Shown piece after piece: positions 1 to 58,411 of a stretch of DNA of 58,411 bases. A program made the translations under genes and the position numbers. The notes under the pieces are model-generated. The model was not told where the DNA came from, made no database searches, and saw only the letters and a list, made by a program, of their open reading frames with translations. This DNA comes from a virus (taxonomy: Duplodnaviria; Caudoviricetes). The stretch covers positions 1-58,411 of the IMG/VR virus record IMGVR_UViG_3300034072_001300; one strand, given 5' to 3'. Positions within the stretch are counted from its first letter, which is position 1, and every line of letters begins with the position of its first letter.

Positions 1-192
1 GGAATCACTATAAAATTAAGACTGTGGAGTCAGTATTAGACTTTTATTTTCAATAAAAGCATTTGTCTAAGAAGCAGTAAAGATATAGAACCTATAGGTT
101 CTTTTATATAAACTTATACTTTATTATACAATTTTTTATTTGTTATATAAGTTTATATTTATCTAGTATTATATAAAAAGTGGAGTAAAAAT

Positions 193-381
193 ATGAAAAT
201 TAAAGAACACAATGGTATTAAAAGGGTTGAACACCCAAAATGGGCAGGTTGGAAATTATTAGATTTTTATAATTCTATAAATGCAAATATATTTAATGCA
301 AATGAATGTAGAATTATAAAAATACTAGAAGAGAACTTTATTTTGGTAAAGAAATTAGAAGAAAATATAGAACAAAAATAA
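193..381 (+). CDS. hypothetical protein, 62 aa
   Basis: ORF with GGAG RBS; converges on terminase across a hairpin. Confidence 0.5.
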   Translation: MKIKEHNGIKRVEHPKWAGWKLLDFYNSINANIFNANECRIIKILEENFILVKKLEENIEQK

Positions 382-400
382 TATAATGTTCTATATTTCT
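360..400. terminator. hairpin between convergent genes
   Basis: imperfect inverted repeat agaaaatatagaaca...tgttctatatttct. Confidence 0.45.
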
Positions 401-2886
401 TAATAGAACCCATCTGGTTCCATATTATATCCATTCCAAGTACTTTTTGGCATATATTCTTCATCTATATTTGTACCATCATCAAAACTCCCGATATTCA
501 GATATTCAGTAAATGAACTTTTATCTGTTTCGGTTCCTTCTACTTCTTCAGAATAAAGATTTTTAATTAAATCTTTCATATCATCAAAGTTTTTAGCATT
601 ACAAAATGGTGCGAATATTAATGCCAAACTCATAATCATATCATCGTGACAATTTTCATCTGCTTGATATTTATTATTAAGTAAAATAAATGTAAAAAAT
701 TCTTTTATGGTTTCTTTATCATTTATTTCTAAATTATTGTTTTCTATAAAGAGCTTCATTGTTTGTAAAATTAATTTTCTACTTTTACTTGATGTTCTAA
801 ATCCGGGATATTTTTTTCTACCTTTTGTTAAGTTAGTACTGTTTGAATTATCATTCTTATCATAATGTAAATTATCATAATCATAATCATTTTTCATTTG
901 ATCAGCTATACTTTGCCCTGCTCCCTCGTTGTTCTCTATGATTAAATATGGTAAATTATAATATTCGCACCAATCATTTATATATTCAGGCATTAGTAAA
1001 TAATCTATCTGTAATTGTGCTGAAGCAACTTGTTTAAATTTAAACCCTGTTATATCAATTATTTGCGCCGCAAATGCATCTTGACCATCTTTGGCTGGAT
1101 CAACTGCACAAATATATTGGTGTCCTTTTTCAGGGTATGCATAAATTTTTAATTTACCATCTCTAATTTCTAATGGTTCTTTTGAAGTAAATTCTTTTAA
1201 TTTCTCTGAACTAATTAGTGTATGTGAAGAACCAATTGCTTCATTTGCATAATTCTGATTAAAATATAATATACCATTTTTAGCAATAGTCTGTTCTTTA
1301 AATTCTTCGGGTGTCATTAAAGCGCCTTTTGAATTAAATCTCGGCACTCTTTGCCAATCTAAATCATAAAGAACAAAACCATTTGTACCTATAGTTAATA
1401 TTATTTTATAATTTTCATCATCTATAATTTCAATTTCTTTAAACAATCTTTCTTTTAATGATTCATTTATTGTTTTTTGATCTATTTTTGATATATCAAC
1501 ATAAATAATTTTTTCATAATCTGAATTATAATCTTTTAATAAACAATATTTTTTATTCTTTAGTTCAACTAATTTATCTCCTGACGCTTCAATAATTTTA
1601 TTATTTGAAGCTGATTTAGTAATTTCATACCAATGATTCATACCCTTCATAGTACTAATAATAATATTCTTTTTCCATGCCAATCCAGATTGTGAAGGCA
1701 TAATAGAATCAATAAACTCCAGCCAACGGTTAGATCTTATAAACGCTGCTTCATCAACGACTAAACAATTATGATGAGTAATATCATTAGAAATATATGA
1801 ATTACAATCTTGTACTTCAACTGGGTCGTAATAATATTTTTCACCATCATCTAAAATAATATTTGTGATTATTTTGCCTTTAATTTTATGATTAATCTTT
1901 AGGTTTTCTGCTTTTCTAAAAATTTTACCGGAGCTAGACTTACCAACTAATATCTGATGATTTTTTGTGCATTTTACTTCTGTAAAATCATTTAACTTTA
2001 AAATTATTCCAGTATTTATTGTTCTTCTTACACCTAAAAAATTCTTATAACCATCTTGTGTTTTTATTAAATATCTATTATTAAATTCATTATCTAACTT
2101 AGAATATATTTCTTCCAGAGATATTAATTTATAAGATTTATCAATTTTATCGTAAACTTCTACCGGTGAATCTCCGGTTAAACATGAAATTGTAAATCCT
2201 CTAAATGCGTCAGAACTTGGAACATCTGTTAGAATTCTCATTTTAGATTCATTTTCTATAGAACCTTTATTCCAAACAGTAGTACCTTGTTGCATCCAAA
2301 TTGGGATTTCTAATAACATATTTTTAGTTGTATTAAGAAATTCTCTTGCTTGTGCTCCTTTATTTCCTACTATTCCAATATTTAATTCTTTATTAAAACT
2401 ATACATCCAAGATAGGTAGATACCGGTCGAAACCGACTTTCCTGATTGTCGACCCATCTTACCTGCTATGTTCTCATGTTCATCAGGTAAAATTAATTCA
2501 ATAAATTCATTTTGATATTCCCTTAAATCAGGAAAGTTTACACCCTTTGGAGTTTTTATTTTTATATAATTATCTTTAAAATAATGAATATCATCTGAAC
2601 ATTTTTGAATCTCATGAATATGTATTGGAAATAAATTTATTTTTGTGTATGCTTTTTTTAATCCTCTATTACCATCAAAAGAAATCCTATTTCCAAATGC
2701 ATCTAAGTAATAGTTATCTTCATCCTTAGAAATATCCAAAATTTCTAGAGCCAAATGTTTTCCAGGATTACCAAAACTTCTTATTTCCTCAAGAAGTTCG
2801 GGTGTTATTTGATCTTTATTATTTTTAAGAAATTCAATAATCTCAGGTTTAAAAATTTCTTTTAATTTCTTTTCTTTATCTGACAT
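400..2886 (-). CDS. terL: terminase large subunit (T4 gp17-like), intein-containing
   Basis: Walker A GRQSGKS, FRG motif, Walker B LVVDEAAF, nuclease motifs AVDPAKDG, IENN, HDDMIMSL. Confidence 0.95.
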   Translation of the reverse strand: MSDKEKKLKEIFKPEIIEFLKNNKDQITPELLEEIRSFGNPGKHLALEILDISKDEDNYYLDAFGNRISFDGNRGLKKAYTKINLFPIHIHEIQKCSDDIHYFKDNYIKIKTPKGVNFPDLREYQNEFIELILPDEHENIAGKMGRQSGKSVSTGIYLSWMYSFNKELNIGIVGNKGAQAREFLNTTKNMLLEIPIWMQQGTTVWNKGSIENESKMRILTDVPSSDAFRGFTISCLTGDSPVEVYDKIDKSYKLISLEEIYSKLDNEFNNRYLIKTQDGYKNFLGVRRTINTGIILKLNDFTEVKCTKNHQILVGKSSSGKIFRKAENLKINHKIKGKIITNIILDDGEKYYYDPVEVQDCNSYISNDITHHNCLVVDEAAFIRSNRWLEFIDSIMPSQSGLAWKKNIIISTMKGMNHWYEITKSASNNKIIEASGDKLVELKNKKYCLLKDYNSDYEKIIYVDISKIDQKTINESLKERLFKEIEIIDDENYKIILTIGTNGFVLYDLDWQRVPRFNSKGALMTPEEFKEQTIAKNGILYFNQNYANEAIGSSHTLISSEKLKEFTSKEPLEIRDGKLKIYAYPEKGHQYICAVDPAKDGQDAFAAQIIDITGFKFKQVASAQLQIDYLLMPEYINDWCEYYNLPYLIIENNEGAGQSIADQMKNDYDYDNLHYDKNDNSNSTNLTKGRKKYPGFRTSSKSRKLILQTMKLFIENNNLEINDKETIKEFFTFILLNNKYQADENCHDDMIMSLALIFAPFCNAKNFDDMKDLIKNLYSEEVEGTETDKSSFTEYLNIGSFDDGTNIDEEYMPKSTWNGYNMEPDGFY
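1768..2184 (-). mobile_element. mini-intein (139 aa, no homing endonuclease) in terminase
   Basis: Starts CLTGDSPV, block B CTKNHQI, ends THHN followed by Cys; removal restores FRGFTIS-CLVVDEAAF. Confidence 0.92.
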
Positions 2887-3602
2887 AGTTTACCTTTAAA
2901 TAAATTTTTAAAGACATTTATTATTTTTTGTGTTAATGATATAGATTTTTGTGTGTTTTTATATAAGTACTCAGGTTTTTTAAATATTGGTTCACCAAGT
3001 TTTACAATTTTATATTCTGAATTTATGCACATTGATGGAACTACTGAATCTAAAAATTTAGTATAATCTGTATTTGCTTTATTTTCTAAAATATACAATT
3101 GTGTTAATCCGAATCCTCTAAATGCTTTTTCATCTATATTATCAAATATTAATTTATTTGATCCTAATTCTATAGATGATTTTAGAAATTTTCCTTTACT
3201 TTTAAAGAATTTTGGTAATTCATTATATATTTTTTTAATATTAGCTATTTCTTCAGAACACAAATTTGCATCACCAGCAACACCAATAATTTCATTTATT
3301 TCAAAAATTAGAGTATGTAAAATACATACTCTTGTAGCAACTGACTTGTATTCATTCATTTCTAAGTTAATTTCAGAAATTTTATTATTTTGTACAAAAA
3401 TAATTATTTCGTCTTGTGACTCAATTTTGTCTAAATTAATCAAATAATTATCTTTAAAGTAAATAATATCATTTTTGCAAATTTCTAATTCTTCTTTTAA
3501 TAATTCTGCATTTACTTTTTTACTAAGTAATTTATTTGCTTCAAGTTTTCCATCAATTCCTTTATTTCTTAGATTAAGTAATTCAGTTTCTGTTAATTTC
3601 AT
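2862..3602 (-). CDS. degenerate paralog of the terminase N-terminal ATPase domain
   Basis: ICKNDIIYFKDNY, KSSIE, AFRGF, KFLDSVVPS parallel KCSDDIHYFKDNY, KGSIE, AFRGF, EFIDSIMPS in the adjacent terminase; no Walker A. Confidence 0.7.
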   Translation of the reverse strand: MKLTETELLNLRNKGIDGKLEANKLLSKKVNAELLKEELEICKNDIIYFKDNYLINLDKIESQDEIIIFVQNNKISEINLEMNEYKSVATRVCILHTLIFEINEIIGVAGDANLCSEEIANIKKIYNELPKFFKSKGKFLKSSIELGSNKLIFDNIDEKAFRGFGLTQLYILENKANTDYTKFLDSVVPSMCINSEYKIVKLGEPIFKKPEYLYKNTQKSISLTQKIINVFKNLFKGKLCQIKKRN

Positions 3603-3646
3603 TTTCTTCCTTTAAGTTTAATTTTTCTTTTAAATTGTTATATATT

Positions 3647-3654
3647 TATTTATA
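3647..3654 (-). promoter_or_regulatory. T4-type late promoter TATAAATA
   Basis: exact motif upstream of the terminase operon. Confidence 0.65.
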
Positions 3655-3666
3655 TCTATTTATTTT

Positions 3667-3690
3667 GCTTTAATATTTTTGTGATATAAT
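3667..3690 (+). promoter_or_regulatory. early/middle promoter GCTTTAA-N11-TATAAT
   Basis: member of the recurrent intergenic motif. Confidence 0.6.
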
Positions 3691-3732
3691 AATTAAGTTA
3701 AAAAAAAATATTTTAAAATTATAAGGAATAAA

Positions 3733-3879
3733 ATGAAAAATATAAAACCAAAGTGTTGTTCTCAATGCATAAATAAAGATGGATTTAAAAGAATAAAAAC
3801 ATTAGATGTAAAAACTCATAATTTATTTGTATGGGAATGTAAAACTTGTGGACATTTAATTTTAAAGAAAGGTATATAA
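3733..3879 (+). CDS. small zinc-ribbon protein, 48 aa (absent from ORF track)
   Basis: AAGGA RBS; MKNIKPKCCSQC...WECKTCGH; TAATG overlap with next gene. Confidence 0.65.
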   Translation: MKNIKPKCCSQCINKDGFKRIKTLDVKTHNLFVWECKTCGHLILKKGI

Positions 3880-4493
3880 TGATAATATGGATAGATGCAG
3901 ATGATACAATTTTAGATTTAAACACTAGAATTATAAATTATTTTAATAATGAATGCTATACAGATATAAAGGATAGATATCCAGATGGTATTAAAAAGGA
4001 GCATATAAAAACATTTAATGTAAAACATATTTCAGAAAATATAATGAATTTATTTGAAAGTTCTGATTTATATCATAAAGATGAAAAAATTTTAGTACAA
4101 GCAGTTGAAGATGCTTATGAATTTTTTGATATAATTAATAATATATGTGAGAAATATGGTACACAATATAAAATTTTAACTCACTCAATAAGTCCTGGCG
4201 CAGCAGAATCAAAAGATTTTGTACTAAGCGAACTTTTTGGTATATCTAAAAAAAATATAATTCACTCGGGCGATAAAGAAAATTATGTTAATTTAAACGA
4301 TATAATTATTGATGATGCATTACATAATCACAATGCAATTATTAATAAGCACGGTACAGAAAATAGAAAAAATCTAAATTATATGCCCGAGCAACCTTGG
4401 AATAATAAATTAAAGCATGTTTTTAGAGAGAATATTTTAGAGATTGCAAACAAAATAAAAGAAAATTTTGATTTGGGAATTTTAAAAAATTAA
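3879..4493 (+). CDS. HAD-family 5'(3')-deoxyribonucleotidase-like protein
   Basis: IWIDADDTILD motif I and IIIDD motif IV; start moved to ATG 3879. Confidence 0.75.
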   Translation: MIIWIDADDTILDLNTRIINYFNNECYTDIKDRYPDGIKKEHIKTFNVKHISENIMNLFESSDLYHKDEKILVQAVEDAYEFFDIINNICEKYGTQYKILTHSISPGAAESKDFVLSELFGISKKNIIHSGDKENYVNLNDIIIDDALHNHNAIINKHGTENRKNLNYMPEQPWNNKLKHVFRENILEIANKIKENFDLGILKN

Positions 4494-4551
4494 TTAAACT
4501 TTAAACGCAAAATGTATATAATTACATATATTAAAAATAAAAAGGATAAAA

Positions 4552-4830
4552 ATGAATTTTAGTACAGAACTAGAAGATTTTAAATTAAAACAGAAATTAA
4601 ATATACCTGAACATATTTTTCTAAAAATGAAATGGAATTTAAGTAATGAATTAATAGACAAAAGATCATATTTATTCAAAATGCTACAAAATGAAAATAT
4701 TTTTGTAAATTTTGATAAAATTTATAGCATTTCAGATTTAAAAATGTGTACTTTTTATAAAGATCTTATTATATATAAAGATAAAAATAAGCAATTGTTT
4801 GAATTTATATTTGGTTCAATATTTAGGTGA
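4552..4830 (+). CDS. hypothetical protein
   Basis: AAGGA RBS, promoter 4500-4522. Confidence 0.6.
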   Translation: MNFSTELEDFKLKQKLNIPEHIFLKMKWNLSNELIDKRSYLFKMLQNENIFVNFDKIYSISDLKMCTFYKDLIIYKDKNKQLFEFIFGSIFR

Positions 4831-5054
4831 TTTTTATGAAATATGTATATACAAATTTAGGTTTACATGAATCAGAAAAAGGTTATAGTACACCCGAAAG
4901 AGCAATCTTAGAATATTATAAAGAACAAAAATTTTTGATTAATGATAGAATTAGAAAATCACGAGAAAATATTAGAAAAAACGAAAAAGAATTAAAAAAA
5001 TTAGAAGAAACATTTAAAAATGTGATCCACATGTTTCCTGAGCATTTAATTTAG
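4827..5054 (+). CDS. hypothetical protein
   Basis: coupled ORF, coiled-coil-like. Confidence 0.55.
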   Translation: MIFMKYVYTNLGLHESEKGYSTPERAILEYYKEQKFLINDRIRKSRENIRKNEKELKKLEETFKNVIHMFPEHLI

Positions 5055-5104
5055 CTTTTATATATTTTTATATATAATTTTAAATAATTTTAAAAAGGTA
5101 AAAA

Positions 5105-5794
5105 ATGCAAGAACCACAAGAAAATATAAAAACTGAATTTATAAATTATGTAAAAAAGAAAATATATAATATAGAAGATATTGAATATGCTAATAAAGGA
5201 TTATCTGAAATGGCTATAGCAGCAAAAGGTGATTGGCCTAAAATAAAAGAAATGGTTACATCAATTACACCATTTATAATTGAGAAAAAATGGGATTATA
5301 TAGATTCTTTATATTTAAAGAATACAATATATAGAATATATAAGCAAAAAAACGTTTATGTATTAGGTTATTTTATAGAAAGAGCCGAAAGCACTGAGTT
5401 TATAGTGGAATTAGAAATAAAATTATCTCTTGAAACAGAAATAATGAATGAATTTAATTTTAAAAAGCAACTTATGAATGTTGATGGTGTTAGAGTAAGT
5501 GAAACTTCACAAGGGAGGGGATTGGCAACTCAAATGTATAAGTTTTTAGTTAAAAATGAAAATTTTATAATTCTTGGTGATGAGATACAATTCTTTGGTG
5601 CTAGAAAACTTTGGAGTAGATTATCTAAAGAAATTGATGTTAGAGTAGATATAATAGATATTGATTCTATTAAAGTTCTTGAGAAAGATGTTATTTTAAA
5701 GCACGGGACAGATGATTGGGATTTTGACAAAAGAGTTTGGTCTTATGATTTAGATAAAAGATATATTAGATTAGTTCTAAAAGAAATTAAATAA
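5105..5794 (+). CDS. GNAT-like acetyltransferase, paralog 1, with N-terminal leader
   Basis: VRVSETSQGRGLATQMY acetyl-CoA motif A; QFFGARKLW. Confidence 0.7.
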   Translation: MQEPQENIKTEFINYVKKKIYNIEDIEYANKGLSEMAIAAKGDWPKIKEMVTSITPFIIEKKWDYIDSLYLKNTIYRIYKQKNVYVLGYFIERAESTEFIVELEIKLSLETEIMNEFNFKKQLMNVDGVRVSETSQGRGLATQMYKFLVKNENFIILGDEIQFFGARKLWSRLSKEIDVRVDIIDIDSIKVLEKDVILKHGTDDWDFDKRVWSYDLDKRYIRLVLKEIK

Positions 5795-5810
5795 GCTCAA
5801 AAGAGCTTAT
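5791..5810. terminator. bidirectional terminator hairpin
   Basis: ataagctc-aaaa-gagcttat between convergent genes. Confidence 0.7.
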
Positions 5811-5822
5811 TTAAAAGAATAA

Positions 5823-6431
5823 TTAAGACATTAAAGTATTATATCTTTTTGTTCTATCTTCTAATCCGTGTGTTCCGCCATTTATTCTTTTAGTACAAGT
5901 TAAAATATCTTTAGAATCCGCAAATTTATTCAGATTATTTTTATTCCAAAACCAAACGGCTGTTTTTATTGCTATTGACAAATCACTTCTTATTAATTCT
6001 GGGTTTGAAACAATATCAATCCCTGTATCTTTACTAAAATTTGTAAAATTTTCTTTACCTGTTAATTGTATAAAACCAAATCCTCGATATTTCCATCCAT
6101 CACCCGAATTTTCCGAACCATTCCCCATTCGATTTGCATAAACTCTATTTGCTATTTTTTCGGGTTTTCTTTCATATTCTGATGCAATTTTATCATCTAA
6201 AAAATATCTTCCAAATACTCCTCTTAAAGCTTTAGCACTATAATTAAGATTTTCATTAAATCTCGTAAACCCCGCACTTTCATGCCCGCACTGTGCTAAA
6301 AACATATTTACTCTTTCCTTAGTATCAATACCAGATGAACTTAATATATTATCAAATAGATTACATAACTCATTAGGGTTTTTACATTCTGGGAAGGCCT
6401 GTTTAAACTTATTAATATCAATTTTATACAT
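5823..6431 (-). CDS. glycoside hydrolase family 19 endolysin
   Basis: FLAQCGHESAGF, ENLNYS, DGWKYRGFGFIQLTGK, INGGTHGLEDR. Confidence 0.92.
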   Translation of the reverse strand: MYKIDINKFKQAFPECKNPNELCNLFDNILSSSGIDTKERVNMFLAQCGHESAGFTRFNENLNYSAKALRGVFGRYFLDDKIASEYERKPEKIANRVYANRMGNGSENSGDGWKYRGFGFIQLTGKENFTNFSKDTGIDIVSNPELIRSDLSIAIKTAVWFWNKNNLNKFADSKDILTCTKRINGGTHGLEDRTKRYNTLMS

Positions 6432-6449
6432 TTTTAATCCTTTTTAAAT

Positions 6450-6457
6450 TATTTATA
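6450..6457 (-). promoter_or_regulatory. late promoter TATAAATA
   Basis: exact motif just upstream of endolysin RBS. Confidence 0.7.
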
Positions 6458-6470
6458 ATTTTAATGAATT

Positions 6471-6675
6471 TTTCAAATTTAAAGAATTTTTTGAACTTAA
6501 AAAGAAAATTAATATATTCAAATTTTTGAAATTTAAAATATTTTTTGAACTTAAAAAGAAAATTAATATATTCAAATTTTTGAAATTTAAAATATTTTTT
6601 GAACTTAAAAAGAAAATTAATATATTCAAATTTTTCAAATTTAAAGAATTTTTTGAACTTAAAAAGAAAATTAAT
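6471..6675. repeat. 54-bp tandem repeat, about 3.8 copies
   Basis: gaactt recurs at 6493, 6547, 6601, 6655; unit aaatttaaa(ga/at)attttttgaacttaaaaagaaaattaatatattcaaattttt(g/c). Confidence 0.95.
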
Positions 6676-6718
6676 AAAAAATGTATTAAAATCTAATAAT
6701 TCAAAATAAAGGAATAAA

Positions 6719-7402
6719 ATGAAATTAACAAAAGAAAATAAAGCAAAAAGAAAAGAAAATATAAGAAATTATATCTTATTTAGAAATAAATTAGAAGATG
6801 AATTAGATGAAGTAAAAAACACAACAAAAAATAATATAAAAAGTTATAAATTAAAGTTAAAAGATTTAGATATTTCTGTACAAAAAGTAGATAAACATAT
6901 AACAATGTTTAAAAATGAGATATCTGAAAAAAATATTAAACTTACATCAGAAAAAATTTTTAAATACTTAGTTGAATCTTTTGAATATATTAGTTCAGCA
7001 GAAAATTATAAAAAATGTGAAGAGCAAATAAAAGAATATATTTCTGATTACTTAAATTCTATTCTAGAATTAAAATTATATAGATCATATATAAGAAATG
7101 AAATGAAAGAATATAGAAATAGAAATAAAGGTCAATTTAATTTCAATTCTGCTGAGCATGCCTTTGTAGAAATGAGAAGAAATTTAAAAAATTATACAGA
7201 AGAAGATTATTTAGATGATTTAAAATTATCTAGAGAAGTAGCAGATGAGATTATGCAAGAAATTATTAGCAATCCCGCAAAAATAGTAGAATTAAAAATA
7301 GAAAAACCAAAAAAACCAAAAAAATATAAAATGACTGAAATGGAAGTTCTTCAAATGATATTTGGTAATAAAGATATGTTAGAATCAATTAAGAAATTAT
7401 AA
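6719..7402 (+). CDS. hypothetical coiled-coil protein
   Basis: 227 aa, AAGGA RBS. Confidence 0.7.
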   Translation: MKLTKENKAKRKENIRNYILFRNKLEDELDEVKNTTKNNIKSYKLKLKDLDISVQKVDKHITMFKNEISEKNIKLTSEKIFKYLVESFEYISSAENYKKCEEQIKEYISDYLNSILELKLYRSYIRNEMKEYRNRNKGQFNFNSAEHAFVEMRRNLKNYTEEDYLDDLKLSREVADEIMQEIISNPAKIVELKIEKPKKPKKYKMTEMEVLQMIFGNKDMLESIKKL

Positions 7403-8691
7403 TGAATATAACAAATTTAAAAGAACTTTTAAAATACAGTTATATTTCTGAAATACCTGTTCTAATAAATGGTAAGCACGGTATTGGTAAATCTTCAGTA
7501 GTTAAGCAATTTGGTCATGAAAATAATCTACATGTTGAAGTATTAAATCTTTCATTAATGGAACCAGCAGATTTATTAGGTATGCCTGATTCAGATAAAG
7601 AATTAAATAGAACAATTTGGTTGGAACCCGAATGGTTCCAAGAAATTATTGATAAAGCTTGGCCAATAAATTTTTATTTTGATGATTTAGAATTTACCGA
7701 TAAAGATTTTGAGAAATATATAATAGAAAATTTAGATGTTTCACAAACAATTAAAAGAAAAGAACTAAATAAATTATATTGTTCTTATTATAAGATATTA
7801 AGTAAAGATTTAGAATTAGTGAAGAATCAAAATTTTGTTAGTTGTAAAAAATCTATAAATTCAATTTTATTTTTAGATGAATTAAATAGAGCAAATTCCG
7901 ATGTTAGACAACCAGCATTACAATTAACTTTAGATAAAAAATTACAATGCCATGAATTACCATATATTAAAGGTAAAAGAACATTTATTGTTGCAGCTAT
8001 AAATCCCGCTGATTTATATCAAACGGATGAATTGGATATGGCTCTTTTAGATAGATTTTTACTTGTTGATTTAGAAGTAGACGTAAATGATTGGTTAAAA
8101 TATGGCGCTATTACACAAATAAATGAGTGTATTTTAAGCTATATTGCGGAAAAACCAGAAAACTTACATTATATATCAGAAGATATAACATTAAAAGGTG
8201 CTTCTCCAAGGTCTTGGGAAGAATTATCAGAACTTTTAAAAAATACTATAAAAAATCCGATAGTACTAGAAGGGATTATAAAGGGTAAGTTAGGAAGTTA
8301 TATAGGAACTGAATTTTATGTGTATTATAAAAAGTTTAAAGATTTATTTAAAATTGATGATTTAGTAAAAACAGTTTTCGATAATTCTAAAAAGGATGTT
8401 TCAGAAATATCTAATATATTAAAGGAACAAACGAAAAACATAGACACAATAAGAAAACAAGCATTATTAAATCATTTGTTAATATTGGCTTCTACTGAAT
8501 TGGAATCAAAAAATTATAATATAATTAGTTTAAGTTTAATTTCTTTTTTAAATTCTTTAAATTTTGAAATAAGCATTATGTTCATTAAAAAATTAAAAAA
8601 TTCTGACTATGATTTATATAATAATTTAGTTCTTTTAGATGAAAAAATAAACGCTAAAAAATTCTTTAATGCATTAGTTCAATATAGTTAA
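7402..8691 (+). CDS. MoxR-like AAA+ ATPase
   Basis: GKHGIGKS, ADLLGMP, LFLDELNRA, ALLDRF, SPRSW. Confidence 0.85.
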   Translation: MNITNLKELLKYSYISEIPVLINGKHGIGKSSVVKQFGHENNLHVEVLNLSLMEPADLLGMPDSDKELNRTIWLEPEWFQEIIDKAWPINFYFDDLEFTDKDFEKYIIENLDVSQTIKRKELNKLYCSYYKILSKDLELVKNQNFVSCKKSINSILFLDELNRANSDVRQPALQLTLDKKLQCHELPYIKGKRTFIVAAINPADLYQTDELDMALLDRFLLVDLEVDVNDWLKYGAITQINECILSYIAEKPENLHYISEDITLKGASPRSWEELSELLKNTIKNPIVLEGIIKGKLGSYIGTEFYVYYKKFKDLFKIDDLVKTVFDNSKKDVSEISNILKEQTKNIDTIRKQALLNHLLILASTELESKNYNIISLSLISFLNSLNFEISIMFIKKLKNSDYDLYNNLVLLDEKINAKKFFNALVQYS

Positions 8692-8696
8692 TTCTT

Positions 8697-8704
8697 TATA
8701 AATA
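8697..8704 (+). promoter_or_regulatory. late promoter TATAAATA
   Basis: upstream of spanin pair. Confidence 0.65.
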
Positions 8705-8722
8705 ATTTTAAAAGGAGTAACT

Positions 8723-9193
8723 ATGGGTACTATAAAAAGTGCATTTTATATTATTATAGGTCTTGCTATTATTAGCTCTATATGGTGGGTTTATGATTTA
8801 TACAAAGAAAATCAGATTCTAACATTAAATAATCAAAAATTGGAATTTAGTATTACTGAACAAGATAAAGTAATTAAACAAAAAGAAAAAGATTTGGTTG
8901 ATAAAGAAAGAATTCAAAATGAACATAAAATTGTTGTACAAAATTTAGAAAATGAGAAATTTGAATTAGAACAAAAATTTACCAAAGAAAAAACAGTGAC
9001 TGTTATTATAGATAATAAAGAAACAAAAATAAAAAAACAAAGAGATATTGGTAAATTGGCTGTCGTAAAACCAAAAATGGTTCAAACAGTCATCAATAAA
9101 GGAACTATTAAAGAATTTAGATGCTTAGAAGCTATTACAAATCCAGAATTTAAAAATTTTGATAATTTACAAGGAGTTCAAGAATGCAAATAA
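8723..9193 (+). CDS. inner-membrane spanin (Rz-like)
   Basis: N-terminal TM helix plus coiled coil; overlaps a lipoprotein gene. Confidence 0.75.
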   Translation: MGTIKSAFYIIIGLAIISSIWWVYDLYKENQILTLNNQKLEFSITEQDKVIKQKEKDLVDKERIQNEHKIVVQNLENEKFELEQKFTKEKTVTVIIDNKETKIKKQRDIGKLAVVKPKMVQTVINKGTIKEFRCLEAITNPEFKNFDNLQGVQECK

Positions 9194-9537
9194 AGCAAAT
9201 AATTAAAAATATTATTTTAGCAAGTTCATTATTATTTATTACAGGTTGTTCAACAAAAACAATAGATATTAAAACAACTGAATCGCAAAGAACAAAATTA
9301 AATTTAAGTGAACCAAATGCAGTAAATTTAAAAGATGTTAATTTTTTAATAATAACACAACAAAACACAAATGAAGTTTTTAAACAGTTAGAAACATCAA
9401 ATAAAGATAAAGTTCTAATTGGGTTAACAGATGAAGATTATATTAAAATGTCTGAAAATCTCCTTGAATTAAAGAGATATATTTTAGAACAAAGAAAAAT
9501 TATAAATTCTTATAAAGAATATTATGAATCTAATTAA
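9184..9537 (+). CDS. outer-membrane spanin lipoprotein (Rz1-like)
   Basis: lipobox FITGC. Confidence 0.75.
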   Translation: MQIKQIIKNIILASSLLFITGCSTKTIDIKTTESQRTKLNLSEPNAVNLKDVNFLIITQQNTNEVFKQLETSNKDKVLIGLTDEDYIKMSENLLELKRYILEQRKIINSYKEYYESN

Positions 9538-9584
9538 TTTAGGTTTAATACTATTTAGTATATAATTAAATAAAGAAGGAAATA

Positions 9585-10235
9585 ATGCTAAAGTTCAGAG
9601 AATGGTTAAAAGAAAAGGAATTAAATGAAATGTCACCAGTAAAAATGATGGGAAATGCACCATTTGAAAGTTTAGGAAATTTATCGAAAAGTAAAAACTC
9701 ATTAGAAGAAGACTATATTAAAATTGCGGAATTAAATGAATATGATGTTGTTTATAAGCACAAGAAATTAGAATTAATAATTGTTGTTAGAGAATTTTTT
9801 GAAGAATTACGACAAGAGATTAGATATGCTATTATAGCAGAAATGAGTTTTAAAATAGATAAAATAAAATCAACAAATAAATTAATAAACAATAAAGAAG
9901 CAGTAATTTTAAAGACTATAAATGTTAGAGAAGCAAATAGAAGACAAAATATAGCATCTAAACTATATTTACTACTTTCTGAGTATTATATTGTTATTTC
10001 AGACAGTGTTCAATATGAAGGAGCAGTAAAACTTTGGAAATCATTTATAAGAATTCCAAATATAGTTCTTTATATTTGGGATGAGCAAGAAGATAAAATT
10101 ATTTCAAAAATGACTTCTAAAACCCATGATAATGCAATTTGGAGTAATGGTGATTTAAAAGATTATTCTAAAATGAAAGTAAGATTAATTTTAATAAATG
10201 CAGATAGTAAAAATAATTCAAATAAAGATAATTAA
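9585..10235 (+). CDS. GNAT-like protein, paralog 2, with capsid-targeting-like leader
   Basis: INVREANRRQNIASKLY...SDSVQYEGAVKLW; leader MLKFREWLKEKELNE. Confidence 0.6.
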   Translation: MLKFREWLKEKELNEMSPVKMMGNAPFESLGNLSKSKNSLEEDYIKIAELNEYDVVYKHKKLELIIVVREFFEELRQEIRYAIIAEMSFKIDKIKSTNKLINNKEAVILKTINVREANRRQNIASKLYLLLSEYYIVISDSVQYEGAVKLWKSFIRIPNIVLYIWDEQEDKIISKMTSKTHDNAIWSNGDLKDYSKMKVRLILINADSKNNSNKDN

Positions 10236-10271
10236 TACTATTTAGTATATAATAAAACAAAAAGGAGATTA

Positions 10272-10853
10272 ATGTATCACACACCATATATTACAAAACA
10301 AATAGGAAGATCAACAAAATTAATTGATATTCCAACAGAAATGCTTTCACAAAGAATTATTTACTTAGGAACAGAAATAAATGATTATGTTGCAAATAGT
10401 ATTATTCAACAAATGATGTGGTTAGCAACAGTTAGTGAAGATGATATTGATTTATATATCCAAAGTCCAGGCGGTTCTGTATATGCTGGCTATAGCATAA
10501 AAGATTGTATGGATATTCTTGCTAAAAAAGGCATAAAAGTTAATACAATTGGAACTGGTTTGGTTGCAAGTATGGGTGCTTATCTATTATCGGCCGGTAC
10601 AGGTAAAAGAAAAGCAACAAAAAATTGTAGAATAATGCTTCACTCAGTATCTAGTGGTACAAGAGGAACAATCCATGATATGACTGTTGATTTTGAAGAA
10701 TCTAAATTTTTAAATGATTCTTTGATGGTTGATATTTCTAACTTCACAAAAAGTAAAAGTACAGTTGAAGATATTAGAAAAAAATGTGAAAGAGATTGTT
10801 ATATGTCTGCAGAAGAAGCAATTAAAATAGGATTAATAGATGAAAAAATTTAG
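10272..10853 (+). CDS. clpP: ClpP-like protease subunit
   Basis: RIIYLG, QSPGG, VASMG catalytic Ser, MLH, ERD. Confidence 0.92.
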   Translation: MYHTPYITKQIGRSTKLIDIPTEMLSQRIIYLGTEINDYVANSIIQQMMWLATVSEDDIDLYIQSPGGSVYAGYSIKDCMDILAKKGIKVNTIGTGLVASMGAYLLSAGTGKRKATKNCRIMLHSVSSGTRGTIHDMTVDFEESKFLNDSLMVDISNFTKSKSTVEDIRKKCERDCYMSAEEAIKIGLIDEKI

Positions 10854-11373
10854 CGAAATAATTATTGAAAACATTATTAAATTTCAAAGAGAAAATAACT
10901 CTTCAATAGTAGAAAATACATTTAGAGTTGGGACAGAATATTGGTGTAAATACTGGGAGGGTCTAAAGGAAAATAAACAAAAATATTTATCAGAATTAAA
11001 TGAGTTCGAAAAAGAAATCTTGGAAACAGATATTGGTCTTAAAGCAATATATGAAAATGAAGAAGTTCTTTTAGATTATCCTTATATAAATGAGAAATAT
11101 GAAGATGTTGAATTAAATTCACCAAAACGAGGTGGTGATAAGAAATTTTATGTTTATGTTAAAAATGATAAAGGTAATATTGTTAAAGTTCAATTTGGTG
11201 ATACTACTGGTCTAAAAGTGAAAATAAATGATAAAGAAGCAGCTAAAAGTTTTGCAGCTAGGCACCAATGCGAACTAAAAACAGATAAAACAACACCTGG
11301 CTATTGGGCTTGTAGAGTACCTAGATACGCAAAACAATTAGGATTAGAAGGCGGCGGGAATTACTGGTGGTAA
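10840..11373 (+). CDS. conserved phage protein (DUF6321-like C-terminus)
   Basis: KKFYVYVK...VQFGD...SFAARHQC...GYWACR. Confidence 0.55.
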   Translation: MKKFSEIIIENIIKFQRENNSSIVENTFRVGTEYWCKYWEGLKENKQKYLSELNEFEKEILETDIGLKAIYENEEVLLDYPYINEKYEDVELNSPKRGGDKKFYVYVKNDKGNIVKVQFGDTTGLKVKINDKEAAKSFAARHQCELKTDKTTPGYWACRVPRYAKQLGLEGGGNYWW

Positions 11374-11374
11374 T

Positions 11375-11659
11375 ATGAAATATTGTCTTACTAAAAATAA
11401 AGAAAATCCATATACGTATAAAGGACATTTAAGAATATTTTCTAAAGAATTAAATTCAAATGAACTTAAATGGCATAGAGACCGAGGTGATAGATTTATT
11501 AAAGTTATCTCTGGGGAAAATTGGTATTTGCAGTTTGATAATTGTGTACCAATTTTGCTTTTAAAGAATAAAATTTATAAAATACCTTCATCAGCTTATC
11601 ATAGATTAATAAATAATTCCAATACAGATTTAAGAATTAAAATATTAACAAAAATATAA
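11375..11659 (+). CDS. small cupin-fold protein
   Basis: WHRD...IP...YHRL metal-binding pattern. Confidence 0.55.
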   Translation: MKYCLTKNKENPYTYKGHLRIFSKELNSNELKWHRDRGDRFIKVISGENWYLQFDNCVPILLLKNKIYKIPSSAYHRLINNSNTDLRIKILTKI

Positions 11660-11662
11660 ATA
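11655..11662 (+). promoter_or_regulatory. late promoter TATAAATA
   Basis: upstream of two leader-bearing genes. Confidence 0.6.
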
Positions 11663-11681
11663 ATATAAAAAGGAAATAAAT

Positions 11682-12050
11682 ATGGGTCAATTTAGAGAAT
11701 ATTTAAACAATTTAGGTTTAGATAAAGAATTATCCGAAGCATTTAAAAATACAGCTATTCCTACAAAAATTCTTGGATTCAAAGAAGATTATATAATTAA
11801 TCAAGTTCTAAAAGATACAATTGATATTTTTGATAAGGATGGTGAATTTGTTACACTAAAACCAAAAGATTCTTTATTTAAAGAACTTGAGAAAATTATT
11901 CAAAATTCAGAAATTACAAAATACTATGATTATAAAAAAGAATTTGATCACAATAAGTACTATATTAAAAATGATTGGGATTCAGATTATGTTGTTACAA
12001 AAATTGTTGGTGATTTGCCAATAAATAAAATCAAAAAACTATTTAACTAG
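11682..12050 (+). CDS. hypothetical, putative internal head protein
   Basis: leader MGQFREYL...LSE; late promoter. Confidence 0.55.
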   Translation: MGQFREYLNNLGLDKELSEAFKNTAIPTKILGFKEDYIINQVLKDTIDIFDKDGEFVTLKPKDSLFKELEKIIQNSEITKYYDYKKEFDHNKYYIKNDWDSDYVVTKIVGDLPINKIKKLFN

Positions 12051-12060
12051 GAGAAAAATT

Positions 12061-12516
12061 ATGATTAAATTCAAAGATTGGATGGCTGAAAAAGAAGCAG
12101 CTAAAAATATTAACGAAAAAATCACAACTGGATCAGATACCGGTAACATTAATATGTTATTAACAGAAACGTTACATTTTGCAAATCAAATTCACGTTTG
12201 GCATTGGTTAGCTAAAAGCGGGCAAAAACACACCGCATTAGGAGCTTTTTACGCAGTATTAAGAGAATCTATAGATGGTATTGCAGAAACTTTAATCGCT
12301 CAAGGTATTACACCTGTTTCTAGAGGTTCTAAGACATTAGATGTTATGTATTCAGATGACGTAATAACATATCAAACAAATGAATATAGACAATTTATTA
12401 CAAATTTAATTGATGAAATTTCAGTTGATAAAACAGATATTTCAAATCTTAGAGATGCCTTAGTTGATATTCAAGAAGAAATTGATAAATTTATTTATCA
12501 ATTTGATTTAGAATAA
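12061..12516 (+). CDS. ferritin/Dps-like protein (DUF5856-like) with leader
   Basis: QIHVWHW...HTALGAFY...IDGIAE; leader MIKFKDWMAE...INE. Confidence 0.7.
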   Translation: MIKFKDWMAEKEAAKNINEKITTGSDTGNINMLLTETLHFANQIHVWHWLAKSGQKHTALGAFYAVLRESIDGIAETLIAQGITPVSRGSKTLDVMYSDDVITYQTNEYRQFITNLIDEISVDKTDISNLRDALVDIQEEIDKFIYQFDLE

Positions 12517-12578
12517 TCTAAATTTAAGAAATTAATCTTTTGTTGTATATAATTTTAAAAATACAATGAAAGGTTAAA

Positions 12579-13667
12579 ATGCAACAAGCAAATCAAACAC
12601 AAAAAATATTAAATATACAACTTTTTGCCGGTCCTTGTACTGGCAAATCTACAATATCATCTGGGTTATTTTACAATATGAAAATTCAGGGGTACAGTGT
12701 TGAGTTTATTGCAGAATATGCAAAAGGTTTAACATACTCACAAGACTACACAAAACTTAAAGATCAATTAATGGTTTTTGCAAATCAATATCACAAATTT
12801 TTCAGAACTAAAGATTCAAATATAGATTATTTAATACATGAAAGTCCTGCCCTAATGACTTTAGCATATTTTACGGAAGATGAAATAATTAAAGAAGAAT
12901 TTTTTAGCCCTTTAGTTGTTAATATGTATAATAATATGAATAATCTAAATATATTTTTAGAAAGAAATTTAGATAATGGGTACCAGCAATTTGGTAGAAA
13001 TCAAACATTGGAAGAAGCAATTGAAATAGATAATAAAATTTTAAAAATTCTAGATTATAATAATATTCAGTATATTAAAATAAAATCCGATAATAATGCT
13101 GTTGGAAAAATATTAGAAATTATAGAATCAATCAAAAATAAAGCTATAGATTTACACAATAATAATTTGGAATTTATTCATATTGGCAATTTAACAAATA
13201 AAATAACAAACACAGAATTTATAAATTATTGTAAAGAATTGGCAGTAAAATATAAATTAAATGGTAGAACATTTAAAGATGTTTTAGAACACACAATTTA
13301 TGGTGAAGCAATTGAAGATGCTGTTTGTAAAAAATTTGGATTAACAAAAATACCATTTGAAATTTCTGAATATGACGCAGAAAAAGACGGAAAGAAATAT
13401 GAAATAAAACACACTATAAGTGAATCTGATTGGTGGGTTTTTAATCCAGATGGATATCAATTCTTTTTTCAAAATGCTAAAAATTTAGATTATATAGTTC
13501 TTATATATCTAAACAAACAAACAAATGATATTTATTTGAAATATGTTGCAAATGCAAAAACATTTAAAGATTATTGCAGAAAAAGTTCATATAATGAAAA
13601 ATATATTTATGATGTTAGAAGTGCAGAAATAAATAATGAAGTAAAAAGCTACAAGATACAAAATTAA
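12579..13667 (+). CDS. NadR-type P-loop kinase fused to putative PD-(D/E)XK nuclease
   Basis: AGPCTGKST, EYAK, GRNQ in N half; GEAIE...YD...YEIK in C half. Confidence 0.6.
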   Translation: MQQANQTQKILNIQLFAGPCTGKSTISSGLFYNMKIQGYSVEFIAEYAKGLTYSQDYTKLKDQLMVFANQYHKFFRTKDSNIDYLIHESPALMTLAYFTEDEIIKEEFFSPLVVNMYNNMNNLNIFLERNLDNGYQQFGRNQTLEEAIEIDNKILKILDYNNIQYIKIKSDNNAVGKILEIIESIKNKAIDLHNNNLEFIHIGNLTNKITNTEFINYCKELAVKYKLNGRTFKDVLEHTIYGEAIEDAVCKKFGLTKIPFEISEYDAEKDGKKYEIKHTISESDWWVFNPDGYQFFFQNAKNLDYIVLIYLNKQTNDIYLKYVANAKTFKDYCRKSSYNEKYIYDVRSAEINNEVKSYKIQN

Positions 13668-13712
13668 TAGCTTTTAGAATATAATAAAGAAACTTAAAAA
13701 TAAAGGATAAAA

Positions 13713-14126
13713 ATGCAAAACAAAATAAAAGAATTTGAAGCGGTTAGACAATGGGGTGCTATTAGAGGGATTGATGGAGCTTCGGCTGATATTCAATATC
13801 AGAGGTTCTTACAGGAAGGAATCGAAATACATAAAGCAATGGTTGAAAATGATGAAGAAGAATTCATTGATGCTATTGGGGATACAATAGTAACATTAAT
13901 TAATCTTGCAAAAACTAAAGGCTATAACGCTGAGGATTGTTTAGCAAAAGCATTTGAAGTTATTGAATTAAGAAAAGGATTAAATGTAAATGGATCATTT
14001 AATAGATACGCAAAATTATCTGATGAAGATAAAAAGATTTGTGATGAAAAACAAGGTAATCCAGGAAATCAATATTTTGAAAGAAATATGCTAAATAAAT
14101 TAGAACCAAAAGATTTTTTAAAATAA
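13713..14126 (+). CDS. MazG-like nucleotide pyrophosphohydrolase
   Basis: QEGIE...DAIGDTIVTL...RKG. Confidence 0.8.
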   Translation: MQNKIKEFEAVRQWGAIRGIDGASADIQYQRFLQEGIEIHKAMVENDEEEFIDAIGDTIVTLINLAKTKGYNAEDCLAKAFEVIELRKGLNVNGSFNRYAKLSDEDKKICDEKQGNPGNQYFERNMLNKLEPKDFLK

Positions 14127-14194
14127 CTTTTATATAGCTTTAAAACAATTTTTGATATAATTATAATTATAATTATAAAATAAAAGGATTAAAT

Positions 14195-14374
14195 ATGAAA
14201 AATGTATCAGAAATTGTTAACTACTTTGATGAAATATATCATATTAAATTAATTAAGAATATTATTTTAATTGATGGTATTAAAAATGGTATTATTCAAA
14301 ATGAAAGAATAGAATATAAATTTGAAAAAGTAGCAAAAGAAGTTTATAAAAGAATTTCTTGGGTTATGAAATAA
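14195..14374 (+). CDS. hypothetical 59 aa (absent from ORF track)
   Basis: promoter plus AAGGA RBS, MKNVSEIV... Confidence 0.5.
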   Translation: MKNVSEIVNYFDEIYHIKLIKNIILIDGIKNGIIQNERIEYKFEKVAKEVYKRISWVMK

Positions 14375-14390
14375 CTACAAAGGAACAAAT

Positions 14391-14726
14391 ATGAATTGGA
14401 ATGAAGAAGAACACAAATTATCAACAGAAGAAGTAGATAGATTTTTGCATGGGCCCATCGATGAATTAATAGATAATTTTCAAGAGTCACAATGGTTAAA
14501 ATATGATGAATCTTGTATGCATGTTAAATATTCATTGTTTATTAAATTGATTTATGATTTAATACTTCATGAGGGTTGGACAACAGAAATGATTAAATCT
14601 GATTTTGAAATTCATTTAGAAAATGTCAAAAGTATACTAAATAAAAATAATAAAGAAAAATCTGAACCAATTTCAGATGAAGAATATATTCAAAAACTTG
14701 AAAATATAATTAAAGAAAACTCTTAA
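14391..14726 (+). CDS. hypothetical protein
   Basis: RBS, 111 aa. Confidence 0.6.
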   Translation: MNWNEEEHKLSTEEVDRFLHGPIDELIDNFQESQWLKYDESCMHVKYSLFIKLIYDLILHEGWTTEMIKSDFEIHLENVKSILNKNNKEKSEPISDEEYIQKLENIIKENS

Positions 14727-14736
14727 ATCTCAAATA

Positions 14737-14758
14737 AATCTAGGAATTCACCTAGATT
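14737..14758. terminator. hairpin
   Basis: aatctagg-aattca-cctagatt. Confidence 0.5.
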
Positions 14759-14818
14759 CTCCCAAAAAATTAACATCTCTTATATTATAATAATCATATC
14801 AAAATTAAAAGGATAATA

Positions 14819-15745
14819 ATGAAAATAATAAACAACAAAAGCAGTATTTTCTACGAAAAATATAAACCTCAATGCATTGAAGATTTAATATTGCCGTCAG
14901 AATTAAAAAGTAAACTGCAAACATCAGTAAATACTCAAAAATTCCCTCACATGTTACTAGCGTCTTCGGTTGGTGGCACAGGAAAATCGGTGACCGCAAA
15001 TGCAATACTTAAAGAAATAGGTGGAGAAGCACTTTGGATAAATGCATCTTTAGAAAATGGTATTGATACATTAAGAGGAAAAATTCAAAAATTTGTAAGC
15101 ACAAGTTCGTTCGATGATAATATTAAAATTGTTGTAATGGATGAAGCAGATCATATGAGTGCGAACGCCTTAGCAGCCTTCAGAGGGTTCTTAGACGAAT
15201 TTGGTGATAATTGCGTATTTATTTTTACTTGTAACTTCAAAGAAAAAATTATAGAACCTTTATTAACAAGATTACAAATTTTTGATTTTAATAATTTCAG
15301 TAAAGAAGAAATGATTAAACCAATTTTTGAAAGACTTAAATTCATTCTTGAAAATGAAAATATTAAATATGAACCAAAAGATTTAGTTCCTGTAATCAAT
15401 ACATATTATCCAAGTATTAGAAATATGATTGGGGCGCTACAAAAATTATCTCATAATGGTGAATTTAAACTTGCAGATTTAGATGATACAAATATTTATG
15501 ATAAAGTTATGCAATTTGTAACTGTTCCGACATATCTTGATATGATTACCGAAGTTAATAAACTAAATGCACCAGAAAATATGTATACTTTTTTATATAA
15601 AAATGCGTCTAAATATTTTTCACAATCTGCATATCCAAAGGTGATTGTAACTATTGCTAAATATCAACATATGTCTAGTACAGTTAGAGATAGAAACCTC
15701 AATCTGGCAGCCTGTTTAACAGAATTGGTGGGGTTAAGACAATGA
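14819..15745 (+). CDS. 44: clamp loader large subunit (gp44-like)
   Basis: EKYKP, GGTGKS, INAS, VMDEADH, FIFTCN. Confidence 0.93.
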   Translation: MKIINNKSSIFYEKYKPQCIEDLILPSELKSKLQTSVNTQKFPHMLLASSVGGTGKSVTANAILKEIGGEALWINASLENGIDTLRGKIQKFVSTSSFDDNIKIVVMDEADHMSANALAAFRGFLDEFGDNCVFIFTCNFKEKIIEPLLTRLQIFDFNNFSKEEMIKPIFERLKFILENENIKYEPKDLVPVINTYYPSIRNMIGALQKLSHNGEFKLADLDDTNIYDKVMQFVTVPTYLDMITEVNKLNAPENMYTFLYKNASKYFSQSAYPKVIVTIAKYQHMSSTVRDRNLNLAACLTELVGLRQ

Positions 15746-16104
15746 TTTCAAAAGAATTGTTAGATACTGTTCTAAGAACAAATGTTCAACAAGATGATTA
15801 TTATCTTAAAAATAATTTTTTAAGTTATTCTTATTGTAGAAGTGACAATGAATGGATATCTAAAGAAATTAACATTTATGAATTAGCCCATAAATGTAAA
15901 GAATGGGCAAAATATAAAGGATATTATATTCATAGTTCAGTAGGTGATGCTTCGTGGGGTCATTTTGAATTTACACCTACCGCTAAAATACAATCCTCTC
16001 GTGATGGATTTTTAAATATTGATTCTTTTATGGGTGAGACTGAACCTGAAGCAATATTTAAAGCTTGTGAATGGATATTAAAACAAAAGGAGAACAATGA
16101 ATAA
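15742..16104 (+). CDS. hypothetical, ELAHKCKEWA family copy 1
   Basis: shares ELAHKCKEWA and EAIFKACEWIL with 52793 and 54640. Confidence 0.7.
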   Translation: MISKELLDTVLRTNVQQDDYYLKNNFLSYSYCRSDNEWISKEINIYELAHKCKEWAKYKGYYIHSSVGDASWGHFEFTPTAKIQSSRDGFLNIDSFMGETEPEAIFKACEWILKQKENNE

Positions 16105-16651
16105 AAATGAAATAAAAGAAAAATTTAAAGAGTTCGTAAAAAGAAAACTTCAAATTACTGAAAAAACAGAAGACAAAGGAATTTATCTTGCTGCCAAATT
16201 TACACAAAGTAATGAAGATGATTTATTTATCTTCATAAAAGATAATAACATACCAAGCACATTAACTAGAGATGACTTTCATAGCACAATTATTTATAGC
16301 AGAAAATATGCTGATTTACCAATAAATGATACAGAAGATTTAGGTTATGCAGAACCAGAAAAATTTCACATTTTTGAAACACAAGAAGGAAAAAGGGCTT
16401 TGGTTATCTTATTAAAATCAGATTATCTTTTAAATAGACATAATGAGTTAATGAAAAAATATGATTTAACTTATGATTTTGAAGAATATTTACCACACGC
16501 GACATTATCATATGACATTGGAGATTTTGATATTTCGGTTCTAAATATTAAAGATTTGCCAAAACATTTTACTATAAATACAGAATACAAAGAGGATTTA
16601 GATTTAGATAAATCATATTCAGATGTATCTGATAAAGAAAAAACAAATTAA
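16097..16651 (+). CDS. acb1: anti-CBASS 2H phosphodiesterase Acb1 (T4 57B-like)
   Basis: GIYLAAKF, HSTIIYSR, PHATLSY, EYKE match T4 Acb1 as recalled. Confidence 0.88.
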   Translation: MNKNEIKEKFKEFVKRKLQITEKTEDKGIYLAAKFTQSNEDDLFIFIKDNNIPSTLTRDDFHSTIIYSRKYADLPINDTEDLGYAEPEKFHIFETQEGKRALVILLKSDYLLNRHNELMKKYDLTYDFEEYLPHATLSYDIGDFDISVLNIKDLPKHFTINTEYKEDLDLDKSYSDVSDKEKTN

Positions 16652-16660
16652 GGGGTATAA

Positions 16661-16963
16661 ATGAAAACATTAGGAAATACATGCGCAAATGGCGCAACAA
16701 AAAACGTTAAAGACATTGTATTCTGGGGAGATGGAGATACTTTTAAACTCATATCAAAAGCATCTTCTGATTCAGAAGGTTGGATGAAATCAACTAAAGC
16801 AATGCAATGTGGTAATGATGTTGTTATTCAAGTTACTACACAGCAAAGAAATCCTGATGGTTCATATTCTGTTGCAGAAGCATTAACTACAATTTCAAAT
16901 AAAATAATTGTAGAAGAAAAAGAAAATGATATTGTAGTTTCAAGAAGAATTGTAGAAAGATAG
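16661..16963 (+). CDS. conserved small phage protein (GWMKSTKAM family)
   Basis: KASS..EGWMKSTKAM...QVTTQQ...AEAL. Confidence 0.65.
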   Translation: MKTLGNTCANGATKNVKDIVFWGDGDTFKLISKASSDSEGWMKSTKAMQCGNDVVIQVTTQQRNPDGSYSVAEALTTISNKIIVEEKENDIVVSRRIVER

Positions 16964-16967
16964 TAAC

Positions 16968-17225
16968 ATGTTTCACCATTTAACAAATGAACAGTTGGAT
17001 TCAATGAATCTAACAACGGAACAAAGATATAATTATGAAAATAAACTATCTGAAGAAATTGTAAATTTGACAATCGCAAAAAATAAATTCTATAAAAATA
17101 AAAAGCAAATAGTACCAAATTCTAGATGTAGTTGTGGTAGGTTAGCTGGTTTTGGTATAGATGTAGACGGTTGTCTATTTTTACAATATTGTTGTGATGG
17201 AAATGTTCCAACTTGGAATCATTAA
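16968..17225 (+). CDS. hypothetical Cys-rich protein
   Basis: CSCG...CC. Confidence 0.5.
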   Translation: MFHHLTNEQLDSMNLTTEQRYNYENKLSEEIVNLTIAKNKFYKNKKQIVPNSRCSCGRLAGFGIDVDGCLFLQYCCDGNVPTWNH

Positions 17226-17247
17226 AAAATTAAAATAAAGGATAAAA

Positions 17248-18417
17248 ATGAATATTAATGGGCAGCTTGCTTTAGAGAATTATTTTTCTATAGAAGAAAT
17301 AATTGAATTACAAAATAATAAGGAACACGGGTTTAACTATATAAGAATAGAAAATTATATGAAAACAAATAATTTTCATTTTATGATTGATGAAATTTTA
17401 ACTAAATATAAACTAGATGTTTTTGATTATAGTAAAAGTGCTTATAACACAGAGAAAAAATACTTTTCAGATTCTGTTATTATAACAACCGCAGGAAATT
17501 CTAGAGATTCAGCATTTAATTTATATTGTAAATCGGAATATGATTTAAATGAAATTTTTAGTATTTATTTAAAACATTCAAAGGATGAAGGTGAATCAGA
17601 AGTTAAAGGATTTTTCGAAAGTATTTTCTTAAAAGGAAATGGTTTAGATAAAACAACAAAAATTCTAAAATCATCTGATTTAAAAGATATTTCAGAATTA
17701 TATTACCCATTTTTAGACACTAAAGCACTTTTTGATCAATTTTGCACGGGAAATGAAAATATTTTAGTACTTCTTGGTGCACCGGGATTAGGAAAAACAA
17801 AATTAACAAATTGTTTATTTAAGTACTTAATGTCTAATCCAGAAATGATTCCTTATGATAAATTAGAAGCTATTCCAGAACTAGAAGAACAATTCTTTAA
17901 TATTTGTTATGTTAAAAGTAATGATATTTTAACTATGGATGAATTTTGGAGAAATTTACAAAAAGATTTACCTGATTTTGTTGTTCTAGATGATTTGGAT
18001 TATATGCTTACAAAGAGAGATTCAGAAGTTCTAACATCAGAAGATGCAAAGAAAAATGCATTTTTAAATCAATTGTTATCATTTACAGATGGTGTTTCAA
18101 AAAATAAAACAAAGTTTATTATAACAACAAATCAACATTTTGATGACGTTGATGCAGCAATTCTTAGAAAAGGTAGATTATTTGATATTCTTGAATTTAG
18201 AGAATTAAATAATTCTGAAGCTTTAAATATTTGGCTAAATGAAGAATTACCTGAAGCAGAATTTCATAAATTATTCTCTGATAAAGTTTCACAAGCTGAT
18301 TTAGGTTCTGAAATTGCTAAAAGAAAAAATAAAAGAATCGAAAATACAACTTCTTCATATTTAAAAGAACCGGGTATTTCAAAAATTCAAAGAAAACCAA
18401 AAAGGATGAAATTATGA
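17248..18417 (+). CDS. AAA+ ATPase
   Basis: GAPGLGKT, VVLDDLD, ITTN, AILRKGRLFD. Confidence 0.85.
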   Translation: MNINGQLALENYFSIEEIIELQNNKEHGFNYIRIENYMKTNNFHFMIDEILTKYKLDVFDYSKSAYNTEKKYFSDSVIITTAGNSRDSAFNLYCKSEYDLNEIFSIYLKHSKDEGESEVKGFFESIFLKGNGLDKTTKILKSSDLKDISELYYPFLDTKALFDQFCTGNENILVLLGAPGLGKTKLTNCLFKYLMSNPEMIPYDKLEAIPELEEQFFNICYVKSNDILTMDEFWRNLQKDLPDFVVLDDLDYMLTKRDSEVLTSEDAKKNAFLNQLLSFTDGVSKNKTKFIITTNQHFDDVDAAILRKGRLFDILEFRELNNSEALNIWLNEELPEAEFHKLFSDKVSQADLGSEIAKRKNKRIENTTSSYLKEPGISKIQRKPKRMKL

Positions 18418-18599
18418 AAGATAACACTTTTTGGATTTTATTTTGGTTATTAGTAGCATCTTTCATTCTTGTAGATAATTATATTGATTATTTGCAAGAA
18501 AAAGAAATGAATGAATTTAAAATAAAATCAGCTGAAATAGAAAATTCAAAAATTAATGAATTATATAAAATGATTGAAGAATTAAAACAAACTAATTAA
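18414..18599 (+). CDS. small membrane protein
   Basis: N-terminal TM helix. Confidence 0.55.
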   Translation: MKDNTFWILFWLLVASFILVDNYIDYLQEKEMNEFKIKSAEIENSKINELYKMIEELKQTN

Positions 18600-18653
18600 T
18601 AGAAATTTTGTTATAATCTATCTATAAATACTTATATAATTTAAAGGAGAAAA

Positions 18654-20942
18654 ATGAAAGAAGCAATTAGAAAAATTTCTGTTAAATTCTTTACTGAAGA
18701 AGCTATTAATGAATTCTCAAAAAAATTAATAACTACCAATCAAGAACTAACAAAAAACGTAAAAGAACTACACATAACATATAAAACAGAAGAAAAATCT
18801 ATAAATGAACTTAATTACAAGTTAATATATAGAAAACCTGTTTTTCAAAAACCAAAAGATAAAAAAGAATGGGAATATCATTGGAATGATTTAACTCCTT
18901 TTTATATAACTCCATCAAAAGCATTAGCAACTATTGAAATGTATTTCCCGGACTGTTTTACAAATTCAATTTTAGCTGAACTTTTTAACCAATCGATAAC
19001 AAATGCAACAAAATCAATAAGTTATCCGAAGGCAGAAGTTCTAGAAGTAAATAAAAAGAGATGGCTAGGCGAAAGGGGTAATCCAAAATATCCTATTTAT
19101 ATTATTTCTAAAGGCCGTTCAGAAACTTGTATCACGGCTGATCATCTTATAAAAATGGAAATACCATTCCACATTGTTATTGAAGAACAAGAGCACGAAG
19201 ATTATGCTAGATTTTATGGAGATAATGAACTTGTAACATTATTACATTTAGATTTAAAATTCAGAAAAGAATATGATACATATATTGAAGATTTTGATGA
19301 AACAAAATCAAAAGGTTCGGGTCCTTCAAGAAACTTTGTTTGGAATCATGCTAAAGAATCAGGCGCAAAATGGCATTGGATTATGGATGATAATATTATG
19401 GGATTCTATTACTACAATGATAATCAAAGAATAAAAGCAGTTGATGGGACATTATTTGCAACAGCGGAAGATTTTGTTGACAGATACGAAAATATTGGTA
19501 TTGCTGGTTTAAATTATTTTATGTTTGCAGTTCCTGGTGCAAAAGATAGACCTTATGTAGCAAACACAAAAATTTATTCTTGTTTACTTATTAGAAATGA
19601 TACAACTGTTAGATGGGCAGGTAGATATAATGAAGATGTTGATGTTTGTATAAGAGCATTAAAAGAAGGATATAGTACAATTCAGTTTGATGCTTTTTTA
19701 TCGGATAAAATGCAAACACAATCAATGGGTGGTGGAAATACCGATGCTTTCTACGCAGAAGAAGGAACATTACCAAAATCAAATATGTTAATGCATAATC
19801 ACCCTGATATTACAGAAGTTATGTGGAGATTTCAAAGATGGCACCACTTAACAAATTATGATATTTTTGATTATTACAAAGATAGAAATCTTAAAGAAAC
19901 AATTCAAGATATGATGAAACCACAAATTTTAGATAGAATATTAGATGCTGATATTATTAATGAAATTTCAAAAATTGATTTTAGTAAATTAAAAAAATGG
20001 GATATTTTAAAAGATATACCAAATTCAAAAAGAGAAAAAATATTTGAATGCTTAAAATTCTATAGATATAAAAAGAACACAGAAGAAATTATTGATATTA
20101 TTACAAGACCCCAATTAATAAGTTGTGATTTAGATTCATATCTTTTAGATAATGATATTCCTGACACTTTAGATAATAAAATAATGCTAGATATTTTTAA
20201 TCTAGGTGAACACAAAGAAGACAAATTATTTTACTGGAGAGATTTTAATGAATATTTTTCATATGTTCCAGAAGAAAGAAGAAAATTAATTATAGCAGAA
20301 TTAATTAGAAATAAATATCTTCAAAAACCTTATGAAAAATATACATATAATATTAAAGAAGTTATTCTTTCACAAGAAGATCATTTACAATTTAGAGATT
20401 CAAAACCGGTTATTCAAAATATTTTAAATATTGATGGTATTTCAGATAGACCTGAAATAGCTACAAGAATATGTTTAAGAAAAAGAGGCGAATTAAAGGT
20501 TCAGAATAAAAAGAAATTTAAAGTTAATTTAACTGCTAGAGGTTCAGTTCTTAAAAAAGAACACGAAGGTAAAACATTGATGCTGATTGGTGATGAAAAT
20601 TTTGATAGTACAGAAATTTTCGAAAGTACAACAGAACAATTCATCAAAGATTATAATATTGATGAAATTATTAACTCTGTTAATTACAAGGTTGATTTAA
20701 TGAGTGCAAATTTTGCTCTTGATAAAAAACTTAAAAATAGAGAATTTGTTCCAGATTTAATACTTCACACAAAAGGTGCTTATGCAGAAATGTATAAAAA
20801 TATGGTTCAATATACAGATTATTGTATTATATTCTCATCTGATAAATTAACAAAAGATTTAGAATTTTTGGTAGAACAATTAAAAATTAACAATAAAGAG
20901 TATATAATCAAATACAAAAACATAGTTGCAGATGAATGGTAG
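18654..20942 (+). CDS. GREB1/TET-associated-type GT-A glycosyltransferase with N-terminal partner domain and degenerate SLOG-like C-terminus
   Basis: YPIYIISKGR, GSGPSRNFVW, WHWIMDDNI, GRYNEDVD, GGNT, RFQRWHH. Confidence 0.8.
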   Translation: MKEAIRKISVKFFTEEAINEFSKKLITTNQELTKNVKELHITYKTEEKSINELNYKLIYRKPVFQKPKDKKEWEYHWNDLTPFYITPSKALATIEMYFPDCFTNSILAELFNQSITNATKSISYPKAEVLEVNKKRWLGERGNPKYPIYIISKGRSETCITADHLIKMEIPFHIVIEEQEHEDYARFYGDNELVTLLHLDLKFRKEYDTYIEDFDETKSKGSGPSRNFVWNHAKESGAKWHWIMDDNIMGFYYYNDNQRIKAVDGTLFATAEDFVDRYENIGIAGLNYFMFAVPGAKDRPYVANTKIYSCLLIRNDTTVRWAGRYNEDVDVCIRALKEGYSTIQFDAFLSDKMQTQSMGGGNTDAFYAEEGTLPKSNMLMHNHPDITEVMWRFQRWHHLTNYDIFDYYKDRNLKETIQDMMKPQILDRILDADIINEISKIDFSKLKKWDILKDIPNSKREKIFECLKFYRYKKNTEEIIDIITRPQLISCDLDSYLLDNDIPDTLDNKIMLDIFNLGEHKEDKLFYWRDFNEYFSYVPEERRKLIIAELIRNKYLQKPYEKYTYNIKEVILSQEDHLQFRDSKPVIQNILNIDGISDRPEIATRICLRKRGELKVQNKKKFKVNLTARGSVLKKEHEGKTLMLIGDENFDSTEIFESTTEQFIKDYNIDEIINSVNYKVDLMSANFALDKKLKNREFVPDLILHTKGAYAEMYKNMVQYTDYCIIFSSDKLTKDLEFLVEQLKINNKEYIIKYKNIVADEW

Positions 20943-20961
20943 AATTTTAAAATTCTACCAT
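20937..20961 (+). terminator. hairpin terminator
   Basis: atggtagaattt...aaattctaccat followed by T run. Confidence 0.55.
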
Positions 20962-20999
20962 TTTAAGACTATAAATACTTAAAAACTTAAAGGAGATTT

Positions 21000-22166
21000 A
21001 TGAAAATTACAGTAGTAGGAAGTGGTTACGTAGGAACAAGTATAGCAGTTTTACTTGCACAAAAAAATAAAGTGAGATTATTAGATGTTATTCCAGAAAA
21101 AATTGAAATGATTAATAATAAAATATCACCAATAGAAGATAAAGATATTTCTGAATATCTACAAAAAGATTTAAACTTAATTGGAACATTAGATAAAGAA
21201 TATGCATATAAAAATTCTGATTTTGTTGTTATTGCGGTACCAACTGATTATAACCCAGAAACAAATTATTTTAATACTTCACTTATTGAATCAGTTATTA
21301 AAGATGTTTTAGAATATGCACCCAAAACTGTTAATATGGTTATTAAAAGTACAATTCCCGTTGGATATGTTGAAAAAGTTAGAAAAGAATTTGGTATAAC
21401 AAATATTATGTTCAGTCCAGAATTTTTAAGAGAAGGAACTGCACTTAAAGATAATCTTTACCCAAGTAGAATTATTGTTGGTGAAAAACATACTAAAGCA
21501 ATTGAATTTGCTAATTTATTGTTAGAATGTTCTTTAAAGAAAGATGTTAAAGTTATATATACTAATCCAACCGAAGCAGAAGCAGTAAAATTATTTGCTA
21601 ATAATTATTTAGCAATGAGAGTTTCATTTTTTAATGAATTAGATTCTTATGCAGAAGTTAATGGTTTAAATACAAAGGATATTATTGATGGTGTTAGTTT
21701 GGATCCAAGAATTGGAACACATTATAATAATCCAAGTTTTGGGTATGCAGGCTACTGTTTTACAAAAGACGTTCAACAATTAAAGGCTGATATGTATAAT
21801 ACACCTAGTAATCTAATTACATCTATTCACGATTCAAATGAAAAAAGAATTAAATTTATTGCTGATAACATTATTGCTAAAAATCCAAAAACTGTTGGTA
21901 TTTACAGATTAACAATGAAAGCAAACTCAGATAACTTTAGAAATTCAGCGGTTCAAAGAATATTAACATATTTACAAGAAAAAAATATAAATGTTATTAT
22001 TTATGAACCAACTTTAAAAACAAATAAATTTAATGATATTGATGTTTTAAATACAGATGAATTTTTTGAAACTTCAGATATTATTATCGCTAATAGATTT
22101 GAACACAAATTAAGTGATTATGAAGATAAAGTTTATACGAGGGACATATTCAATACTGATTCTTAG
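21000..22166 (+). CDS. ugd: UDP-glucose 6-dehydrogenase
   Basis: GSGYVG, IKST, FSPEFLREG, AEAVKLFAN, GYAGYCFTKD, SDNFR. Confidence 0.95.
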   Translation: MKITVVGSGYVGTSIAVLLAQKNKVRLLDVIPEKIEMINNKISPIEDKDISEYLQKDLNLIGTLDKEYAYKNSDFVVIAVPTDYNPETNYFNTSLIESVIKDVLEYAPKTVNMVIKSTIPVGYVEKVRKEFGITNIMFSPEFLREGTALKDNLYPSRIIVGEKHTKAIEFANLLLECSLKKDVKVIYTNPTEAEAVKLFANNYLAMRVSFFNELDSYAEVNGLNTKDIIDGVSLDPRIGTHYNNPSFGYAGYCFTKDVQQLKADMYNTPSNLITSIHDSNEKRIKFIADNIIAKNPKTVGIYRLTMKANSDNFRNSAVQRILTYLQEKNINVIIYEPTLKTNKFNDIDVLNTDEFFETSDIIIANRFEHKLSDYEDKVYTRDIFNTDS

Positions 22167-22185
22167 TATTGAATATTTTTAAAAT

Positions 22186-22965
22186 ATGTCAAGAAAACAA
22201 AAAGATTACAAGTATCATTATACATATAGGATAACAAATATAATAGAGAAAAAATACTACTATGGTGTTCATTCATGTAATTGTTTACCCAAAGAAGATA
22301 TAGGAGTTAAATATTTTAGTTCAAGTAAAAATAAAGCATTTAAAGATGATATTAAAGAAAATCCCCAGAATTATAAGTACAAGGTTGTTAAAATATTTTC
22401 TACTAGAAAAGAAGCTTTAGAGCATGAAATATTTTTACACAATAAATTTAATGTTGGTGTTAATAAAAAATTCTATAATGATTCGAAACAGGGTTCTACA
22501 AACCGTGATACATCAGGTTTATTCCCTGCTAGGGATGTAGATGGTAATATATTTATGATCTCTAGAGATGACGAAAGATTTATATCCGGAGAATTAGTGT
22601 CAATAAATAAAGGGCGAAAATTGAATTTTTCTATAGAACATAGAGCAAATCTATCAAAAGCTCTAACAGGCAAACCAAAATCACCTGAACACCGTTTAGC
22701 AACTAGTCTCGCGACTAACACCCGAGGCAAAAATCACCCAAGATTTAAAGGTTATTATGTAACACCTATGGGTACATTTGATTCACCTGCTGCTTGTATA
22801 CCAATTATATCTTTAACACAAATGAAAATATATTGTAATGATTGTGATACTAAAATAACAGCTAAAGCTTATAATAAATCTAGGTTTTTGCAATTATTTT
22901 ATGCATATGAAGAAGTTAAAGATAGAACATATAAAGATTTAGGATTTTGGAGAGATTATATCTAA
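22186..22965 (+). CDS. GIY-YIG (Seg-like) homing endonuclease
   Basis: YTYRITN...YYYGVHS, ALEHE, FYN; NUMOD3-like repeats. Confidence 0.8.
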   Translation: MSRKQKDYKYHYTYRITNIIEKKYYYGVHSCNCLPKEDIGVKYFSSSKNKAFKDDIKENPQNYKYKVVKIFSTRKEALEHEIFLHNKFNVGVNKKFYNDSKQGSTNRDTSGLFPARDVDGNIFMISRDDERFISGELVSINKGRKLNFSIEHRANLSKALTGKPKSPEHRLATSLATNTRGKNHPRFKGYYVTPMGTFDSPAACIPIISLTQMKIYCNDCDTKITAKAYNKSRFLQLFYAYEEVKDRTYKDLGFWRDYI

Positions 22966-23017
22966 AAATTAACATCTTGTATTATATAATTCTATAAATA
23001 ATCTAAAAGGATAATAA

Positions 23018-23902
23018 ATGAAAAACAAAAAAATATTAGTTACAGGTGCAGCTGGTTTTATTGGTAGCAATCTGTGCGAAAGACTTGTAGCAGATAATGA
23101 AGTTGTTGGAATTGACAATTATTTCACTGGTTCAAAAGATAATCATATTGTTGGAGTTAAATATATTGAATCAGATGTAAAATATATTGATAAATGCTTA
23201 GAAGAAATTAAATTTAAACCGGATGTTATATATCATTTAGGGGAATATTCAAGAGTTGAACAATCTTATGAAGATGTTGGAACTGTTTTAGATTTTAATA
23301 TGGATGGTATAAAAGCAGTTTTAGAATATGTTAGAAAAAATGGATGTAAATTAATTTATGCAGGGAGTTCTACAAAATTTTCTGACATTGGGAAAGATGG
23401 GTCACCTTATGCTTGGACAAAAGCAACAAATACTGAACTTGTTCAAAATTATGGTAAATGGTATAACATAGATTACGCAATTACATATTTTTATAATGTT
23501 TATGGTCCGAGAGAAATTAAAGACGGAAAATATAGTACATTAATTGCTAAATTTTCTGAATTGTATAAAGAAAATAAAGAATTAACTATTGTTTTACCGG
23601 GTAAACAAAAAAGAAATTTTACTCATATTGATGATACTGTTGATGCTTTAGTTCTAATTGGTGAATTTGGAAAAGGTGATGAATATGGTATTGGTTCAGA
23701 TGAAGCATTTAGCATTTTAGATGTTGCTAATATGTTTTATTCAGATAAAACAAAAATCGAATTTTTACCCGAAAGACCAGGCAATAGAATGACTGCTTCG
23801 GTTGTAACAGATAAAACCAGAGCATTGGGTTGGGAACCTATAAGAAATCTAAGAGATTATATATCTAATATAAAGGAAAAATATGCAACAAATGCAAAAT
23901 AA
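23018..23902 (+). CDS. NAD-dependent NDP-sugar epimerase/dehydratase (extended SDR)
   Basis: TGAAGFIG, AGSS, YAWTK, FYNVYGP, RNFTHIDD. Confidence 0.9.
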   Translation: MKNKKILVTGAAGFIGSNLCERLVADNEVVGIDNYFTGSKDNHIVGVKYIESDVKYIDKCLEEIKFKPDVIYHLGEYSRVEQSYEDVGTVLDFNMDGIKAVLEYVRKNGCKLIYAGSSTKFSDIGKDGSPYAWTKATNTELVQNYGKWYNIDYAITYFYNVYGPREIKDGKYSTLIAKFSELYKENKELTIVLPGKQKRNFTHIDDTVDALVLIGEFGKGDEYGIGSDEAFSILDVANMFYSDKTKIEFLPERPGNRMTASVVTDKTRALGWEPIRNLRDYISNIKEKYATNAK

Positions 23903-24851
23903 TGAAAATAGAACAAATGTTGTTCTATTTTGGAGCTCAAAATACAATGGTGAAACACCCGAAGAATACAGAAATACGGAATTGGAACTTTCTGTATTTA
24001 CTGAACTAACTTTAGAATCACATAAAAAATATAATAATACAGAATTATATACTTATCAAAAAATTAAAAATATTCCAGAACATATTACTATAAAAGACGC
24101 AAATGAAATATTCCCCTTTGAATTAGCATTTGATGCATTAAAAAGAAATCATAGTATAGCTCATATTTCAGATGTTGTTAGATTAAAAAGAGCGTTGGAA
24201 ATAAATGCTGTTGTTCTTGATTTGGATGCAGTCCAAATCAACCCATTTCCTGATATTCCTTGCTTTACTTGCACAATGCCTGCTAAAACTTCAGGTGGCG
24301 TAGCTATAAAATGGGGTAAATCACACCCACCTTTTATAATTCATGATGGTTCTTGGGATGGTAAAGCATTATCTGCATTCCCAATTAAAGTACATAAATG
24401 CATTGAGACAGAAATAAATGCTTTAATTAATAGAATTATTAAATGTTTATCAGAAGAACCAATGAAAGATACAAAAGGTTGGAATTATATTATGTGGGAA
24501 TTAAAAAATATTGCTAATAATAACCCAGCGGTCAAAGTTTTTGAACCAATTAAATGTTGTCCAGTTCCCGCTTGGAAATCGGCCGGTAATTGTTATACAC
24601 TTGAATCCCCAACAAAATTTGACGGTAAATCAGAATTATTTGGTTATAAATTACCCTCAATTGATGAAATCTTTGAAAAATCATATGTTATTCAACATTT
24701 TTTTGAAAGTTCATTTAAGAATTCAGAAAAATCAAAAGAAGATTTTTTCTATAATGTAAAACCAGGTTCAGTTCTATATAAAGAGATGGAACATATATTT
24801 GGAAAGGATAATAAATATTTTAATAAATTAATTTCTACTGATGAGTGGTAG
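23883..24851 (+). CDS. glycosyltransferase, GT32/DXD-like
   Basis: AHISDVVRL...VVLDLD. Confidence 0.65.
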   Translation: MQQMQNNENRTNVVLFWSSKYNGETPEEYRNTELELSVFTELTLESHKKYNNTELYTYQKIKNIPEHITIKDANEIFPFELAFDALKRNHSIAHISDVVRLKRALEINAVVLDLDAVQINPFPDIPCFTCTMPAKTSGGVAIKWGKSHPPFIIHDGSWDGKALSAFPIKVHKCIETEINALINRIIKCLSEEPMKDTKGWNYIMWELKNIANNNPAVKVFEPIKCCPVPAWKSAGNCYTLESPTKFDGKSELFGYKLPSIDEIFEKSYVIQHFFESSFKNSEKSKEDFFYNVKPGSVLYKEMEHIFGKDNKYFNKLISTDEW

Positions 24852-24900
24852 AAATTAATACATTTTTAAATATAATTTTTAAAGAAAATAAAGGATATAA

Positions 24901-27819
24901 ATGAAATTTGAAACAGCTTGGAAAGAAGAATTTAAGTATTATGAAAGGGTTTTTGATGAAAAATTGGGAAAATCAATTAAAAGAGAAATAAAACCGCTTT
25001 TTGAATGGTATGAACCAAATTCTTTAGGTTTATATACATCTGTTATTGATGACACAATTAAATTAACTAAAAAAGAATCATATTCTTCAAAAGAAGGAAG
25101 AGATAAACACGGGTTTTTGGATCCTTTATATAAAAGCATAAGAGATAATTATTGGAATAAAGATTTATATTGCACTGATGCAAATATTTGGTATTTAGAT
25201 ATTGAAACAAGGTCAAGTGTATCATATAAAAATCCAGGTTCAGATAAAAAAATAAAAATTAAAAATAAAGAAACAAATACGGAATATGAAGAAAGTGCTA
25301 ATAAACTAAGATCTGCATTTAAAAATGGGAAGGAAGAAAATTTTCTTTATTTTAATTCATTAGAAAATAAATGGGAAGAATTAAAGGGTTCATACTATTT
25401 TCAAAGAAATATAGGATTTCCAGTACCGGAAAAATCATTAGAAGAAATTGTTCTTATGCAATTCTATGATAAGAATTCAAAAACAATGTATGTTATTGGT
25501 GATAGAGATTGGAAACATAAAGATGATTATGATTTTCAATATAATCTAAAATTTATAAATGCAGGTTCTGAATTAGAAATAATTGAAACTTATTTAAAGT
25601 TATTTAAGACATTGAACCCACTTATTATTTATGCTTGGAATGGGATGGGATTTGACTACCCTTATATTCACAATAGATTAAAAAAATTAGGAATCGACCC
25701 AAATAGATTATCAAACTATGGCAATGTTTCATATTCTGAAAGGGAATTTCAAGGAAAAATTGAATTTAGATTTAGAGCAGACGGGCACCATTATATAGAT
25801 TTAATGGAAGTTTACAAAAACTTTGTTTTTAAACCGAGAGCAAGTTATATTTTAAATGCTATCGCTGAAGTTGAAGTTAATGATAAAAAGGTAAACCATA
25901 CAGAGTACAAGCGATTTGACGACTTTTATCTAGGAAATTATGAAATACCATTAAATCCAACAGAAGAACAAAAGAATTCTAAAATTTATAATGAAGCGAT
26001 TGCCGGTAATTGGGCAGAAGTTAGAGAATTAGCATATTCCGATTTTTGTTATTATGGTGCTAAAGATACATATTTATTGGTTCTTATAGATAATAAATTA
26101 AAATTCACACAATTACAATTTATGATTGCAGAAAAAATGGGTGTTTTATTATCTGATGCTACAGCAACAGTTAAACCTTGGTCTCAATATATTGCCAATA
26201 TGTCTTATTTAGAAAATAAAGTTCTTCCTCCTAGAACTGAACATGGATCACCACATGTTGTTGGTGGTTATGTTAAAGACCCACAAAAAGGTAAACATAA
26301 ATGGGTAATGTCAGCAGACGTTAATAGTATGTATCCTTTACTATCAATGGTTGGGTTTAATATGAGCCCAGAAACATATGTTCCAATGCATAAAGTTCCT
26401 TCAGATTTAAAAGAAATTTTATTAACTTATTTTAATGACCAAGATGAAGGAAAAAGATTAGAACTAGATAAAAATATTTGGGCTAAAACAACTGAATTAC
26501 TTCAAAAATATAATTATTCGTTAGGAATAAATGGCGCAGTTTTTACAAAAGATAAACTTGGTATGATTCCAAAAATGATTATGGATATTTATACAGCAAG
26601 AAAGGTTGCTAAAAAGGAACAATTCAAATATGAACAACAAAAAGTTCTTATAAAAGAAATAATATCAAAATATAATTGTTCAAATCAAATAAATATTACT
26701 CATTCAGATGTTTTAGAATATACAAAAGAAGAATTAGAAAATTTATCATTGGACACATTAAAAGATTTAGCATTAGAAGCTGAATCAAAAGAAAATGAAT
26801 ATAATACAAGACAACTGGTTTTGAAAGTTCAGATCAACGGACTTTATGGGGCACTTGCGAATACACACTTTCCCTTATTTAATGAGCAAATGGCCGCAGC
26901 AATTACTGGAAATGGAAGATATTTTATTCAGAAAAAATCAAATTATATCGAAAGTAAATTACAGGGTATGATTCCATCACAAAAACCTTATATAATATAT
27001 AACGATACAGACGCCGCTTATTATCACATAGAACCTTTTATGAATAAATATCAAGAGCAAAATTCAAACTTAACTATTGAAGAATATACTACTTGGGCAA
27101 ATTCATTTGAAGAAAAGGTAATTCAACCAACCATTCAACATTCTGTTGATGATTTTGCGCACGAATTAAATGCTTATAATAAAGATGTTATTAAATCAGA
27201 AAGGGAGGTTATTTCAGATTCTGCATTATGGGTAGCAAAGAAAAAATATTTAGCAAGAGTAAGAGATTCAGAAGGTACTAGATATCCAGATGATAATCCA
27301 TATATGAAAGCAATGGGACTTGAAATTGCGAAATCATCGACATCAGTTTGGGCTAAAAAGAAATTAAAAGAAAGTATTAATAAAATACTTGATGGGACAG
27401 AGGAAGAATTATCGAGTTGGATTAAAGAATTAAAAATTGATTTTGTGAAAGCAGATTTAAATGATTTAGCACAAGTTGGGGCTGCATCTAATTTGGATTA
27501 TGATTTAAGTGATAAAGGAGTTCCTTTTGGTTCAAGAGCAGCAATATGTCATAATATCTATATTAAAGAGTACAACAAAGATGAAACATATTCACCAATT
27601 CAAGCAGGTGAAAAAACAAAAAGACTATTTTTAATTGAACCAAATCCGTTAAAAACAAATATAATTGCTTATAGTTCAGATAATTTTGTAAATGAAATAA
27701 AAGATTATATTGATTATGATACAAATTTTGAGAAAAGTTTCTTGAATCCACTTCAATTAATGGTTGAGTGTTTGAATTGGGACTTAAATAAGAAAACTGA
27801 ATCACTAGATGATTGGTAA
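24901..27819 (+). CDS. 43: family B DNA polymerase (gp43-like)
   Basis: DIET, WNGMGFD, DVNSMYP, KVQINGLYG, YNDTD, KKKY. Confidence 0.95.
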   Translation: MKFETAWKEEFKYYERVFDEKLGKSIKREIKPLFEWYEPNSLGLYTSVIDDTIKLTKKESYSSKEGRDKHGFLDPLYKSIRDNYWNKDLYCTDANIWYLDIETRSSVSYKNPGSDKKIKIKNKETNTEYEESANKLRSAFKNGKEENFLYFNSLENKWEELKGSYYFQRNIGFPVPEKSLEEIVLMQFYDKNSKTMYVIGDRDWKHKDDYDFQYNLKFINAGSELEIIETYLKLFKTLNPLIIYAWNGMGFDYPYIHNRLKKLGIDPNRLSNYGNVSYSEREFQGKIEFRFRADGHHYIDLMEVYKNFVFKPRASYILNAIAEVEVNDKKVNHTEYKRFDDFYLGNYEIPLNPTEEQKNSKIYNEAIAGNWAEVRELAYSDFCYYGAKDTYLLVLIDNKLKFTQLQFMIAEKMGVLLSDATATVKPWSQYIANMSYLENKVLPPRTEHGSPHVVGGYVKDPQKGKHKWVMSADVNSMYPLLSMVGFNMSPETYVPMHKVPSDLKEILLTYFNDQDEGKRLELDKNIWAKTTELLQKYNYSLGINGAVFTKDKLGMIPKMIMDIYTARKVAKKEQFKYEQQKVLIKEIISKYNCSNQINITHSDVLEYTKEELENLSLDTLKDLALEAESKENEYNTRQLVLKVQINGLYGALANTHFPLFNEQMAAAITGNGRYFIQKKSNYIESKLQGMIPSQKPYIIYNDTDAAYYHIEPFMNKYQEQNSNLTIEEYTTWANSFEEKVIQPTIQHSVDDFAHELNAYNKDVIKSEREVISDSALWVAKKKYLARVRDSEGTRYPDDNPYMKAMGLEIAKSSTSVWAKKKLKESINKILDGTEEELSSWIKELKIDFVKADLNDLAQVGAASNLDYDLSDKGVPFGSRAAICHNIYIKEYNKDETYSPIQAGEKTKRLFLIEPNPLKTNIIAYSSDNFVNEIKDYIDYDTNFEKSFLNPLQLMVECLNWDLNKKTESLDDW

Positions 27820-27862
27820 TATAAATATTACCTTTCTTATAAATAATATAAAAAGGAATTAA

Positions 27863-28714
27863 ATGAAGCAATATTTAGATTTATGTCAAAGAATTATAGA
27901 TGATGGGCATTGGATTGAAAATAAAAGAACAGGGCAAAAAGTAAAAACTATCATAAACGCTGATTTTACTTATGATGTTGATGAAGGTAAATTTCCAATG
28001 ATAACAACGAGAAAAACATTTTATAAAGCAGCAATTGGTGAACTTTTGGGATACTTAAATGGATGTTCAGATGCTATGGAATTTAAAGAAAGATTTAAAA
28101 CTCCTACTTGGTTAGCTAATGCTAATGAAAATGAAAGTTGGTTAAAAAATCCATTTAGAACAGGCGAAAATGATATGGGAAGAGTTTATGGAGTTCAAGG
28201 TAGGGAATGGACTAATAGTAGAGGTCAAAAATTTGACCAATTAAGAAAGATTTATAATAATCTAAAAAATGGTATAGATGATAGAGGTGAAATTTTAACA
28301 TTTTGGAATCCCGGTGAATTTGATCAAGGGTGTTTAAGACCTTGTATGTACCAACACCAATTTTCACTTTTAGATGGTGTTTTATATTTAAACAGTACAC
28401 AAAGAAGCATTGATGTTCCTCTTGGTTTAGTTTTTAATCAAATTCAAGTTTATGTTTTATTGGCACTAATGGCTCAAATTACTGGTCACAAACCGGGAAA
28501 GGCGTATCACAAATTAGTTAATGCTCATATTTATGAAAATCAAATAGATTTAATGCATGAACAATTAAAAAGAAAACCTTTTGAATTGCCTAAGTTAGTT
28601 ATTAATCCTGAAATTAAAACTCTTGAAGATATTGAAACTTGGGTTACTGTTGATGATTTTATTGTTGAAGAATACAAACATCATGATCCGATTCAATATC
28701 CATTCTCGGTTTAA
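27863..28714 (+). CDS. thyA: thymidylate synthase
   Basis: [18 protein letters not shown] (dUMP-type Asn), HIYENQ. Confidence 0.95.
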
Positions 28715-28723
28715 AGGAATAAA

Positions 28724-28984
28724 ATGAGTTTAACATATGAAGAATTAAAAAATATGAAAATTGGTGAAGTATATTATGAATCAAGTCAATATGCTAATAT
28801 AAAATTTACTGTAAAATCAAAACCAATAGAAAAACAAAATAAAGATTTAACACAATTAACTTGGATTGGTTCAGTAAAAGATCAAGATAATATTGAATAT
28901 CTTATAACGAAAGGGTTGGAACATTATGGGCCAAAAATTTATAAATTTCCAGCTTATGTTGGAGTTGAACAATGGGGATATTAA
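28724..28984 (+). CDS. hypothetical protein
   Basis: RBS, 86 aa. Confidence 0.6.
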   Translation: MSLTYEELKNMKIGEVYYESSQYANIKFTVKSKPIEKQNKDLTQLTWIGSVKDQDNIEYLITKGLEHYGPKIYKFPAYVGVEQWGY

Positions 28985-28993
28985 GGAGAACAT

Positions 28994-29215
28994 ATGAAAT
29001 TTGAAAATTATACAGATGTATTTTATAAAATAGATAATGAGGGTTTAGGATATTTCATAGAAAATTATGCATCAGCTGATTCAATGCCAGATAAAACTGG
29101 TGAAGAATTATTTAGAATTGCAGAAGAAGCATTATCTAATTTTTCTAATTATGTAGAGGAAAAAATGGAATTAGAAGATATTACTGAAGACTTTGAGGTT
29201 GAAGATTTTGAGTGA
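28994..29215 (+). CDS. small acidic protein
   Basis: AAGGAG RBS, Glu/Asp-rich. Confidence 0.6.
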   Translation: MKFENYTDVFYKIDNEGLGYFIENYASADSMPDKTGEELFRIAEEALSNFSNYVEEKMELEDITEDFEVEDFE

Positions 29216-29726
29216 TAAAAATATTAATCTAATAGTCGCTTGTGGAAACAATGGGCAAATAGGAAAAGATAATAAATTACTTTGGCACATTCCAGAAGAT
29301 TTTAAACATTTCAAAGAAAAAACAACAAATTCAGTAATAATTATGGGAAGAAATACTTATGAATCTTTACCAGGAATGTTACCAAATAGAACCCATATTG
29401 TCATTACATCTAAAGAATTGGAACAAAAAGATAATTTATACGCGGTGAAATCGATTGAAGAAGCAATTCATTTATCTAAAAAGTTGGTGTACTCCAAAGA
29501 TGAAGCTATTTGGGTTATTGGTGGTGCTCAAATATATAATGAATTTATTAAAAGAGATTTAATAAATAAAATATATTTAAGTTCAATAAATTATTCTGGT
29601 GATGCCGATGCATATTTTGATTTGAGATTTTTAAGTTCAGGTAGATATACTATAAAATCAGCTGAATATTTTGAGAAGAAAAACAATACACCTGAATGGT
29701 CATTAAAAATATATGAAAGGATATAA
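29193..29726 (+). CDS. frd: dihydrofolate reductase
   Basis: IG...LLWHIPEDFKHFK, MGRNTYESL, IGGAQIY. Confidence 0.95.
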   Translation: MRLKILSDKNINLIVACGNNGQIGKDNKLLWHIPEDFKHFKEKTTNSVIIMGRNTYESLPGMLPNRTHIVITSKELEQKDNLYAVKSIEEAIHLSKKLVYSKDEAIWVIGGAQIYNEFIKRDLINKIYLSSINYSGDADAYFDLRFLSSGRYTIKSAEYFEKKNNTPEWSLKIYERI

Positions 29727-30323
29727 ATGCAGGAAATGCAAGAAACTCCAAAAAATAGTTTGGAAGATAAAAATATTATTTTAGTAAATGGTTTACCTAG
29801 AGCAGGTAAAGATACATTTGCTGATTATATGTGTGAAAAATATGGTTTTGTTAAATTTAGTTTTGCAGATGAGTTGAAGGATATTGTTTGCAGAACATTT
29901 GATATTTCAAGAGAAGATTTAGATTATTTTAAGAATGATCAAATAGAACTTTGCTATAATAATGGTGGGAGATATGAAGAATTAATCAATTTCAGAGATT
30001 TATTAAGAAGATTTGGGACTGAAGGAATGAAACCTGCATTTGGTGATTCGGTTTGGGCAGATGTACTGTATAGAAAAATAGAACGATCAAAACACAAAAA
30101 TATAATTGTTCCTGATTTTAGATTTTTATGTGAATACAAAAATTTAGATAACATAAAAACGGTTCTTGTACAAGATGAAAGAGAGCTTCCAATTGAAGGG
30201 CACGCCTCTGATGTTGAACTGTATCAAAACAATTTTAAGTTTAATTATGTTTTATATAATAATAAAGATGAATCTTTCTTTAAAGAAATTGATAATTTAA
30301 CTAAAGAATTAATTAAAAATTAA
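29727..30323 (+). CDS. deoxynucleoside monophosphate kinase
   Basis: GLPRAGKDT, SFADELK, GTE, PDFRF, HASD. Confidence 0.85.
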   Translation: MQEMQETPKNSLEDKNIILVNGLPRAGKDTFADYMCEKYGFVKFSFADELKDIVCRTFDISREDLDYFKNDQIELCYNNGGRYEELINFRDLLRRFGTEGMKPAFGDSVWADVLYRKIERSKHKNIIVPDFRFLCEYKNLDNIKTVLVQDERELPIEGHASDVELYQNNFKFNYVLYNNKDESFFKEIDNLTKELIKN

Positions 30324-30370
30324 TAAAATGTTGTATATAATTATCCATATTTAAAATAAAGGAACATCAA

Positions 30371-30664
30371 ATGAAACAATTTAATGAAAAGATATTTAAA
30401 GAAGTTAAAAGAGATAGAATTACAACAAGTAATATTTTTAAATCTACATCAGGTAGTGATTTAACTAAAAAATTAGCAGAAGCAATTTTTAATACTGATA
30501 TAACAATTTATCCAAAATATAAATTAATTGACGCAGGAGGAACAATTTTAATTGAAACTTCTGCAGGTGAATTTAAGTCTTTGGGGTTACATCATATGTC
30601 AGAAGAAGGTGTTCTTTGTAATGATTTAGAAACATTCATTAAATGGGAAGATTTTTCAAAATAA
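30371..30664 (+). CDS. hypothetical protein
   Basis: promoter plus RBS. Confidence 0.6.
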   Translation: MKQFNEKIFKEVKRDRITTSNIFKSTSGSDLTKKLAEAIFNTDITIYPKYKLIDAGGTILIETSAGEFKSLGLHHMSEEGVLCNDLETFIKWEDFSK

Positions 30665-30685
30665 AATTAAAATAAAGGATTAAAT

Positions 30686-31057
30686 ATGTTTCCTACTATG
30701 TGGAGTTCTTTAGATAAGAATAAAAATGCATCAGCAGAAGACTTAAAAAAAGTTTCTGCATTTATGTTTTGCAGATGGTTGGCTGGTAATCCCAGTACAA
30801 TCAGAAAAGCAGCCGAATATAATATTTACCCTGATATTCCTGTTGAAAATATGTACTACAGCACAAAATATGAATTTGCTGGTAAAATTAGAAATATAAA
30901 ATGGGTAAAATCAGAAACAGAAGATATTGATCAAAATACAATTGATATGCTATGTACGCACTTTAAAATTTCTGTTGAAAAAGCAAAAGAATATATAAGC
31001 ATTATATCAATGGAAGAGTTGGAGTACTTAAAAGAATTATATAGGCCTAGAAAATGA
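30686..31057 (+). CDS. 62: clamp loader small subunit (gp62-like)
   Basis: FMFCRWL...IKWVK...ISVEKAKEYISII. Confidence 0.65.
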   Translation: MFPTMWSSLDKNKNASAEDLKKVSAFMFCRWLAGNPSTIRKAAEYNIYPDIPVENMYYSTKYEFAGKIRNIKWVKSETEDIDQNTIDMLCTHFKISVEKAKEYISIISMEELEYLKELYRPRK

Positions 31058-31236
31058 ATTATTCAAAAGAAGTTAGTGCATTTACGGGATCAATAATTTT
31101 GTGGGGTATGCTTTTAGGAAATATAACTTCTTGTGAACTATTAAATATTATCTTTATTTGTATTTTAGGATTTATTACTTCAATTTCATTAAATTGTGAA
31201 TCAAAAATGAATATAAATATTTTAAAAAGGAAATAA
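31054..31236 (+). CDS. small membrane protein
   Basis: two hydrophobic segments. Confidence 0.45.
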   Translation: MNYSKEVSAFTGSIILWGMLLGNITSCELLNIIFICILGFITSISLNCESKMNINILKRK

Positions 31237-31240
31237 ATGA

Positions 31241-32134
31241 ATGCTAGAAATAAATAAACCTTATGTGTATCGAATTAAAAATAAAACTACCGGTCAATTC
31301 TATTACGGCAGTAAATACTCAAAGGTTTGTTGTTATACAACATTTTGGAAAGACTACTTCACTAGTTCAGCAACAATTAGAAAATTAATTAAATTATATG
31401 GTAAAGATGATTGGGATATAAAAATATTAAAAACATATCAGACCGCTCGTGAAGCACTTTTAAATGAACAAAAATATATTAAAAGGTGTTTTAAAAGTAA
31501 ATATTCTTTAAATTTAAGATATTTTGAATACAATGGTGAATCTTTAGATGACTTAGATACTATAGAAAAAATGGTAATGACTAGAAAAATACCAGATGAA
31601 AATGGAAAAACTTCATATCTTATTGGGGGTAGAAAAACTGCTGATACTAAAAAATCAATCATTATGCCTGATGGGAGATCATTAATGCAAGTAACTGTTG
31701 ATAAAACTGCTCAAATTAGACACAATAGAGGTGATTATAAAAAATTATCTAAAGAAATGACCGGTGTAGGAAAGGGCATTTGTCCCGAAAGAAAAATCTG
31801 TGTGTATTGTGACGCTAACACGAATTTGGGAAATTATTTTAGATGGCATGGAGAAAACTGTAAAAAGAATCCAAATATAACTGAAGAACAATTAAAGAAA
31901 AGAGAACCTTGGAATAAGACTAAAGAAGATGGAACAACTAGAAAAGTCTCAGATGCAACTAGATTAAAGAATAAATTAGCTCAACAAAAACTTGTTAGTG
32001 CTTTTGATGTACAAACTTTAAAGTTTGTTAGAATAAATAAAGATATATTTAATGAATTCAAACATATTAGATATTATGGAACAACACATAGTAAAGTTAA
32101 GGAAATTTTAAAATTAAAGGAAATAAATGAATGA
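31241..32134 (+). CDS. GIY-YIG homing endonuclease
   Basis: PYVYRIKN...YYGSKY, YFTSS, ALLNE; CxxC...RWHGENC. Confidence 0.8.
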   Translation: MLEINKPYVYRIKNKTTGQFYYGSKYSKVCCYTTFWKDYFTSSATIRKLIKLYGKDDWDIKILKTYQTAREALLNEQKYIKRCFKSKYSLNLRYFEYNGESLDDLDTIEKMVMTRKIPDENGKTSYLIGGRKTADTKKSIIMPDGRSLMQVTVDKTAQIRHNRGDYKKLSKEMTGVGKGICPERKICVYCDANTNLGNYFRWHGENCKKNPNITEEQLKKREPWNKTKEDGTTRKVSDATRLKNKLAQQKLVSAFDVQTLKFVRINKDIFNEFKHIRYYGTTHSKVKEILKLKEINE

Positions 32135-33053
32135 TGAATTAATAATATTGTTACATTGTGATTGTGATGCCGCAGGATGTGCTTTAAATATAGAATATAA
32201 AATGCCAAATGTTAGGAAAAAATATTTCTATACAAATTATGGAGATTTACCAAAAAAAGTACAAGAGATAGAAGATTATATAAAACAACACGGAAATACA
32301 CACTGTTTAATGGCTGATGTATCTTGGAGTACACACCCAAATGAATTGCACATAATGTGCAATATGTTTCAAAAAATAACACTAATTGATCACCACTTGT
32401 ACCCAAATGGATTTTTTGATAACTATCCAAAACTGAAGGTCCATTGGGATAAAAGTAAATGTGCAACATTATTGTGTTATGAATATTTTAATAATCAAAA
32501 TGATAATCTTTATAAATTATCAAAATTAATTGATGTTTATGATATTTGGCAAGATTCACATCCAGCCTTTGATATTTCTCAAGACTTAAATAGATTCTTT
32601 TGGGAAATTGGAATGCAAAAATTTGTTGAAGATTGTATTTCTTCTGGATACACATTACCTTATTATTATAAATCTGTTGTTGATTCTATAACATCTAGAT
32701 ATACAGAAGCAATATTAAAATATGAAAATAGAAAGTTAATCCATAGAACAGATAAAATAACTCTTGCGTTTGTTGACGATTGGTTCAATGAAATTTTAGT
32801 TCAAGAAATGAAAAATGGGAAAGACTTTGTTATTAATGGGACATCATTTGGTATTATGAAAATAAGAATAAACAATAAAGCAAATATCACACCTGAAATG
32901 AAAGATAATTTAAGAATAGCTTTGGTTGGTACAAAAGACATTGGTCATGCTAATGCTTTTACATATAAAATGAAAAAATCTGTTTCATTTGAAAATATAA
33001 TGAATGAAATGAAACACATTGTTCAAAATATTAATGATATATGTTATAAATAA
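32127..33053 (+). CDS. DHH-family phosphoesterase
   Basis: HCDCD, ADVS, IDHH, GHANA. Confidence 0.8.
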   Translation: MNDELIILLHCDCDAAGCALNIEYKMPNVRKKYFYTNYGDLPKKVQEIEDYIKQHGNTHCLMADVSWSTHPNELHIMCNMFQKITLIDHHLYPNGFFDNYPKLKVHWDKSKCATLLCYEYFNNQNDNLYKLSKLIDVYDIWQDSHPAFDISQDLNRFFWEIGMQKFVEDCISSGYTLPYYYKSVVDSITSRYTEAILKYENRKLIHRTDKITLAFVDDWFNEILVQEMKNGKDFVINGTSFGIMKIRINNKANITPEMKDNLRIALVGTKDIGHANAFTYKMKKSVSFENIMNEMKHIVQNINDICYK

Positions 33054-33181
33054 AGGATAAATATGAAGAATAAATTAATTATTGGGACTGCTATTATATT
33101 AACTATGTTGTGTGGGATATTTATATCAATAATAAATGAACCCATAATTATTGATTCGATTAAAAATTCAATACAGGATAA

Positions 33182-33388
33182 ATGATGGCTGAAATTAATC
33201 CAGAATATATAAATCATTTAGAAAAACAACTACATTCTGCCAAAATAATGCATTTTAAGAAGGTTCAAGAAATAAATGAAATTTTAAAATTCATTGAAAG
33301 TACTGAAACAGAATTAATCAAAATAAAACCTAAAAAATCTACTGAAACATTGGAACTTTCTGATAATTTAGAATGTTCTGATATCTAA
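33182..33388 (+). CDS. hypothetical protein
   Basis: RBS, 68 aa. Confidence 0.5.
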   Translation: MMAEINPEYINHLEKQLHSAKIMHFKKVQEINEILKFIESTETELIKIKPKKSTETLELSDNLECSDI

Positions 33389-33395
33389 TCTTAAA

Positions 33396-33417
33396 ATTCC
33401 GAGAAAAACCTCGGAAT
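33396..33417. terminator. hairpin
   Basis: attccgag-aaaaac-ctcggaat. Confidence 0.5.
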
Positions 33418-33502
33418 ATCACAAAATAAAATCATTTAAACATACTTTAATACAGCTTTAATAAACTATAATATATAATAAAGAAAAAATAAAAGGAGAC
33501 TT

Positions 33503-36156
33503 ATGTTTGGAATTATAATATTTGGAATTATATTTTCCGTTGGATTAATGGCGATTATTTTCACGGCATTATATGTTATTCTAACAAAAAGAAAAAAGGA
33601 ACTAAATACTAAGTTCGTTGTGGTGTTATCTTCTATTTTAATAATAGTATCATTTTGGTTATCATATAAGATGTTTACAGAAATGATCTGGTATAATTAT
33701 GATAGTAAATATACTGCATCAAAGGGATTATTATTTAAAGATACATTAATGCTTTCAGAGCACAAATTAATTGGTTCTTCTGATTACATTATATTTAAAA
33801 TAGATATGTACAGTCGTTCTGACAGACAATTGGAAGTTATAAATGTTATCCAAAATGAAAATAAAACAAAGGATATTAAATGAAGGAGTTAATTGGCAAA
33901 AAAGTAAAAATTCAAAAAGATTTTGAATTTACTAGAATTCTAGCTGCTTTACAAAACTTAAATATAGATACAAAATTAATTTCGGATAAATTTGAACTTC
34001 ATAGTTTATTTTTTAAAGAGAATGAAACATTATTTCTTTTAAATAAGTCAATATCTGATGCAGAATTTGAAAATGCTGATTTTGAAGAAATTAATTTTGA
34101 AGATTTTTTAAAAATGATTGATATACAAAATAAAGAATCTGGGATATCTAAATATAATTCAGATGATTTTATTCATATAAAATATAATTCTGAAAATTTT
34201 TTATTTAATAAGAAAGAAATTTCATATTTGCATTATAAAGAAAAAGAAAAAATTTTAACTATTAATCTTTGTAATAAAGATAATATTAGATTAACGTCAA
34301 TCTCGGAAGAAGATTATCTAAACATTAGGAAATTATTTTAATGTTTAGTTTTAGTTTAATTTATGCAACACAAGATGGTGCAATTACTGATGAAGTTTAT
34401 GTGTATAATTTGTTTGATTCTTGTCTTTTTAAAACAAAGGTATTTAATAGATTTAGTCGAGAAAATATTAATATCACTATTACAGAATTAAAAGGCAAAA
34501 ATTGGGATTTTGCATTAAAAACATTTGTTGAAGTAAAACAACAAATTAAAATTTAATTTAGCTTTAATATTCTTTGGTATATAATACTTATTATTAAAAT
34601 AAAAGGATAAATGAATGAATAGAACATTAGAAGAAATTACGGAAATATCAACAGAATATAAAGTAATGTGCACAAATTATGATATAGAAACAAAATTTTG
34701 GGTTAGATTATATGGTTCTATATATTATGATGTTATTCTTAATTCTGATGAATTAAACAAAATAAAAGAAACTTTAAAACAAAAAGAGTTCTAATGCAAG
34801 TATATGATTCTAAAGAACTTTTTGATATTTTATGCAGTGAAACATTTAAACTTGTATCAATTAAATCTCCTAACGCAAATAATATAACACAAAGACATAG
34901 TGGAAATTGTAATTTTTTTAAATGCGAATCTGATTTAGAAATATTACAATGTGAAATTATTTTTAGAAAAGATACAGATTTTTATGAAGTTTCAGCAACA
35001 TTAGAATTATTAACAAGTTATGATGACGGTAATGTTTATTATGTAAACAAGATTATGAATATTGAATGTTATACTTTTAAAGATATGGTACAAACAATTT
35101 TTGGACAAAAAGAAAGAATAAAAATATGATATTATTAACAATATAATTAATAAGAACTTTAATAAATCTTTAAACAAAATAAGTATATAATTTATTATAT
35201 AAAGGATTGAATATGAAAAACCCAGATAAATTTACTTATAAAATTAAATTCTATAAAAAACAATATAAAACAATAGCAGTTTCAGATATTGAAGCTATTT
35301 CACATATTGCGTATATTATTATGAAAGAATATTCTTGCACTTTTGAACATGCTAAAAGTAAATTAGAAATTGTTGGAAAATCATTTCACTCAAAAGGCGA
35401 ATATAAAAACAGAAAGAAAGATTTTAATAAAATAAATGAATTATATTCTGAATTATATTTAGAACAAGCAAAAGAATATGAAAATCAAATAAAGGAAATA
35501 TTGTGAAAGATAAATTATTTACCATAAAACTAAATAGAAAAGAATTGGCTGCTTTGGCAGTGTTTAAACCTGAATTACAACAAATTTTAGATGATTATGA
35601 TAATCATTATAACATATATGTTGATAAAATTATGCACTTATTTGGTGTTTTAAAGTATTTATCAGAAAAATCTATTAAAGATGAGTTGTCAAAAATAAGA
35701 TTATTAAGAAATTTATTATGTGATTATTTCTTTTTAGATAGTACTAAAAATTTTATTTCAGAGTTTTTCTTAAATAATTCAGATTATTGTAAATTTATTG
35801 GGTACATAGATTCTATTTATAGAGTAACATTAGATATAATAGAGAATGATTTATCAGATGAAGAATTATTAGATTATCAAATTCTATTTAAAGAATATTT
35901 AGAAGATTTATCAGAATTAAAATTAACAGAATAAGGAATTAAAATGAGTAGTAAAAAAGAAAAACAAGAGATGACCGAGAAAAGATTTTTAAATTATAAA
36001 GATGAAAGATATGAAGTAACAAATGTATTTTCACATCAACAAAGAGATTATATTACAATAGATGTTAAAGATACAGAAGGGAATCCTTATACAATTTGTG
36101 ATGTGAATGATTCATTATACAAGAAGATAGAAAAAATAAAAGTTCCAAAGAATTAA
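33503..36156 (+). other. block of small early hypothetical genes (33503 membrane protein, 33880, 34341, 34794, 35207, 35503, 35944)
   Basis: co-oriented coupled ORFs with RBSs and promoters near 33457, 34561, 35169. Confidence 0.65.
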
Positions 36157-36157
36157 A

Positions 36158-36423
36158 GTGAAAAATATTTTAAAATTAGTTTTAGTACTAAGTGCTGTTT
36201 TTGCGATTTTTGTTTTAACTGGTTGCACAGAAAAAGATAAAACCGAAGTATTACTCAAAAACAAGGATATACTCATATAACAACGGATGGTTATTCTTTC
36301 TTTGGTTGTTCTAAAGGTGATACTTTTAGAACAAAATTTTATGCAAAAAGCTCAACAGGAGAAACAATCAGCGGTGTTGCTTGTAGTGGTTGGTTAAAAG
36401 GAACAACTTTAAGATTTGACTAA
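36158..36423 (+). pseudogene. frameshifted lipoprotein gene
   Basis: lipobox LTGC in one frame; QGYTHITTDGYSFFGCSKGD...VACSGWLKGTTLRFD in another; A5 run at 36257-36261. Confidence 0.7.
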
Positions 36424-36436
36424 AATTTAATACTAC

Positions 36437-36459
36437 TTTAATATTCTTTTGTATATAAT
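36437..36459 (+). promoter_or_regulatory. early promoter TTTAATATTCTTTTGTATATAAT
   Basis: near-identical copies at 34563, 43677, 45195, 48802, 52601, 56600. Confidence 0.8.
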
Positions 36460-36486
36460 TAATATAAATTAAAAAGGGAAGATAAT

Positions 36487-37071
36487 ATGATTAAATTTAC
36501 TGATTGGTTAAAAGAAAAAGAATTAACGGAAATGCCAAGATATATTGATCACGAATATTTAGATTTTAAACCTATGAAGGATTTAGGTATGACTGGTTTA
36601 GAAAAAACTTGGCAACAATTAGAAGTAAAATTCATTGGAAATAAAAAGAATGATTCACTGTGTTTTGTAAAAAAGAGTAAATCTATAGCAGTTATTGGTT
36701 TAACTGTTTGGGATGATAATTATAAGTGCTGGAATTTAGAAGTGGCTAGTTATGTTAAACTTGAAAAAACACCAATAACAGGAGATCACTATAAAGTTAT
36801 TGGTGTTTTTACAAAAGAAGATTATAGATTAGAAAAATATACATTAACATTATATTATACATTAATAAAGAACGGAATTAAGTTGTGTTCTGATAATGAA
36901 CAATATCAAGGTGCTAAATATTTATGGAAAGCATTATCTAGAATAACACCAATTGAAATTTATGATGAATTAAACAATACTTATAAAGATTACTCTTTTG
37001 TGAACACAAAAGATGAAGAAGTATGGAGTAAAAATTATTCAAAATATGATATTGTTTTAAGAAGTAAATAA
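36487..37071 (+). CDS. GNAT-like protein, paralog 3 (degenerate motif A), with leader
   Basis: SDNEQYQGAKYLWKAL, EVWS; leader MIKFTDWLKEKELTE. Confidence 0.55.
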   Translation: MIKFTDWLKEKELTEMPRYIDHEYLDFKPMKDLGMTGLEKTWQQLEVKFIGNKKNDSLCFVKKSKSIAVIGLTVWDDNYKCWNLEVASYVKLEKTPITGDHYKVIGVFTKEDYRLEKYTLTLYYTLIKNGIKLCSDNEQYQGAKYLWKALSRITPIEIYDELNNTYKDYSFVNTKDEEVWSKNYSKYDIVLRSK

Positions 37072-37120
37072 TTTACAACCGAAATGTTGTAAAACTAAAT
37101 ATTATCTAAGGAGTTTAGAA

Positions 37121-38566
37121 ATGCAAAATATTAAAAATTTTGAAGAAAATAGAGTTATGCTAAGTGATTCTTACAAGTACAGTCACTATTTACAATATCC
37201 AAAAAGAACTGTAAATATGTATGATTATGCTGAAGCACGAAGCTTAAAAGAATATGATAAAACATTGTTCTTTGGTTTACAAATGATGTGGAAAAAGTAT
37301 TTTACTAAAAAAATAACAATTAAAGAAGTTGATGAAGCATCTATGTATGCTAAAGCTCACGGAATTCCGTTTAATTTAAAGGGTTGGAAAAGAATTGTTA
37401 GAAAGTACAAAGGTAGATTACCTGTTACTATTAAAGCTGTTCCAGAGGGAACTGTTATTCCGAATAAAATGGTTTTATTCACGGTTGAATTAACAATAAA
37501 TGATAAAGAAATTTTTTGGTTACCTTCTTGGTTAGAAACATTCTTAATGAAAGTTTGGTATACTTGTAATGTTGCCACAAGAAGTTATTTTGTTAAAGAA
37601 ATGTTATTAGAACAAGGAAAATTAACATCTGATAATTCATTTGTTGATTTCCAATTTCATAATTTTGGGGATAGAGGTTCAAGTTCGGTAGAATCTGCTG
37701 CTTTTGGTGGAGTTGCTCACTTAGCTTGTTTCAAAGGGACAGATAATTTTAATTGTTTAAGATATGCTCATTTACTTATGAATGAACCTATTGAAAATAT
37801 TGCATATAGTATCGCTGCATCAGAACATAGCTCAACAACAGCTTGGGCAAAAGATGGTGAATTTGATATGGTTATGAACCATTTAGAAAACAATAAAGGT
37901 AACCCTTTAATGGCTTCAGTTGCTGATTCATATGATGTATTTAATTTTACGGATAAAGTAACATCGGGTGAATTTAAAAGAAAAATTGAATCTGATGAAT
38001 ATCCAAAATTCATTGAAAGACCAGATAGTGGTTATGCACCTGATATTATTTCGGAGATGTTAAATATTCATGAGAAAAATGAAGTGAAATTCACTGAAAA
38101 TTCAAAAGGTTATAAAACATTTGATAAGTATGGCTTTATTTGGGGTGATGGTATTAAAATGAATACTATGGTTGATATTTTGACTACTCTTAGATTAAGA
38201 ATGTATTCAACTGAAAATCAAGCATTTGGATCAGGCGGTTGGTTAATGCAACAACACGATAGAGATACTTTAGGTTTTGCTATTAAATGCAGTAATATTA
38301 CTTTAGAAGATGGTTCAGAAATTGAAGTTTATAAAGATCCAATCACAGATCCGGGTAAAAAATCTAAAAAAGGTAAAGTTACAACATATTTTAATAGAGC
38401 AACAGATGAATTCTTTGTGGATATTATTGGTAATGAATCAATTGATTGTCCAGAAGTTCTTGAAACAGTTATTGAAAATGGAATTCTTGTAAAAGAAGTT
38501 ACATTATCTGAAGTTAGAAATAGAGTTGATAAACAATTGGCCGGTATTAAATTTGGGAATTTATAA
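37121..38566 (+). CDS. nadV: nicotinamide phosphoribosyltransferase (NAMPT)
   Basis: DSYKYSH, HNFGDRG, GTDN, ASEHS, DSYD, RPDSG, GDG, KSKKG. Confidence 0.95.
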   Translation: MQNIKNFEENRVMLSDSYKYSHYLQYPKRTVNMYDYAEARSLKEYDKTLFFGLQMMWKKYFTKKITIKEVDEASMYAKAHGIPFNLKGWKRIVRKYKGRLPVTIKAVPEGTVIPNKMVLFTVELTINDKEIFWLPSWLETFLMKVWYTCNVATRSYFVKEMLLEQGKLTSDNSFVDFQFHNFGDRGSSSVESAAFGGVAHLACFKGTDNFNCLRYAHLLMNEPIENIAYSIAASEHSSTTAWAKDGEFDMVMNHLENNKGNPLMASVADSYDVFNFTDKVTSGEFKRKIESDEYPKFIERPDSGYAPDIISEMLNIHEKNEVKFTENSKGYKTFDKYGFIWGDGIKMNTMVDILTTLRLRMYSTENQAFGSGGWLMQQHDRDTLGFAIKCSNITLEDGSEIEVYKDPITDPGKKSKKGKVTTYFNRATDEFFVDIIGNESIDCPEVLETVIENGILVKEVTLSEVRNRVDKQLAGIKFGNL

Positions 38567-38769
38567 TGTTATTAAGTGAATTAATTGAAAAATTACAAAA
38601 AATTCAATCGGAATATGATAAAGATTTAGAAATAATAACAATTGCAGAAATTGGAGTTGTTACTATTAATAAAGTGCTTGAAGCATATACAGATGATGAA
38701 GATGAGTTAATAACTTTAGATGAAGATAATGAAATTGAAGTAAATTCAGTTTTTCTATCTTGGAATTAA
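38566..38769 (+). CDS. small acidic hypothetical protein
   Basis: TAATG coupling to NAMPT. Confidence 0.55.
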   Translation: MLLSELIEKLQKIQSEYDKDLEIITIAEIGVVTINKVLEAYTDDEDELITLDEDNEIEVNSVFLSWN

Positions 38770-39122
38770 TTTTATTTTAAGTGATTTTTATATATAATTA
38801 TTATATTAAAATAAAAAGGGTATAAAATGATTTCAGGATTTTTTAAAGCAACATTAAAAATACATCAAGTCATAGATTAATTGAAAACCATTATTTATTT
38901 GGTTGGATGATGTAATAGAAGATAAAATTCATTTAAAGGGATATTTGATAGGTACAAAATTTTATGATGATTGTACATTGTCTTTAGCTGATAAAAATGA
39001 CGCTGATTTTATAAAATATTTTGGAAGTGATTTAGTTCAAATTCAAAAAGATATTGATAAATTAGAATTATTAAAATCTAGATTATCACAAGCATTAAAA
39101 TAATATAATTAGGGAGACTAAT

Positions 39123-40181
39123 ATGAAAAAGAAAAAAGTAGCAATCTACATTGGTAGATTTGCTCCACCACACAAGGGGCATGAAGAAACAATCCAATAT
39201 TGTTTAAATAAATATGATGAAACTATAGTTTTTATTGGTTCACAAAATAAAAGAAGAACTTTAAAAAACCCATTTAAAGTAGATAATATTATAAAATGGA
39301 TATATAGATCTGTTAATTTTAATGACAGATTAATATGTAAGTCTATTAATGACTATTTATATTCTGATAATAAATGGATAGCACAAATTGAAGATTATGT
39401 GTATTCAATATTTAATAAAGATGAGTATGAATTTACAATTGTTGGTCATATCAAAGATGATTCAAGTTATTATTTAAGAATATTTCCAACTTGGAAAGTA
39501 GATTTAACACCTGAATTTGATAATGGTATTTCAGCAACAGATATTAGAAACATTATTTTTATGGAAGATGAAAGACATTTTGAAGTTCTTTTTGAACACA
39601 ATTGTAAACCGCATTTATCTGATAATGTTGCAAATGATATAATTGAATTCAGAAAAACACAAGAATTTAAAGATTTAATGCAAGAACAAACGTATTTTCA
39701 AAAAGAAGATGCTAAATTTGCAAATTATCCTTATAAAGATACTTTAAAATTTAACTGCTCAGATGCTGTCGTCGTTTGTGATGGTAATGTGCTTTTAATC
39801 GAAAGAACAAGAGCACCAGGAAAAGGAACTTGGGCATTACCAGGAGGTTTTGTTAATAAAAATGAAACTTATGAACAAGCCGCAATTAGAGAATTATTTG
39901 AAGAAACTTGTTTAAAGGTTCCTGAAAAGGTTTTAAAAGGTTCATTAAAAAGAAGTAAAATTTTCGATAGTCCTAAAAGAAATGAAGGGATTCCTAGAAT
40001 TACAAATGCATTTTACTTTGAAATTCAACCAGATTATAAAAATGGTTATCCTAAATTACCAAAAGTAAAAGGTTCCGATGATGCGGTTAATGCTAAATGG
40101 TTCAGCTTAGCTGAAGTAAGACATATGACATTATTTGATGATCACGCAGACATAATTGATTATTTCACGAATTCATATTAG
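39123..40181 (+). CDS. nadM: bifunctional NMN adenylyltransferase / Nudix ADP-ribose pyrophosphatase
   Basis: GRFAPPHKGH, ISATDIR, Nudix box GGFVNKNETYEQAAIRELFEET. Confidence 0.95.
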   Translation: MKKKKVAIYIGRFAPPHKGHEETIQYCLNKYDETIVFIGSQNKRRTLKNPFKVDNIIKWIYRSVNFNDRLICKSINDYLYSDNKWIAQIEDYVYSIFNKDEYEFTIVGHIKDDSSYYLRIFPTWKVDLTPEFDNGISATDIRNIIFMEDERHFEVLFEHNCKPHLSDNVANDIIEFRKTQEFKDLMQEQTYFQKEDAKFANYPYKDTLKFNCSDAVVVCDGNVLLIERTRAPGKGTWALPGGFVNKNETYEQAAIRELFEETCLKVPEKVLKGSLKRSKIFDSPKRNEGIPRITNAFYFEIQPDYKNGYPKLPKVKGSDDAVNAKWFSLAEVRHMTLFDDHADIIDYFTNSY

Positions 40182-40189
40182 TATAAATA
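40182..40189 (+). promoter_or_regulatory. late promoter TATAAATA
   Basis: directly upstream of leader-bearing 40209. Confidence 0.6.
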
Positions 40190-40208
40190 ATTAAAAAGGG
40201 GGAAGTTA

Positions 40209-40916
40209 ATGTCAACATTTAGGGAATGGTTACGAGAAGCAGAGATTAACGAAGTCAAAAAATACGATAAAGTTGTGAAATTTATAGATAAAATAAAAAA
40301 TATCTCTGTTAAAAATTTTTTATTTCAAAGACTAAGACTAAAAGATAAACCAACAATGGGTTATAAAGGTGGATATGGAGACACATATATTATTAAAAAT
40401 GGAAAAAGAGAAAATTCTATAGATTTTATACATTATTATAATGGTGTGAAATTAACGTCTGGTTATATACAGATACTTTTTATTAGTGGTAAAAATGTTA
40501 TTGTTTTTGGTTCACAGGGAAGTACAGACTATGAATTTTTAAGAGCAACAGATAAAGAAAGTTTGAAGAACGCCATAAGTGATTTACAAATAGTTGGTAA
40601 AATATTATTAGTTTTAGGCACACAAGAAATTAAAACTTATGAAGGTTTTGTTAATAATGCATTAGATGAATTGAATACCAATTTAAACTCTAAAAAAGAG
40701 AAAAAAGTTGTTTTTGAAGAATGTGTTGAATATATGTATAACGCAATAAAAGCTAGAAAGACTAACAAATTATCTTTTCAAATATCTGAATCTGATGTTA
40801 GAAATTATTTAGATGAGTACGATGGATTAACAAGGGTTAAAACACTTGATGAATTTAAGAATAAAGTAAAAGATATAGATTATTATATTATGAGAATTGT
40901 AAATACAGATATGTAA
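40209..40916 (+). CDS. hypothetical, putative internal head protein
   Basis: leader MSTFREWLREAEINE; late promoter. Confidence 0.6.
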   Translation: MSTFREWLREAEINEVKKYDKVVKFIDKIKNISVKNFLFQRLRLKDKPTMGYKGGYGDTYIIKNGKRENSIDFIHYYNGVKLTSGYIQILFISGKNVIVFGSQGSTDYEFLRATDKESLKNAISDLQIVGKILLVLGTQEIKTYEGFVNNALDELNTNLNSKKEKKVVFEECVEYMYNAIKARKTNKLSFQISESDVRNYLDEYDGLTRVKTLDEFKNKVKDIDYYIMRIVNTDM

Positions 40917-41011
40917 ATTTAAAATAATTAATTTAAAATAATTAATTTAAAGGTATGAAAATTATTTATATAAATTAAATTCTATTTATTAAAAATAAAT
41001 TTATTTTGAAT

Positions 41012-41041
41012 AAAAGCTAGATAGAAATATCTAGCTTTTTT
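41012..41041 (+). terminator. rho-independent terminator
   Basis: aaaagctagat-agaaat-atctagctttttt. Confidence 0.75.
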
Positions 41042-41130
41042 AGTTTAGAAAACAAATTTAAAAAATTTAAAAGATTTTTTGAACTTAAAATTTAAAACAA
41101 GATCTATAACTAAACTTATATCCATTTGCT

Positions 41131-41814
41131 TTTTAAGTTCAAAAATTTCTTTAAATTTTAAAAATTAAAATTTTAATTTATCTTTAAAATGTTTTAGTAT
41201 ATAATTATGTATTTAAAATTAAGGAAAAATATGCCAAAAGCAATAAAAGGGGATTATAATATATCTACTGATTTAAGAACTTTAAATCAAGATGAAATGA
41301 AAAACTATATTTTTATAGATAAAATAGATACATTTGAGTTATATAATAGAATTAATACAGAAATTAAATTGATTAATAATTGCGATTATATTCTTGGTTA
41401 CTACGCACTAAATAATCAATTTAAGAAAGTTGCTAAAATTTATTTTAATAAAATAGATAATTATTATGAAGTTGATACAATTTATGTTTCAAAAGATTTT
41501 AGAGGTTCTGGAATAGCATCTAAATTATATACTTATTTTGCTAAAAATCTAAATTATAGTATCTTAAGTTCTGATATGCAAAGATTTGGAGCAAGAAGAC
41601 TTTGGAGTAAATTATCTAAAAATTCAAATTTAACTATTGATGTTATTGATTTTAATAATAAAGAAATACTTGAGAATAATATAATTATTAATCACGGAAC
41701 AAAAGATGAAGAATTTGATAATGGATTTTGGTCTTATGATAATGATAAGAAAAATATTAGATTTATCTTAAAAAGCTTAAATGCTAAAATTTAAAGAAAT
41801 TTTTGAACTTAAAA
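41131..41814. repeat. perfect 30-bp inverted repeat (41131-41160 / 41785-41814) bracketing a GNAT gene
   Basis: ttttaagttcaaaaatttctttaaatttta and its exact reverse complement. Confidence 0.9.
41231..41794 (+). CDS. GNAT-like acetyltransferase, paralog 4 (leaderless)
   Basis: IYVSKDFRGSGIASKLY, QRFGARRLW; start MPKAIKGDY after AAGGA RBS. Confidence 0.75.
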   Translation: MPKAIKGDYNISTDLRTLNQDEMKNYIFIDKIDTFELYNRINTEIKLINNCDYILGYYALNNQFKKVAKIYFNKIDNYYEVDTIYVSKDFRGSGIASKLYTYFAKNLNYSILSSDMQRFGARRLWSKLSKNSNLTIDVIDFNNKEILENNIIINHGTKDEEFDNGFWSYDNDKKNIRFILKSLNAKI

Positions 41815-41880
41815 TTTAAAAAATTAATTTATCTTTAAACTGTTTTAGTATATAATAAAATAAAAAGCAAAAGGGTAAAT

Positions 41881-43046
41881 ATGAAATACAAATATTTAGA
41901 AATTGGTAATAAACATCTAAATTGTGAAATTAGAAAGGTTATAGAAAAAGAATATTCAAGTTCTAAATTAATTAATTTTATGTCTCACAAGATTAAAAAT
42001 ATTGAACATATTAAAGTTTATTTTAAAAATGAATTACATTTAGTAGTTTCTATAAAAATAGACGAACCATTTGCTACGATTTTAGGTATTTCAAAAGTTT
42101 TAGAAGTAAAGGAATAGATATGTACTTAGAAAATATACCAACCGAGTGTAAAAAATTCGGAATAAATAAATTACTTGTAACAAGGGGCTTAACAATAGAT
42201 TGGAAACATAGAGATACCGAAATTCACTTAAGAACACCTGAATTATTGGATAATATTTCAGAAGATTTTTCAATTTCTGATGTCTATAAATGCCGTTCGC
42301 AACAATTAAGATATATTTATCATATTTCAAGAAGTACAATGAAAAATACAAATCCAAATGAATTAACAAATTCTTTTAGTAATATGAGCATAAATATGCT
42401 TTTTGAACTTGAAGCATCATTTTTTATTGATTTTGAATTAATAAGAAATCATATAGAACTAATACCAAATAATATTTTAAAAGAATCGTTTGTATTTTCA
42501 TTAAATATAAATCAGCGAGAAATAATTAAATATTTTGTGAAGCATAATATTGATATCCCAAAAAGAATAGATAGATTAAATAAAAAAGAACTTTTTAATG
42601 AAATGAATAAAAATATTAGTACTGTTCTATATAAAGAAAATACATTCACAAATGAAGATGAAATTACTTTTTGGATAAGTAATTTTCATTTATATTCATA
42701 TATTGAAGGAAATAATGGATTAAAAAGTATCAAATTCAAATCAGATAAATATCTATCAAAAATAAAAAGATTATAAGGAATAAATATGAATAAAATATTA
42801 AAGTTCGGTGATACATATAGATTTAAAACAAAAGGAATGCATAAATTATTTAATTACGTAAGAGAAGGGGAAGTTCTTTATTATTGGACTGATGCTTTTG
42901 CTGATGTTTCAAATATTAACAATTTGGAAATTGTTAAATCTCAAGATTATAGTGCTTATGAAGCTGATAGAAAATGGTGTGAATATAAAAATAAATTAAA
43001 AATCAAAATAAATAATTGCTTATATAACGAAATATTAAAACTTTAA
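41881..43046 (+). other. three hypothetical early genes (41881, 42120, 42786)
   Basis: promoter 41824-41856, RBSs. Confidence 0.6.
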
Positions 43047-43100
43047 TTTATCTTTAAATTGTTTTAGATATAATAAAATATATAAAATAAAAGGAAATAA

Positions 43101-43670
43101 ATGTCGAAAGCAATTAAAGGAGTATATGAAATTCCAGAAATCTATATGAATGCAATAGAAATCGATAATTTTAAAGAAAAATATGTGTTTCAAGATTATT
43201 TAATTAATTATTTACTATATAAACATAAAACAGATAATAATTGGTGTTTAGGTTATCTTAATGATTCTGAAACATTATTTATTCCTATAGGTCGAATATG
43301 GTTTGATACAGAATATGGTAACAAATTAAATAATTCTTATAGAAATATACACATTGTTGATGAAATAGCAGTAAATAAAGATTATAGATGTTTGGGTGTA
43401 GCAACTAAATTATATACTTATTTTGTTAAAAAACATAATTATACATTAATGAGTTCTTATTTGCAATATTTTGGTTCTAGAAAATTATGGTCTGCACTAT
43501 CAAGAGATAATAATTTAAGCGTTGATATTATAGATATTGAAAATAACAAATTAATTGATAAAAATGCTATTATATATCACGGTGATTTAGATGAAGAATT
43601 TGATAAAAGAGTTTGGTCATATAATTCAGATGCTATAAATATAAGATTAATTCTAAAAGCCAAACTTTAA
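43101..43670 (+). CDS. GNAT-like acetyltransferase, paralog 5 (leaderless)
   Basis: IAVNKDYRCLGVATKLY, QYFGSRKLW, FDKRVWSY. Confidence 0.72.
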   Translation: MSKAIKGVYEIPEIYMNAIEIDNFKEKYVFQDYLINYLLYKHKTDNNWCLGYLNDSETLFIPIGRIWFDTEYGNKLNNSYRNIHIVDEIAVNKDYRCLGVATKLYTYFVKKHNYTLMSSYLQYFGSRKLWSALSRDNNLSVDIIDIENNKLIDKNAIIYHGDLDEEFDKRVWSYNSDAINIRLILKAKL

Positions 43671-43860
43671 TTTATCTTTAATATTCTTTTGTATATAATA
43701 AAATAAAAAGGAAATTAAATGTCATTAGCATCTCATAGAAATTATTTAATAGATGAAATTATTAAGAATAGCAACATCGAAGTCAAAAGAGAATTTTTAA
43801 GAAAATTTAAAGTTCAAATTCTTCAATTAATGCTACAAAATTTAACTGAAAGGGATTCAA

Positions 43861-44235
43861 GTGCCGAAAATGCAGAATATATTATTAAGTCGTGCTAAAG
43901 TTCTAGGAGAAAAAAGATATGTTATTGGGAATTATCTAAAAGAATATTTCCACCCAGTACTTTTAAAAAGATTTCAACACATTATTTTTACTTCAAGTAC
44001 AGAATTTGAAGAAATAGATGAAAAAACATTGGCAATTTGTTTAAATGAATATAATCATTTTTCTTCTTTAAGTTCAATTGGTACTGGTGGGGATATATTT
44101 TTAGATGACGATAATGAGCAAATTGTTAGTATGTTTTATAATGGTCAATTTGAGTTTAGATATATTTACATTAATAAAGTTGGTGCTAGAATTATACCAA
44201 CAGTATTAGATAAAAGCATAGGAATTAAAGAATGA
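43861..44235 (+). CDS. YopX-like hypothetical protein
   Basis: RAK...YVIGNYL...EIDEKTL weak resemblance. Confidence 0.35.
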   Translation: MPKMQNILLSRAKVLGEKRYVIGNYLKEYFHPVLLKRFQHIIFTSSTEFEEIDEKTLAICLNEYNHFSSLSSIGTGGDIFLDDDNEQIVSMFYNGQFEFRYIYINKVGARIIPTVLDKSIGIKE

Positions 44236-46062
44236 AATTAAAAATGATTTGGAATAAAATAAAACCGTTAGATTATCAAAAGAATCCAATTGGTGCATTA
44301 AAATTAGAAATATTCTTTTGGTTGTCATTAATTTATATAACAGCAACATATACTGCATTATTTGAAGCTCTTTATGTATTAGAACTTGTGAATTACTATT
44401 TTCCAAATTGGATAATAATTTTATTAGTTATTATTTCTTGGTGTAGAATTGCAATTAAATTAAATATGTTCATAGAAAAGGATAATAATGAAAATTAGAA
44501 TATGCGCAAGTACTAATATCGTACAAAGTAAATGTGAAACAGATTGGTTTGAAGTTCCAGATGATATAACTGAAGAAGAACTTCAAAATATCGCTCTTGA
44601 AGAAGCTCTTGGAAATGGATTATGTGAAATCTGGTGGGAAATTGAAGGGAAATAGTTTAAATATTTTCAAATTAATAAAATAAAAAGGATTAAAAATGAA
44701 AAAACTAGAAAAATTAAAGAATTTTATATGTAATTATTATGAAGATATTTTTAAAGTTATTGTGTTAATTGGCTTCTTTATATTGGTATATATTGGTTTA
44801 AAAGAATCATATGTATATTTAGCAATTTATACACTGATTATTACAATATATGTAGCATATTCTTATTCTGATGAGCATGCTTTAGGTCTTTTAGTATTTG
44901 CTATTATTATAATACTTATAGCTCATAGTTTCTTTTATATTGCTAAAGACTTCGATAACTATTATGAAACAACATCAGAAAAGAAAATAAAGTTATTAGA
45001 AAAAGGTATCATTCTTTTTGATGATTTAACAACATTGGAAGATAGACAATTATACTATTCTTGTTTAGAATTTAATTGTACACATATAGTTACATCTAAA
45101 TACACTAAAGGGTTTAAGGGTTACAATGATATTTTTAATAAATCACAAACTTCACTAGCACCAATTAAGAAAAATTAGAAATTTTTAATTAATCTTTAAT
45201 ATTCTTTAGTATATAATAAAATAAAAAGGTATAAAATGAACAAAGATGATTTTACTTATTTGGATTATCATAAATTGGTAACAGCTTTAAATAATCCAAA
45301 ATTTTTATTAGAACATATCACGTTAAATGAAATTCAGAAATTTAAAGAAAAAACCGTAATTGAAAAACTTAGAATTGTTAATAATAATCCAAATATGCAA
45401 AGAGCAGCTAGATTAGATTATGAAATAGAAAGAAGAAAATACTTATGAAAGATTATAATATTGAAATTCATGAATTGGTTGCAACAATTGGGAGAGAATT
45501 AATTCATAGTTATGAAAACTATATTAAGAATTTCTTTAAATCTCCTGAAGATATAAGATTAAAATTAAATTGTAAATATAAAAATTGTGATTTGCGATTA
45601 TTAGATCAGTATTTTTATTTAGCTTGTGGTAACTATAATTTACGACAACAGTATCCAGCTTATTTAAAATATTCCAAGAATATTGTTGATAGAAAAGAAC
45701 ATTGTATAATGCAATTAAACAAAAATAATCAAGGAAATGTTATAAGTTTATCTTTTTTCATTGATTCTAAAAATGAAATATCTTTTGATATTTTTGAAGC
45801 AGAATTATCATATTATACAGATAGAGCATCAAATTGGTATAAATTTTATGGTATAAATGGATTTAAGTTAAATAATAATTCACTAAAATTTTCAGAATTT
45901 GAAAAGTATTTTAATGAATTTAAAGATGAATTTAAAGACAAATTAAATTTAGTAATAAAAGAAATTAATAAAGCCAAAATTAATCATATAAAATATTTAC
46001 AAAATTTAGAACAAGATAAAATAAAAGCAAGAGAAAATGAACTAAGGAGTTTTTTAAAGTGA
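44232..46062 (+). other. hypothetical early genes (44232 and 44696 membrane proteins, 45236, 45445)
   Basis: coupled ORFs with hydrophobic segments, RBSs. Confidence 0.6.
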
Positions 46063-46769
46063 AAATTTATGATGATTATGATAAAAACAAATATATAGAA
46101 GATATTGGTGATTATATAATTGCTAAGGGTGGCGATGGTACTCTTATAAGAGCAATTCATATGTTTGATCACTTAAGTAAGCCATTTTTTGGTATTGCTG
46201 CAGGAACTGCAAATTTTATGATGAATGATGAGTCAAAAATTAATTTATTATCAGGAACAACTTTAAAATTTAATTTAATAAAAGTACAAGTATTCACAAA
46301 TGAATGGGTAACTAAATCAGGTGAATCATGGTGTGATTACCAAGAACTTGTTGAAAAATCAGAAATAGTTTATGCATTTAATGATGTGATAATTGGCGAA
46401 TTTAATGCTTGGATTGATTTTCAATGTGAACATAAAGAAAATATTCTTGGTGATTTTAAAGGTGCTGGTTTATTGATTAGTACAGCTCAAGGTAGTACAG
46501 GTGCAAATAAAAATAATAATGGTGTAATTATTCCGTTAAGTTCTAAACATTGGGTTGTTTCAGGCGTTATGACAAATAGAGATATTAGATATGTTATAGA
46601 ACCAAATGAATTAATAGTAAAATGCAAAAGTAGAGGCAATATTAAGATAAATGTTGATGGAACACACTTTGAAAAATCAGGGGTTACTAAAGTAATTATT
46701 TCAAAATCAGATATTGATGTGAATGTTATTTTTAATGATTTGAAAAAATTCCAAGATAAAAGGAAATAA
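46059..46769 (+). CDS. nadK: NAD kinase
   Basis: GGDGT, AGTANF, FND, STAQGSTG, VDG. Confidence 0.85.
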   Translation: MKIYDDYDKNKYIEDIGDYIIAKGGDGTLIRAIHMFDHLSKPFFGIAAGTANFMMNDESKINLLSGTTLKFNLIKVQVFTNEWVTKSGESWCDYQELVEKSEIVYAFNDVIIGEFNAWIDFQCEHKENILGDFKGAGLLISTAQGSTGANKNNNGVIIPLSSKHWVVSGVMTNRDIRYVIEPNELIVKCKSRGNIKINVDGTHFEKSGVTKVIISKSDIDVNVIFNDLKKFQDKRK

Positions 46770-46770
46770 A

Positions 46771-49700
46771 ATGAAATACATTCAAATTATTATAACTTCG
46801 TTTATTATAATATATTTAATTGCGATATTTGGAAGTTGGGTTGTAACATTAGATACACAATATGTGAATATAACAAATTGGAATGAATATGTTAGATTTT
46901 TATATTTGATGTTGAGTATTATTTCCTCAATTATGATGTGTATTATTTATGATTTTAGAAGGGGAATAAATGAAAGAAAATTTAATTGATTATATTAATA
47001 GCAAATTAAAAGCAATAGAAGAACTGTGGTGTATATCTGATAATGATTGGAAAAAGTTACCTGAATCACAAAAGAAAGCATATTACGCAAAGGAAACTGA
47101 GTATTTATCAAAGATTTCAATTGCTGTTAAAGACTCATTTGATAGTGGGAAATATTTTACTATTTGTGAAGAATACGGTAATTTGAAGTCAAAAGAGTTG
47201 GATTTAGTACTAAATATATGTAATGAAAATATTCAAATTGAACGAGGTACTTTTGGAACTCAAGAATACAAATATCACATAATAGAATTTAATCCAAATA
47301 AATTCAAAGAAAATTTATTTGAGTTTTTTGAGAAAACTATTAATTGGTACATTAAAAATGATGGGATTTGTGAATAATGACATTAAGTGCAAAAATAAAA
47401 CAAATTCAAAATAAATATATACTTATAGATGGCTCAGAATTAACTTTTGGTGCAATTATATCTGAATTAGGAAGCTGTGATTACCCAGTTAATGTGAATT
47501 CATGGTCTGAAAATGAATGTGTTTATGAATTAGGCGCATTGGTTCAATATTGGTTAAATGCAAATTGTATAAAGGAAAGAAATGTTAACAAATGAACAAA
47601 TAAAAGAAATTTTACAAGATTTTATTAAAAACTCTAAAGAAAATGAAAGTATATCATTACCTGATATGGTTGGTATTGGCGATTTTTGTGATGTTGTAAA
47701 TGAATTATATTACCCAGTAATTGATAATACTATGGAAGATTATATAGAACCATATATTCAAGTAAGTTATATCGATTTAGATTTTGGGTTACCCTTTAAA
47801 GCAAATGATACAAATTTTCAATTAATTGGAACTTTTAGATATGGATATATGCATTTAACAAATTACGGTAAAATATAATGTTTAAATCTAAAATACAATC
47901 AAATGAATATTACGAAACCTTAAATAAATTTGAACATTATTGTAATAATTATTCAAAACATATAGAGTATTATAATAAAAGAACACAATATATACTAAGT
48001 GTATTACCTAAAGATACATATACTATTAGTTATAATAAAGATAAACTATGTTTTGAATTTAAAGGTATTAAATATAAACAATATGTATCAGAAGAAATAT
48101 TTGATACTTATGATTTATATAAAGATGATGAATTTGTTAGTATTAAAGATAGATTATATCAGTTATATAAACCAGCATTATTGGAATGTTATTATAATGA
48201 TGGGAATACGTATAATTCAATTCAAACAAATAAAATTGTATCAAAATTGTTAAAAACATTATATAATTATAAAATAAATTATAGCAAAATCGCAAAAGGA
48301 GATTAAATGTGTTTTTATAATTCAATCTTTAGAATTTAAAGAAAGATTTGATGAGGTTAGAAAAGATTGAGGTCCAGTACCTATGCTTATTATAAAAAAT
48401 TTTTATTACATAATACAATATTAAAAGGGAATCACAATGGAAATTAGAACATTTATAGATGCTAAAGTAAATAGAGAAAAAGCAGAAAAATACCAAAAAA
48501 TAATTGACGGGAATTATAACATTTTTATTAATGAAAAAGAAGAATATAATTTATTTAATAAAGAAAGATTTAATTGTTTCTTATTAAAAGAACTACAAAT
48601 ACTAAATGATGAATTTGAAAAACTATAAGGATATAAAAATGAGTAAAATAAAATTAAGAAAATCTGGATATAAAATTAAAAATCAATGGGTTAAAGCAAA
48701 TTTTTGTTTAAATTATATTGGATTTAAAATATTTTTGGCGATTTATTTTTTAATGGCAGAATTGGTAAAAAGAAATAAATTACAATGTGCTTTAATTTAG
48801 CTTTAATATTCTTTTGTATATAATTATAATATATAAATTAAAGGATATAAAATGACAAAAGAATTTCAAATAAAATCAGGTATTAATTATTTCATAGTGA
48901 ATATAAAAGATAAAACTGTGCTTTGTGAAAATAATAAATTTAAGCCGTTATACATTAATTTGTTAACAGATGAAAAAGTTCATTTATGCTATAGTTTTAT
49001 TAAAAATGATACAGCTGGTAATTATTTAGAAAGAAATGAAATTTTAATTGATGATTTAGATGATATTTATTTTTTAACATATGAAGAATTATTAAAATTA
49101 ATGCTAGAATTAATTTAAAGAGTATAAAATGAAAGTTTTAAATTTAATAGCAGTAATATTTATTGCTTTTGTTATTGGTACTGAATATTACACAGAATAT
49201 ATAAATGAAGATAATTACACACCAGACCCATTTGCAATTATTATACTAGTTATTTTGCTTATATTAAATGTATGTGTCCTTATAAAAAAGGAAGATTAAA
49301 ATGACATTAGAAGATTTAAAAGAAAATATTTGGAATTCAAATTTTAACAAAATACATTACGAAGTCTCATTTGATTTTTATCATCTTAAAGAAACATTAT
49401 ATTACTAGTTAAAGCAACAACCAGTTTTAATTCAAATTACAATATTTTAATAGGAGAGATTATTATGTTTAATACAGATGATATTTTAAGACAATTAAAT
49501 GAACATAAAGCAAATAAAATTAACACATTTTTAGAAATGACTAAAAAACAATTTATAGATGATGTTGAGGGAACTGCAAAAATATATACAAGAGATAAAG
49601 GTCAAAATGGATACACGGTTTGTAAACTAAAAAGTGGAACATATGCTCTTGTGAAAAATGGTGAAATTATTTATAGAAATGATGATGTTCATCTTTGTAA

Positions 49701-49773
49701 GGTTGAATTTATAGTTAAGACAAAATTAAGTTTAGATAATTCAGAATTATTTCAATTCATAAATAAATTATAA
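46771..49773 (+). other. block of small hypothetical early genes
   Basis: 46771, 46970, 47377, 47582, 47878, 48437, 48852, 49465 co-oriented and coupled. Confidence 0.6.
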
Positions 49774-49782
49774 AGGAACAAA

Positions 49783-50100
49783 ATGAGAATAATTGAAGCT
49801 TATATTAGTACAACAGGTAATCTTTATTTAGATAAAGAAAGTTGTGCAGCGGAAGATGGATTGGTAAAATGCAAAATTTGTTCTGGAAAAGGACAGGAAA
49901 AATATGAGCATATTGAAATTATTCCATACCCAAGTGGTCGACCTGATAGTGGTTGGGTTGAACCTAAAAGAATTATTACACCAAAAACTAGAGAATGTAC
50001 TAGATGTCTTGGTTTAGGTTATGTTCAAGAAAATATTGAAGATAATGAAGAATATCAAAAATATTTAGAACTTAAAAATAAATTCAAAAATAAGGAATAA
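49783..50100 (+). CDS. DnaJ-type zinc-finger protein
   Basis: CKICSGKG and CTRCLGLG. Confidence 0.65.
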   Translation: MRIIEAYISTTGNLYLDKESCAAEDGLVKCKICSGKGQEKYEHIEIIPYPSGRPDSGWVEPKRIITPKTRECTRCLGLGYVQENIEDNEEYQKYLELKNKFKNKE

Positions 50101-50101
50101 A

Positions 50102-51103
50102 ATGAGTTATAGAGCCTGTGAAGTGTGTGGAAAAAATGATTTAGAAACACACGTATTTACATCAACAATTGGTGCAATGAGCTATAATTATTGTAAATGT
50201 TGTTTATCAATGTCTGCTGAACCATCTGGGTTAGAGAATTTAGTTGGAACATATATAACATATGATAAATTAAGTGATTCTTACAGATATGGATTAGTGA
50301 TAGTTCCTATTAAATTAAAAAGTGGTTCAGAATTTAAAACAAGAACTGAATTTGTTAATTTAATTATGTAATAGAAAATAATTTAAAATAAGGTAAAAAA
50401 TGCAATTAACACGTAAAATATATGAATTTCATAAAGAAAAAAGTAAATCAAAAGATTTTCATAATAATGGTGATGCAAAAATCTTCTTATCTATGATGCC
50501 TGTTGAGCCATATGCAGAAATAAGATACATTTTCACCGGTATTATTAGAGTAGATTTTAAAGTTAGTTACATTGATAATGGGAAAACAATTACATTAAAT
50601 TTTAGAAAAGATTTTGAAACAGAAGATGTTAATAGATTTGAATTATCTGATTATGCTTTAGATACAATTGGTGCAGATATTTATAAGAATTATGATTTAA
50701 CAATAAAATGTGATATTTCTCAAGAATTTAAAATGCTTGGTTATTATGGTGATTTGAACCAAGAATTTCCTTGGAAAGAATATAAAACTTTACAAACAGG
50801 ATTTTGGCTTTTAGATTTTAAAAAATTTGAAGAAATAGATAAAAAATTATGCGAGTTCACGAAAGGAATAAAATGAAATTAAAAGATTATTTAGAAAATA
50901 TTAATAAAATGGTTCAAAATAACCCTGAAATTTTAGAATTAGATGTTATTTATGCAAAAGATGATGAAGGAAATTATTATGATTTTGTGACATTCATACC
51001 AACAATTGGACATTTTGGATGGGCTAATTGTGACTTTATCAATGAATTGCAATTTGATGAATTTAATGAAAATCTTGAAACAAATGCAATTTGTATTAAT
51101 TAA
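50102..51103 (+). other. hypothetical genes 50102 (CxxC pairs), 50400, 50873
   Basis: RBS-led ORFs. Confidence 0.6.
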
Positions 51104-51171
51104 TTTTGAATTTTAATTTATATTTTATATTCTTTATAATATAATATAACTAATTTAAAAAAAGGTTATAA

Positions 51172-51849
51172 ATGAATTCAAATAAAAATTTATCAGTATT
51201 AACAAATTTTGGGTGTCCGTATAGTTGTGTTTTCTGTATATCAGATTCTCAAAAAACAAAAAATGATTTTAAATTTAAGTTAAGTGATGCCAGGAATATT
51301 AAAAAACTATTAATAACTGGTAAATATGAAAGATTATCTATATCAGGTGGTGGAGACCCATTGTATTCTCATAGTGATATTAGTAATAATATTGAATTAT
51401 TCTATAGATATATTGTTAATTTAACAAATGAATATAATATACATTTAAGTATACATACAAATTATAAAAAACCAACAAAAATATGTAATTTATTTGATAA
51501 TTTTGTTATTAGTATTCATAAAGATGATTATTTACATAAGTTTCATTATTGGTTTGACCAAGTTTGGGATTCTAAATATAATTTAAGATTTACATATATA
51601 ATTGGTTATAACAACAATGATTTAGAAATAATTAAAGATATTATCAAATATCTTCCCAAAGATGCTAGATTAACATTAAAGCAATTAGATTTAAAAGATA
51701 TTGGTGAAATAGAAGATTTTAATGAAATTATGAAATTGATAAAAGATTATAAAAATATTCAGTTTTTACAGAGTGGTGATTATAATACTTATTATAATTT
51801 AAAAGATGGTAAAATATATACTAAATTTAAAGATATAGAATGGAGATAA
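51172..51849 (+). CDS. radical SAM protein
   Basis: GCPYSCVFC, ISGGGDP, IHTN. Confidence 0.85.
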   Translation: MNSNKNLSVLTNFGCPYSCVFCISDSQKTKNDFKFKLSDARNIKKLLITGKYERLSISGGGDPLYSHSDISNNIELFYRYIVNLTNEYNIHLSIHTNYKKPTKICNLFDNFVISIHKDDYLHKFHYWFDQVWDSKYNLRFTYIIGYNNNDLEIIKDIIKYLPKDARLTLKQLDLKDIGEIEDFNEIMKLIKDYKNIQFLQSGDYNTYYNLKDGKIYTKFKDIEWR

Positions 51850-52002
51850 AATGAAAAAAGTATATCAAGTCGAAATTAAAATTGCGTTTAAAGACCCTTA
51901 TCATTATGGTTTATTTTCTAGTAAGAAGAAAGCTAAAAAGTATATTTCTGAACAAGAAAATCCAGAGCTGTACAGTATTCAAGAATTAAAAGTAAATTAA
52001 AA

Positions 52003-52598
52003 ATGAGAACTACATTAGATAAATTAAGAAATTTAGCAAATAAAGCAAAAGAAGATTTGCAAATTAAATTATATAATTCGGGGTTTGAGTCTTTAGAAGA
52101 TTATTTAGATTATATTCATAATCTAGAAAGTTTTGAATCATTTCATACTGTTGATGATGTTTTATATCAATTAGATTATTATGTAAATATACAAAGAAAA
52201 ATTCTAAATGAATTAGAAGGTATTAAATTTTTAGAGGAAAATAAATGAAACTATTTATCACTTTGTGTGTAATTTCGTTAATTACTTATGCAGATGTTAT
52301 TAAAATAAAAGACAAATATTATGCTTATAATGAAAATTGCTATGGAAATTCAATGGAATTGTCTTTTTATGAAGTACAAGGTATTGCCAATAATAATGAA
52401 GAAATAAACATCTTTATAGCAGACAGATATCAAAAATGCTATCATAAAGAAAAATTATATGTTAGTGATGGGTATGCTAGAGATATTAATAACAATCCAA
52501 TTTGCTCAGAAAAACAATTTAAAAACGATGATTGTCCAATAACGCCGGCATTAACAAAAAAGAATATAACTAAAATCATATTAAAAGAAATTAATTAA
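52003..52598 (+). other. hypothetical genes 52003 and 52245 (signal peptide, Cys-rich)
   Basis: coupled ORFs. Confidence 0.55.
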
Positions 52599-52634
52599 AC
52601 TTTAATATTCTTTTGTATATAATAAAATAAAAAG

Positions 52635-52799
52635 GTGAAAAATGATGATGGTATTTTAATCGAAGAACAGAAAGTTCAATTGGAACCTAAAAATATGAAT
52701 GAATTGTTTTATTATATATTCTTTAAAGAAGAAATTATTGTTGATAATTCGTTTTTATGCGATGAATTTATATTTAGAATTAAAGGAATGAAATGCTAA
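52635..52799 (+). pseudogene. 5'-truncated duplicate of gene 53477
   Basis: DGILIEEQKVQLEPKNMNELF...FKEEIIVDNS present in both. Confidence 0.7.
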
Positions 52800-53167
52800 T
52801 TAAAGATAAAAAACTAATTTCACATGAACTTTTAACAGAAGTTCTGGGAAACAAAGCTTGGCAAATGACAGGTAATAATATTGATTTTTTATTAAATACA
52901 AGAGAAAATGATATTGTATTTGAAAGAACTAGTGAAACACAATATCTTATTGACTCCGATAAGTTAGGAAGATTATGTAAAGAATGGGCATTAGAAAAAG
53001 GTTATGAATTATTTTCGGTTACTCAAAAATCAGATAAAGGTTGCGGATATTGCGAGATATGGTTTGGATTTAGATGTATTGAAAATTTTAGAGAAGAAAC
53101 AGAACTCATAGCAATTATAAAAGCTTGTGAATGGATTTTAGAAAATACAAGAGTTAAAAGTGAATAA
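52793..53167 (+). CDS. ELAHKCKEWA family copy 2
   Basis: LCKEWA, IIKACEWIL. Confidence 0.65.
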   Translation: MLIKDKKLISHELLTEVLGNKAWQMTGNNIDFLLNTRENDIVFERTSETQYLIDSDKLGRLCKEWALEKGYELFSVTQKSDKGCGYCEIWFGFRCIENFREETELIAIIKACEWILENTRVKSE

Positions 53168-54643
53168 TATCACAACAAATACCGAAGAAATAAAACACAA
53201 AACAATTGTAAAATTATCAACACAGTACTATAAAGATAATAATAGCGCTTATATTAAAAAGGTTCTAACCAGATTAAAAAGAAAATCAACTGGATATGAT
53301 TTATTACTTGAAGAATGTGATAATACTGGTTGTGAATATATGTTATCTGGTATTGTCAATTTATTTGAAGTACCTGATGGTATTTATGAGTTATGTGCAT
53401 ATAACATTGAATATAATTATTTTACTGGGTATATTGATGACTTGGAGTATATTTTAAAAGAATATAAGGAAAATAAATGATTTTACACATTGAAAAAGAA
53501 ATATTGTTAGAAAATAATGTTTTTGAATCTGAAGGTGATAAAGATGAATGTAAAGATATTCTAGAGCAGTTTACAATATTTTATAAAGAAACAAATGATG
53601 GTATTTTAATTGAAGAACAGAAAGTTCAATTAGAACCTAAAAATATGAATGAATTATTTTACTTCGTGTTCTTTAAAGAAGAAATTATTGTTGATAATTC
53701 TTGTTTATGTGAAGAAATGAGGTTCAGAATTAAATGAAAAATAGGCATTTAAAAACATTAGAGGAAAGATTTGGTGTAAATGAAAAATTAAAAACAAAAA
53801 ATGATTTATCTAAAAAATGTATTGAGTTCAATAAAAATTTAAAATTCTACTATAATAAAATCAAAAAGGATAATAGCAAATTTAATTTAAATGATGCTTT
53901 TAATTTTTGCTCTATAATACCAAAAGGAATTTTTTATCTCAGAGCCAAATCAGAAGATAAAAACACTTATGGTTCTGTTGATATGAGTGATTCTTCTTTT
54001 GCTGTTTATGAAAAGGTACCCAAACAAGTTAAATTTAAAACTGATAATTTTATGACATTTTGTAAATTTTATGTTATTGATATTTCTCTAGATGGTTATA
54101 TTTGGGTTATATATGAATACCCAAATTCTGATATAGATTATGATTTTATTCAAACAAATAAAATATTGCTTGAAGGTAATATTGGCATTTATATAAAATA
54201 AGGAAAGCTAAATGAAAAAATATTTAATTAAAAGCGTATATTTTTATTATGATGATTTTGATATTCAAGATGTTTGTGTATGTGACACTAAAGAACAAGC
54301 AAATAAACTTATTAATGAATATAAGCACCAAATCGAAACATTTAAAAAAATTAATGGATATGTTGTATATTTAGATGATGTCTATAATGAAGATGATTAT
54401 AAAAATATAGATAGTAAAAATATAATTAAACACAATAAGATTTTAAATTTATTTTTATCTGAAAATGATTATAAAAATATAAGCAATGAATTATTAAAAT
54501 CTGATGTTCATATAGAAAGAATTAACTATTTTGAGTTTTTAACTTGGCACACTGAAAAAGATACAATTATTAAAAAGATATGTAATCATATATCAGCAAA
54601 TTTAATTATAGAAGAAATAGATTATATAAAGGGTTTTAAATGA
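53160..54643 (+). other. hypothetical genes 53160, 53477, 53734, 54212
   Basis: coupled ORFs. Confidence 0.6.
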
Positions 54644-54978
54644 TTTCTAAAAAACTTATGCAAGAATTAATGAAAAATTTAACTGTTAAAGAAATTATTA
54701 GTACCGGTAATAATAAAGTAGATAATAATATCTATTATAAAGTTGAAGAAATTGATATACTTCAAAGTACCAACATTTTTGAATTAGCTCACAAATGCAA
54801 AGAATGGGCAGTTAGTAAGGGTTATAATATTTGGTCTTCTGCTTATGGGTGTGAATGCTATATAGATGGTAGAAATCTTGTAAATAATGAAAATATTAGA
54901 TTTTTAGCTTGTAATGAACCAGAAGCAATATTTAAAGCATGTGAATGGATACTAAAACAAAAGGATATAAAATGGTAG
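54640..54978 (+). CDS. ELAHKCKEWA family copy 3
   Basis: ELAHKCKEWA, EPEAIFKACEWILKQK. Confidence 0.7.
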   Translation: MISKKLMQELMKNLTVKEIISTGNNKVDNNIYYKVEEIDILQSTNIFELAHKCKEWAVSKGYNIWSSAYGCECYIDGRNLVNNENIRFLACNEPEAIFKACEWILKQKDIKW

Positions 54979-57138
54979 ATTTAATAAAAGAAATTTTAGA
55001 CTCAGGTTCGGAAATTAAAGTTATTTATAATTCAGAATTAATTTTTGATTATGATTTAACAACATTTTCAAGTGGTGATACAAATGAAATTCCCTTTGAT
55101 GAATTAGATGAAGATTATCTAAAATTTGCGTTGTTTAATGAAATTGAAATTTCTTCTGATATGAAAGAATTTTTAAAATTATTAAATACAATAAAGAAAA
55201 CATTTGGAACAGATAAACAAAAATATTGGGTAACAATAAATGAATGCGAAGATATAGTTGCAGATGAAGCATTTGAAGAATTATATGATTTATCATTTTT
55301 AATTGAACGATTCTACGATTTACAAGTTTTTGAAGTTAAATATTTAGATGTTAAAACTGTTCAAAAATTATTAAAAGGTGAATAATGAAAACAACACCTT
55401 ATAATCCATTCCTATATGAGGATAATAGATTTATGAAAATGATGAATAATTATAAAAAATTTGGAAATTTAGTAATTGGTGTTGATTTTGATTTTACACT
55501 AAATGACCCAGTAACTAAAGAAACTTATTTAGATATTGTTTCTTTAATAAAAGAACTAAATAATCTAAATTTTAAAATATGTATTTGGACAGCAAATGAA
55601 GATAGAGAATATGTTGAGAATACTTGGGCTGAACATAATTTAAAATGGGAATATTATAATTATTCTCCAATAAATCCAAGTTCATTGAAACCTCATTTTA
55701 ATATTCTTTTAGATGATTCAGCTGGTTTAAATGAATCAGTAGAACTTTGTTGGAGAATAGTTAATTATTTAAAGGAACAAAAATGCAAAAACTAAAATTT
55801 AATGAAATAATTCAATATTTAAGAGATGAAAACAAAGAATACCCAAAAAGAAAAATATCTTTAGAAGAAACTACAGCAATTTTGGTACACGAGATTTATA
55901 CTATTCTTTACAACAAAATTGAAAGAATGACATCATACGATAAAAGAGATTCAGGATGGTTGGAAGCATTTGAAGTTATTGATGATAAAATGGATAAAAT
56001 TATTTCTTTATTAAAAGATATGAATATTGAAAATTGGGAAATGGGTTTAAATGAACAATATGAAACAAAGTTTAATTATGAAAATGGGACATACTCATAT
56101 CGAGGATTCAATTATACAAATGAAGCATCAAAAAATTTTGAACGTTTATTTATGCCTTTTGAAAAATTAATTGATATTTTTAGAGATAGTAATATAGAAG
56201 AAATTAAAATAAAATCTAAATTAACTGGTGAATCATTTAAGATTATTATGAATGATAATATTTTTACTGTAGAAAAGATTTATGGAAATAAAAATGATAT
56301 TAATAATATATACTGACGGCGACTCAGGAATCAAAAGCCCTAGTGATGGTTTACAATGTAAAAAATTCTTAAATGATTATGAATATGCATTCTTAATTGG
56401 TGAAAATGAGATTAATAAGTTCTCCGAACATTGGTATTTGAATAAATTTAATTTATCTAAAATTGTTTGGAATTGTCTCAATTATATGATTCCCGATGTT
56501 ATACATGCTTTAGAAAATGGGAATGAAGATATTTTCAAAAATGATAATTATTATATAAGAACAGTGAAGGAATGCAATTTTTATCTTATTTAATTTATTT
56601 TTAATATTCTTTTATATATAATTATAATATATAAATTAAAGGATATATAAAATGGAATTAACAATACAATTTGACTTATTTTGCAACAGTAATTCACTAA
56701 AAAATGCTACAAAAAAATTTAATAAATCAAAATTACCTGTAATTGAAGTTTTACATAGTACACAAACAAATTATTTTGCAGAATGCGTTTACTATATGAC
56801 TTCAGACGAGTGTAAACATTTAGGTATAACAGGAGAAAATTTTAAAAATTTTGATTTTTATAAGTATTTTACAAATTTAATACCATTAGAATATTTGAGA
56901 ACAAGAAAAAATAAAACTGGAATTTTTGTTGATTTTGTTAGTGCGTATTTACAAAATTAAAAAAGGATATAAGATGGCTTACACTAGATTTATAGATAAA
57001 CTATATGCTAAAAGAATGGCGAGAAAATCATCATCTGGGTTATGGATTAAAATTTCAAAATTTACTGAAGATAGGACTATTCAGATAATTCGCAGAAGGA
57101 TTAATGCTCGTAAATTTAATAATTTTCTATTTCACTAA
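54972..57138 (+). other. hypothetical genes (54972, 55783, 56282, 56652, 56974)
   Basis: RBS-led ORFs. Confidence 0.55.
55385..55795 (+). CDS. HAD-superfamily hydrolase
   Basis: GVDFDFTL, IWTA, ILLDD. Confidence 0.7.
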   Translation: MKTTPYNPFLYEDNRFMKMMNNYKKFGNLVIGVDFDFTLNDPVTKETYLDIVSLIKELNNLNFKICIWTANEDREYVENTWAEHNLKWEYYNYSPINPSSLKPHFNILLDDSAGLNESVELCWRIVNYLKEQKCKN

Positions 57139-57336
57139 TTGAATATAATCATATATAAAAATGTATAAATATAAAGGTGCAAAAGAAGTTAAAGATAACA
57201 AATCAAACACTATACAATTGAAGAACATCAAATAAGATTAAATATAAAATGTATTCAAATAGAAGAGAAATTAAAATCTAGTGAAAATTAATATCTTATA
57301 TTATATAATATAACATAAAATTAAAAGGAGGTAAAG

Positions 57337-58411
57337 ATGGAAATTATTAGAACAAATAAGTACAGATTGTATCCTAATTCTAAACAGAAATTTTTACTTC
57401 ATAATATGTTTGGACAAACAAGATTTGTATTTAATTCTGTTCTAAATATGATTCAAGATTGTAAATTTGGTTCTTATATTAATAAGAAAGGTATGACTTG
57501 TGGTTCAATTCCATCTCAAACTGTTCTTATTAATCAAGTAACTGAACTAAAGAACAAATATCCATTTCTATATCAAACTGGAAATGACTTTTTACAAGCT
57601 GAGTTAAATAATTTATATCTTGGAACAAAAGGTTTTCTTAAGGGAATCTATGGTTATCCTAAATTTAAGTCAAGAAAAAATAAAGAGCAATCTATTAATC
57701 TAAGAGCTGGTTCTAGAGCTAAATTTGATTCTGAATTTGTTTATTTACCTTTTGCTAAAGGAACACAATTCAATAAATCTGATTTTAAAATTAAATACAA
57801 GAAACATAGTACAAATTATTCTCTTCCAGAGAAAATAACTAGTTATACTATATCTAAAGATAATCTAGATAGATATTGGATTTCATTTACTTTTAAAATA
57901 GAATTAATGTATAAAATAAAAGGAGCAAATAAACAATGTGGTATAGATTTAGGTATAAAGGATTTAATTATAACATCAGATGGGGTAAAGATACCAAATG
58001 ATAATTTGATTAAAAAATCAGAACTTAAATTAACTTTTCTTCAAAGAAGATTATCTAAGAAGAAAAAGGGATCAAAGAATAGAAACAAAGCTAGATTAAA
58101 AGTTGCTAAATGCCAAGATAAAATTAAAAACAAAAGACAATATAGGAATCATAACATCTCTAGAATGTTAGTTAATCTTTATGACTTCATAGGAGTAGAA
58201 ACTTTAGCTGTTAAAAATATGATTAAGAACAAATCTTTATCTAAAGCAATAGCTAACGTTTCATGGTCTGATATTATATCTAAAATTGAATATAAAATGA
58301 CTGAAAAACAAGGTCATTTAATTAAAATAGATCAATTTTATCCTAGTAGTAAAACTTGTTCTAATTGTGGTTCTGTGAAACAGGAGATGCCATTAGAAAT
58401 AAGAATATATG
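57337..58411 (+). CDS. tnpB: TnpB (IS200/IS605 RNA-guided nuclease), 3' partial; absent from ORF track
   Basis: AGGAGG RBS; KYRLYP, RFVFN, PKFKSRK, RuvC-I GIDLG, RuvC-II GVETL, YPSSKTCSNCG; open to window end. Confidence 0.92.
   Translation, partial: MEIIRTNKYRLYPNSKQKFLLHNMFGQTRFVFNSVLNMIQDCKFGSYINKKGMTCGSIPSQTVLINQVTELKNKYPFLYQTGNDFLQAELNNLYLGTKGFLKGIYGYPKFKSRKNKEQSINLRAGSRAKFDSEFVYLPFAKGTQFNKSDFKIKYKKHSTNYSLPEKITSYTISKDNLDRYWISFTFKIELMYKIKGANKQCGIDLGIKDLIITSDGVKIPNDNLIKKSELKLTFLQRRLSKKKKGSKNRNKARLKVAKCQDKIKNKRQYRNHNISRMLVNLYDFIGVETLAVKNMIKNKSLSKAIANVSWSDIISKIEYKMTEKQGHLIKIDQFYPSSKTCSNCGSVKQEMPLEIRIY

Follow-up and report, generated by a model that had tools for sequence, protein, structure and literature searches.

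The 58,411-nt window (the whole stretch of viral DNA analysed here, a fragment from an uncultured T4-like phage) encodes five diverged paralogues of one protein family with a predicted GNAT-type fold, and these proteins occur in two forms. Three of them carry an N-terminal leader, and the other two start at the residue that directly follows the leader of the former. Since the leader closely matches the head-loading tag of phage T4, the leader-bearing copies are probably delivered to the host together with the DNA, and the leaderless copies are probably made after infection. The explanation that we favour, and consider reasonably likely, is a T4-style head cargo with an intracellular sister clade, following the logic of T4 Alt versus ModA/ModB. 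What we infer in it is that the leader-bearing proteins are packaged, cleaved and ejected, and that the proteins use acetyl-CoA and act on a target.

Five paralogues of a large virus-borne family

The earlier note had claimed a five-member GNAT-like family, and the five ORFs were confirmed at their coordinates, all on the + strand (Table 1). For 41231, the longest frame begins at 41207; the start at 41231 agrees with the homologues, the ribosome-binding site and the promoter position. When the 43101 protein was used as the query against the window, 41231 (E 2.7e-35), 5105 (2.7e-31), 9585 (3.6e-6) and 36487 (1.9e-4) were recovered, and 5/5 paralogues matched phrog_15502, which bore out the paralogy. 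By these sequence comparisons, the five ORFs are true paralogues, i.e., diverged members of one family. The three features by which the family had been recognised, a motif-A-like segment, Q-x-x-G-[AS]-x-x-LW and a late WS motif, were all present. In their mature parts, 9585 and 36487 can be aligned along just 78 residues, at 36%, and the closest homologues of 5105 (P0031 and P0033) both had canonical leaders.

The family is large, virus-borne and without a name, and comprises 1209 representatives at 50% identity. Nothing in NCBIfam came close to a cut-off, the window was without matches in Rfam, and a cluster look-up of six family representatives gave no informative name, a single 'hypothetical protein' being the sole label. 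With the 5105 protein as its sole query, a locus search found no relative; with a 37-row alignment it succeeded.

Table 1. Positions of the family members, leader-tagged ORFs and regulatory elements in the window
Feature	Position	Strand	Description
Class-1 promoter, TATATAAT box	5071-5078		Precedes 5105
5105	5105..5794	+	GNAT-like paralogue; intact motif A (QGRGLA); leader atypical and long (35 residues, 5105-5209), with G-L-S-E at its end and MAIAAKGDW after it
Class-1 promoter TTAAT-N-CTTTAAT-N-TATATAAT, TATATAAT box	9559..9566	+	Precedes 9585
9585	9585..10235	+	GNAT-like paralogue from a conserved, leader-tagged subfamily; leader of 15 residues, MLKFREWLKEKELNE (9585-9629); motif A without its Gly (RRQNIA)
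ClpP gene	10272-10853		Bona fide (153.8 bits); amid the leader-tagged cluster 9585-12516
10840	10840..11373	+	Starts MKKFSEIIIE; weaker capsid-targeting-like start, judged by eye only
TATAAATA box	11655-11662		Upstream of 11682
11682	11682..12050	+	Unrelated small ORF; leader-like N-terminus MGQFREYLNNLGLDKELSE
12061	12061..12516	+	DUF5856-like ORF; leader-like N-terminus MIKFKDWMAE; 11 nt after 11682
Terminator-like hairpin	36306..36334	+	Upstream of 36487
Class-1 promoter, TATATAAT box	36452-36459		Precedes 36487
36487	36487..37071	+	GNAT-like paralogue, most diverged; 15-residue leader MIKFTDWLKEKELTE (36487-36531); motif A lost
TATAAATA box, T4-late-type	40182-40189		Upstream of 40209
40209	40209..40916	+	Unrelated orphan ORF; leader MSTFREWLREAEINE
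Terminator-like hairpin, second	41012-41039		Between 40209 and 41231
Class-1 promoter, TATATAAT box	41198-41205		Precedes 41231
41231	41231..41794	+	GNAT-like paralogue, leaderless, start MPKAIKGDY; motif A intact (RGSGIA); above the Pfam PF00583 cut-off
43101	43101..43670	+	GNAT-like paralogue, leaderless, start MSKAIKGVY; motif A intact (RCLGVA); fold modelled

Resemblance of the leader to the T4 capsid-targeting sequence

According to a review (PMC9026906), the first 10 residues of the T4 targeting sequence suffice, with residues 4 and 7 serving targeting and residues 8 and 10 serving processing. T4 ipII and ipIII start with MKTYQEFIAE, and T4 ipI starts with MKTFKEFTSTTTPVSTITE. The likeness to this sequence, which had been noticed before, was upheld for the leaders of 9585 and 36487 (M-x-K-F-x-[ED]-W-L-K-E...), which agree with it at positions 4, 7, 8 and 10, as in MLKFREWLKE (F4, W7, L8 and E10), and which are identical to each other at 11 of 15 residues. 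By the rule given in the review, F4 and W/Y7 were present in 9585, 36487, 40209, 11682 and 12061, and absent from the leader of 5105, which is of a different, longer type. The leaders of certain family representatives were nearly identical to those of T4 (MKTFKEFIAE and MKTFKDFLLE); a tblastn search with one such representative (P0093) against cultured phages gave no match. These agreements support the view that, at the targeting and cleavage positions, the leader is equivalent to the capsid-targeting sequence of T4.

The leaders end in GLSE (5105), ELNE or ELTE directly before a Met, and the leaderless copies begin at the aligned Met. In the 37-row alignment, the leader closes with [LIVM]-x-E precisely at the junction in 22/22 leader-bearing rows, and 15/15 leaderless rows begin at this point, so that the junctions proposed from the window were borne out both in the window and in the alignment. 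Among 146 representatives, 101 had a leader with [LIVM]-x-E (counted within 3 residues of the junction; 101 of the 108 leader-bearing ones), 7 had a leader without it, 5 were leaderless, 32 had an unalignable N-terminus, and 1 was a fragment. The last leader residue was Glu in 105/108 leader-bearing representatives. The leaders had a median length of 13 residues, and reached 35 residues in the window. In the subfamily of 9585 (55-76% identity), the proteins were always leader-tagged and the leader was kept at the protein level (F-x-E-W-L ... [LIVM]-N-E).

The two forms might also be a start-codon artefact, if translation of all copies began at the junction Met, leaving the 'leaders' untranslated. 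The residue following the junction (P1') was Met in 52/108 representatives, and the junction ATG of 5105 has an AAAGGA 10 nt upstream, both of which would fit such an artefact. Nevertheless, residues other than Met occupied 56/108 junctions, each window leader was preceded by its own ribosome-binding site, the leaders were conserved as protein across the 9585 subfamily, and unrelated ORFs were headed by the same leader. The artefact is therefore highly improbable and close to refuted.

The leader pattern opened 5 of the 93 ORFs of the window (9585, 36487, 11682, 12061 and 40209), compared with 0.16 on average and at most 3 in shuffles. The mature part of 40209 was unrelated to the GNAT-like family (hhalign probability 0.4%), and a homologue search for 40209 returned only 40209 itself. 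The leader is thus portable between unrelated proteins, the DUF5856-like 12061 being another of its carriers.

Two aspects had been overlooked in the earlier note, namely the leader on 11682, 12061 and 40209 (weaker on 10840) and the atypical leader of 5105.

Leaderless clade and promoters of the two forms

In the family tree, which was built from a quick search only and in which 9585 and 36487 lie on very long branches, the leaderless form lay entirely to one side of a single branch (SH-aLRT 96), and 0/500 label shuffles were equally low. As judged from this tree, the leaderless copies (41231 and 43101) form a single distinct clade.

A generic sigma-70 scan detected 72 sites against 66.9 expected and was uninformative in this 24.5% G+C DNA; positional motif counts were therefore used for the promoters. 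The TATATAAT-type promoter was common to 5105, 9585, 36487 and 41231, and a variant was found before 43101. The T4-late-type TATAAATA box occurred only before 40209 and 11682, and the remark that the leader-bearing copies lack a perfect TATAAATA was correct by this positional search. The promoter type did not separate the leader-bearing from the leaderless copies, which corrects the earlier reading. The distinct leaderless clade is as the analogy to Alt versus ModA/ModB predicts, and the promoters are a point in which the two systems differ. Since the 60 nt upstream of T4 ipI, ipII and ipIII are also without TATAAATA, its absence here argues neither way.

Head protease and cultured relatives

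No head gene and no Peptidase_S77 was found in the 58,411-nt window, whose record is about 30% complete. A longer contig of the same phage was sought via the DNA polymerase and only 13-kb and 9.6-kb fragments were obtained; the head module of the source phage was thus not seen. Peptidase_S77 was present in CP220 and in 4/5 related IMG/VR records, the two complete ones among them, whereas ClpP was found in only 3/5 related records carrying the GNAT-like family. ClpP was also considered as the processing protease and thought unlikely, as it is absent from 2/5 relatives that have the family.

These observations bear on whether the leader could be an N-terminal helix with some other role (a tag for degradation by the phage ClpP, oligomerisation or localisation), in which case all copies would be intracellular. 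The ClpP gene amid the leader-tagged cluster, the promoters shared by leader-bearing and leaderless copies, and a window without head genes are in line with such a role. However, at the tested positions the leader agrees with the T4 signal in every residue, its closing Glu is nearly constant, the relatives encode Peptidase_S77 more often than ClpP, and the T4 ip genes are likewise without a nearby TATAAATA. We consider a role of this kind improbable, and the leader is taken below as a probable head-targeting propeptide.

Among 50,697 cultured phage records, homologues were found in only 15, all of Campylobacter Firehammervirus, with two tandem copies each. CP220 gp042 and gp043 (annotated as hypothetical) and their orthologues are true homologues, about 27-29% identical to 5105 of the window. 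Both Firehammervirus copies begin with MKFSDFLEE followed by QAIAKSGDY and are thus leader-bearing; these phages showed no leaderless copy, whereas the window phage has both forms. The available text of the CP21 paper names no protein of this family.

Predicted fold and conservation of motif A

The expected GNAT fold was borne out by structure prediction of two copies, 43101 (motif A intact) and 9585 (motif A 'eroded'). The 43101 model had a pLDDT of 91.7 and a pTM of 0.89, and the best 50 rows of its all-against-representatives structure search were 50/50 GNAT-type chains (Z 6.3-8.7). The 9585 model had a pLDDT of 76.9 and 50/50 GNAT-type chains among its best 50 rows (Z 5.8-7.7); Z values below about 8 are in the range called common by the search tool, and rows within 1 Z unit are tied. 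Because the Z values are middling, the case for the GNAT fold rests on the uniformity of the row list. In Foldseek, the best rows for the 43101 model were all GNAT but weak (best E 1.6e-3), and a sequence-only profile search of solved structures gave two acetyltransferase rows only, both non-significant (E 0.069 and 0.38). In the 9585 model, the leader formed a helix detached from the domain, with a disordered linker after it. Taken as predictions, the models support a GNAT-type fold for both copies.

The GNAT fold is a mixed beta-sheet whose CoA-binding core comprises beta4-alpha3 and beta5-alpha4. The GNAT superfamily includes PF00583 and its relatives, N-terminal acetyltransferases, and the tRNA-acetylating toxins AtaT and TacT. 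The phage family shares with it the predicted fold, the beta4-alpha3 motif A in 3/5 copies, and a motif-B-like helix (A-R-K-L-W-S-K-L-S), which has Trp in place of the usual Tyr of motif B. It differs in that only 1/5 copies reached the cut-off of Pfam PF00583 (Acetyltransf_1, 20.7 bits; 41231 24.2, 43101 19.9, 5105 12.7, no hit for 9585 or 36487), and in having an extra conserved loop, H-G-D-L-D-E-E-F-D-K-R-V-W-S-Y.

The motif A consensus, Q/R-x-x-G-x-G/A, was kept in 28/37 aligned members. Its central Gly was not conserved in the other 9, of which 6 belong to the leaderless clade, and it varied even inside tightly conserved subfamilies. The earlier note had called motif A eroded in 9585 and 36487, and it was lost in both; nevertheless, 9585 is not decaying, as its subfamily is conserved and always leader-tagged, and the idea of decaying copies was rejected at least for 9585. 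The strongest conservation lay outside motif A, in Q-x-F-G-A-R-K-L-W and D-x-x-F-D-x-R-V-W; in the 37 sequences, Q, G, L and W of Q-x-x-G-[AS]-x-x-L-W were invariant or nearly so, and W172 of the late W-S motif was invariant. Since the motif A Gly is variable and the most strongly conserved residues are elsewhere, the use of acetyl-CoA by the family proteins is uncertain.

The same conservation pattern would suit a leader that is a true head-targeting propeptide on a GNAT-shaped domain that is non-enzymatic, i.e., a ligand-binding or structural head protein (CoA-ester sensor or head-interior filler). Moreover, the top two structure rows were the C-terminal domain of M. tuberculosis ICL2, which is non-catalytic and binds acyl-CoA, and Rv1916 (Z 8.7 and 8.6). 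However, these two rows are tied with others within 1 Z unit, the remaining rows are active acetyltransferases, and the consensus is kept in most members. Furthermore, a head filler hardly accounts for a leaderless intracellular clade, and the mature pI of 6.4-9.0 is unlike that of a strongly basic DNA-coating protein. A non-enzymatic head protein is thus unlikely in our judgement, and an enzyme-like cargo is preferred.

Discussion

In the favoured explanation, most family members, including 9585, 36487 and probably 5105, would carry a short propeptide ahead of an enzyme-like domain. The propeptide helix, with its aromatic residues 4 and 7, would dock the protein onto the scaffolding core of the assembling head, and a T4-type head protease (Peptidase_S77, gp21-like) would cut after [LIV]-x-Glu. 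The mature protein would then stay in the head and be ejected with the DNA into the next host. The sister clade (41231 and 43101) would have lost the propeptide, starting at the residue equal to the would-be mature N-terminus, and would be produced solely within the infected cell.

T4 Alt is an ADP-ribosyltransferase processed by gp21, and ModA and ModB are its early-expressed paralogues. The likeness proposed here is that one enzyme family may have a head-delivered form and a post-infection form; the chemistry and fold differ (ADP-ribosyltransferase there, GNAT here), and the promoter classes of the window paralogues do not follow the two forms. Packaging and processing of T4 Alt are reported in PMC9026906. 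The window family resembles the capsid-targeted internal head proteins of T4 in the N-terminal propeptide, the aromatic residues 4 and 7, [LI]-x-E at 8-10 or later, the conserved tag on hypervariable, unrelated cargo, and relatives that are T4-like phages encoding Peptidase_S77. In contrast to the small basic proteins of T4, the cargo here is a GNAT-fold domain of ~190 residues with several diverged paralogues per genome, and many leaders are longer, with the cut site at the leader end and not at residue 10.

The T4 capsid-targeting tag is a textbook route for delivering ready-made proteins with phage DNA, and, to our knowledge, its cargo comprises only the enzyme Alt and a handful of small internal proteins. 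Here, a capsid-targeting-like tag heads a very large unannotated family with a predicted enzyme fold. Cultured carriers exist in the Campylobacter Firehammerviruses, which makes the packaging prediction directly checkable, and the leaderless sister clade offers a natural control pair for what delivery adds. The tag is also a simple criterion by which further cargo genes of uncultured T4-like phages can be recognised. Provided that they are active, the family proteins would represent a new class of host-modifying enzymes that are injected, and would be candidates for counter-defence. We speculate, tentatively, that, among the enzymes carried in T4-type heads, this ancient GNAT-fold effector family may be the most frequent, having been repeatedly split into virion-delivered and newly expressed forms, so that the host would be modified in two waves, at DNA entry and after early transcription, and that the at least five subfamilies co-resident in a third of a genome may each have a different host target or defence system.

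The five-member family and its predicted fold

Five plus-strand open reading frames, named here by their start coordinates (5105, 9585, 36487, 41231 and 43101), were all located where the earlier note had placed them. When the 43101 protein was used as a query against the window, 41231 (E 2.7e-35, 47% identity) and 5105 (E 2.7e-31) were recovered, together with 9585 (E 3.6e-6) and 36487 (E 1.9e-4). All five proteins matched the unnamed phrog_15502, and the claim of a five-member family holds. A 37-row alignment was built from the five window proteins and 32 of 35 database hits; the hits omitted were P0007 and P0017, the starts of which look mis-called, and P0036, a 105-residue fragment. Q122, G125, L129, D145, D168 and W172 (43101 numbering) were invariant, and they cover the Q-x-x-G-[AS]-x-x-L-W and W-S motifs noticed beforehand. 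The leaders of 5105, 9585 and 36487 end in GLSE, ELNE and ELTE, and, as had been described, the following Met aligns with Met1 of the leaderless 41231 and 43101. The five genes are paralogous and occur in two forms, with and without a leader.

The AlphaFold2 model of the 43101 protein, made on the 37-row alignment, had a pLDDT of 91.7 and a pTM of 0.89. Foldseek returned weak matches for it (best E 1.6e-3, TM ~0.35), and all rows among the matches listed were GNAT acetyltransferases. In an exhaustive comparison with 48,161 representative chains, the best 50 rows for this model were all GNAT-type (Z 6.3-8.7), as were the best 50 structural rows (50/50, Z 5.8-7.7) for a 9585 model (30 subfamily homologues as input, pLDDT 76.9), and since a Z under 8 is common according to the tool's own warning, the fold evidence lies in the uniformity of the match list. 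The matches of the 43101 model spanned residues ~30-189 and were headed by the acyl-CoA-binding C-terminal domain of ICL2, then Rv1916. Moreover, 41231 scored 24.2 bits against Pfam PF00583 (cut-off 20.7), and some ESM Atlas neighbours carried PF00583; a sequence profile searched against solved structures gave no significant match. The GNAT-only best rows for both models are what the fold proposed in the earlier note predicts, and the family very probably adopts this modelled fold. It belongs to no named family beyond the GNAT superfamily, and to that one at the fold level.

Scored against Q/R-x-x-G-x-G/A, which we take to be the consensus, motif A was complete in 5105, 41231 and 43101; the two copies in which its erosion had been noted, 9585 and 36487, have lost it. 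By the same consensus it was intact in 28 of the 37 alignment rows, and the leaderless clade held six of the nine exceptions. For the motif-A-intact copies, acyl transfer is predicted with the chances about even.

The leader compared with the T4 capsid-targeting sequence

In the T4 record, ipII and ipIII start with MKTYQEFIAE and ipI with MKTFKEFTSTTTPVSTITE. Section 2.6 of a review describes the initial 10 residues of IPIII as enough for head loading (PMC9026906), and a statement in that review assigns a role in targeting to residues 4 and 7 and one in processing to residues 8 and 10 (PMC9026906). The leaders of 9585 (MLKFREWLKEKELNE) and 36487 (MIKFTDWLKEKELTE) both have F4, W7, L8 and E10, and [LI]-x-E recurs after these at positions 13-15. 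Five of the 93 window ORFs (9585, 11682, 12061, 36487 and 40209) start with M-x(1-3)-[FYW]-x-[ED]-[FYW]-[LIVM], whereas 2000 residue shuffles averaged 0.16 such ORFs and never gave more than 3. The tag is present on four of the six ORFs between 9585 and 12516. The mature part of 40209 was unrelated to the GNAT-like family (hhalign probability 0.4%) and had no homologue in the large protein database. The same leader heads 40209 and the DUF5856-like 12061, and 10840 has a weaker version (N-terminus MKKFSEIIIE); the tag is thus portable across cargo. The leaders of 9585 and 36487 were identical at 11 of 15 residues, and the mature parts aligned over 78 residues only, at 36%; the tag is thus more strictly conserved than the cargo, as is also the case for T4. 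The 9585 model shows the leader as a short helix at residues 2-10; the segment after it (11-28), within which the junction falls, is disordered.

When 1.84 billion representatives were searched with a profile, the matches numbered 1209 proteins at E <= 0.001, 418 at 1e-10 and 141 at 1e-30. N-termini were surveyed in 146 of the 150 representatives among the matches listed, the other four being already in the 37-row alignment. A leader with [LIVM]-x-E at most three residues from the junction was found in 101, and a leader without it there in seven; five were leaderless, 32 had an N-terminus that was not alignable and one was a fragment. Among these 108 leaders, Glu was the closing residue in 105, P3 was most often Leu (67), Ile (21), Val (9) or Met (5), and P1', the residue after the junction, was most often Met (52), Gln (15) or Thr (11). 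The median length was 13, and aromatic-x-x-aromatic lay near the start in 48. Near-T4 leaders in the family include MKTFKEFIAE, MKTFKDFLLE and MQTFNEYLFE. One homologue of 312 aa, P0112, has a T4-like leader, an extra module of ~100 residues, a second L-L-E junction and then the GNAT-like domain, and looks like a two-module cargo pro-protein.

The only cultured-phage relatives for the five-paralogue family were T4-like Campylobacter Firehammerviruses, among them CP220, CPt10, CP21 and IBB_35. In IBB_35, for which 38 virion proteins are listed in PMC3322345, the two genes (AEI88181.1 and AEI88180.1) adjoin gp6. Homologues were labelled hypothetical in 14 of 15 cultured-phage records, and the 15th was without annotation. 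In CP220, the tandem genes gp042 and gp043 adjoin a baseplate gene and both start with MKFSDFLEE/QAIAKSGDY (slash, junction), a leader confined to these two. Peptidase_S77, the gp21 family, matched CP220 at 75 bits and was present in four of five related IMG/VR records, both complete ones included; it was not found in the window, a record ~30% complete. The leader is probably a head-targeting propeptide that would be removed by a protease.

The leaderless form and the divergent copy 9585

In a tree of mature domains (quick IQ-TREE search; 9585 and 36487 on very long branches), a single branch (SH-aLRT 96) separated the 15 leaderless rows from all the others, and one change of leader state was enough, which none of 500 label shuffles equalled. 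The leaderless form is thus a real, conserved lineage rather than a start-codon artefact. Leaderless members also occur on long contigs, of up to 308,917 bases. Outside the main leaderless clade there is at least one further, independent loss of the leader: a leader-type subfamily member in the complete related record G002 (L009) begins right at the junction Met, behind a ribosome-binding site of its own. An AAAGGA sequence precedes the junction ATG of 5105 by 10 nt, so internal initiation might also give a leaderless product from this gene.

The possibility that 9585 is a decaying copy was ruled out by its conserved leader-tagged subfamily. It has 38 homologues, 55-99% identical to it, and every full-length member but one has an F-x-E-W-L ... 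[LIVM]-N-E/M leader; the motif A Gly is variably present or absent among them.

Upstream motifs

Two sharply defined classes of upstream motif occur at 35 sites in the window. Class 1, TTAAT-N-CTTTAAT-N-TATATAAT, lies 13-29 nt upstream of 18 ORFs, including 5105, 9585, ClpP, 36487, 41231 and a large number of small ORFs between 41 and 57 kb, and 43101 has an ATATAAT variant of it; we infer that these are early, host-sigma-type promoters. TATAAATA, the late box of T4, forms class 2 and is placed 17-23 nt upstream of the ATG of endolysin, 8723, 11682, 21000, 23018, 27863, 31241 and 40209. Since class 1 precedes 5105, 9585 and 36487 as it does 41231, the promoter class is common to leader-bearing and leaderless copies, and a simple late-versus-early split does not fit. 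Nevertheless, this is no strong evidence against head loading, because TATAAATA is also absent from the 60 nt upstream of T4 ipI, ipII and ipIII, a gene with a late box, 8723, is situated upstream of 9585, and in some relatives the two box types stand in tandem upstream of leader-bearing copies.

The phage fragment

The window, a whole IMG/VR virus record (58,411 bases, 24.5% G+C, completeness estimate ~30%), encodes replication and packaging proteins of the T4 type, namely a B-family DNA polymerase, a clamp loader and the large terminase, along with enzymes of nucleotide metabolism; genes for head or tail were not found in this ~30% complete record. Terminase matches cover the two ends of the 828-residue terminase ORF and leave its middle (~residues 317-620) unmatched, a pattern that points to an inserted element or to splitting of the gene. 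The sugar-gene group may be a DNA hypermodification module. ClpP was also found in three of five related records (G001, G003 and CP220), the G001 copy being downstream of a family member, ~3 kb away.

Coordinates of features in the window and, for L009, in record G002
Feature	Position	Strand	Remark
Large terminase, two overlapping ORFs	400-2886; 2862-3602	-	
AAAGGA to junction ATG of 5105	5192-5212		
Repeat	6467-6676		54-bp unit x3.9, 96% identity; between divergent endolysin gene and ORF 6719
ClpP gene, bona fide	10272-10853	+	PF00574, 153.8 bits; within leader-tagged cluster 9585-12516
Sugar-gene group	18654-24851	+	glycosyltransferase-like gene, UDP-glucose dehydrogenase, nucleotide-sugar epimerase; directly upstream of DNA polymerase
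Homing-endonuclease-like ORF	22186-22965		interrupts sugar-gene group
Terminator-like hairpins	36306-36334; 41012-41039		bound the units
NAD salvage genes	37121-38566; 39123-40181	+	nicotinamide phosphoribosyltransferase, NMN adenylyltransferase-Nudix; between leader-bearing 36487 and 40209
Upstream motif sites (examples)	40182-40189; 41198-41205		
Transposase-like ORF	57337-58410	+	phrog_506, E 2.5e-86; runs off contig end
L009 (G002)	9739-10341		

Overall reading

In the literature library searched, no paper contained both 'capsid targeting sequence' and 'acetyltransferase', and titles and abstract openings held nothing relevant on ejected GNAT internal head proteins of phages. We somewhat favour T4-style head cargo accompanied by a leaderless intracellular clade. 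In this proposed working, the leader-bearing copies would be the counterpart of T4 IPI-III and Alt, and the leaderless clade would take the place of ModA and ModB. That the proteins are ejected into the host and act in it is about as likely as not. The value of the family lies in its size, in the natural control that the leaderless clade provides, and in cultured carriers that are open to direct test.

What the first reader, a model, noticed from the sequence alone, without database searches (positions are those of the whole stretch)
18654..27819. Both glycosyltransferases end with the same D-[ED]-W tail as the DNA polymerase
Seen: C-termini IVADEW (18654), ISTDEW (23883), ESLDDW (gp43); no other ORF in the track ends this way. 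Known: T4/RB69 gp43 binds the gp45 clamp through its extreme C-terminal peptide (SLDFLF type), shared with gp55 and gp33. Inference: the two transferases dock on the sliding clamp and glycosylate nascent DNA, which would identify DNA rather than LPS or protein as substrate.
Basis: partly seen in the sequence, partly recalled or inferred. Interest (0 to 1): 0.85.

Follow-up and report, generated by a model that had tools for sequence, protein, structure and literature searches.

The report
Polymerase-like docking tail on DNA glycosyltransferases
Two sugar-adding enzymes of a T4-like phage end in the same short acidic-tryptophan tail as the phage's DNA polymerase, most likely a local version of the peptide that hooks proteins onto the sliding clamp, so DNA would be sugar-coated right behind the replication fork.

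Summary
Three of 100 window ORFs end in D-[DE]-W (0.034 expected, P about 6e-6): a 762-aa TAGT-family DNA glycosyltransferase, a 322-aa GT-A (DxD) glycosyltransferase and the family-B DNA polymerase.

The polymerase tail ESLDDW aligns column for column with the clamp-binding C-termini of T4/RB69-type polymerases. About 25 related polymerase clusters and Campylobacter phage CP220 also end in [DE]-W.

The tail is conserved in 12 of 13 long-TAGT homologues down to 42% identity. In the GT-A family it occurs only in one clade; most homologues, and those checked in small phage contigs, lack it. A third, unrelated GT4 transferase carries it in a related contig.

In Vibrio phage phiKT1024 the tail sits on the polymerase, RNase H, a TAGT, a Dam methylase and others.

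Where polymerases end in TLEDFF, neighbouring GT4 genes end in L-[ED]-x-F-M, and a GT-A homologue matches the gp55 tail of its own contig. So the tail follows the replisome's own version of the motif.

Clamp binding itself was not shown, and the window holds no clamp gene. Reading: a clade-specific clamp-binding motif that tethers DNA-modifying enzymes, confidence about 0.7. T4 alpha-glucosyltransferase binding gp45 is a published precedent.

The parts
18654..20942 (+). Long TAGT-family DNA glycosyltransferase (762 aa). Domains: N-terminal alpha/beta domain, TAGT catalytic domain (residues 146-400), helical middle part, C-terminal Rossmann-like (weakly SLOG/YspA-like) domain at 641-754, and a disordered tail ...IVADEW.
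   Evidence: Pfam PF20691 E 2.1e-39. AlphaFold2 model pLDDT 74, with residues 758-762 under 50. Weak YAcAr hits in 3 homologues, E 0.06-0.15. 13 homologues aligned.
20931..20939 (+). Codons for the terminal D-E-W of the TAGT protein (stop codon at 20940-20942).
   Evidence: W762 is present in 12 of 13 homologues.
21000..22166 (+). UDP-glucose/nucleotide-sugar 6-dehydrogenase (388 aa). Likely supplier of a UDP-uronic acid. No tail.
   Evidence: Pfam UDPG_MGDP_dh N, central and C domains. NCBIfam NDP-sugDHase subfamily 308 bits, above its cut-off; UDP-glucose 6-dehydrogenase equivalog 499 bits, below its 757 cut-off.
22186..22965 (+). 259-aa ORF inserted in the sugar cassette, with no family hit. 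59% identical over 114 aa to a phiKT1024 ORF. Possibly a homing-endonuclease-type mobile gene, judged by eye only.
   Evidence: no Pfam or NCBIfam family.
23018..23902 (+). NAD-dependent sugar epimerase/dehydratase of the extended SDR type (294 aa). Exact reaction unresolved. No tail.
   Evidence: Pfam Epimerase E 3.8e-41. All NCBIfam equivalogs lie below their cut-offs.
23883..24851 (+). GT-A fold (DxD) glycosyltransferase (322 aa) with an appended helix at 311-317 and the tail ...LISTDEW. It lies immediately upstream of the polymerase gene.
   Evidence: Model pLDDT 93.5. Foldseek PDB matches to GT-A retaining transferases. Invariant D113 and D115. 120 homologues.
24840..24848 (+). Codons for the terminal D-E-W of the GT-A protein (stop codon at 24849-24851).
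   Evidence: The 8 W-tail homologues are all among the 14 closest of 120.
24901..27819 (+). Family-B (T4 gp43-type) DNA polymerase (972 aa), ending ...KKTESLDDW.
   Evidence: Pfam DNA_pol_B, exo1 and exo2. 53-59% identity to the Vibrio phage phiKT1024 group. C-terminal alignment with T4-type polymerases.
27808..27816 (+). Codons for the terminal D-D-W of the polymerase. This is the positional equivalent of the T4/RB69 clamp-binding peptide.
   Evidence: and the passage of PMC6212786.
14819..15745 (+). Clamp-loader large subunit (gp44-like, 308 aa). It shows that the phage uses a gp45-type clamp, although the clamp gene lies outside the window.
   Evidence: phrog_168 E 1e-74. 67% identical to the phiKT1024 clamp loader.
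30686..31057 (+). Clamp-loader small subunit (gp62-like, 123 aa).
   Evidence: phrog_225 E 3.4e-14. 44% identical to the phiKT1024 'clamp loader subunit'.

Best explanation
The D-[DE]-W carboxy-terminus is this phage lineage's version of the T4-family sliding-clamp-binding motif.

Proposed mechanism. The polymerase uses the tail to hold on to the trimeric gp45-type clamp. The two glycosyltransferases have acquired the same tail as a short disordered extension. In related phages a third glycosyltransferase family, a Dam methylase, RNase H and other proteins carry it too. These enzymes would then ride on clamps loaded at, or left behind, the fork, and modify newly made duplex DNA. The sugar donors would come from the UDP-sugar dehydrogenase and the SDR enzyme encoded between the two transferases.

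Shown here: the tails exist and are far beyond chance. The polymerase tail is positionally homologous to the known clamp-binding peptide. The tail is conserved and appended in three unrelated transferase families. Its type follows the polymerase or gp55 tail type of the host genome.

Inferred: that the receptor is the clamp; that modification is coupled to replication; which base and which sugar are involved; and the order in which the two transferases act.
For: (a) Chance is excluded. Window: 3 of 100 ORFs end D[DE]W against 0.034 expected. phiKT1024: 4 of 316 against 0.07 expected, and 6 of 316 end [DE][DE]W (P 2e-9).

(b) Homology of the polymerase tail. ESLDDW aligns with ASLMDLFDF (phiAS5), ASLSDLFGDM (Aeh1), ASLDMLF, ATLDDFF and STLEDFFS. 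T4 gp43 EKASLDFLFG is the gp45-binding peptide (PMC6212786). Polymerase clusters down to about 38% identity end in [DE]-W; more distant ones end in TLEDFF[GAS], and one intermediate ends SLEDFW. CP220 ends ETLEEW.

(c) Conservation in homologues. Long TAGT: 12 of 13 keep W behind a variable linker.

(d) The tail is an add-on. GT-A homologues in the IMG/VR phage contigs checked stop about 15 residues earlier (all 8 contigs L002-L009). In IMG/VR, only L001 of 34 further loci read has the DEW tail. TAGT homologues of phiKT1024 in Lactobacillus, E. coli and haloarchaeal viruses lack the last roughly 10 residues. Both models leave the last residues at low confidence.

(e) Other clients. phiKT1024 polymerase (ESLDDW), TAGT (QPNDDW, Pfam E 9e-29), Dam methylase (LPNDEW), RNase H (ADDFGW), a 377-aa protein (SDLDDW), a SLOG protein (DQEEW) and an 86-aa protein next to the sigma factor (KQEEW). 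Of the 9 clamp-bearing IMG/VR loci (of 10) that also hold a complete RNase H gene, 7 end in the acidic DF[GD]W tail, an eighth (L030) ends in it followed by one extra D, and the ninth (L035) ends in NDSW.

(f) A third fold. A GT4 transferase ending QSLDW sits beside an epimerase, a UGDH and a long TAGT ending STLDDWD in L086.

(g) Version matching. GT4 relatives end in pol-like F tails: 36 of 117 by a strict pattern, against 9 of 528 background ORFs and 25 of 53 polymerases. In four IMG/VR records the polymerase ends [ST]LEDFFG and the nearby GT4 ends LHL[ED][NQ]FMI. In contig G2 the GT-A homologue ends PTLEKFFE and the gp55 late sigma factor, a known clamp client in T4, ends APLDKFMAE. In the GT-A tree, FDEW and IDDLF tails are sisters at 99% support.

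(h) Precedent. T4 alpha-glucosyltransferase co-purifies with gp45 (PMC13216743).
Against: No binding has been shown, and no clamp gene lies in the window. The clamp used for comparison comes from other contigs of the clade, and its profile finds no solved structure by sequence.

The tails are more acidic and less hydrophobic than the T4 LDFLF motif. The transferase tails (VADEW, STDEW) lack the leucine that the polymerase keeps two residues before the acidic pair.

The phiKT1024 sigma factor (276 aa) and ligase do not carry the tail. In CP220 the pattern [DE][DE]W-stop occurs once, at the polymerase only. TAGT homologues in Aeh1 and phiAS5 end in DEEE/DEDQ and do not resemble their polymerases' tails. 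The TAGT genes of G2 and G006 end in NFQG/NFKG.

In phiKT1024, 15 ORFs end in W, including the portal and a tail-tube protein, so not every W end is a docking tail. The W-tail rows of the GT-A family form one clade, and the six Vibrio phages are near-identical, so the number of independent events is smaller than the number of sequences.

The 2026 T4 study concluded that clamp binding is not the main determinant of the alpha/beta glucosylation ratio.
Confidence: 0.7

Rival explanations
1. The tail is a docking peptide, but for another replisome hub rather than the clamp. Candidates are the gp32-type single-strand-binding protein, the primase-helicase, or the AAA+ ATPase encoded just upstream (17248-18417), which sits next to the polymerase gene in phiKT1024.
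For: Acidic tails ending in an aromatic residue are used for non-clamp contacts in other systems (bacterial SSB, T7 gp2.5 and gp4; recalled, not checked here). The clade has a second shared tail, LD[DS]L[LY]..GL, on SSB and on the primase-helicase, so several tail-based contacts exist. The AAA+ gene is syntenic with the polymerase gene.
Against: The polymerase tail occupies the same alignment columns as the peptide that binds gp45 in T4/RB69 (PMC6212786). In contig G2 the transferase tail resembles the tail of gp55, whose C-terminus binds the clamp in T4 (PMC2988020). In the known SSB systems the motif sits on the hub, not on the clients (recalled).
Confidence: 0.17
2. The shared end is a signal unrelated to docking on DNA-bound machinery. 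It could be a C-terminal degron, a stability cap or a folding cap that times the abundance of early proteins.
For: The tail is very short and predicted disordered. It also occurs on small proteins of unknown role in phiKT1024.
Against: This does not explain why the carriers are mostly DNA enzymes (polymerase, RNase H, Dam, three DNA-cassette transferases). It also does not explain why the transferase tail changes from W-type to F-type together with the polymerase or gp55 tail.
Confidence: 0.08
3. The resemblance is historical and has no present function. The short 3' ends would have been copied between neighbouring genes by recombination, or kept by common descent within one lineage.
For: The three window genes lie within 9.2 kb. 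The W-tail GT-A rows form one clade. The Vibrio phages are near-identical to each other.
Against: The residues before the D[DE]W differ completely between the three window proteins. W is kept at 42% identity while the linker drifts. Unrelated folds carry the tail in separate genomes. The observed excess is far above expectation in two genomes.
Confidence: 0.05

Closest known systems
T4-family sliding-clamp-binding motif (C-termini of gp43, gp55 and gp33; internal loop of T4 ligase)
   Same: It lies at the extreme C-terminus behind a variable linker. It is acidic plus hydrophobic/aromatic. Several clients within one genome share it. The polymerase tail is alignable with the T4/RB69-type tails (passages of PMC6212786, PMC2988020 and PMC7892883).
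   Different: The core is D-[DE]-W instead of LDFLF/LFDMFDF: a single terminal tryptophan and only one or no upstream aliphatic residue. The clients found here are DNA-modifying enzymes and RNase H. The gp55-like sigma factor of phiKT1024 lacks it.
T4 alpha-glucosyltransferase binding to gp45 (Sommer et al. 2004, as cited; pull-down repeated in PMC13216743)
   Same: A phage DNA glycosyltransferase that associates with the sliding clamp, proposed to act together with replication (passages).
   Different: It belongs to a different enzyme family (PF11440). Neither window protein hits that family. The passages I read name no clamp-binding peptide on alpha-GT. That study also found expression level, not clamp binding, to set the alpha/beta ratio.
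TAGT, the beta-glucosyl-HMC-alpha-glucosyltransferase of T2/T6 (PF20691)
   Same: ORF 18654 carries the full catalytic domain (profile positions 1-205 of 205).
   Different: The window protein is 762 aa, with about 145 extra N-terminal and 360 extra C-terminal residues and the tail. T-even-like relatives in Aeromonas phages are 400 aa and end in acidic residues without an aromatic one. The base and the sugar are unknown here.
Eukaryotic and archaeal PCNA clients with PIP boxes (FEN1, DNA ligase, maintenance DNA methyltransferase)
   Same: A flap nuclease homologue (RNase H) and a DNA methyltransferase carry the same short clamp-type peptide as the polymerase. The PCNA toolbelt idea appears in PMC6212786. 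The methyltransferase example is recalled.
   Different: The motif sequence differs, it is strictly terminal, and it sits on glycosyltransferases, for which I know of no PCNA counterpart.
ParB-activated phage DNA base-modification enzymes (PMC13229309)
   Same: This is another way of directing DNA-modifying enzymes through a DNA-associated partner. ParB genes or domains accompany both transferase families.
   Different: No ParB or Tet/JBP gene lies in the window. Here the address is a terminal peptide shared with the polymerase.

Membership tests
T4-family sliding-clamp-binding motif (SCBM) | Short peptide at the extreme C-terminus, joined to the body by a variable, flexible linker | tested here: met
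   Last residues have low pLDDT in both models. The linker varies in length and sequence across 13 TAGT homologues while W is kept.
T4-family sliding-clamp-binding motif (SCBM) | Same peptide type as the C-terminus of the genome's own gp43 polymerase, which in turn is homologous to the T4/RB69 clamp-binding peptide | tested here: met
   IVADEW, ISTDEW and ESLDDW in one window. The polymerase tail aligns with the tails of T4-type polymerases.
T4-family sliding-clamp-binding motif (SCBM) | Cluster of hydrophobic side chains (L, F, L, F in T4) that fills the clamp pocket | tested here: inconclusive
   Only a terminal W plus I/V/L three to six residues upstream. The two transferases lack the leucine of the polymerase's S-L-D-D-W.
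T4-family sliding-clamp-binding motif (SCBM) | Physical binding to the gp45-type clamp | not testable with these tools
   Needs pull-down or ITC. See Tried and rejected for the one structure-prediction attempt.
T4-family sliding-clamp-binding motif (SCBM) | A gp45-type clamp is encoded by the same phage | tested here: inconclusive
   No clamp gene in the 58-kb fragment, which is 30% complete. Both clamp-loader subunits are present. Relatives encode a clamp (phrog_223, E 2.4e-20).
T4-family sliding-clamp-binding motif (SCBM) | The tail type co-varies with the replisome's tail type across lineages | tested here: met
   W-type versus F-type tails on GT-A and GT4 proteins follow the polymerase or gp55 tails. 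The test is not corrected for phylogeny.
TAGT (PF20691) DNA glycosyltransferases | Full-length match to the family profile above the curated cut-off | tested here: met
   136 bits against a 27.5 cut-off, profile positions 1-205 of 205.
TAGT (PF20691) DNA glycosyltransferases | Transfers a sugar to a hydroxymethylated or glycosylated base in DNA | not testable with these tools
   Activity is known for the T2/T6 enzyme only, from the passage. No base-hydroxylating or hydroxymethylating gene was found in the window. The thymidylate synthase homologue is a true ThyA by NCBIfam (490 bits, above the 427 cut-off). No Tet_JBP gene is present.
GT-A fold DxD glycosyltransferases (Pfam PF04488-like) | Sequence match to the family model | tested here: not met
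   The window protein has no Pfam hit even at E <= 1. Only 3 of 120 homologues carry PF04488.
GT-A fold DxD glycosyltransferases (Pfam PF04488-like) | GT-A fold with a conserved DxD | tested here: met
   Foldseek probability 1.0 and E 1e-5 to several GT-A transferases, but TM only 0.3-0.4. D113 and D115 are invariant.
T4 alpha-glucosyltransferase (PF11440), the known clamp-binding DNA glycosyltransferase | Sequence membership in the family | tested here: not met
   The Pfam scans of both window transferases do not list it.

The most novel reading that the evidence does not exclude
C-terminal clamp-binding tails may act as a portable address label across T4-like phages, one that changes along with each lineage's clamp-polymerase pair. 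Reading that label would then reveal the full set of clamp clients. By this reading, whole DNA-hypermodification pathways are built onto the sliding clamp. They would include at least three unrelated glycosyltransferase folds, a Dam methylase, a SLOG-domain module, and possibly even a nucleotide-sugar epimerase (contig G2, tail VDDLF). Newly made DNA would be modified within a few turns of the fork. The label would also give a sequence-only way to pick out DNA-directed transferases among the many orphan glycosyltransferases of marine phages.
Probability: 0.4. Interest if true: 0.8.

Novelty: new variant of a known kind. Interest (0 to 1): 0.66.

Why it matters
Phage DNA glycosylation defeats restriction and CRISPR systems, but how the transferases keep pace with a replication fork is known only in outline, and only for T4 alpha-glucosyltransferase.

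A recognisable tail shared with the polymerase would do four things:
1. It would define a new version (D-[DE]-W) of the phage clamp-binding motif. This version is used by the phiKT1024-like Vibrio phages, the Campylobacter Eucampyvirinae polymerase and a large uncultured marine low-GC clade.
2. It would assign DNA as the substrate of orphan glycosyltransferases from sequence alone.
3. It would suggest that methylation and glycosylation in these phages are replisome-coupled, as maintenance methylation is on PCNA.
4. It would offer simple bench tests in a cultured phage: peptide binding, and tail deletion followed by nucleoside mass spectrometry.

If the tail proves not to bind the clamp, its conservation on so many DNA enzymes still points to an unrecognised replisome contact.

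Tried and rejected
1. Structure prediction of the complex. I submitted a trimer of the clade's clamp (alignment A1 of 9 IMG/VR clamps, first row L032) with residues 283-322 of the GT-A protein. The score was 0.03 against a mark of 0.32, and the tool's verdict was 'no answer'. This is neither support nor evidence against. The clamp came from another contig of the clade, and the partner was folded without an alignment.

2. Looking for the clamp in the window. Pfam DNA_PPF found nothing, and blastp of window ORFs against phiKT1024 gave no clamp, SSB, RNase H, gp55 or ligase homologue.

3. Sequence search of the clamp profile against PDB chains found 0 hits at E <= 0.01. Pocket residues therefore could not be compared with T4/RB69 gp45.

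4. Cultured-phage homologues. The GT-A protein and two GT4 proteins have none, so same-genome tests in complete cultured genomes were impossible for these families. The window TAGT matches cultured phages only over its catalytic domain.

5. Aeromonas phages Aeh1 and phiAS5, Tenacibaculum PTm1 and Vibrio Kuja. Their TAGT proteins do not share their polymerases' tails.

6. Contigs G001-G005, which hold GT-A homologues, carry no family-B polymerase (0 of 5). G001 showed no obvious tail partner for LYQMWSQ.

7. G006 (152 kb). Polymerase ends NLLGFF, the TAGT ends NFKG, and an unassigned 284-aa neighbour ends PLAKFLMD. This is suggestive only.

8. The 377-aa phiKT1024 protein ending SDLDDW has no Pfam, PHROG or PDB match and no similarity to the GT4 protein.

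9. The idea that the thymidylate synthase homologue makes the modified base is rejected: it is a true ThyA by NCBIfam.

10. The idea that the shared end reflects a shared DNA signal is considered and set aside. The genes do not overlap their neighbours, and homologues vary the codons while keeping W.

11. Literature. Searches for a clamp-binding motif on phage glycosyltransferases found 0 papers or only the papers cited here. This covers the open library only. Supplements were not consulted (closed) and may hold motif tables, for example Table 2 of PMC6212786, which I saw only as a caption.
Full report
**What the window is.**
The 58,411-base window is a complete IMG/VR viral contig, about 25% G+C and estimated 30% complete. 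It comes from a T4-like myovirus. Its polymerase is 53-59% identical to those of the Vibrio phages phiKT1024, Va1, phiTY18 and pv27, and about 37% identical to Campylobacter phages. It carries a large terminase, an endolysin, both clamp-loader subunits, an AAA+ ATPase, thymidylate synthase, DHFR, a dNMP kinase and NAD-salvage genes. Gene order follows phiKT1024. The exception is a five-gene cassette between the AAA+ ATPase and the polymerase. In phiKT1024 those two genes are adjacent.

**The observation.**
The cassette contains five genes:
- a 762-aa TAGT-family protein (18654-20942);
- a nucleotide-sugar 6-dehydrogenase (21000-22166);
- a 259-aa ORF with no family hit (22186-22965);
- an SDR sugar epimerase/dehydratase (23018-23902);
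- a 322-aa protein (23883-24851).

The polymerase follows at 24901-27819. The first and last cassette proteins and the polymerase end in IVADEW, ISTDEW and ESLDDW. In a non-overlapping set of 100 ORFs, 3 end in D[DE]W where 0.034 are expected (P 6e-6). No other ORF ends this way. The reported coordinates and residues are therefore correct.

**What the two enzymes are.**
ORF 18654 contains a complete TAGT domain (PF20691, E 2e-39). This is the family of the T2/T6 enzyme that adds a second glucose to glucosyl-hydroxymethylcytosine in DNA (passage of PMC13216743; also PMC13390438).

Its model (pLDDT 74) shows four parts:
- an N-terminal alpha/beta domain;
- the TAGT domain;
- a helical region;
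- a C-terminal five-stranded Rossmann-like domain (641-754).

The last five residues have confidence below 50. The C-terminal domain resembles SLOG/YspA domains only weakly: E 0.06-0.15 in three homologues, and pairwise E 5e-5 to a phiKT1024 SLOG protein that itself ends in DQEEW.

ORF 23883 has no family hit of its own. It folds with high confidence (pLDDT 93.5) into a GT-A type transferase. PDB matches include PaTox, SetA, YeGT, alpha-1,3-galactosyltransferase, glycogenin and Och1, with E down to 1e-5 but TM only 0.3-0.4. It keeps an invariant DxD. Five of its 120 homologues are fused to a ParB-type domain and three carry PF04488. ParB partners are a known feature of phage DNA base-modification clusters (PMC13229309). 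Both proteins are thus best read as DNA glycosyltransferases, independently of the tail.

**The polymerase tail is the clade's clamp-binding peptide.**
An alignment of the last 75 residues was made for the window polymerase, phiKT1024, CP220, phiAS5, Aeh1 and ten metagenomic polymerases. It places E-S-L-D-D-W in the same columns as A-S-L-M-D-L-F-D-F, A-S-L-D-M-L-F, A-T-L-D-D-F-F and S-T-L-E-D-F-F-S.

T4 gp43 ends EKASLDFLFG. That peptide binds gp45, as does the RB69 C-terminal peptide in a crystal structure (PMC6212786; PMC2988020).

Among 53 polymerase clusters found with the C-terminal third:
- the closest ones, roughly 38-99% identity, nearly all end in [DE]-W (SLDDW, PLDDW, SLEDW, DLDEW, TIDEW and others);
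- one ends SLEDFW;
- the more distant ones end TLEDFF[GAS], TLDDFF or ASLDMLF.

CP220 ends ETLEEW. The W ending is therefore a lineage-specific version of a known motif.

**The tail on the transferases is conserved, and it is an addition.**
Thirteen long-TAGT clusters (42-100% identical in the C-terminal half) end in ADEW, EDEW, EEEW, QEDW, AEDW (two clusters), SLDDW, LTDW, DLEW, NDEW and LDDWD (two clusters). One has no W. The residues before the tail are not alignable.

For the GT-A family, 8 of 120 homologues end in [DEN][DE]W, and all 8 are among the 14 closest. One of them reads TTESLEEW, almost the polymerase tail. The remaining roughly 85 homologues stop right after the last core helix. 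These include the 8 small-phage contigs L002-L009 and 33 of 34 further IMG/VR loci.

A tree built without the last 25 residues puts all W-tail rows in one well-supported clade of 18. The other members of that clade carry other aromatic extensions (NTLF, IDDLF, FDSFFI, WNFLE, LYQMWSQ). FDEW and IDDLF are sister rows at 99% support.

The phiKT1024 TAGT is so distant from the window's that tblastn did not link them. It also ends in NDDW. Its relatives in Lactobacillus, E. coli and haloarchaeal viruses lack those last roughly 10 residues.

**Other carriers.**
In phiKT1024 (316 ORFs), 6 end in [DE][DE]W (0.11 expected, P 2e-9):
- the polymerase;
- the TAGT (Pfam E 9e-29);
- a D12-class Dam methylase (Pfam E 5e-29);
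- a 377-aa protein of unknown family;
- a SLOG protein;
- an 86-aa protein next to the sigma factor.

RNase H ends ADDFGW and a ParB-like protein ends NNKSW. Of the 10 IMG/VR contigs that carry the clade's clamp, 9 also hold a complete RNase H gene. Seven of those end in [DE]LTA[DE]DF[GD]W. An eighth (L030) ends in that motif followed by one extra D. The ninth (L035) ends in NDSW.

At one end of a 160-kb metagenome contig (L086), a GT4-family transferase (PF13439, E 3e-7) ending QSLDW lies beside an epimerase, a UGDH and a long TAGT ending STLDDWD. Three unrelated transferase folds, a methylase and a flap nuclease thus share the polymerase's ending in this lineage.

**Version matching.**
An exhaustive search with the GT4 protein found 135 relatives. 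Their ends are strikingly polymerase-like: TSLEQFF, TGLEGFFDD, ASLEDFFS, SLEGFFE, VLDDFFE, DLTEFFR. One close relative ends KEDLW.

| Protein set | Match to a strict end pattern |
|---|---|
| GT4 proteins, full length | 36 of 117 |
| Polymerases | 25 of 53 |
| ORFs of four phage sequences (true positives included) | 9 of 528 |

In four IMG/VR records that hold both genes, two of them near-identical, the polymerase ends QTLEDFFG or SSLEDFFG. The GT4 gene lies within a few kb and ends LHLENFMI or LHLDQFMI.

Contig G2 is a T4-like fragment with gp23, gp46/47, UvsW and gp55. There the GT-A homologue ends RPTLEKFFE and the gp55 late sigma factor ends APLDKFMAE. The C-terminus of gp55 is the clamp-binding epitope in T4 (PMC2988020).

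They were not corrected for phylogeny, and the number of independent lineages is modest.

**Results that do not fit, or that limit the claim.**
- No binding was shown.
- The window lacks the clamp gene.
- The transferase tails lack the leucine of the polymerase's S-L-D-D-W and are less hydrophobic than any characterised clamp peptide.
- The phiKT1024 sigma factor and ligase lack the tail.
- CP220 has the [DE][DE]W-stop pattern only at its polymerase.
- TAGT proteins of Aeh1, phiAS5, PTm1, Kuja, G2 and G006 do not mirror their polymerases.
- Some W-ended phiKT1024 proteins are structural.
- For T4, the one studied case, clamp binding by alpha-GT was confirmed but judged not to set modification ratios.

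**Mechanism proposed.**
The clamp loader (14819-15745 and 30686-31057) loads a trimeric gp45-type clamp encoded elsewhere in the genome. One subunit holds the polymerase through ...ESLDDW. The free sites, or clamps left behind on the lagging strand, hold the long TAGT and the GT-A transferase through ...ADEW and ...TDEW. The dehydrogenase and the SDR enzyme supply a UDP-uronic acid or a sugar derived from it. The transferases then decorate a hydroxylated or hydroxymethylated pyrimidine in new duplex DNA, perhaps one sugar each, by analogy with T2/T6.

Shown here: the anatomy, the conservation, the homology of the polymerase tail, and the version matching. Inferred: the receptor, the timing, the base, the sugar and the order of action. 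No enzyme that would make the acceptor base was found in this 30% of the genome.

**Comparison and novelty.**
The kind of mechanism is known: C-terminal clamp-binding peptides shared by several clients, and one DNA glucosyltransferase (T4 alpha-GT) that binds gp45. Three things appear new, as far as my searches of the open library reach (passages):
- the D-[DE]-W version of the motif;
- its presence on TAGT, GT-A and GT4 transferases and on a Dam methylase;
- the finding that transferase tails follow the polymerase tail type across T4-like lineages.

Noticed in passing
phiKT1024 loci L011 (11096-12025) and L010 (33987-35543); IMG/VR loci L028-L037: A second shared tail exists in the clade. The gp32-type SSB ends in SLD[DS]LL.GL[VIL] in all loci read, and the phiKT1024 primase-helicase ends in DLDDLYAELGL. 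This recalls the matching acidic tails of T7 gp2.5 and gp4 (recalled).
   Followed up: partly
window 400-2886 (-) and 2862-3602 (-): Two adjacent ORFs both hit large-terminase families. The 828-aa one has its N- and C-terminal terminase matches separated by about 300 unmatched residues. This may mean an insertion (intein or mobile element) or a split or duplicated terminase gene.
   Followed up: no
L001/L015 1378-5285 versus window 24901-27819: In the 94-96% identical relative the polymerase gene is broken into ORFs of 596 and 343 aa, with a 257-aa ORF between them. The window's gene is one 972-aa frame. The phiKT1024 group also has a split polymerase, with homing-endonuclease annotations nearby.
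   Followed up: no
window 9585, 12061, 36487, 40209 (also 11682); L028-L030: Several small ORFs start with nearly the same N-terminus (M-x-x-F-[RK]-[ED]-W-[LM]-x-E-K-E), which suggests a paralogous family of unknown function scattered through the early region. Two of them hit phrog_15502.
   Followed up: no
contig G2 (loci L080-L082): 10405-11163 (-), 11608-11973 (-): A nucleotide-sugar epimerase ends in KRVDDLF and a 120-aa ORF ends in TLKDLFK. These sit beside gp46/47, gp55 and the GT-A/TAGT pair, so clamp-type tails may extend to sugar-nucleotide enzymes.
   Followed up: partly
proteins P0074, P0077, P0085, P0091, P0094 (and P0017-P0020 with a different C-terminal half): GT-A homologues of about 510-555 aa are fused to a C-terminal ParB-type domain (PF02195) or to another extension. 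TAGT genes in Lactobacillus, E. coli and haloarchaeal viruses sit directly after a ParB-like gene and before the small terminase.
   Followed up: partly
window 37121-38566 and 39123-40181: NAD-salvage genes are present: a nicotinamide phosphoribosyltransferase and a bifunctional NMN adenylyltransferase/Nudix protein.
   Followed up: no
L093 (Campylobacter phage CP220, record 100966-104404): The CP220 polymerase, which ends in ETLEEW, lies directly after a QueC-like 7-deazaguanine gene. No other CP220 gene ends in [DE][DE]W.
   Followed up: partly
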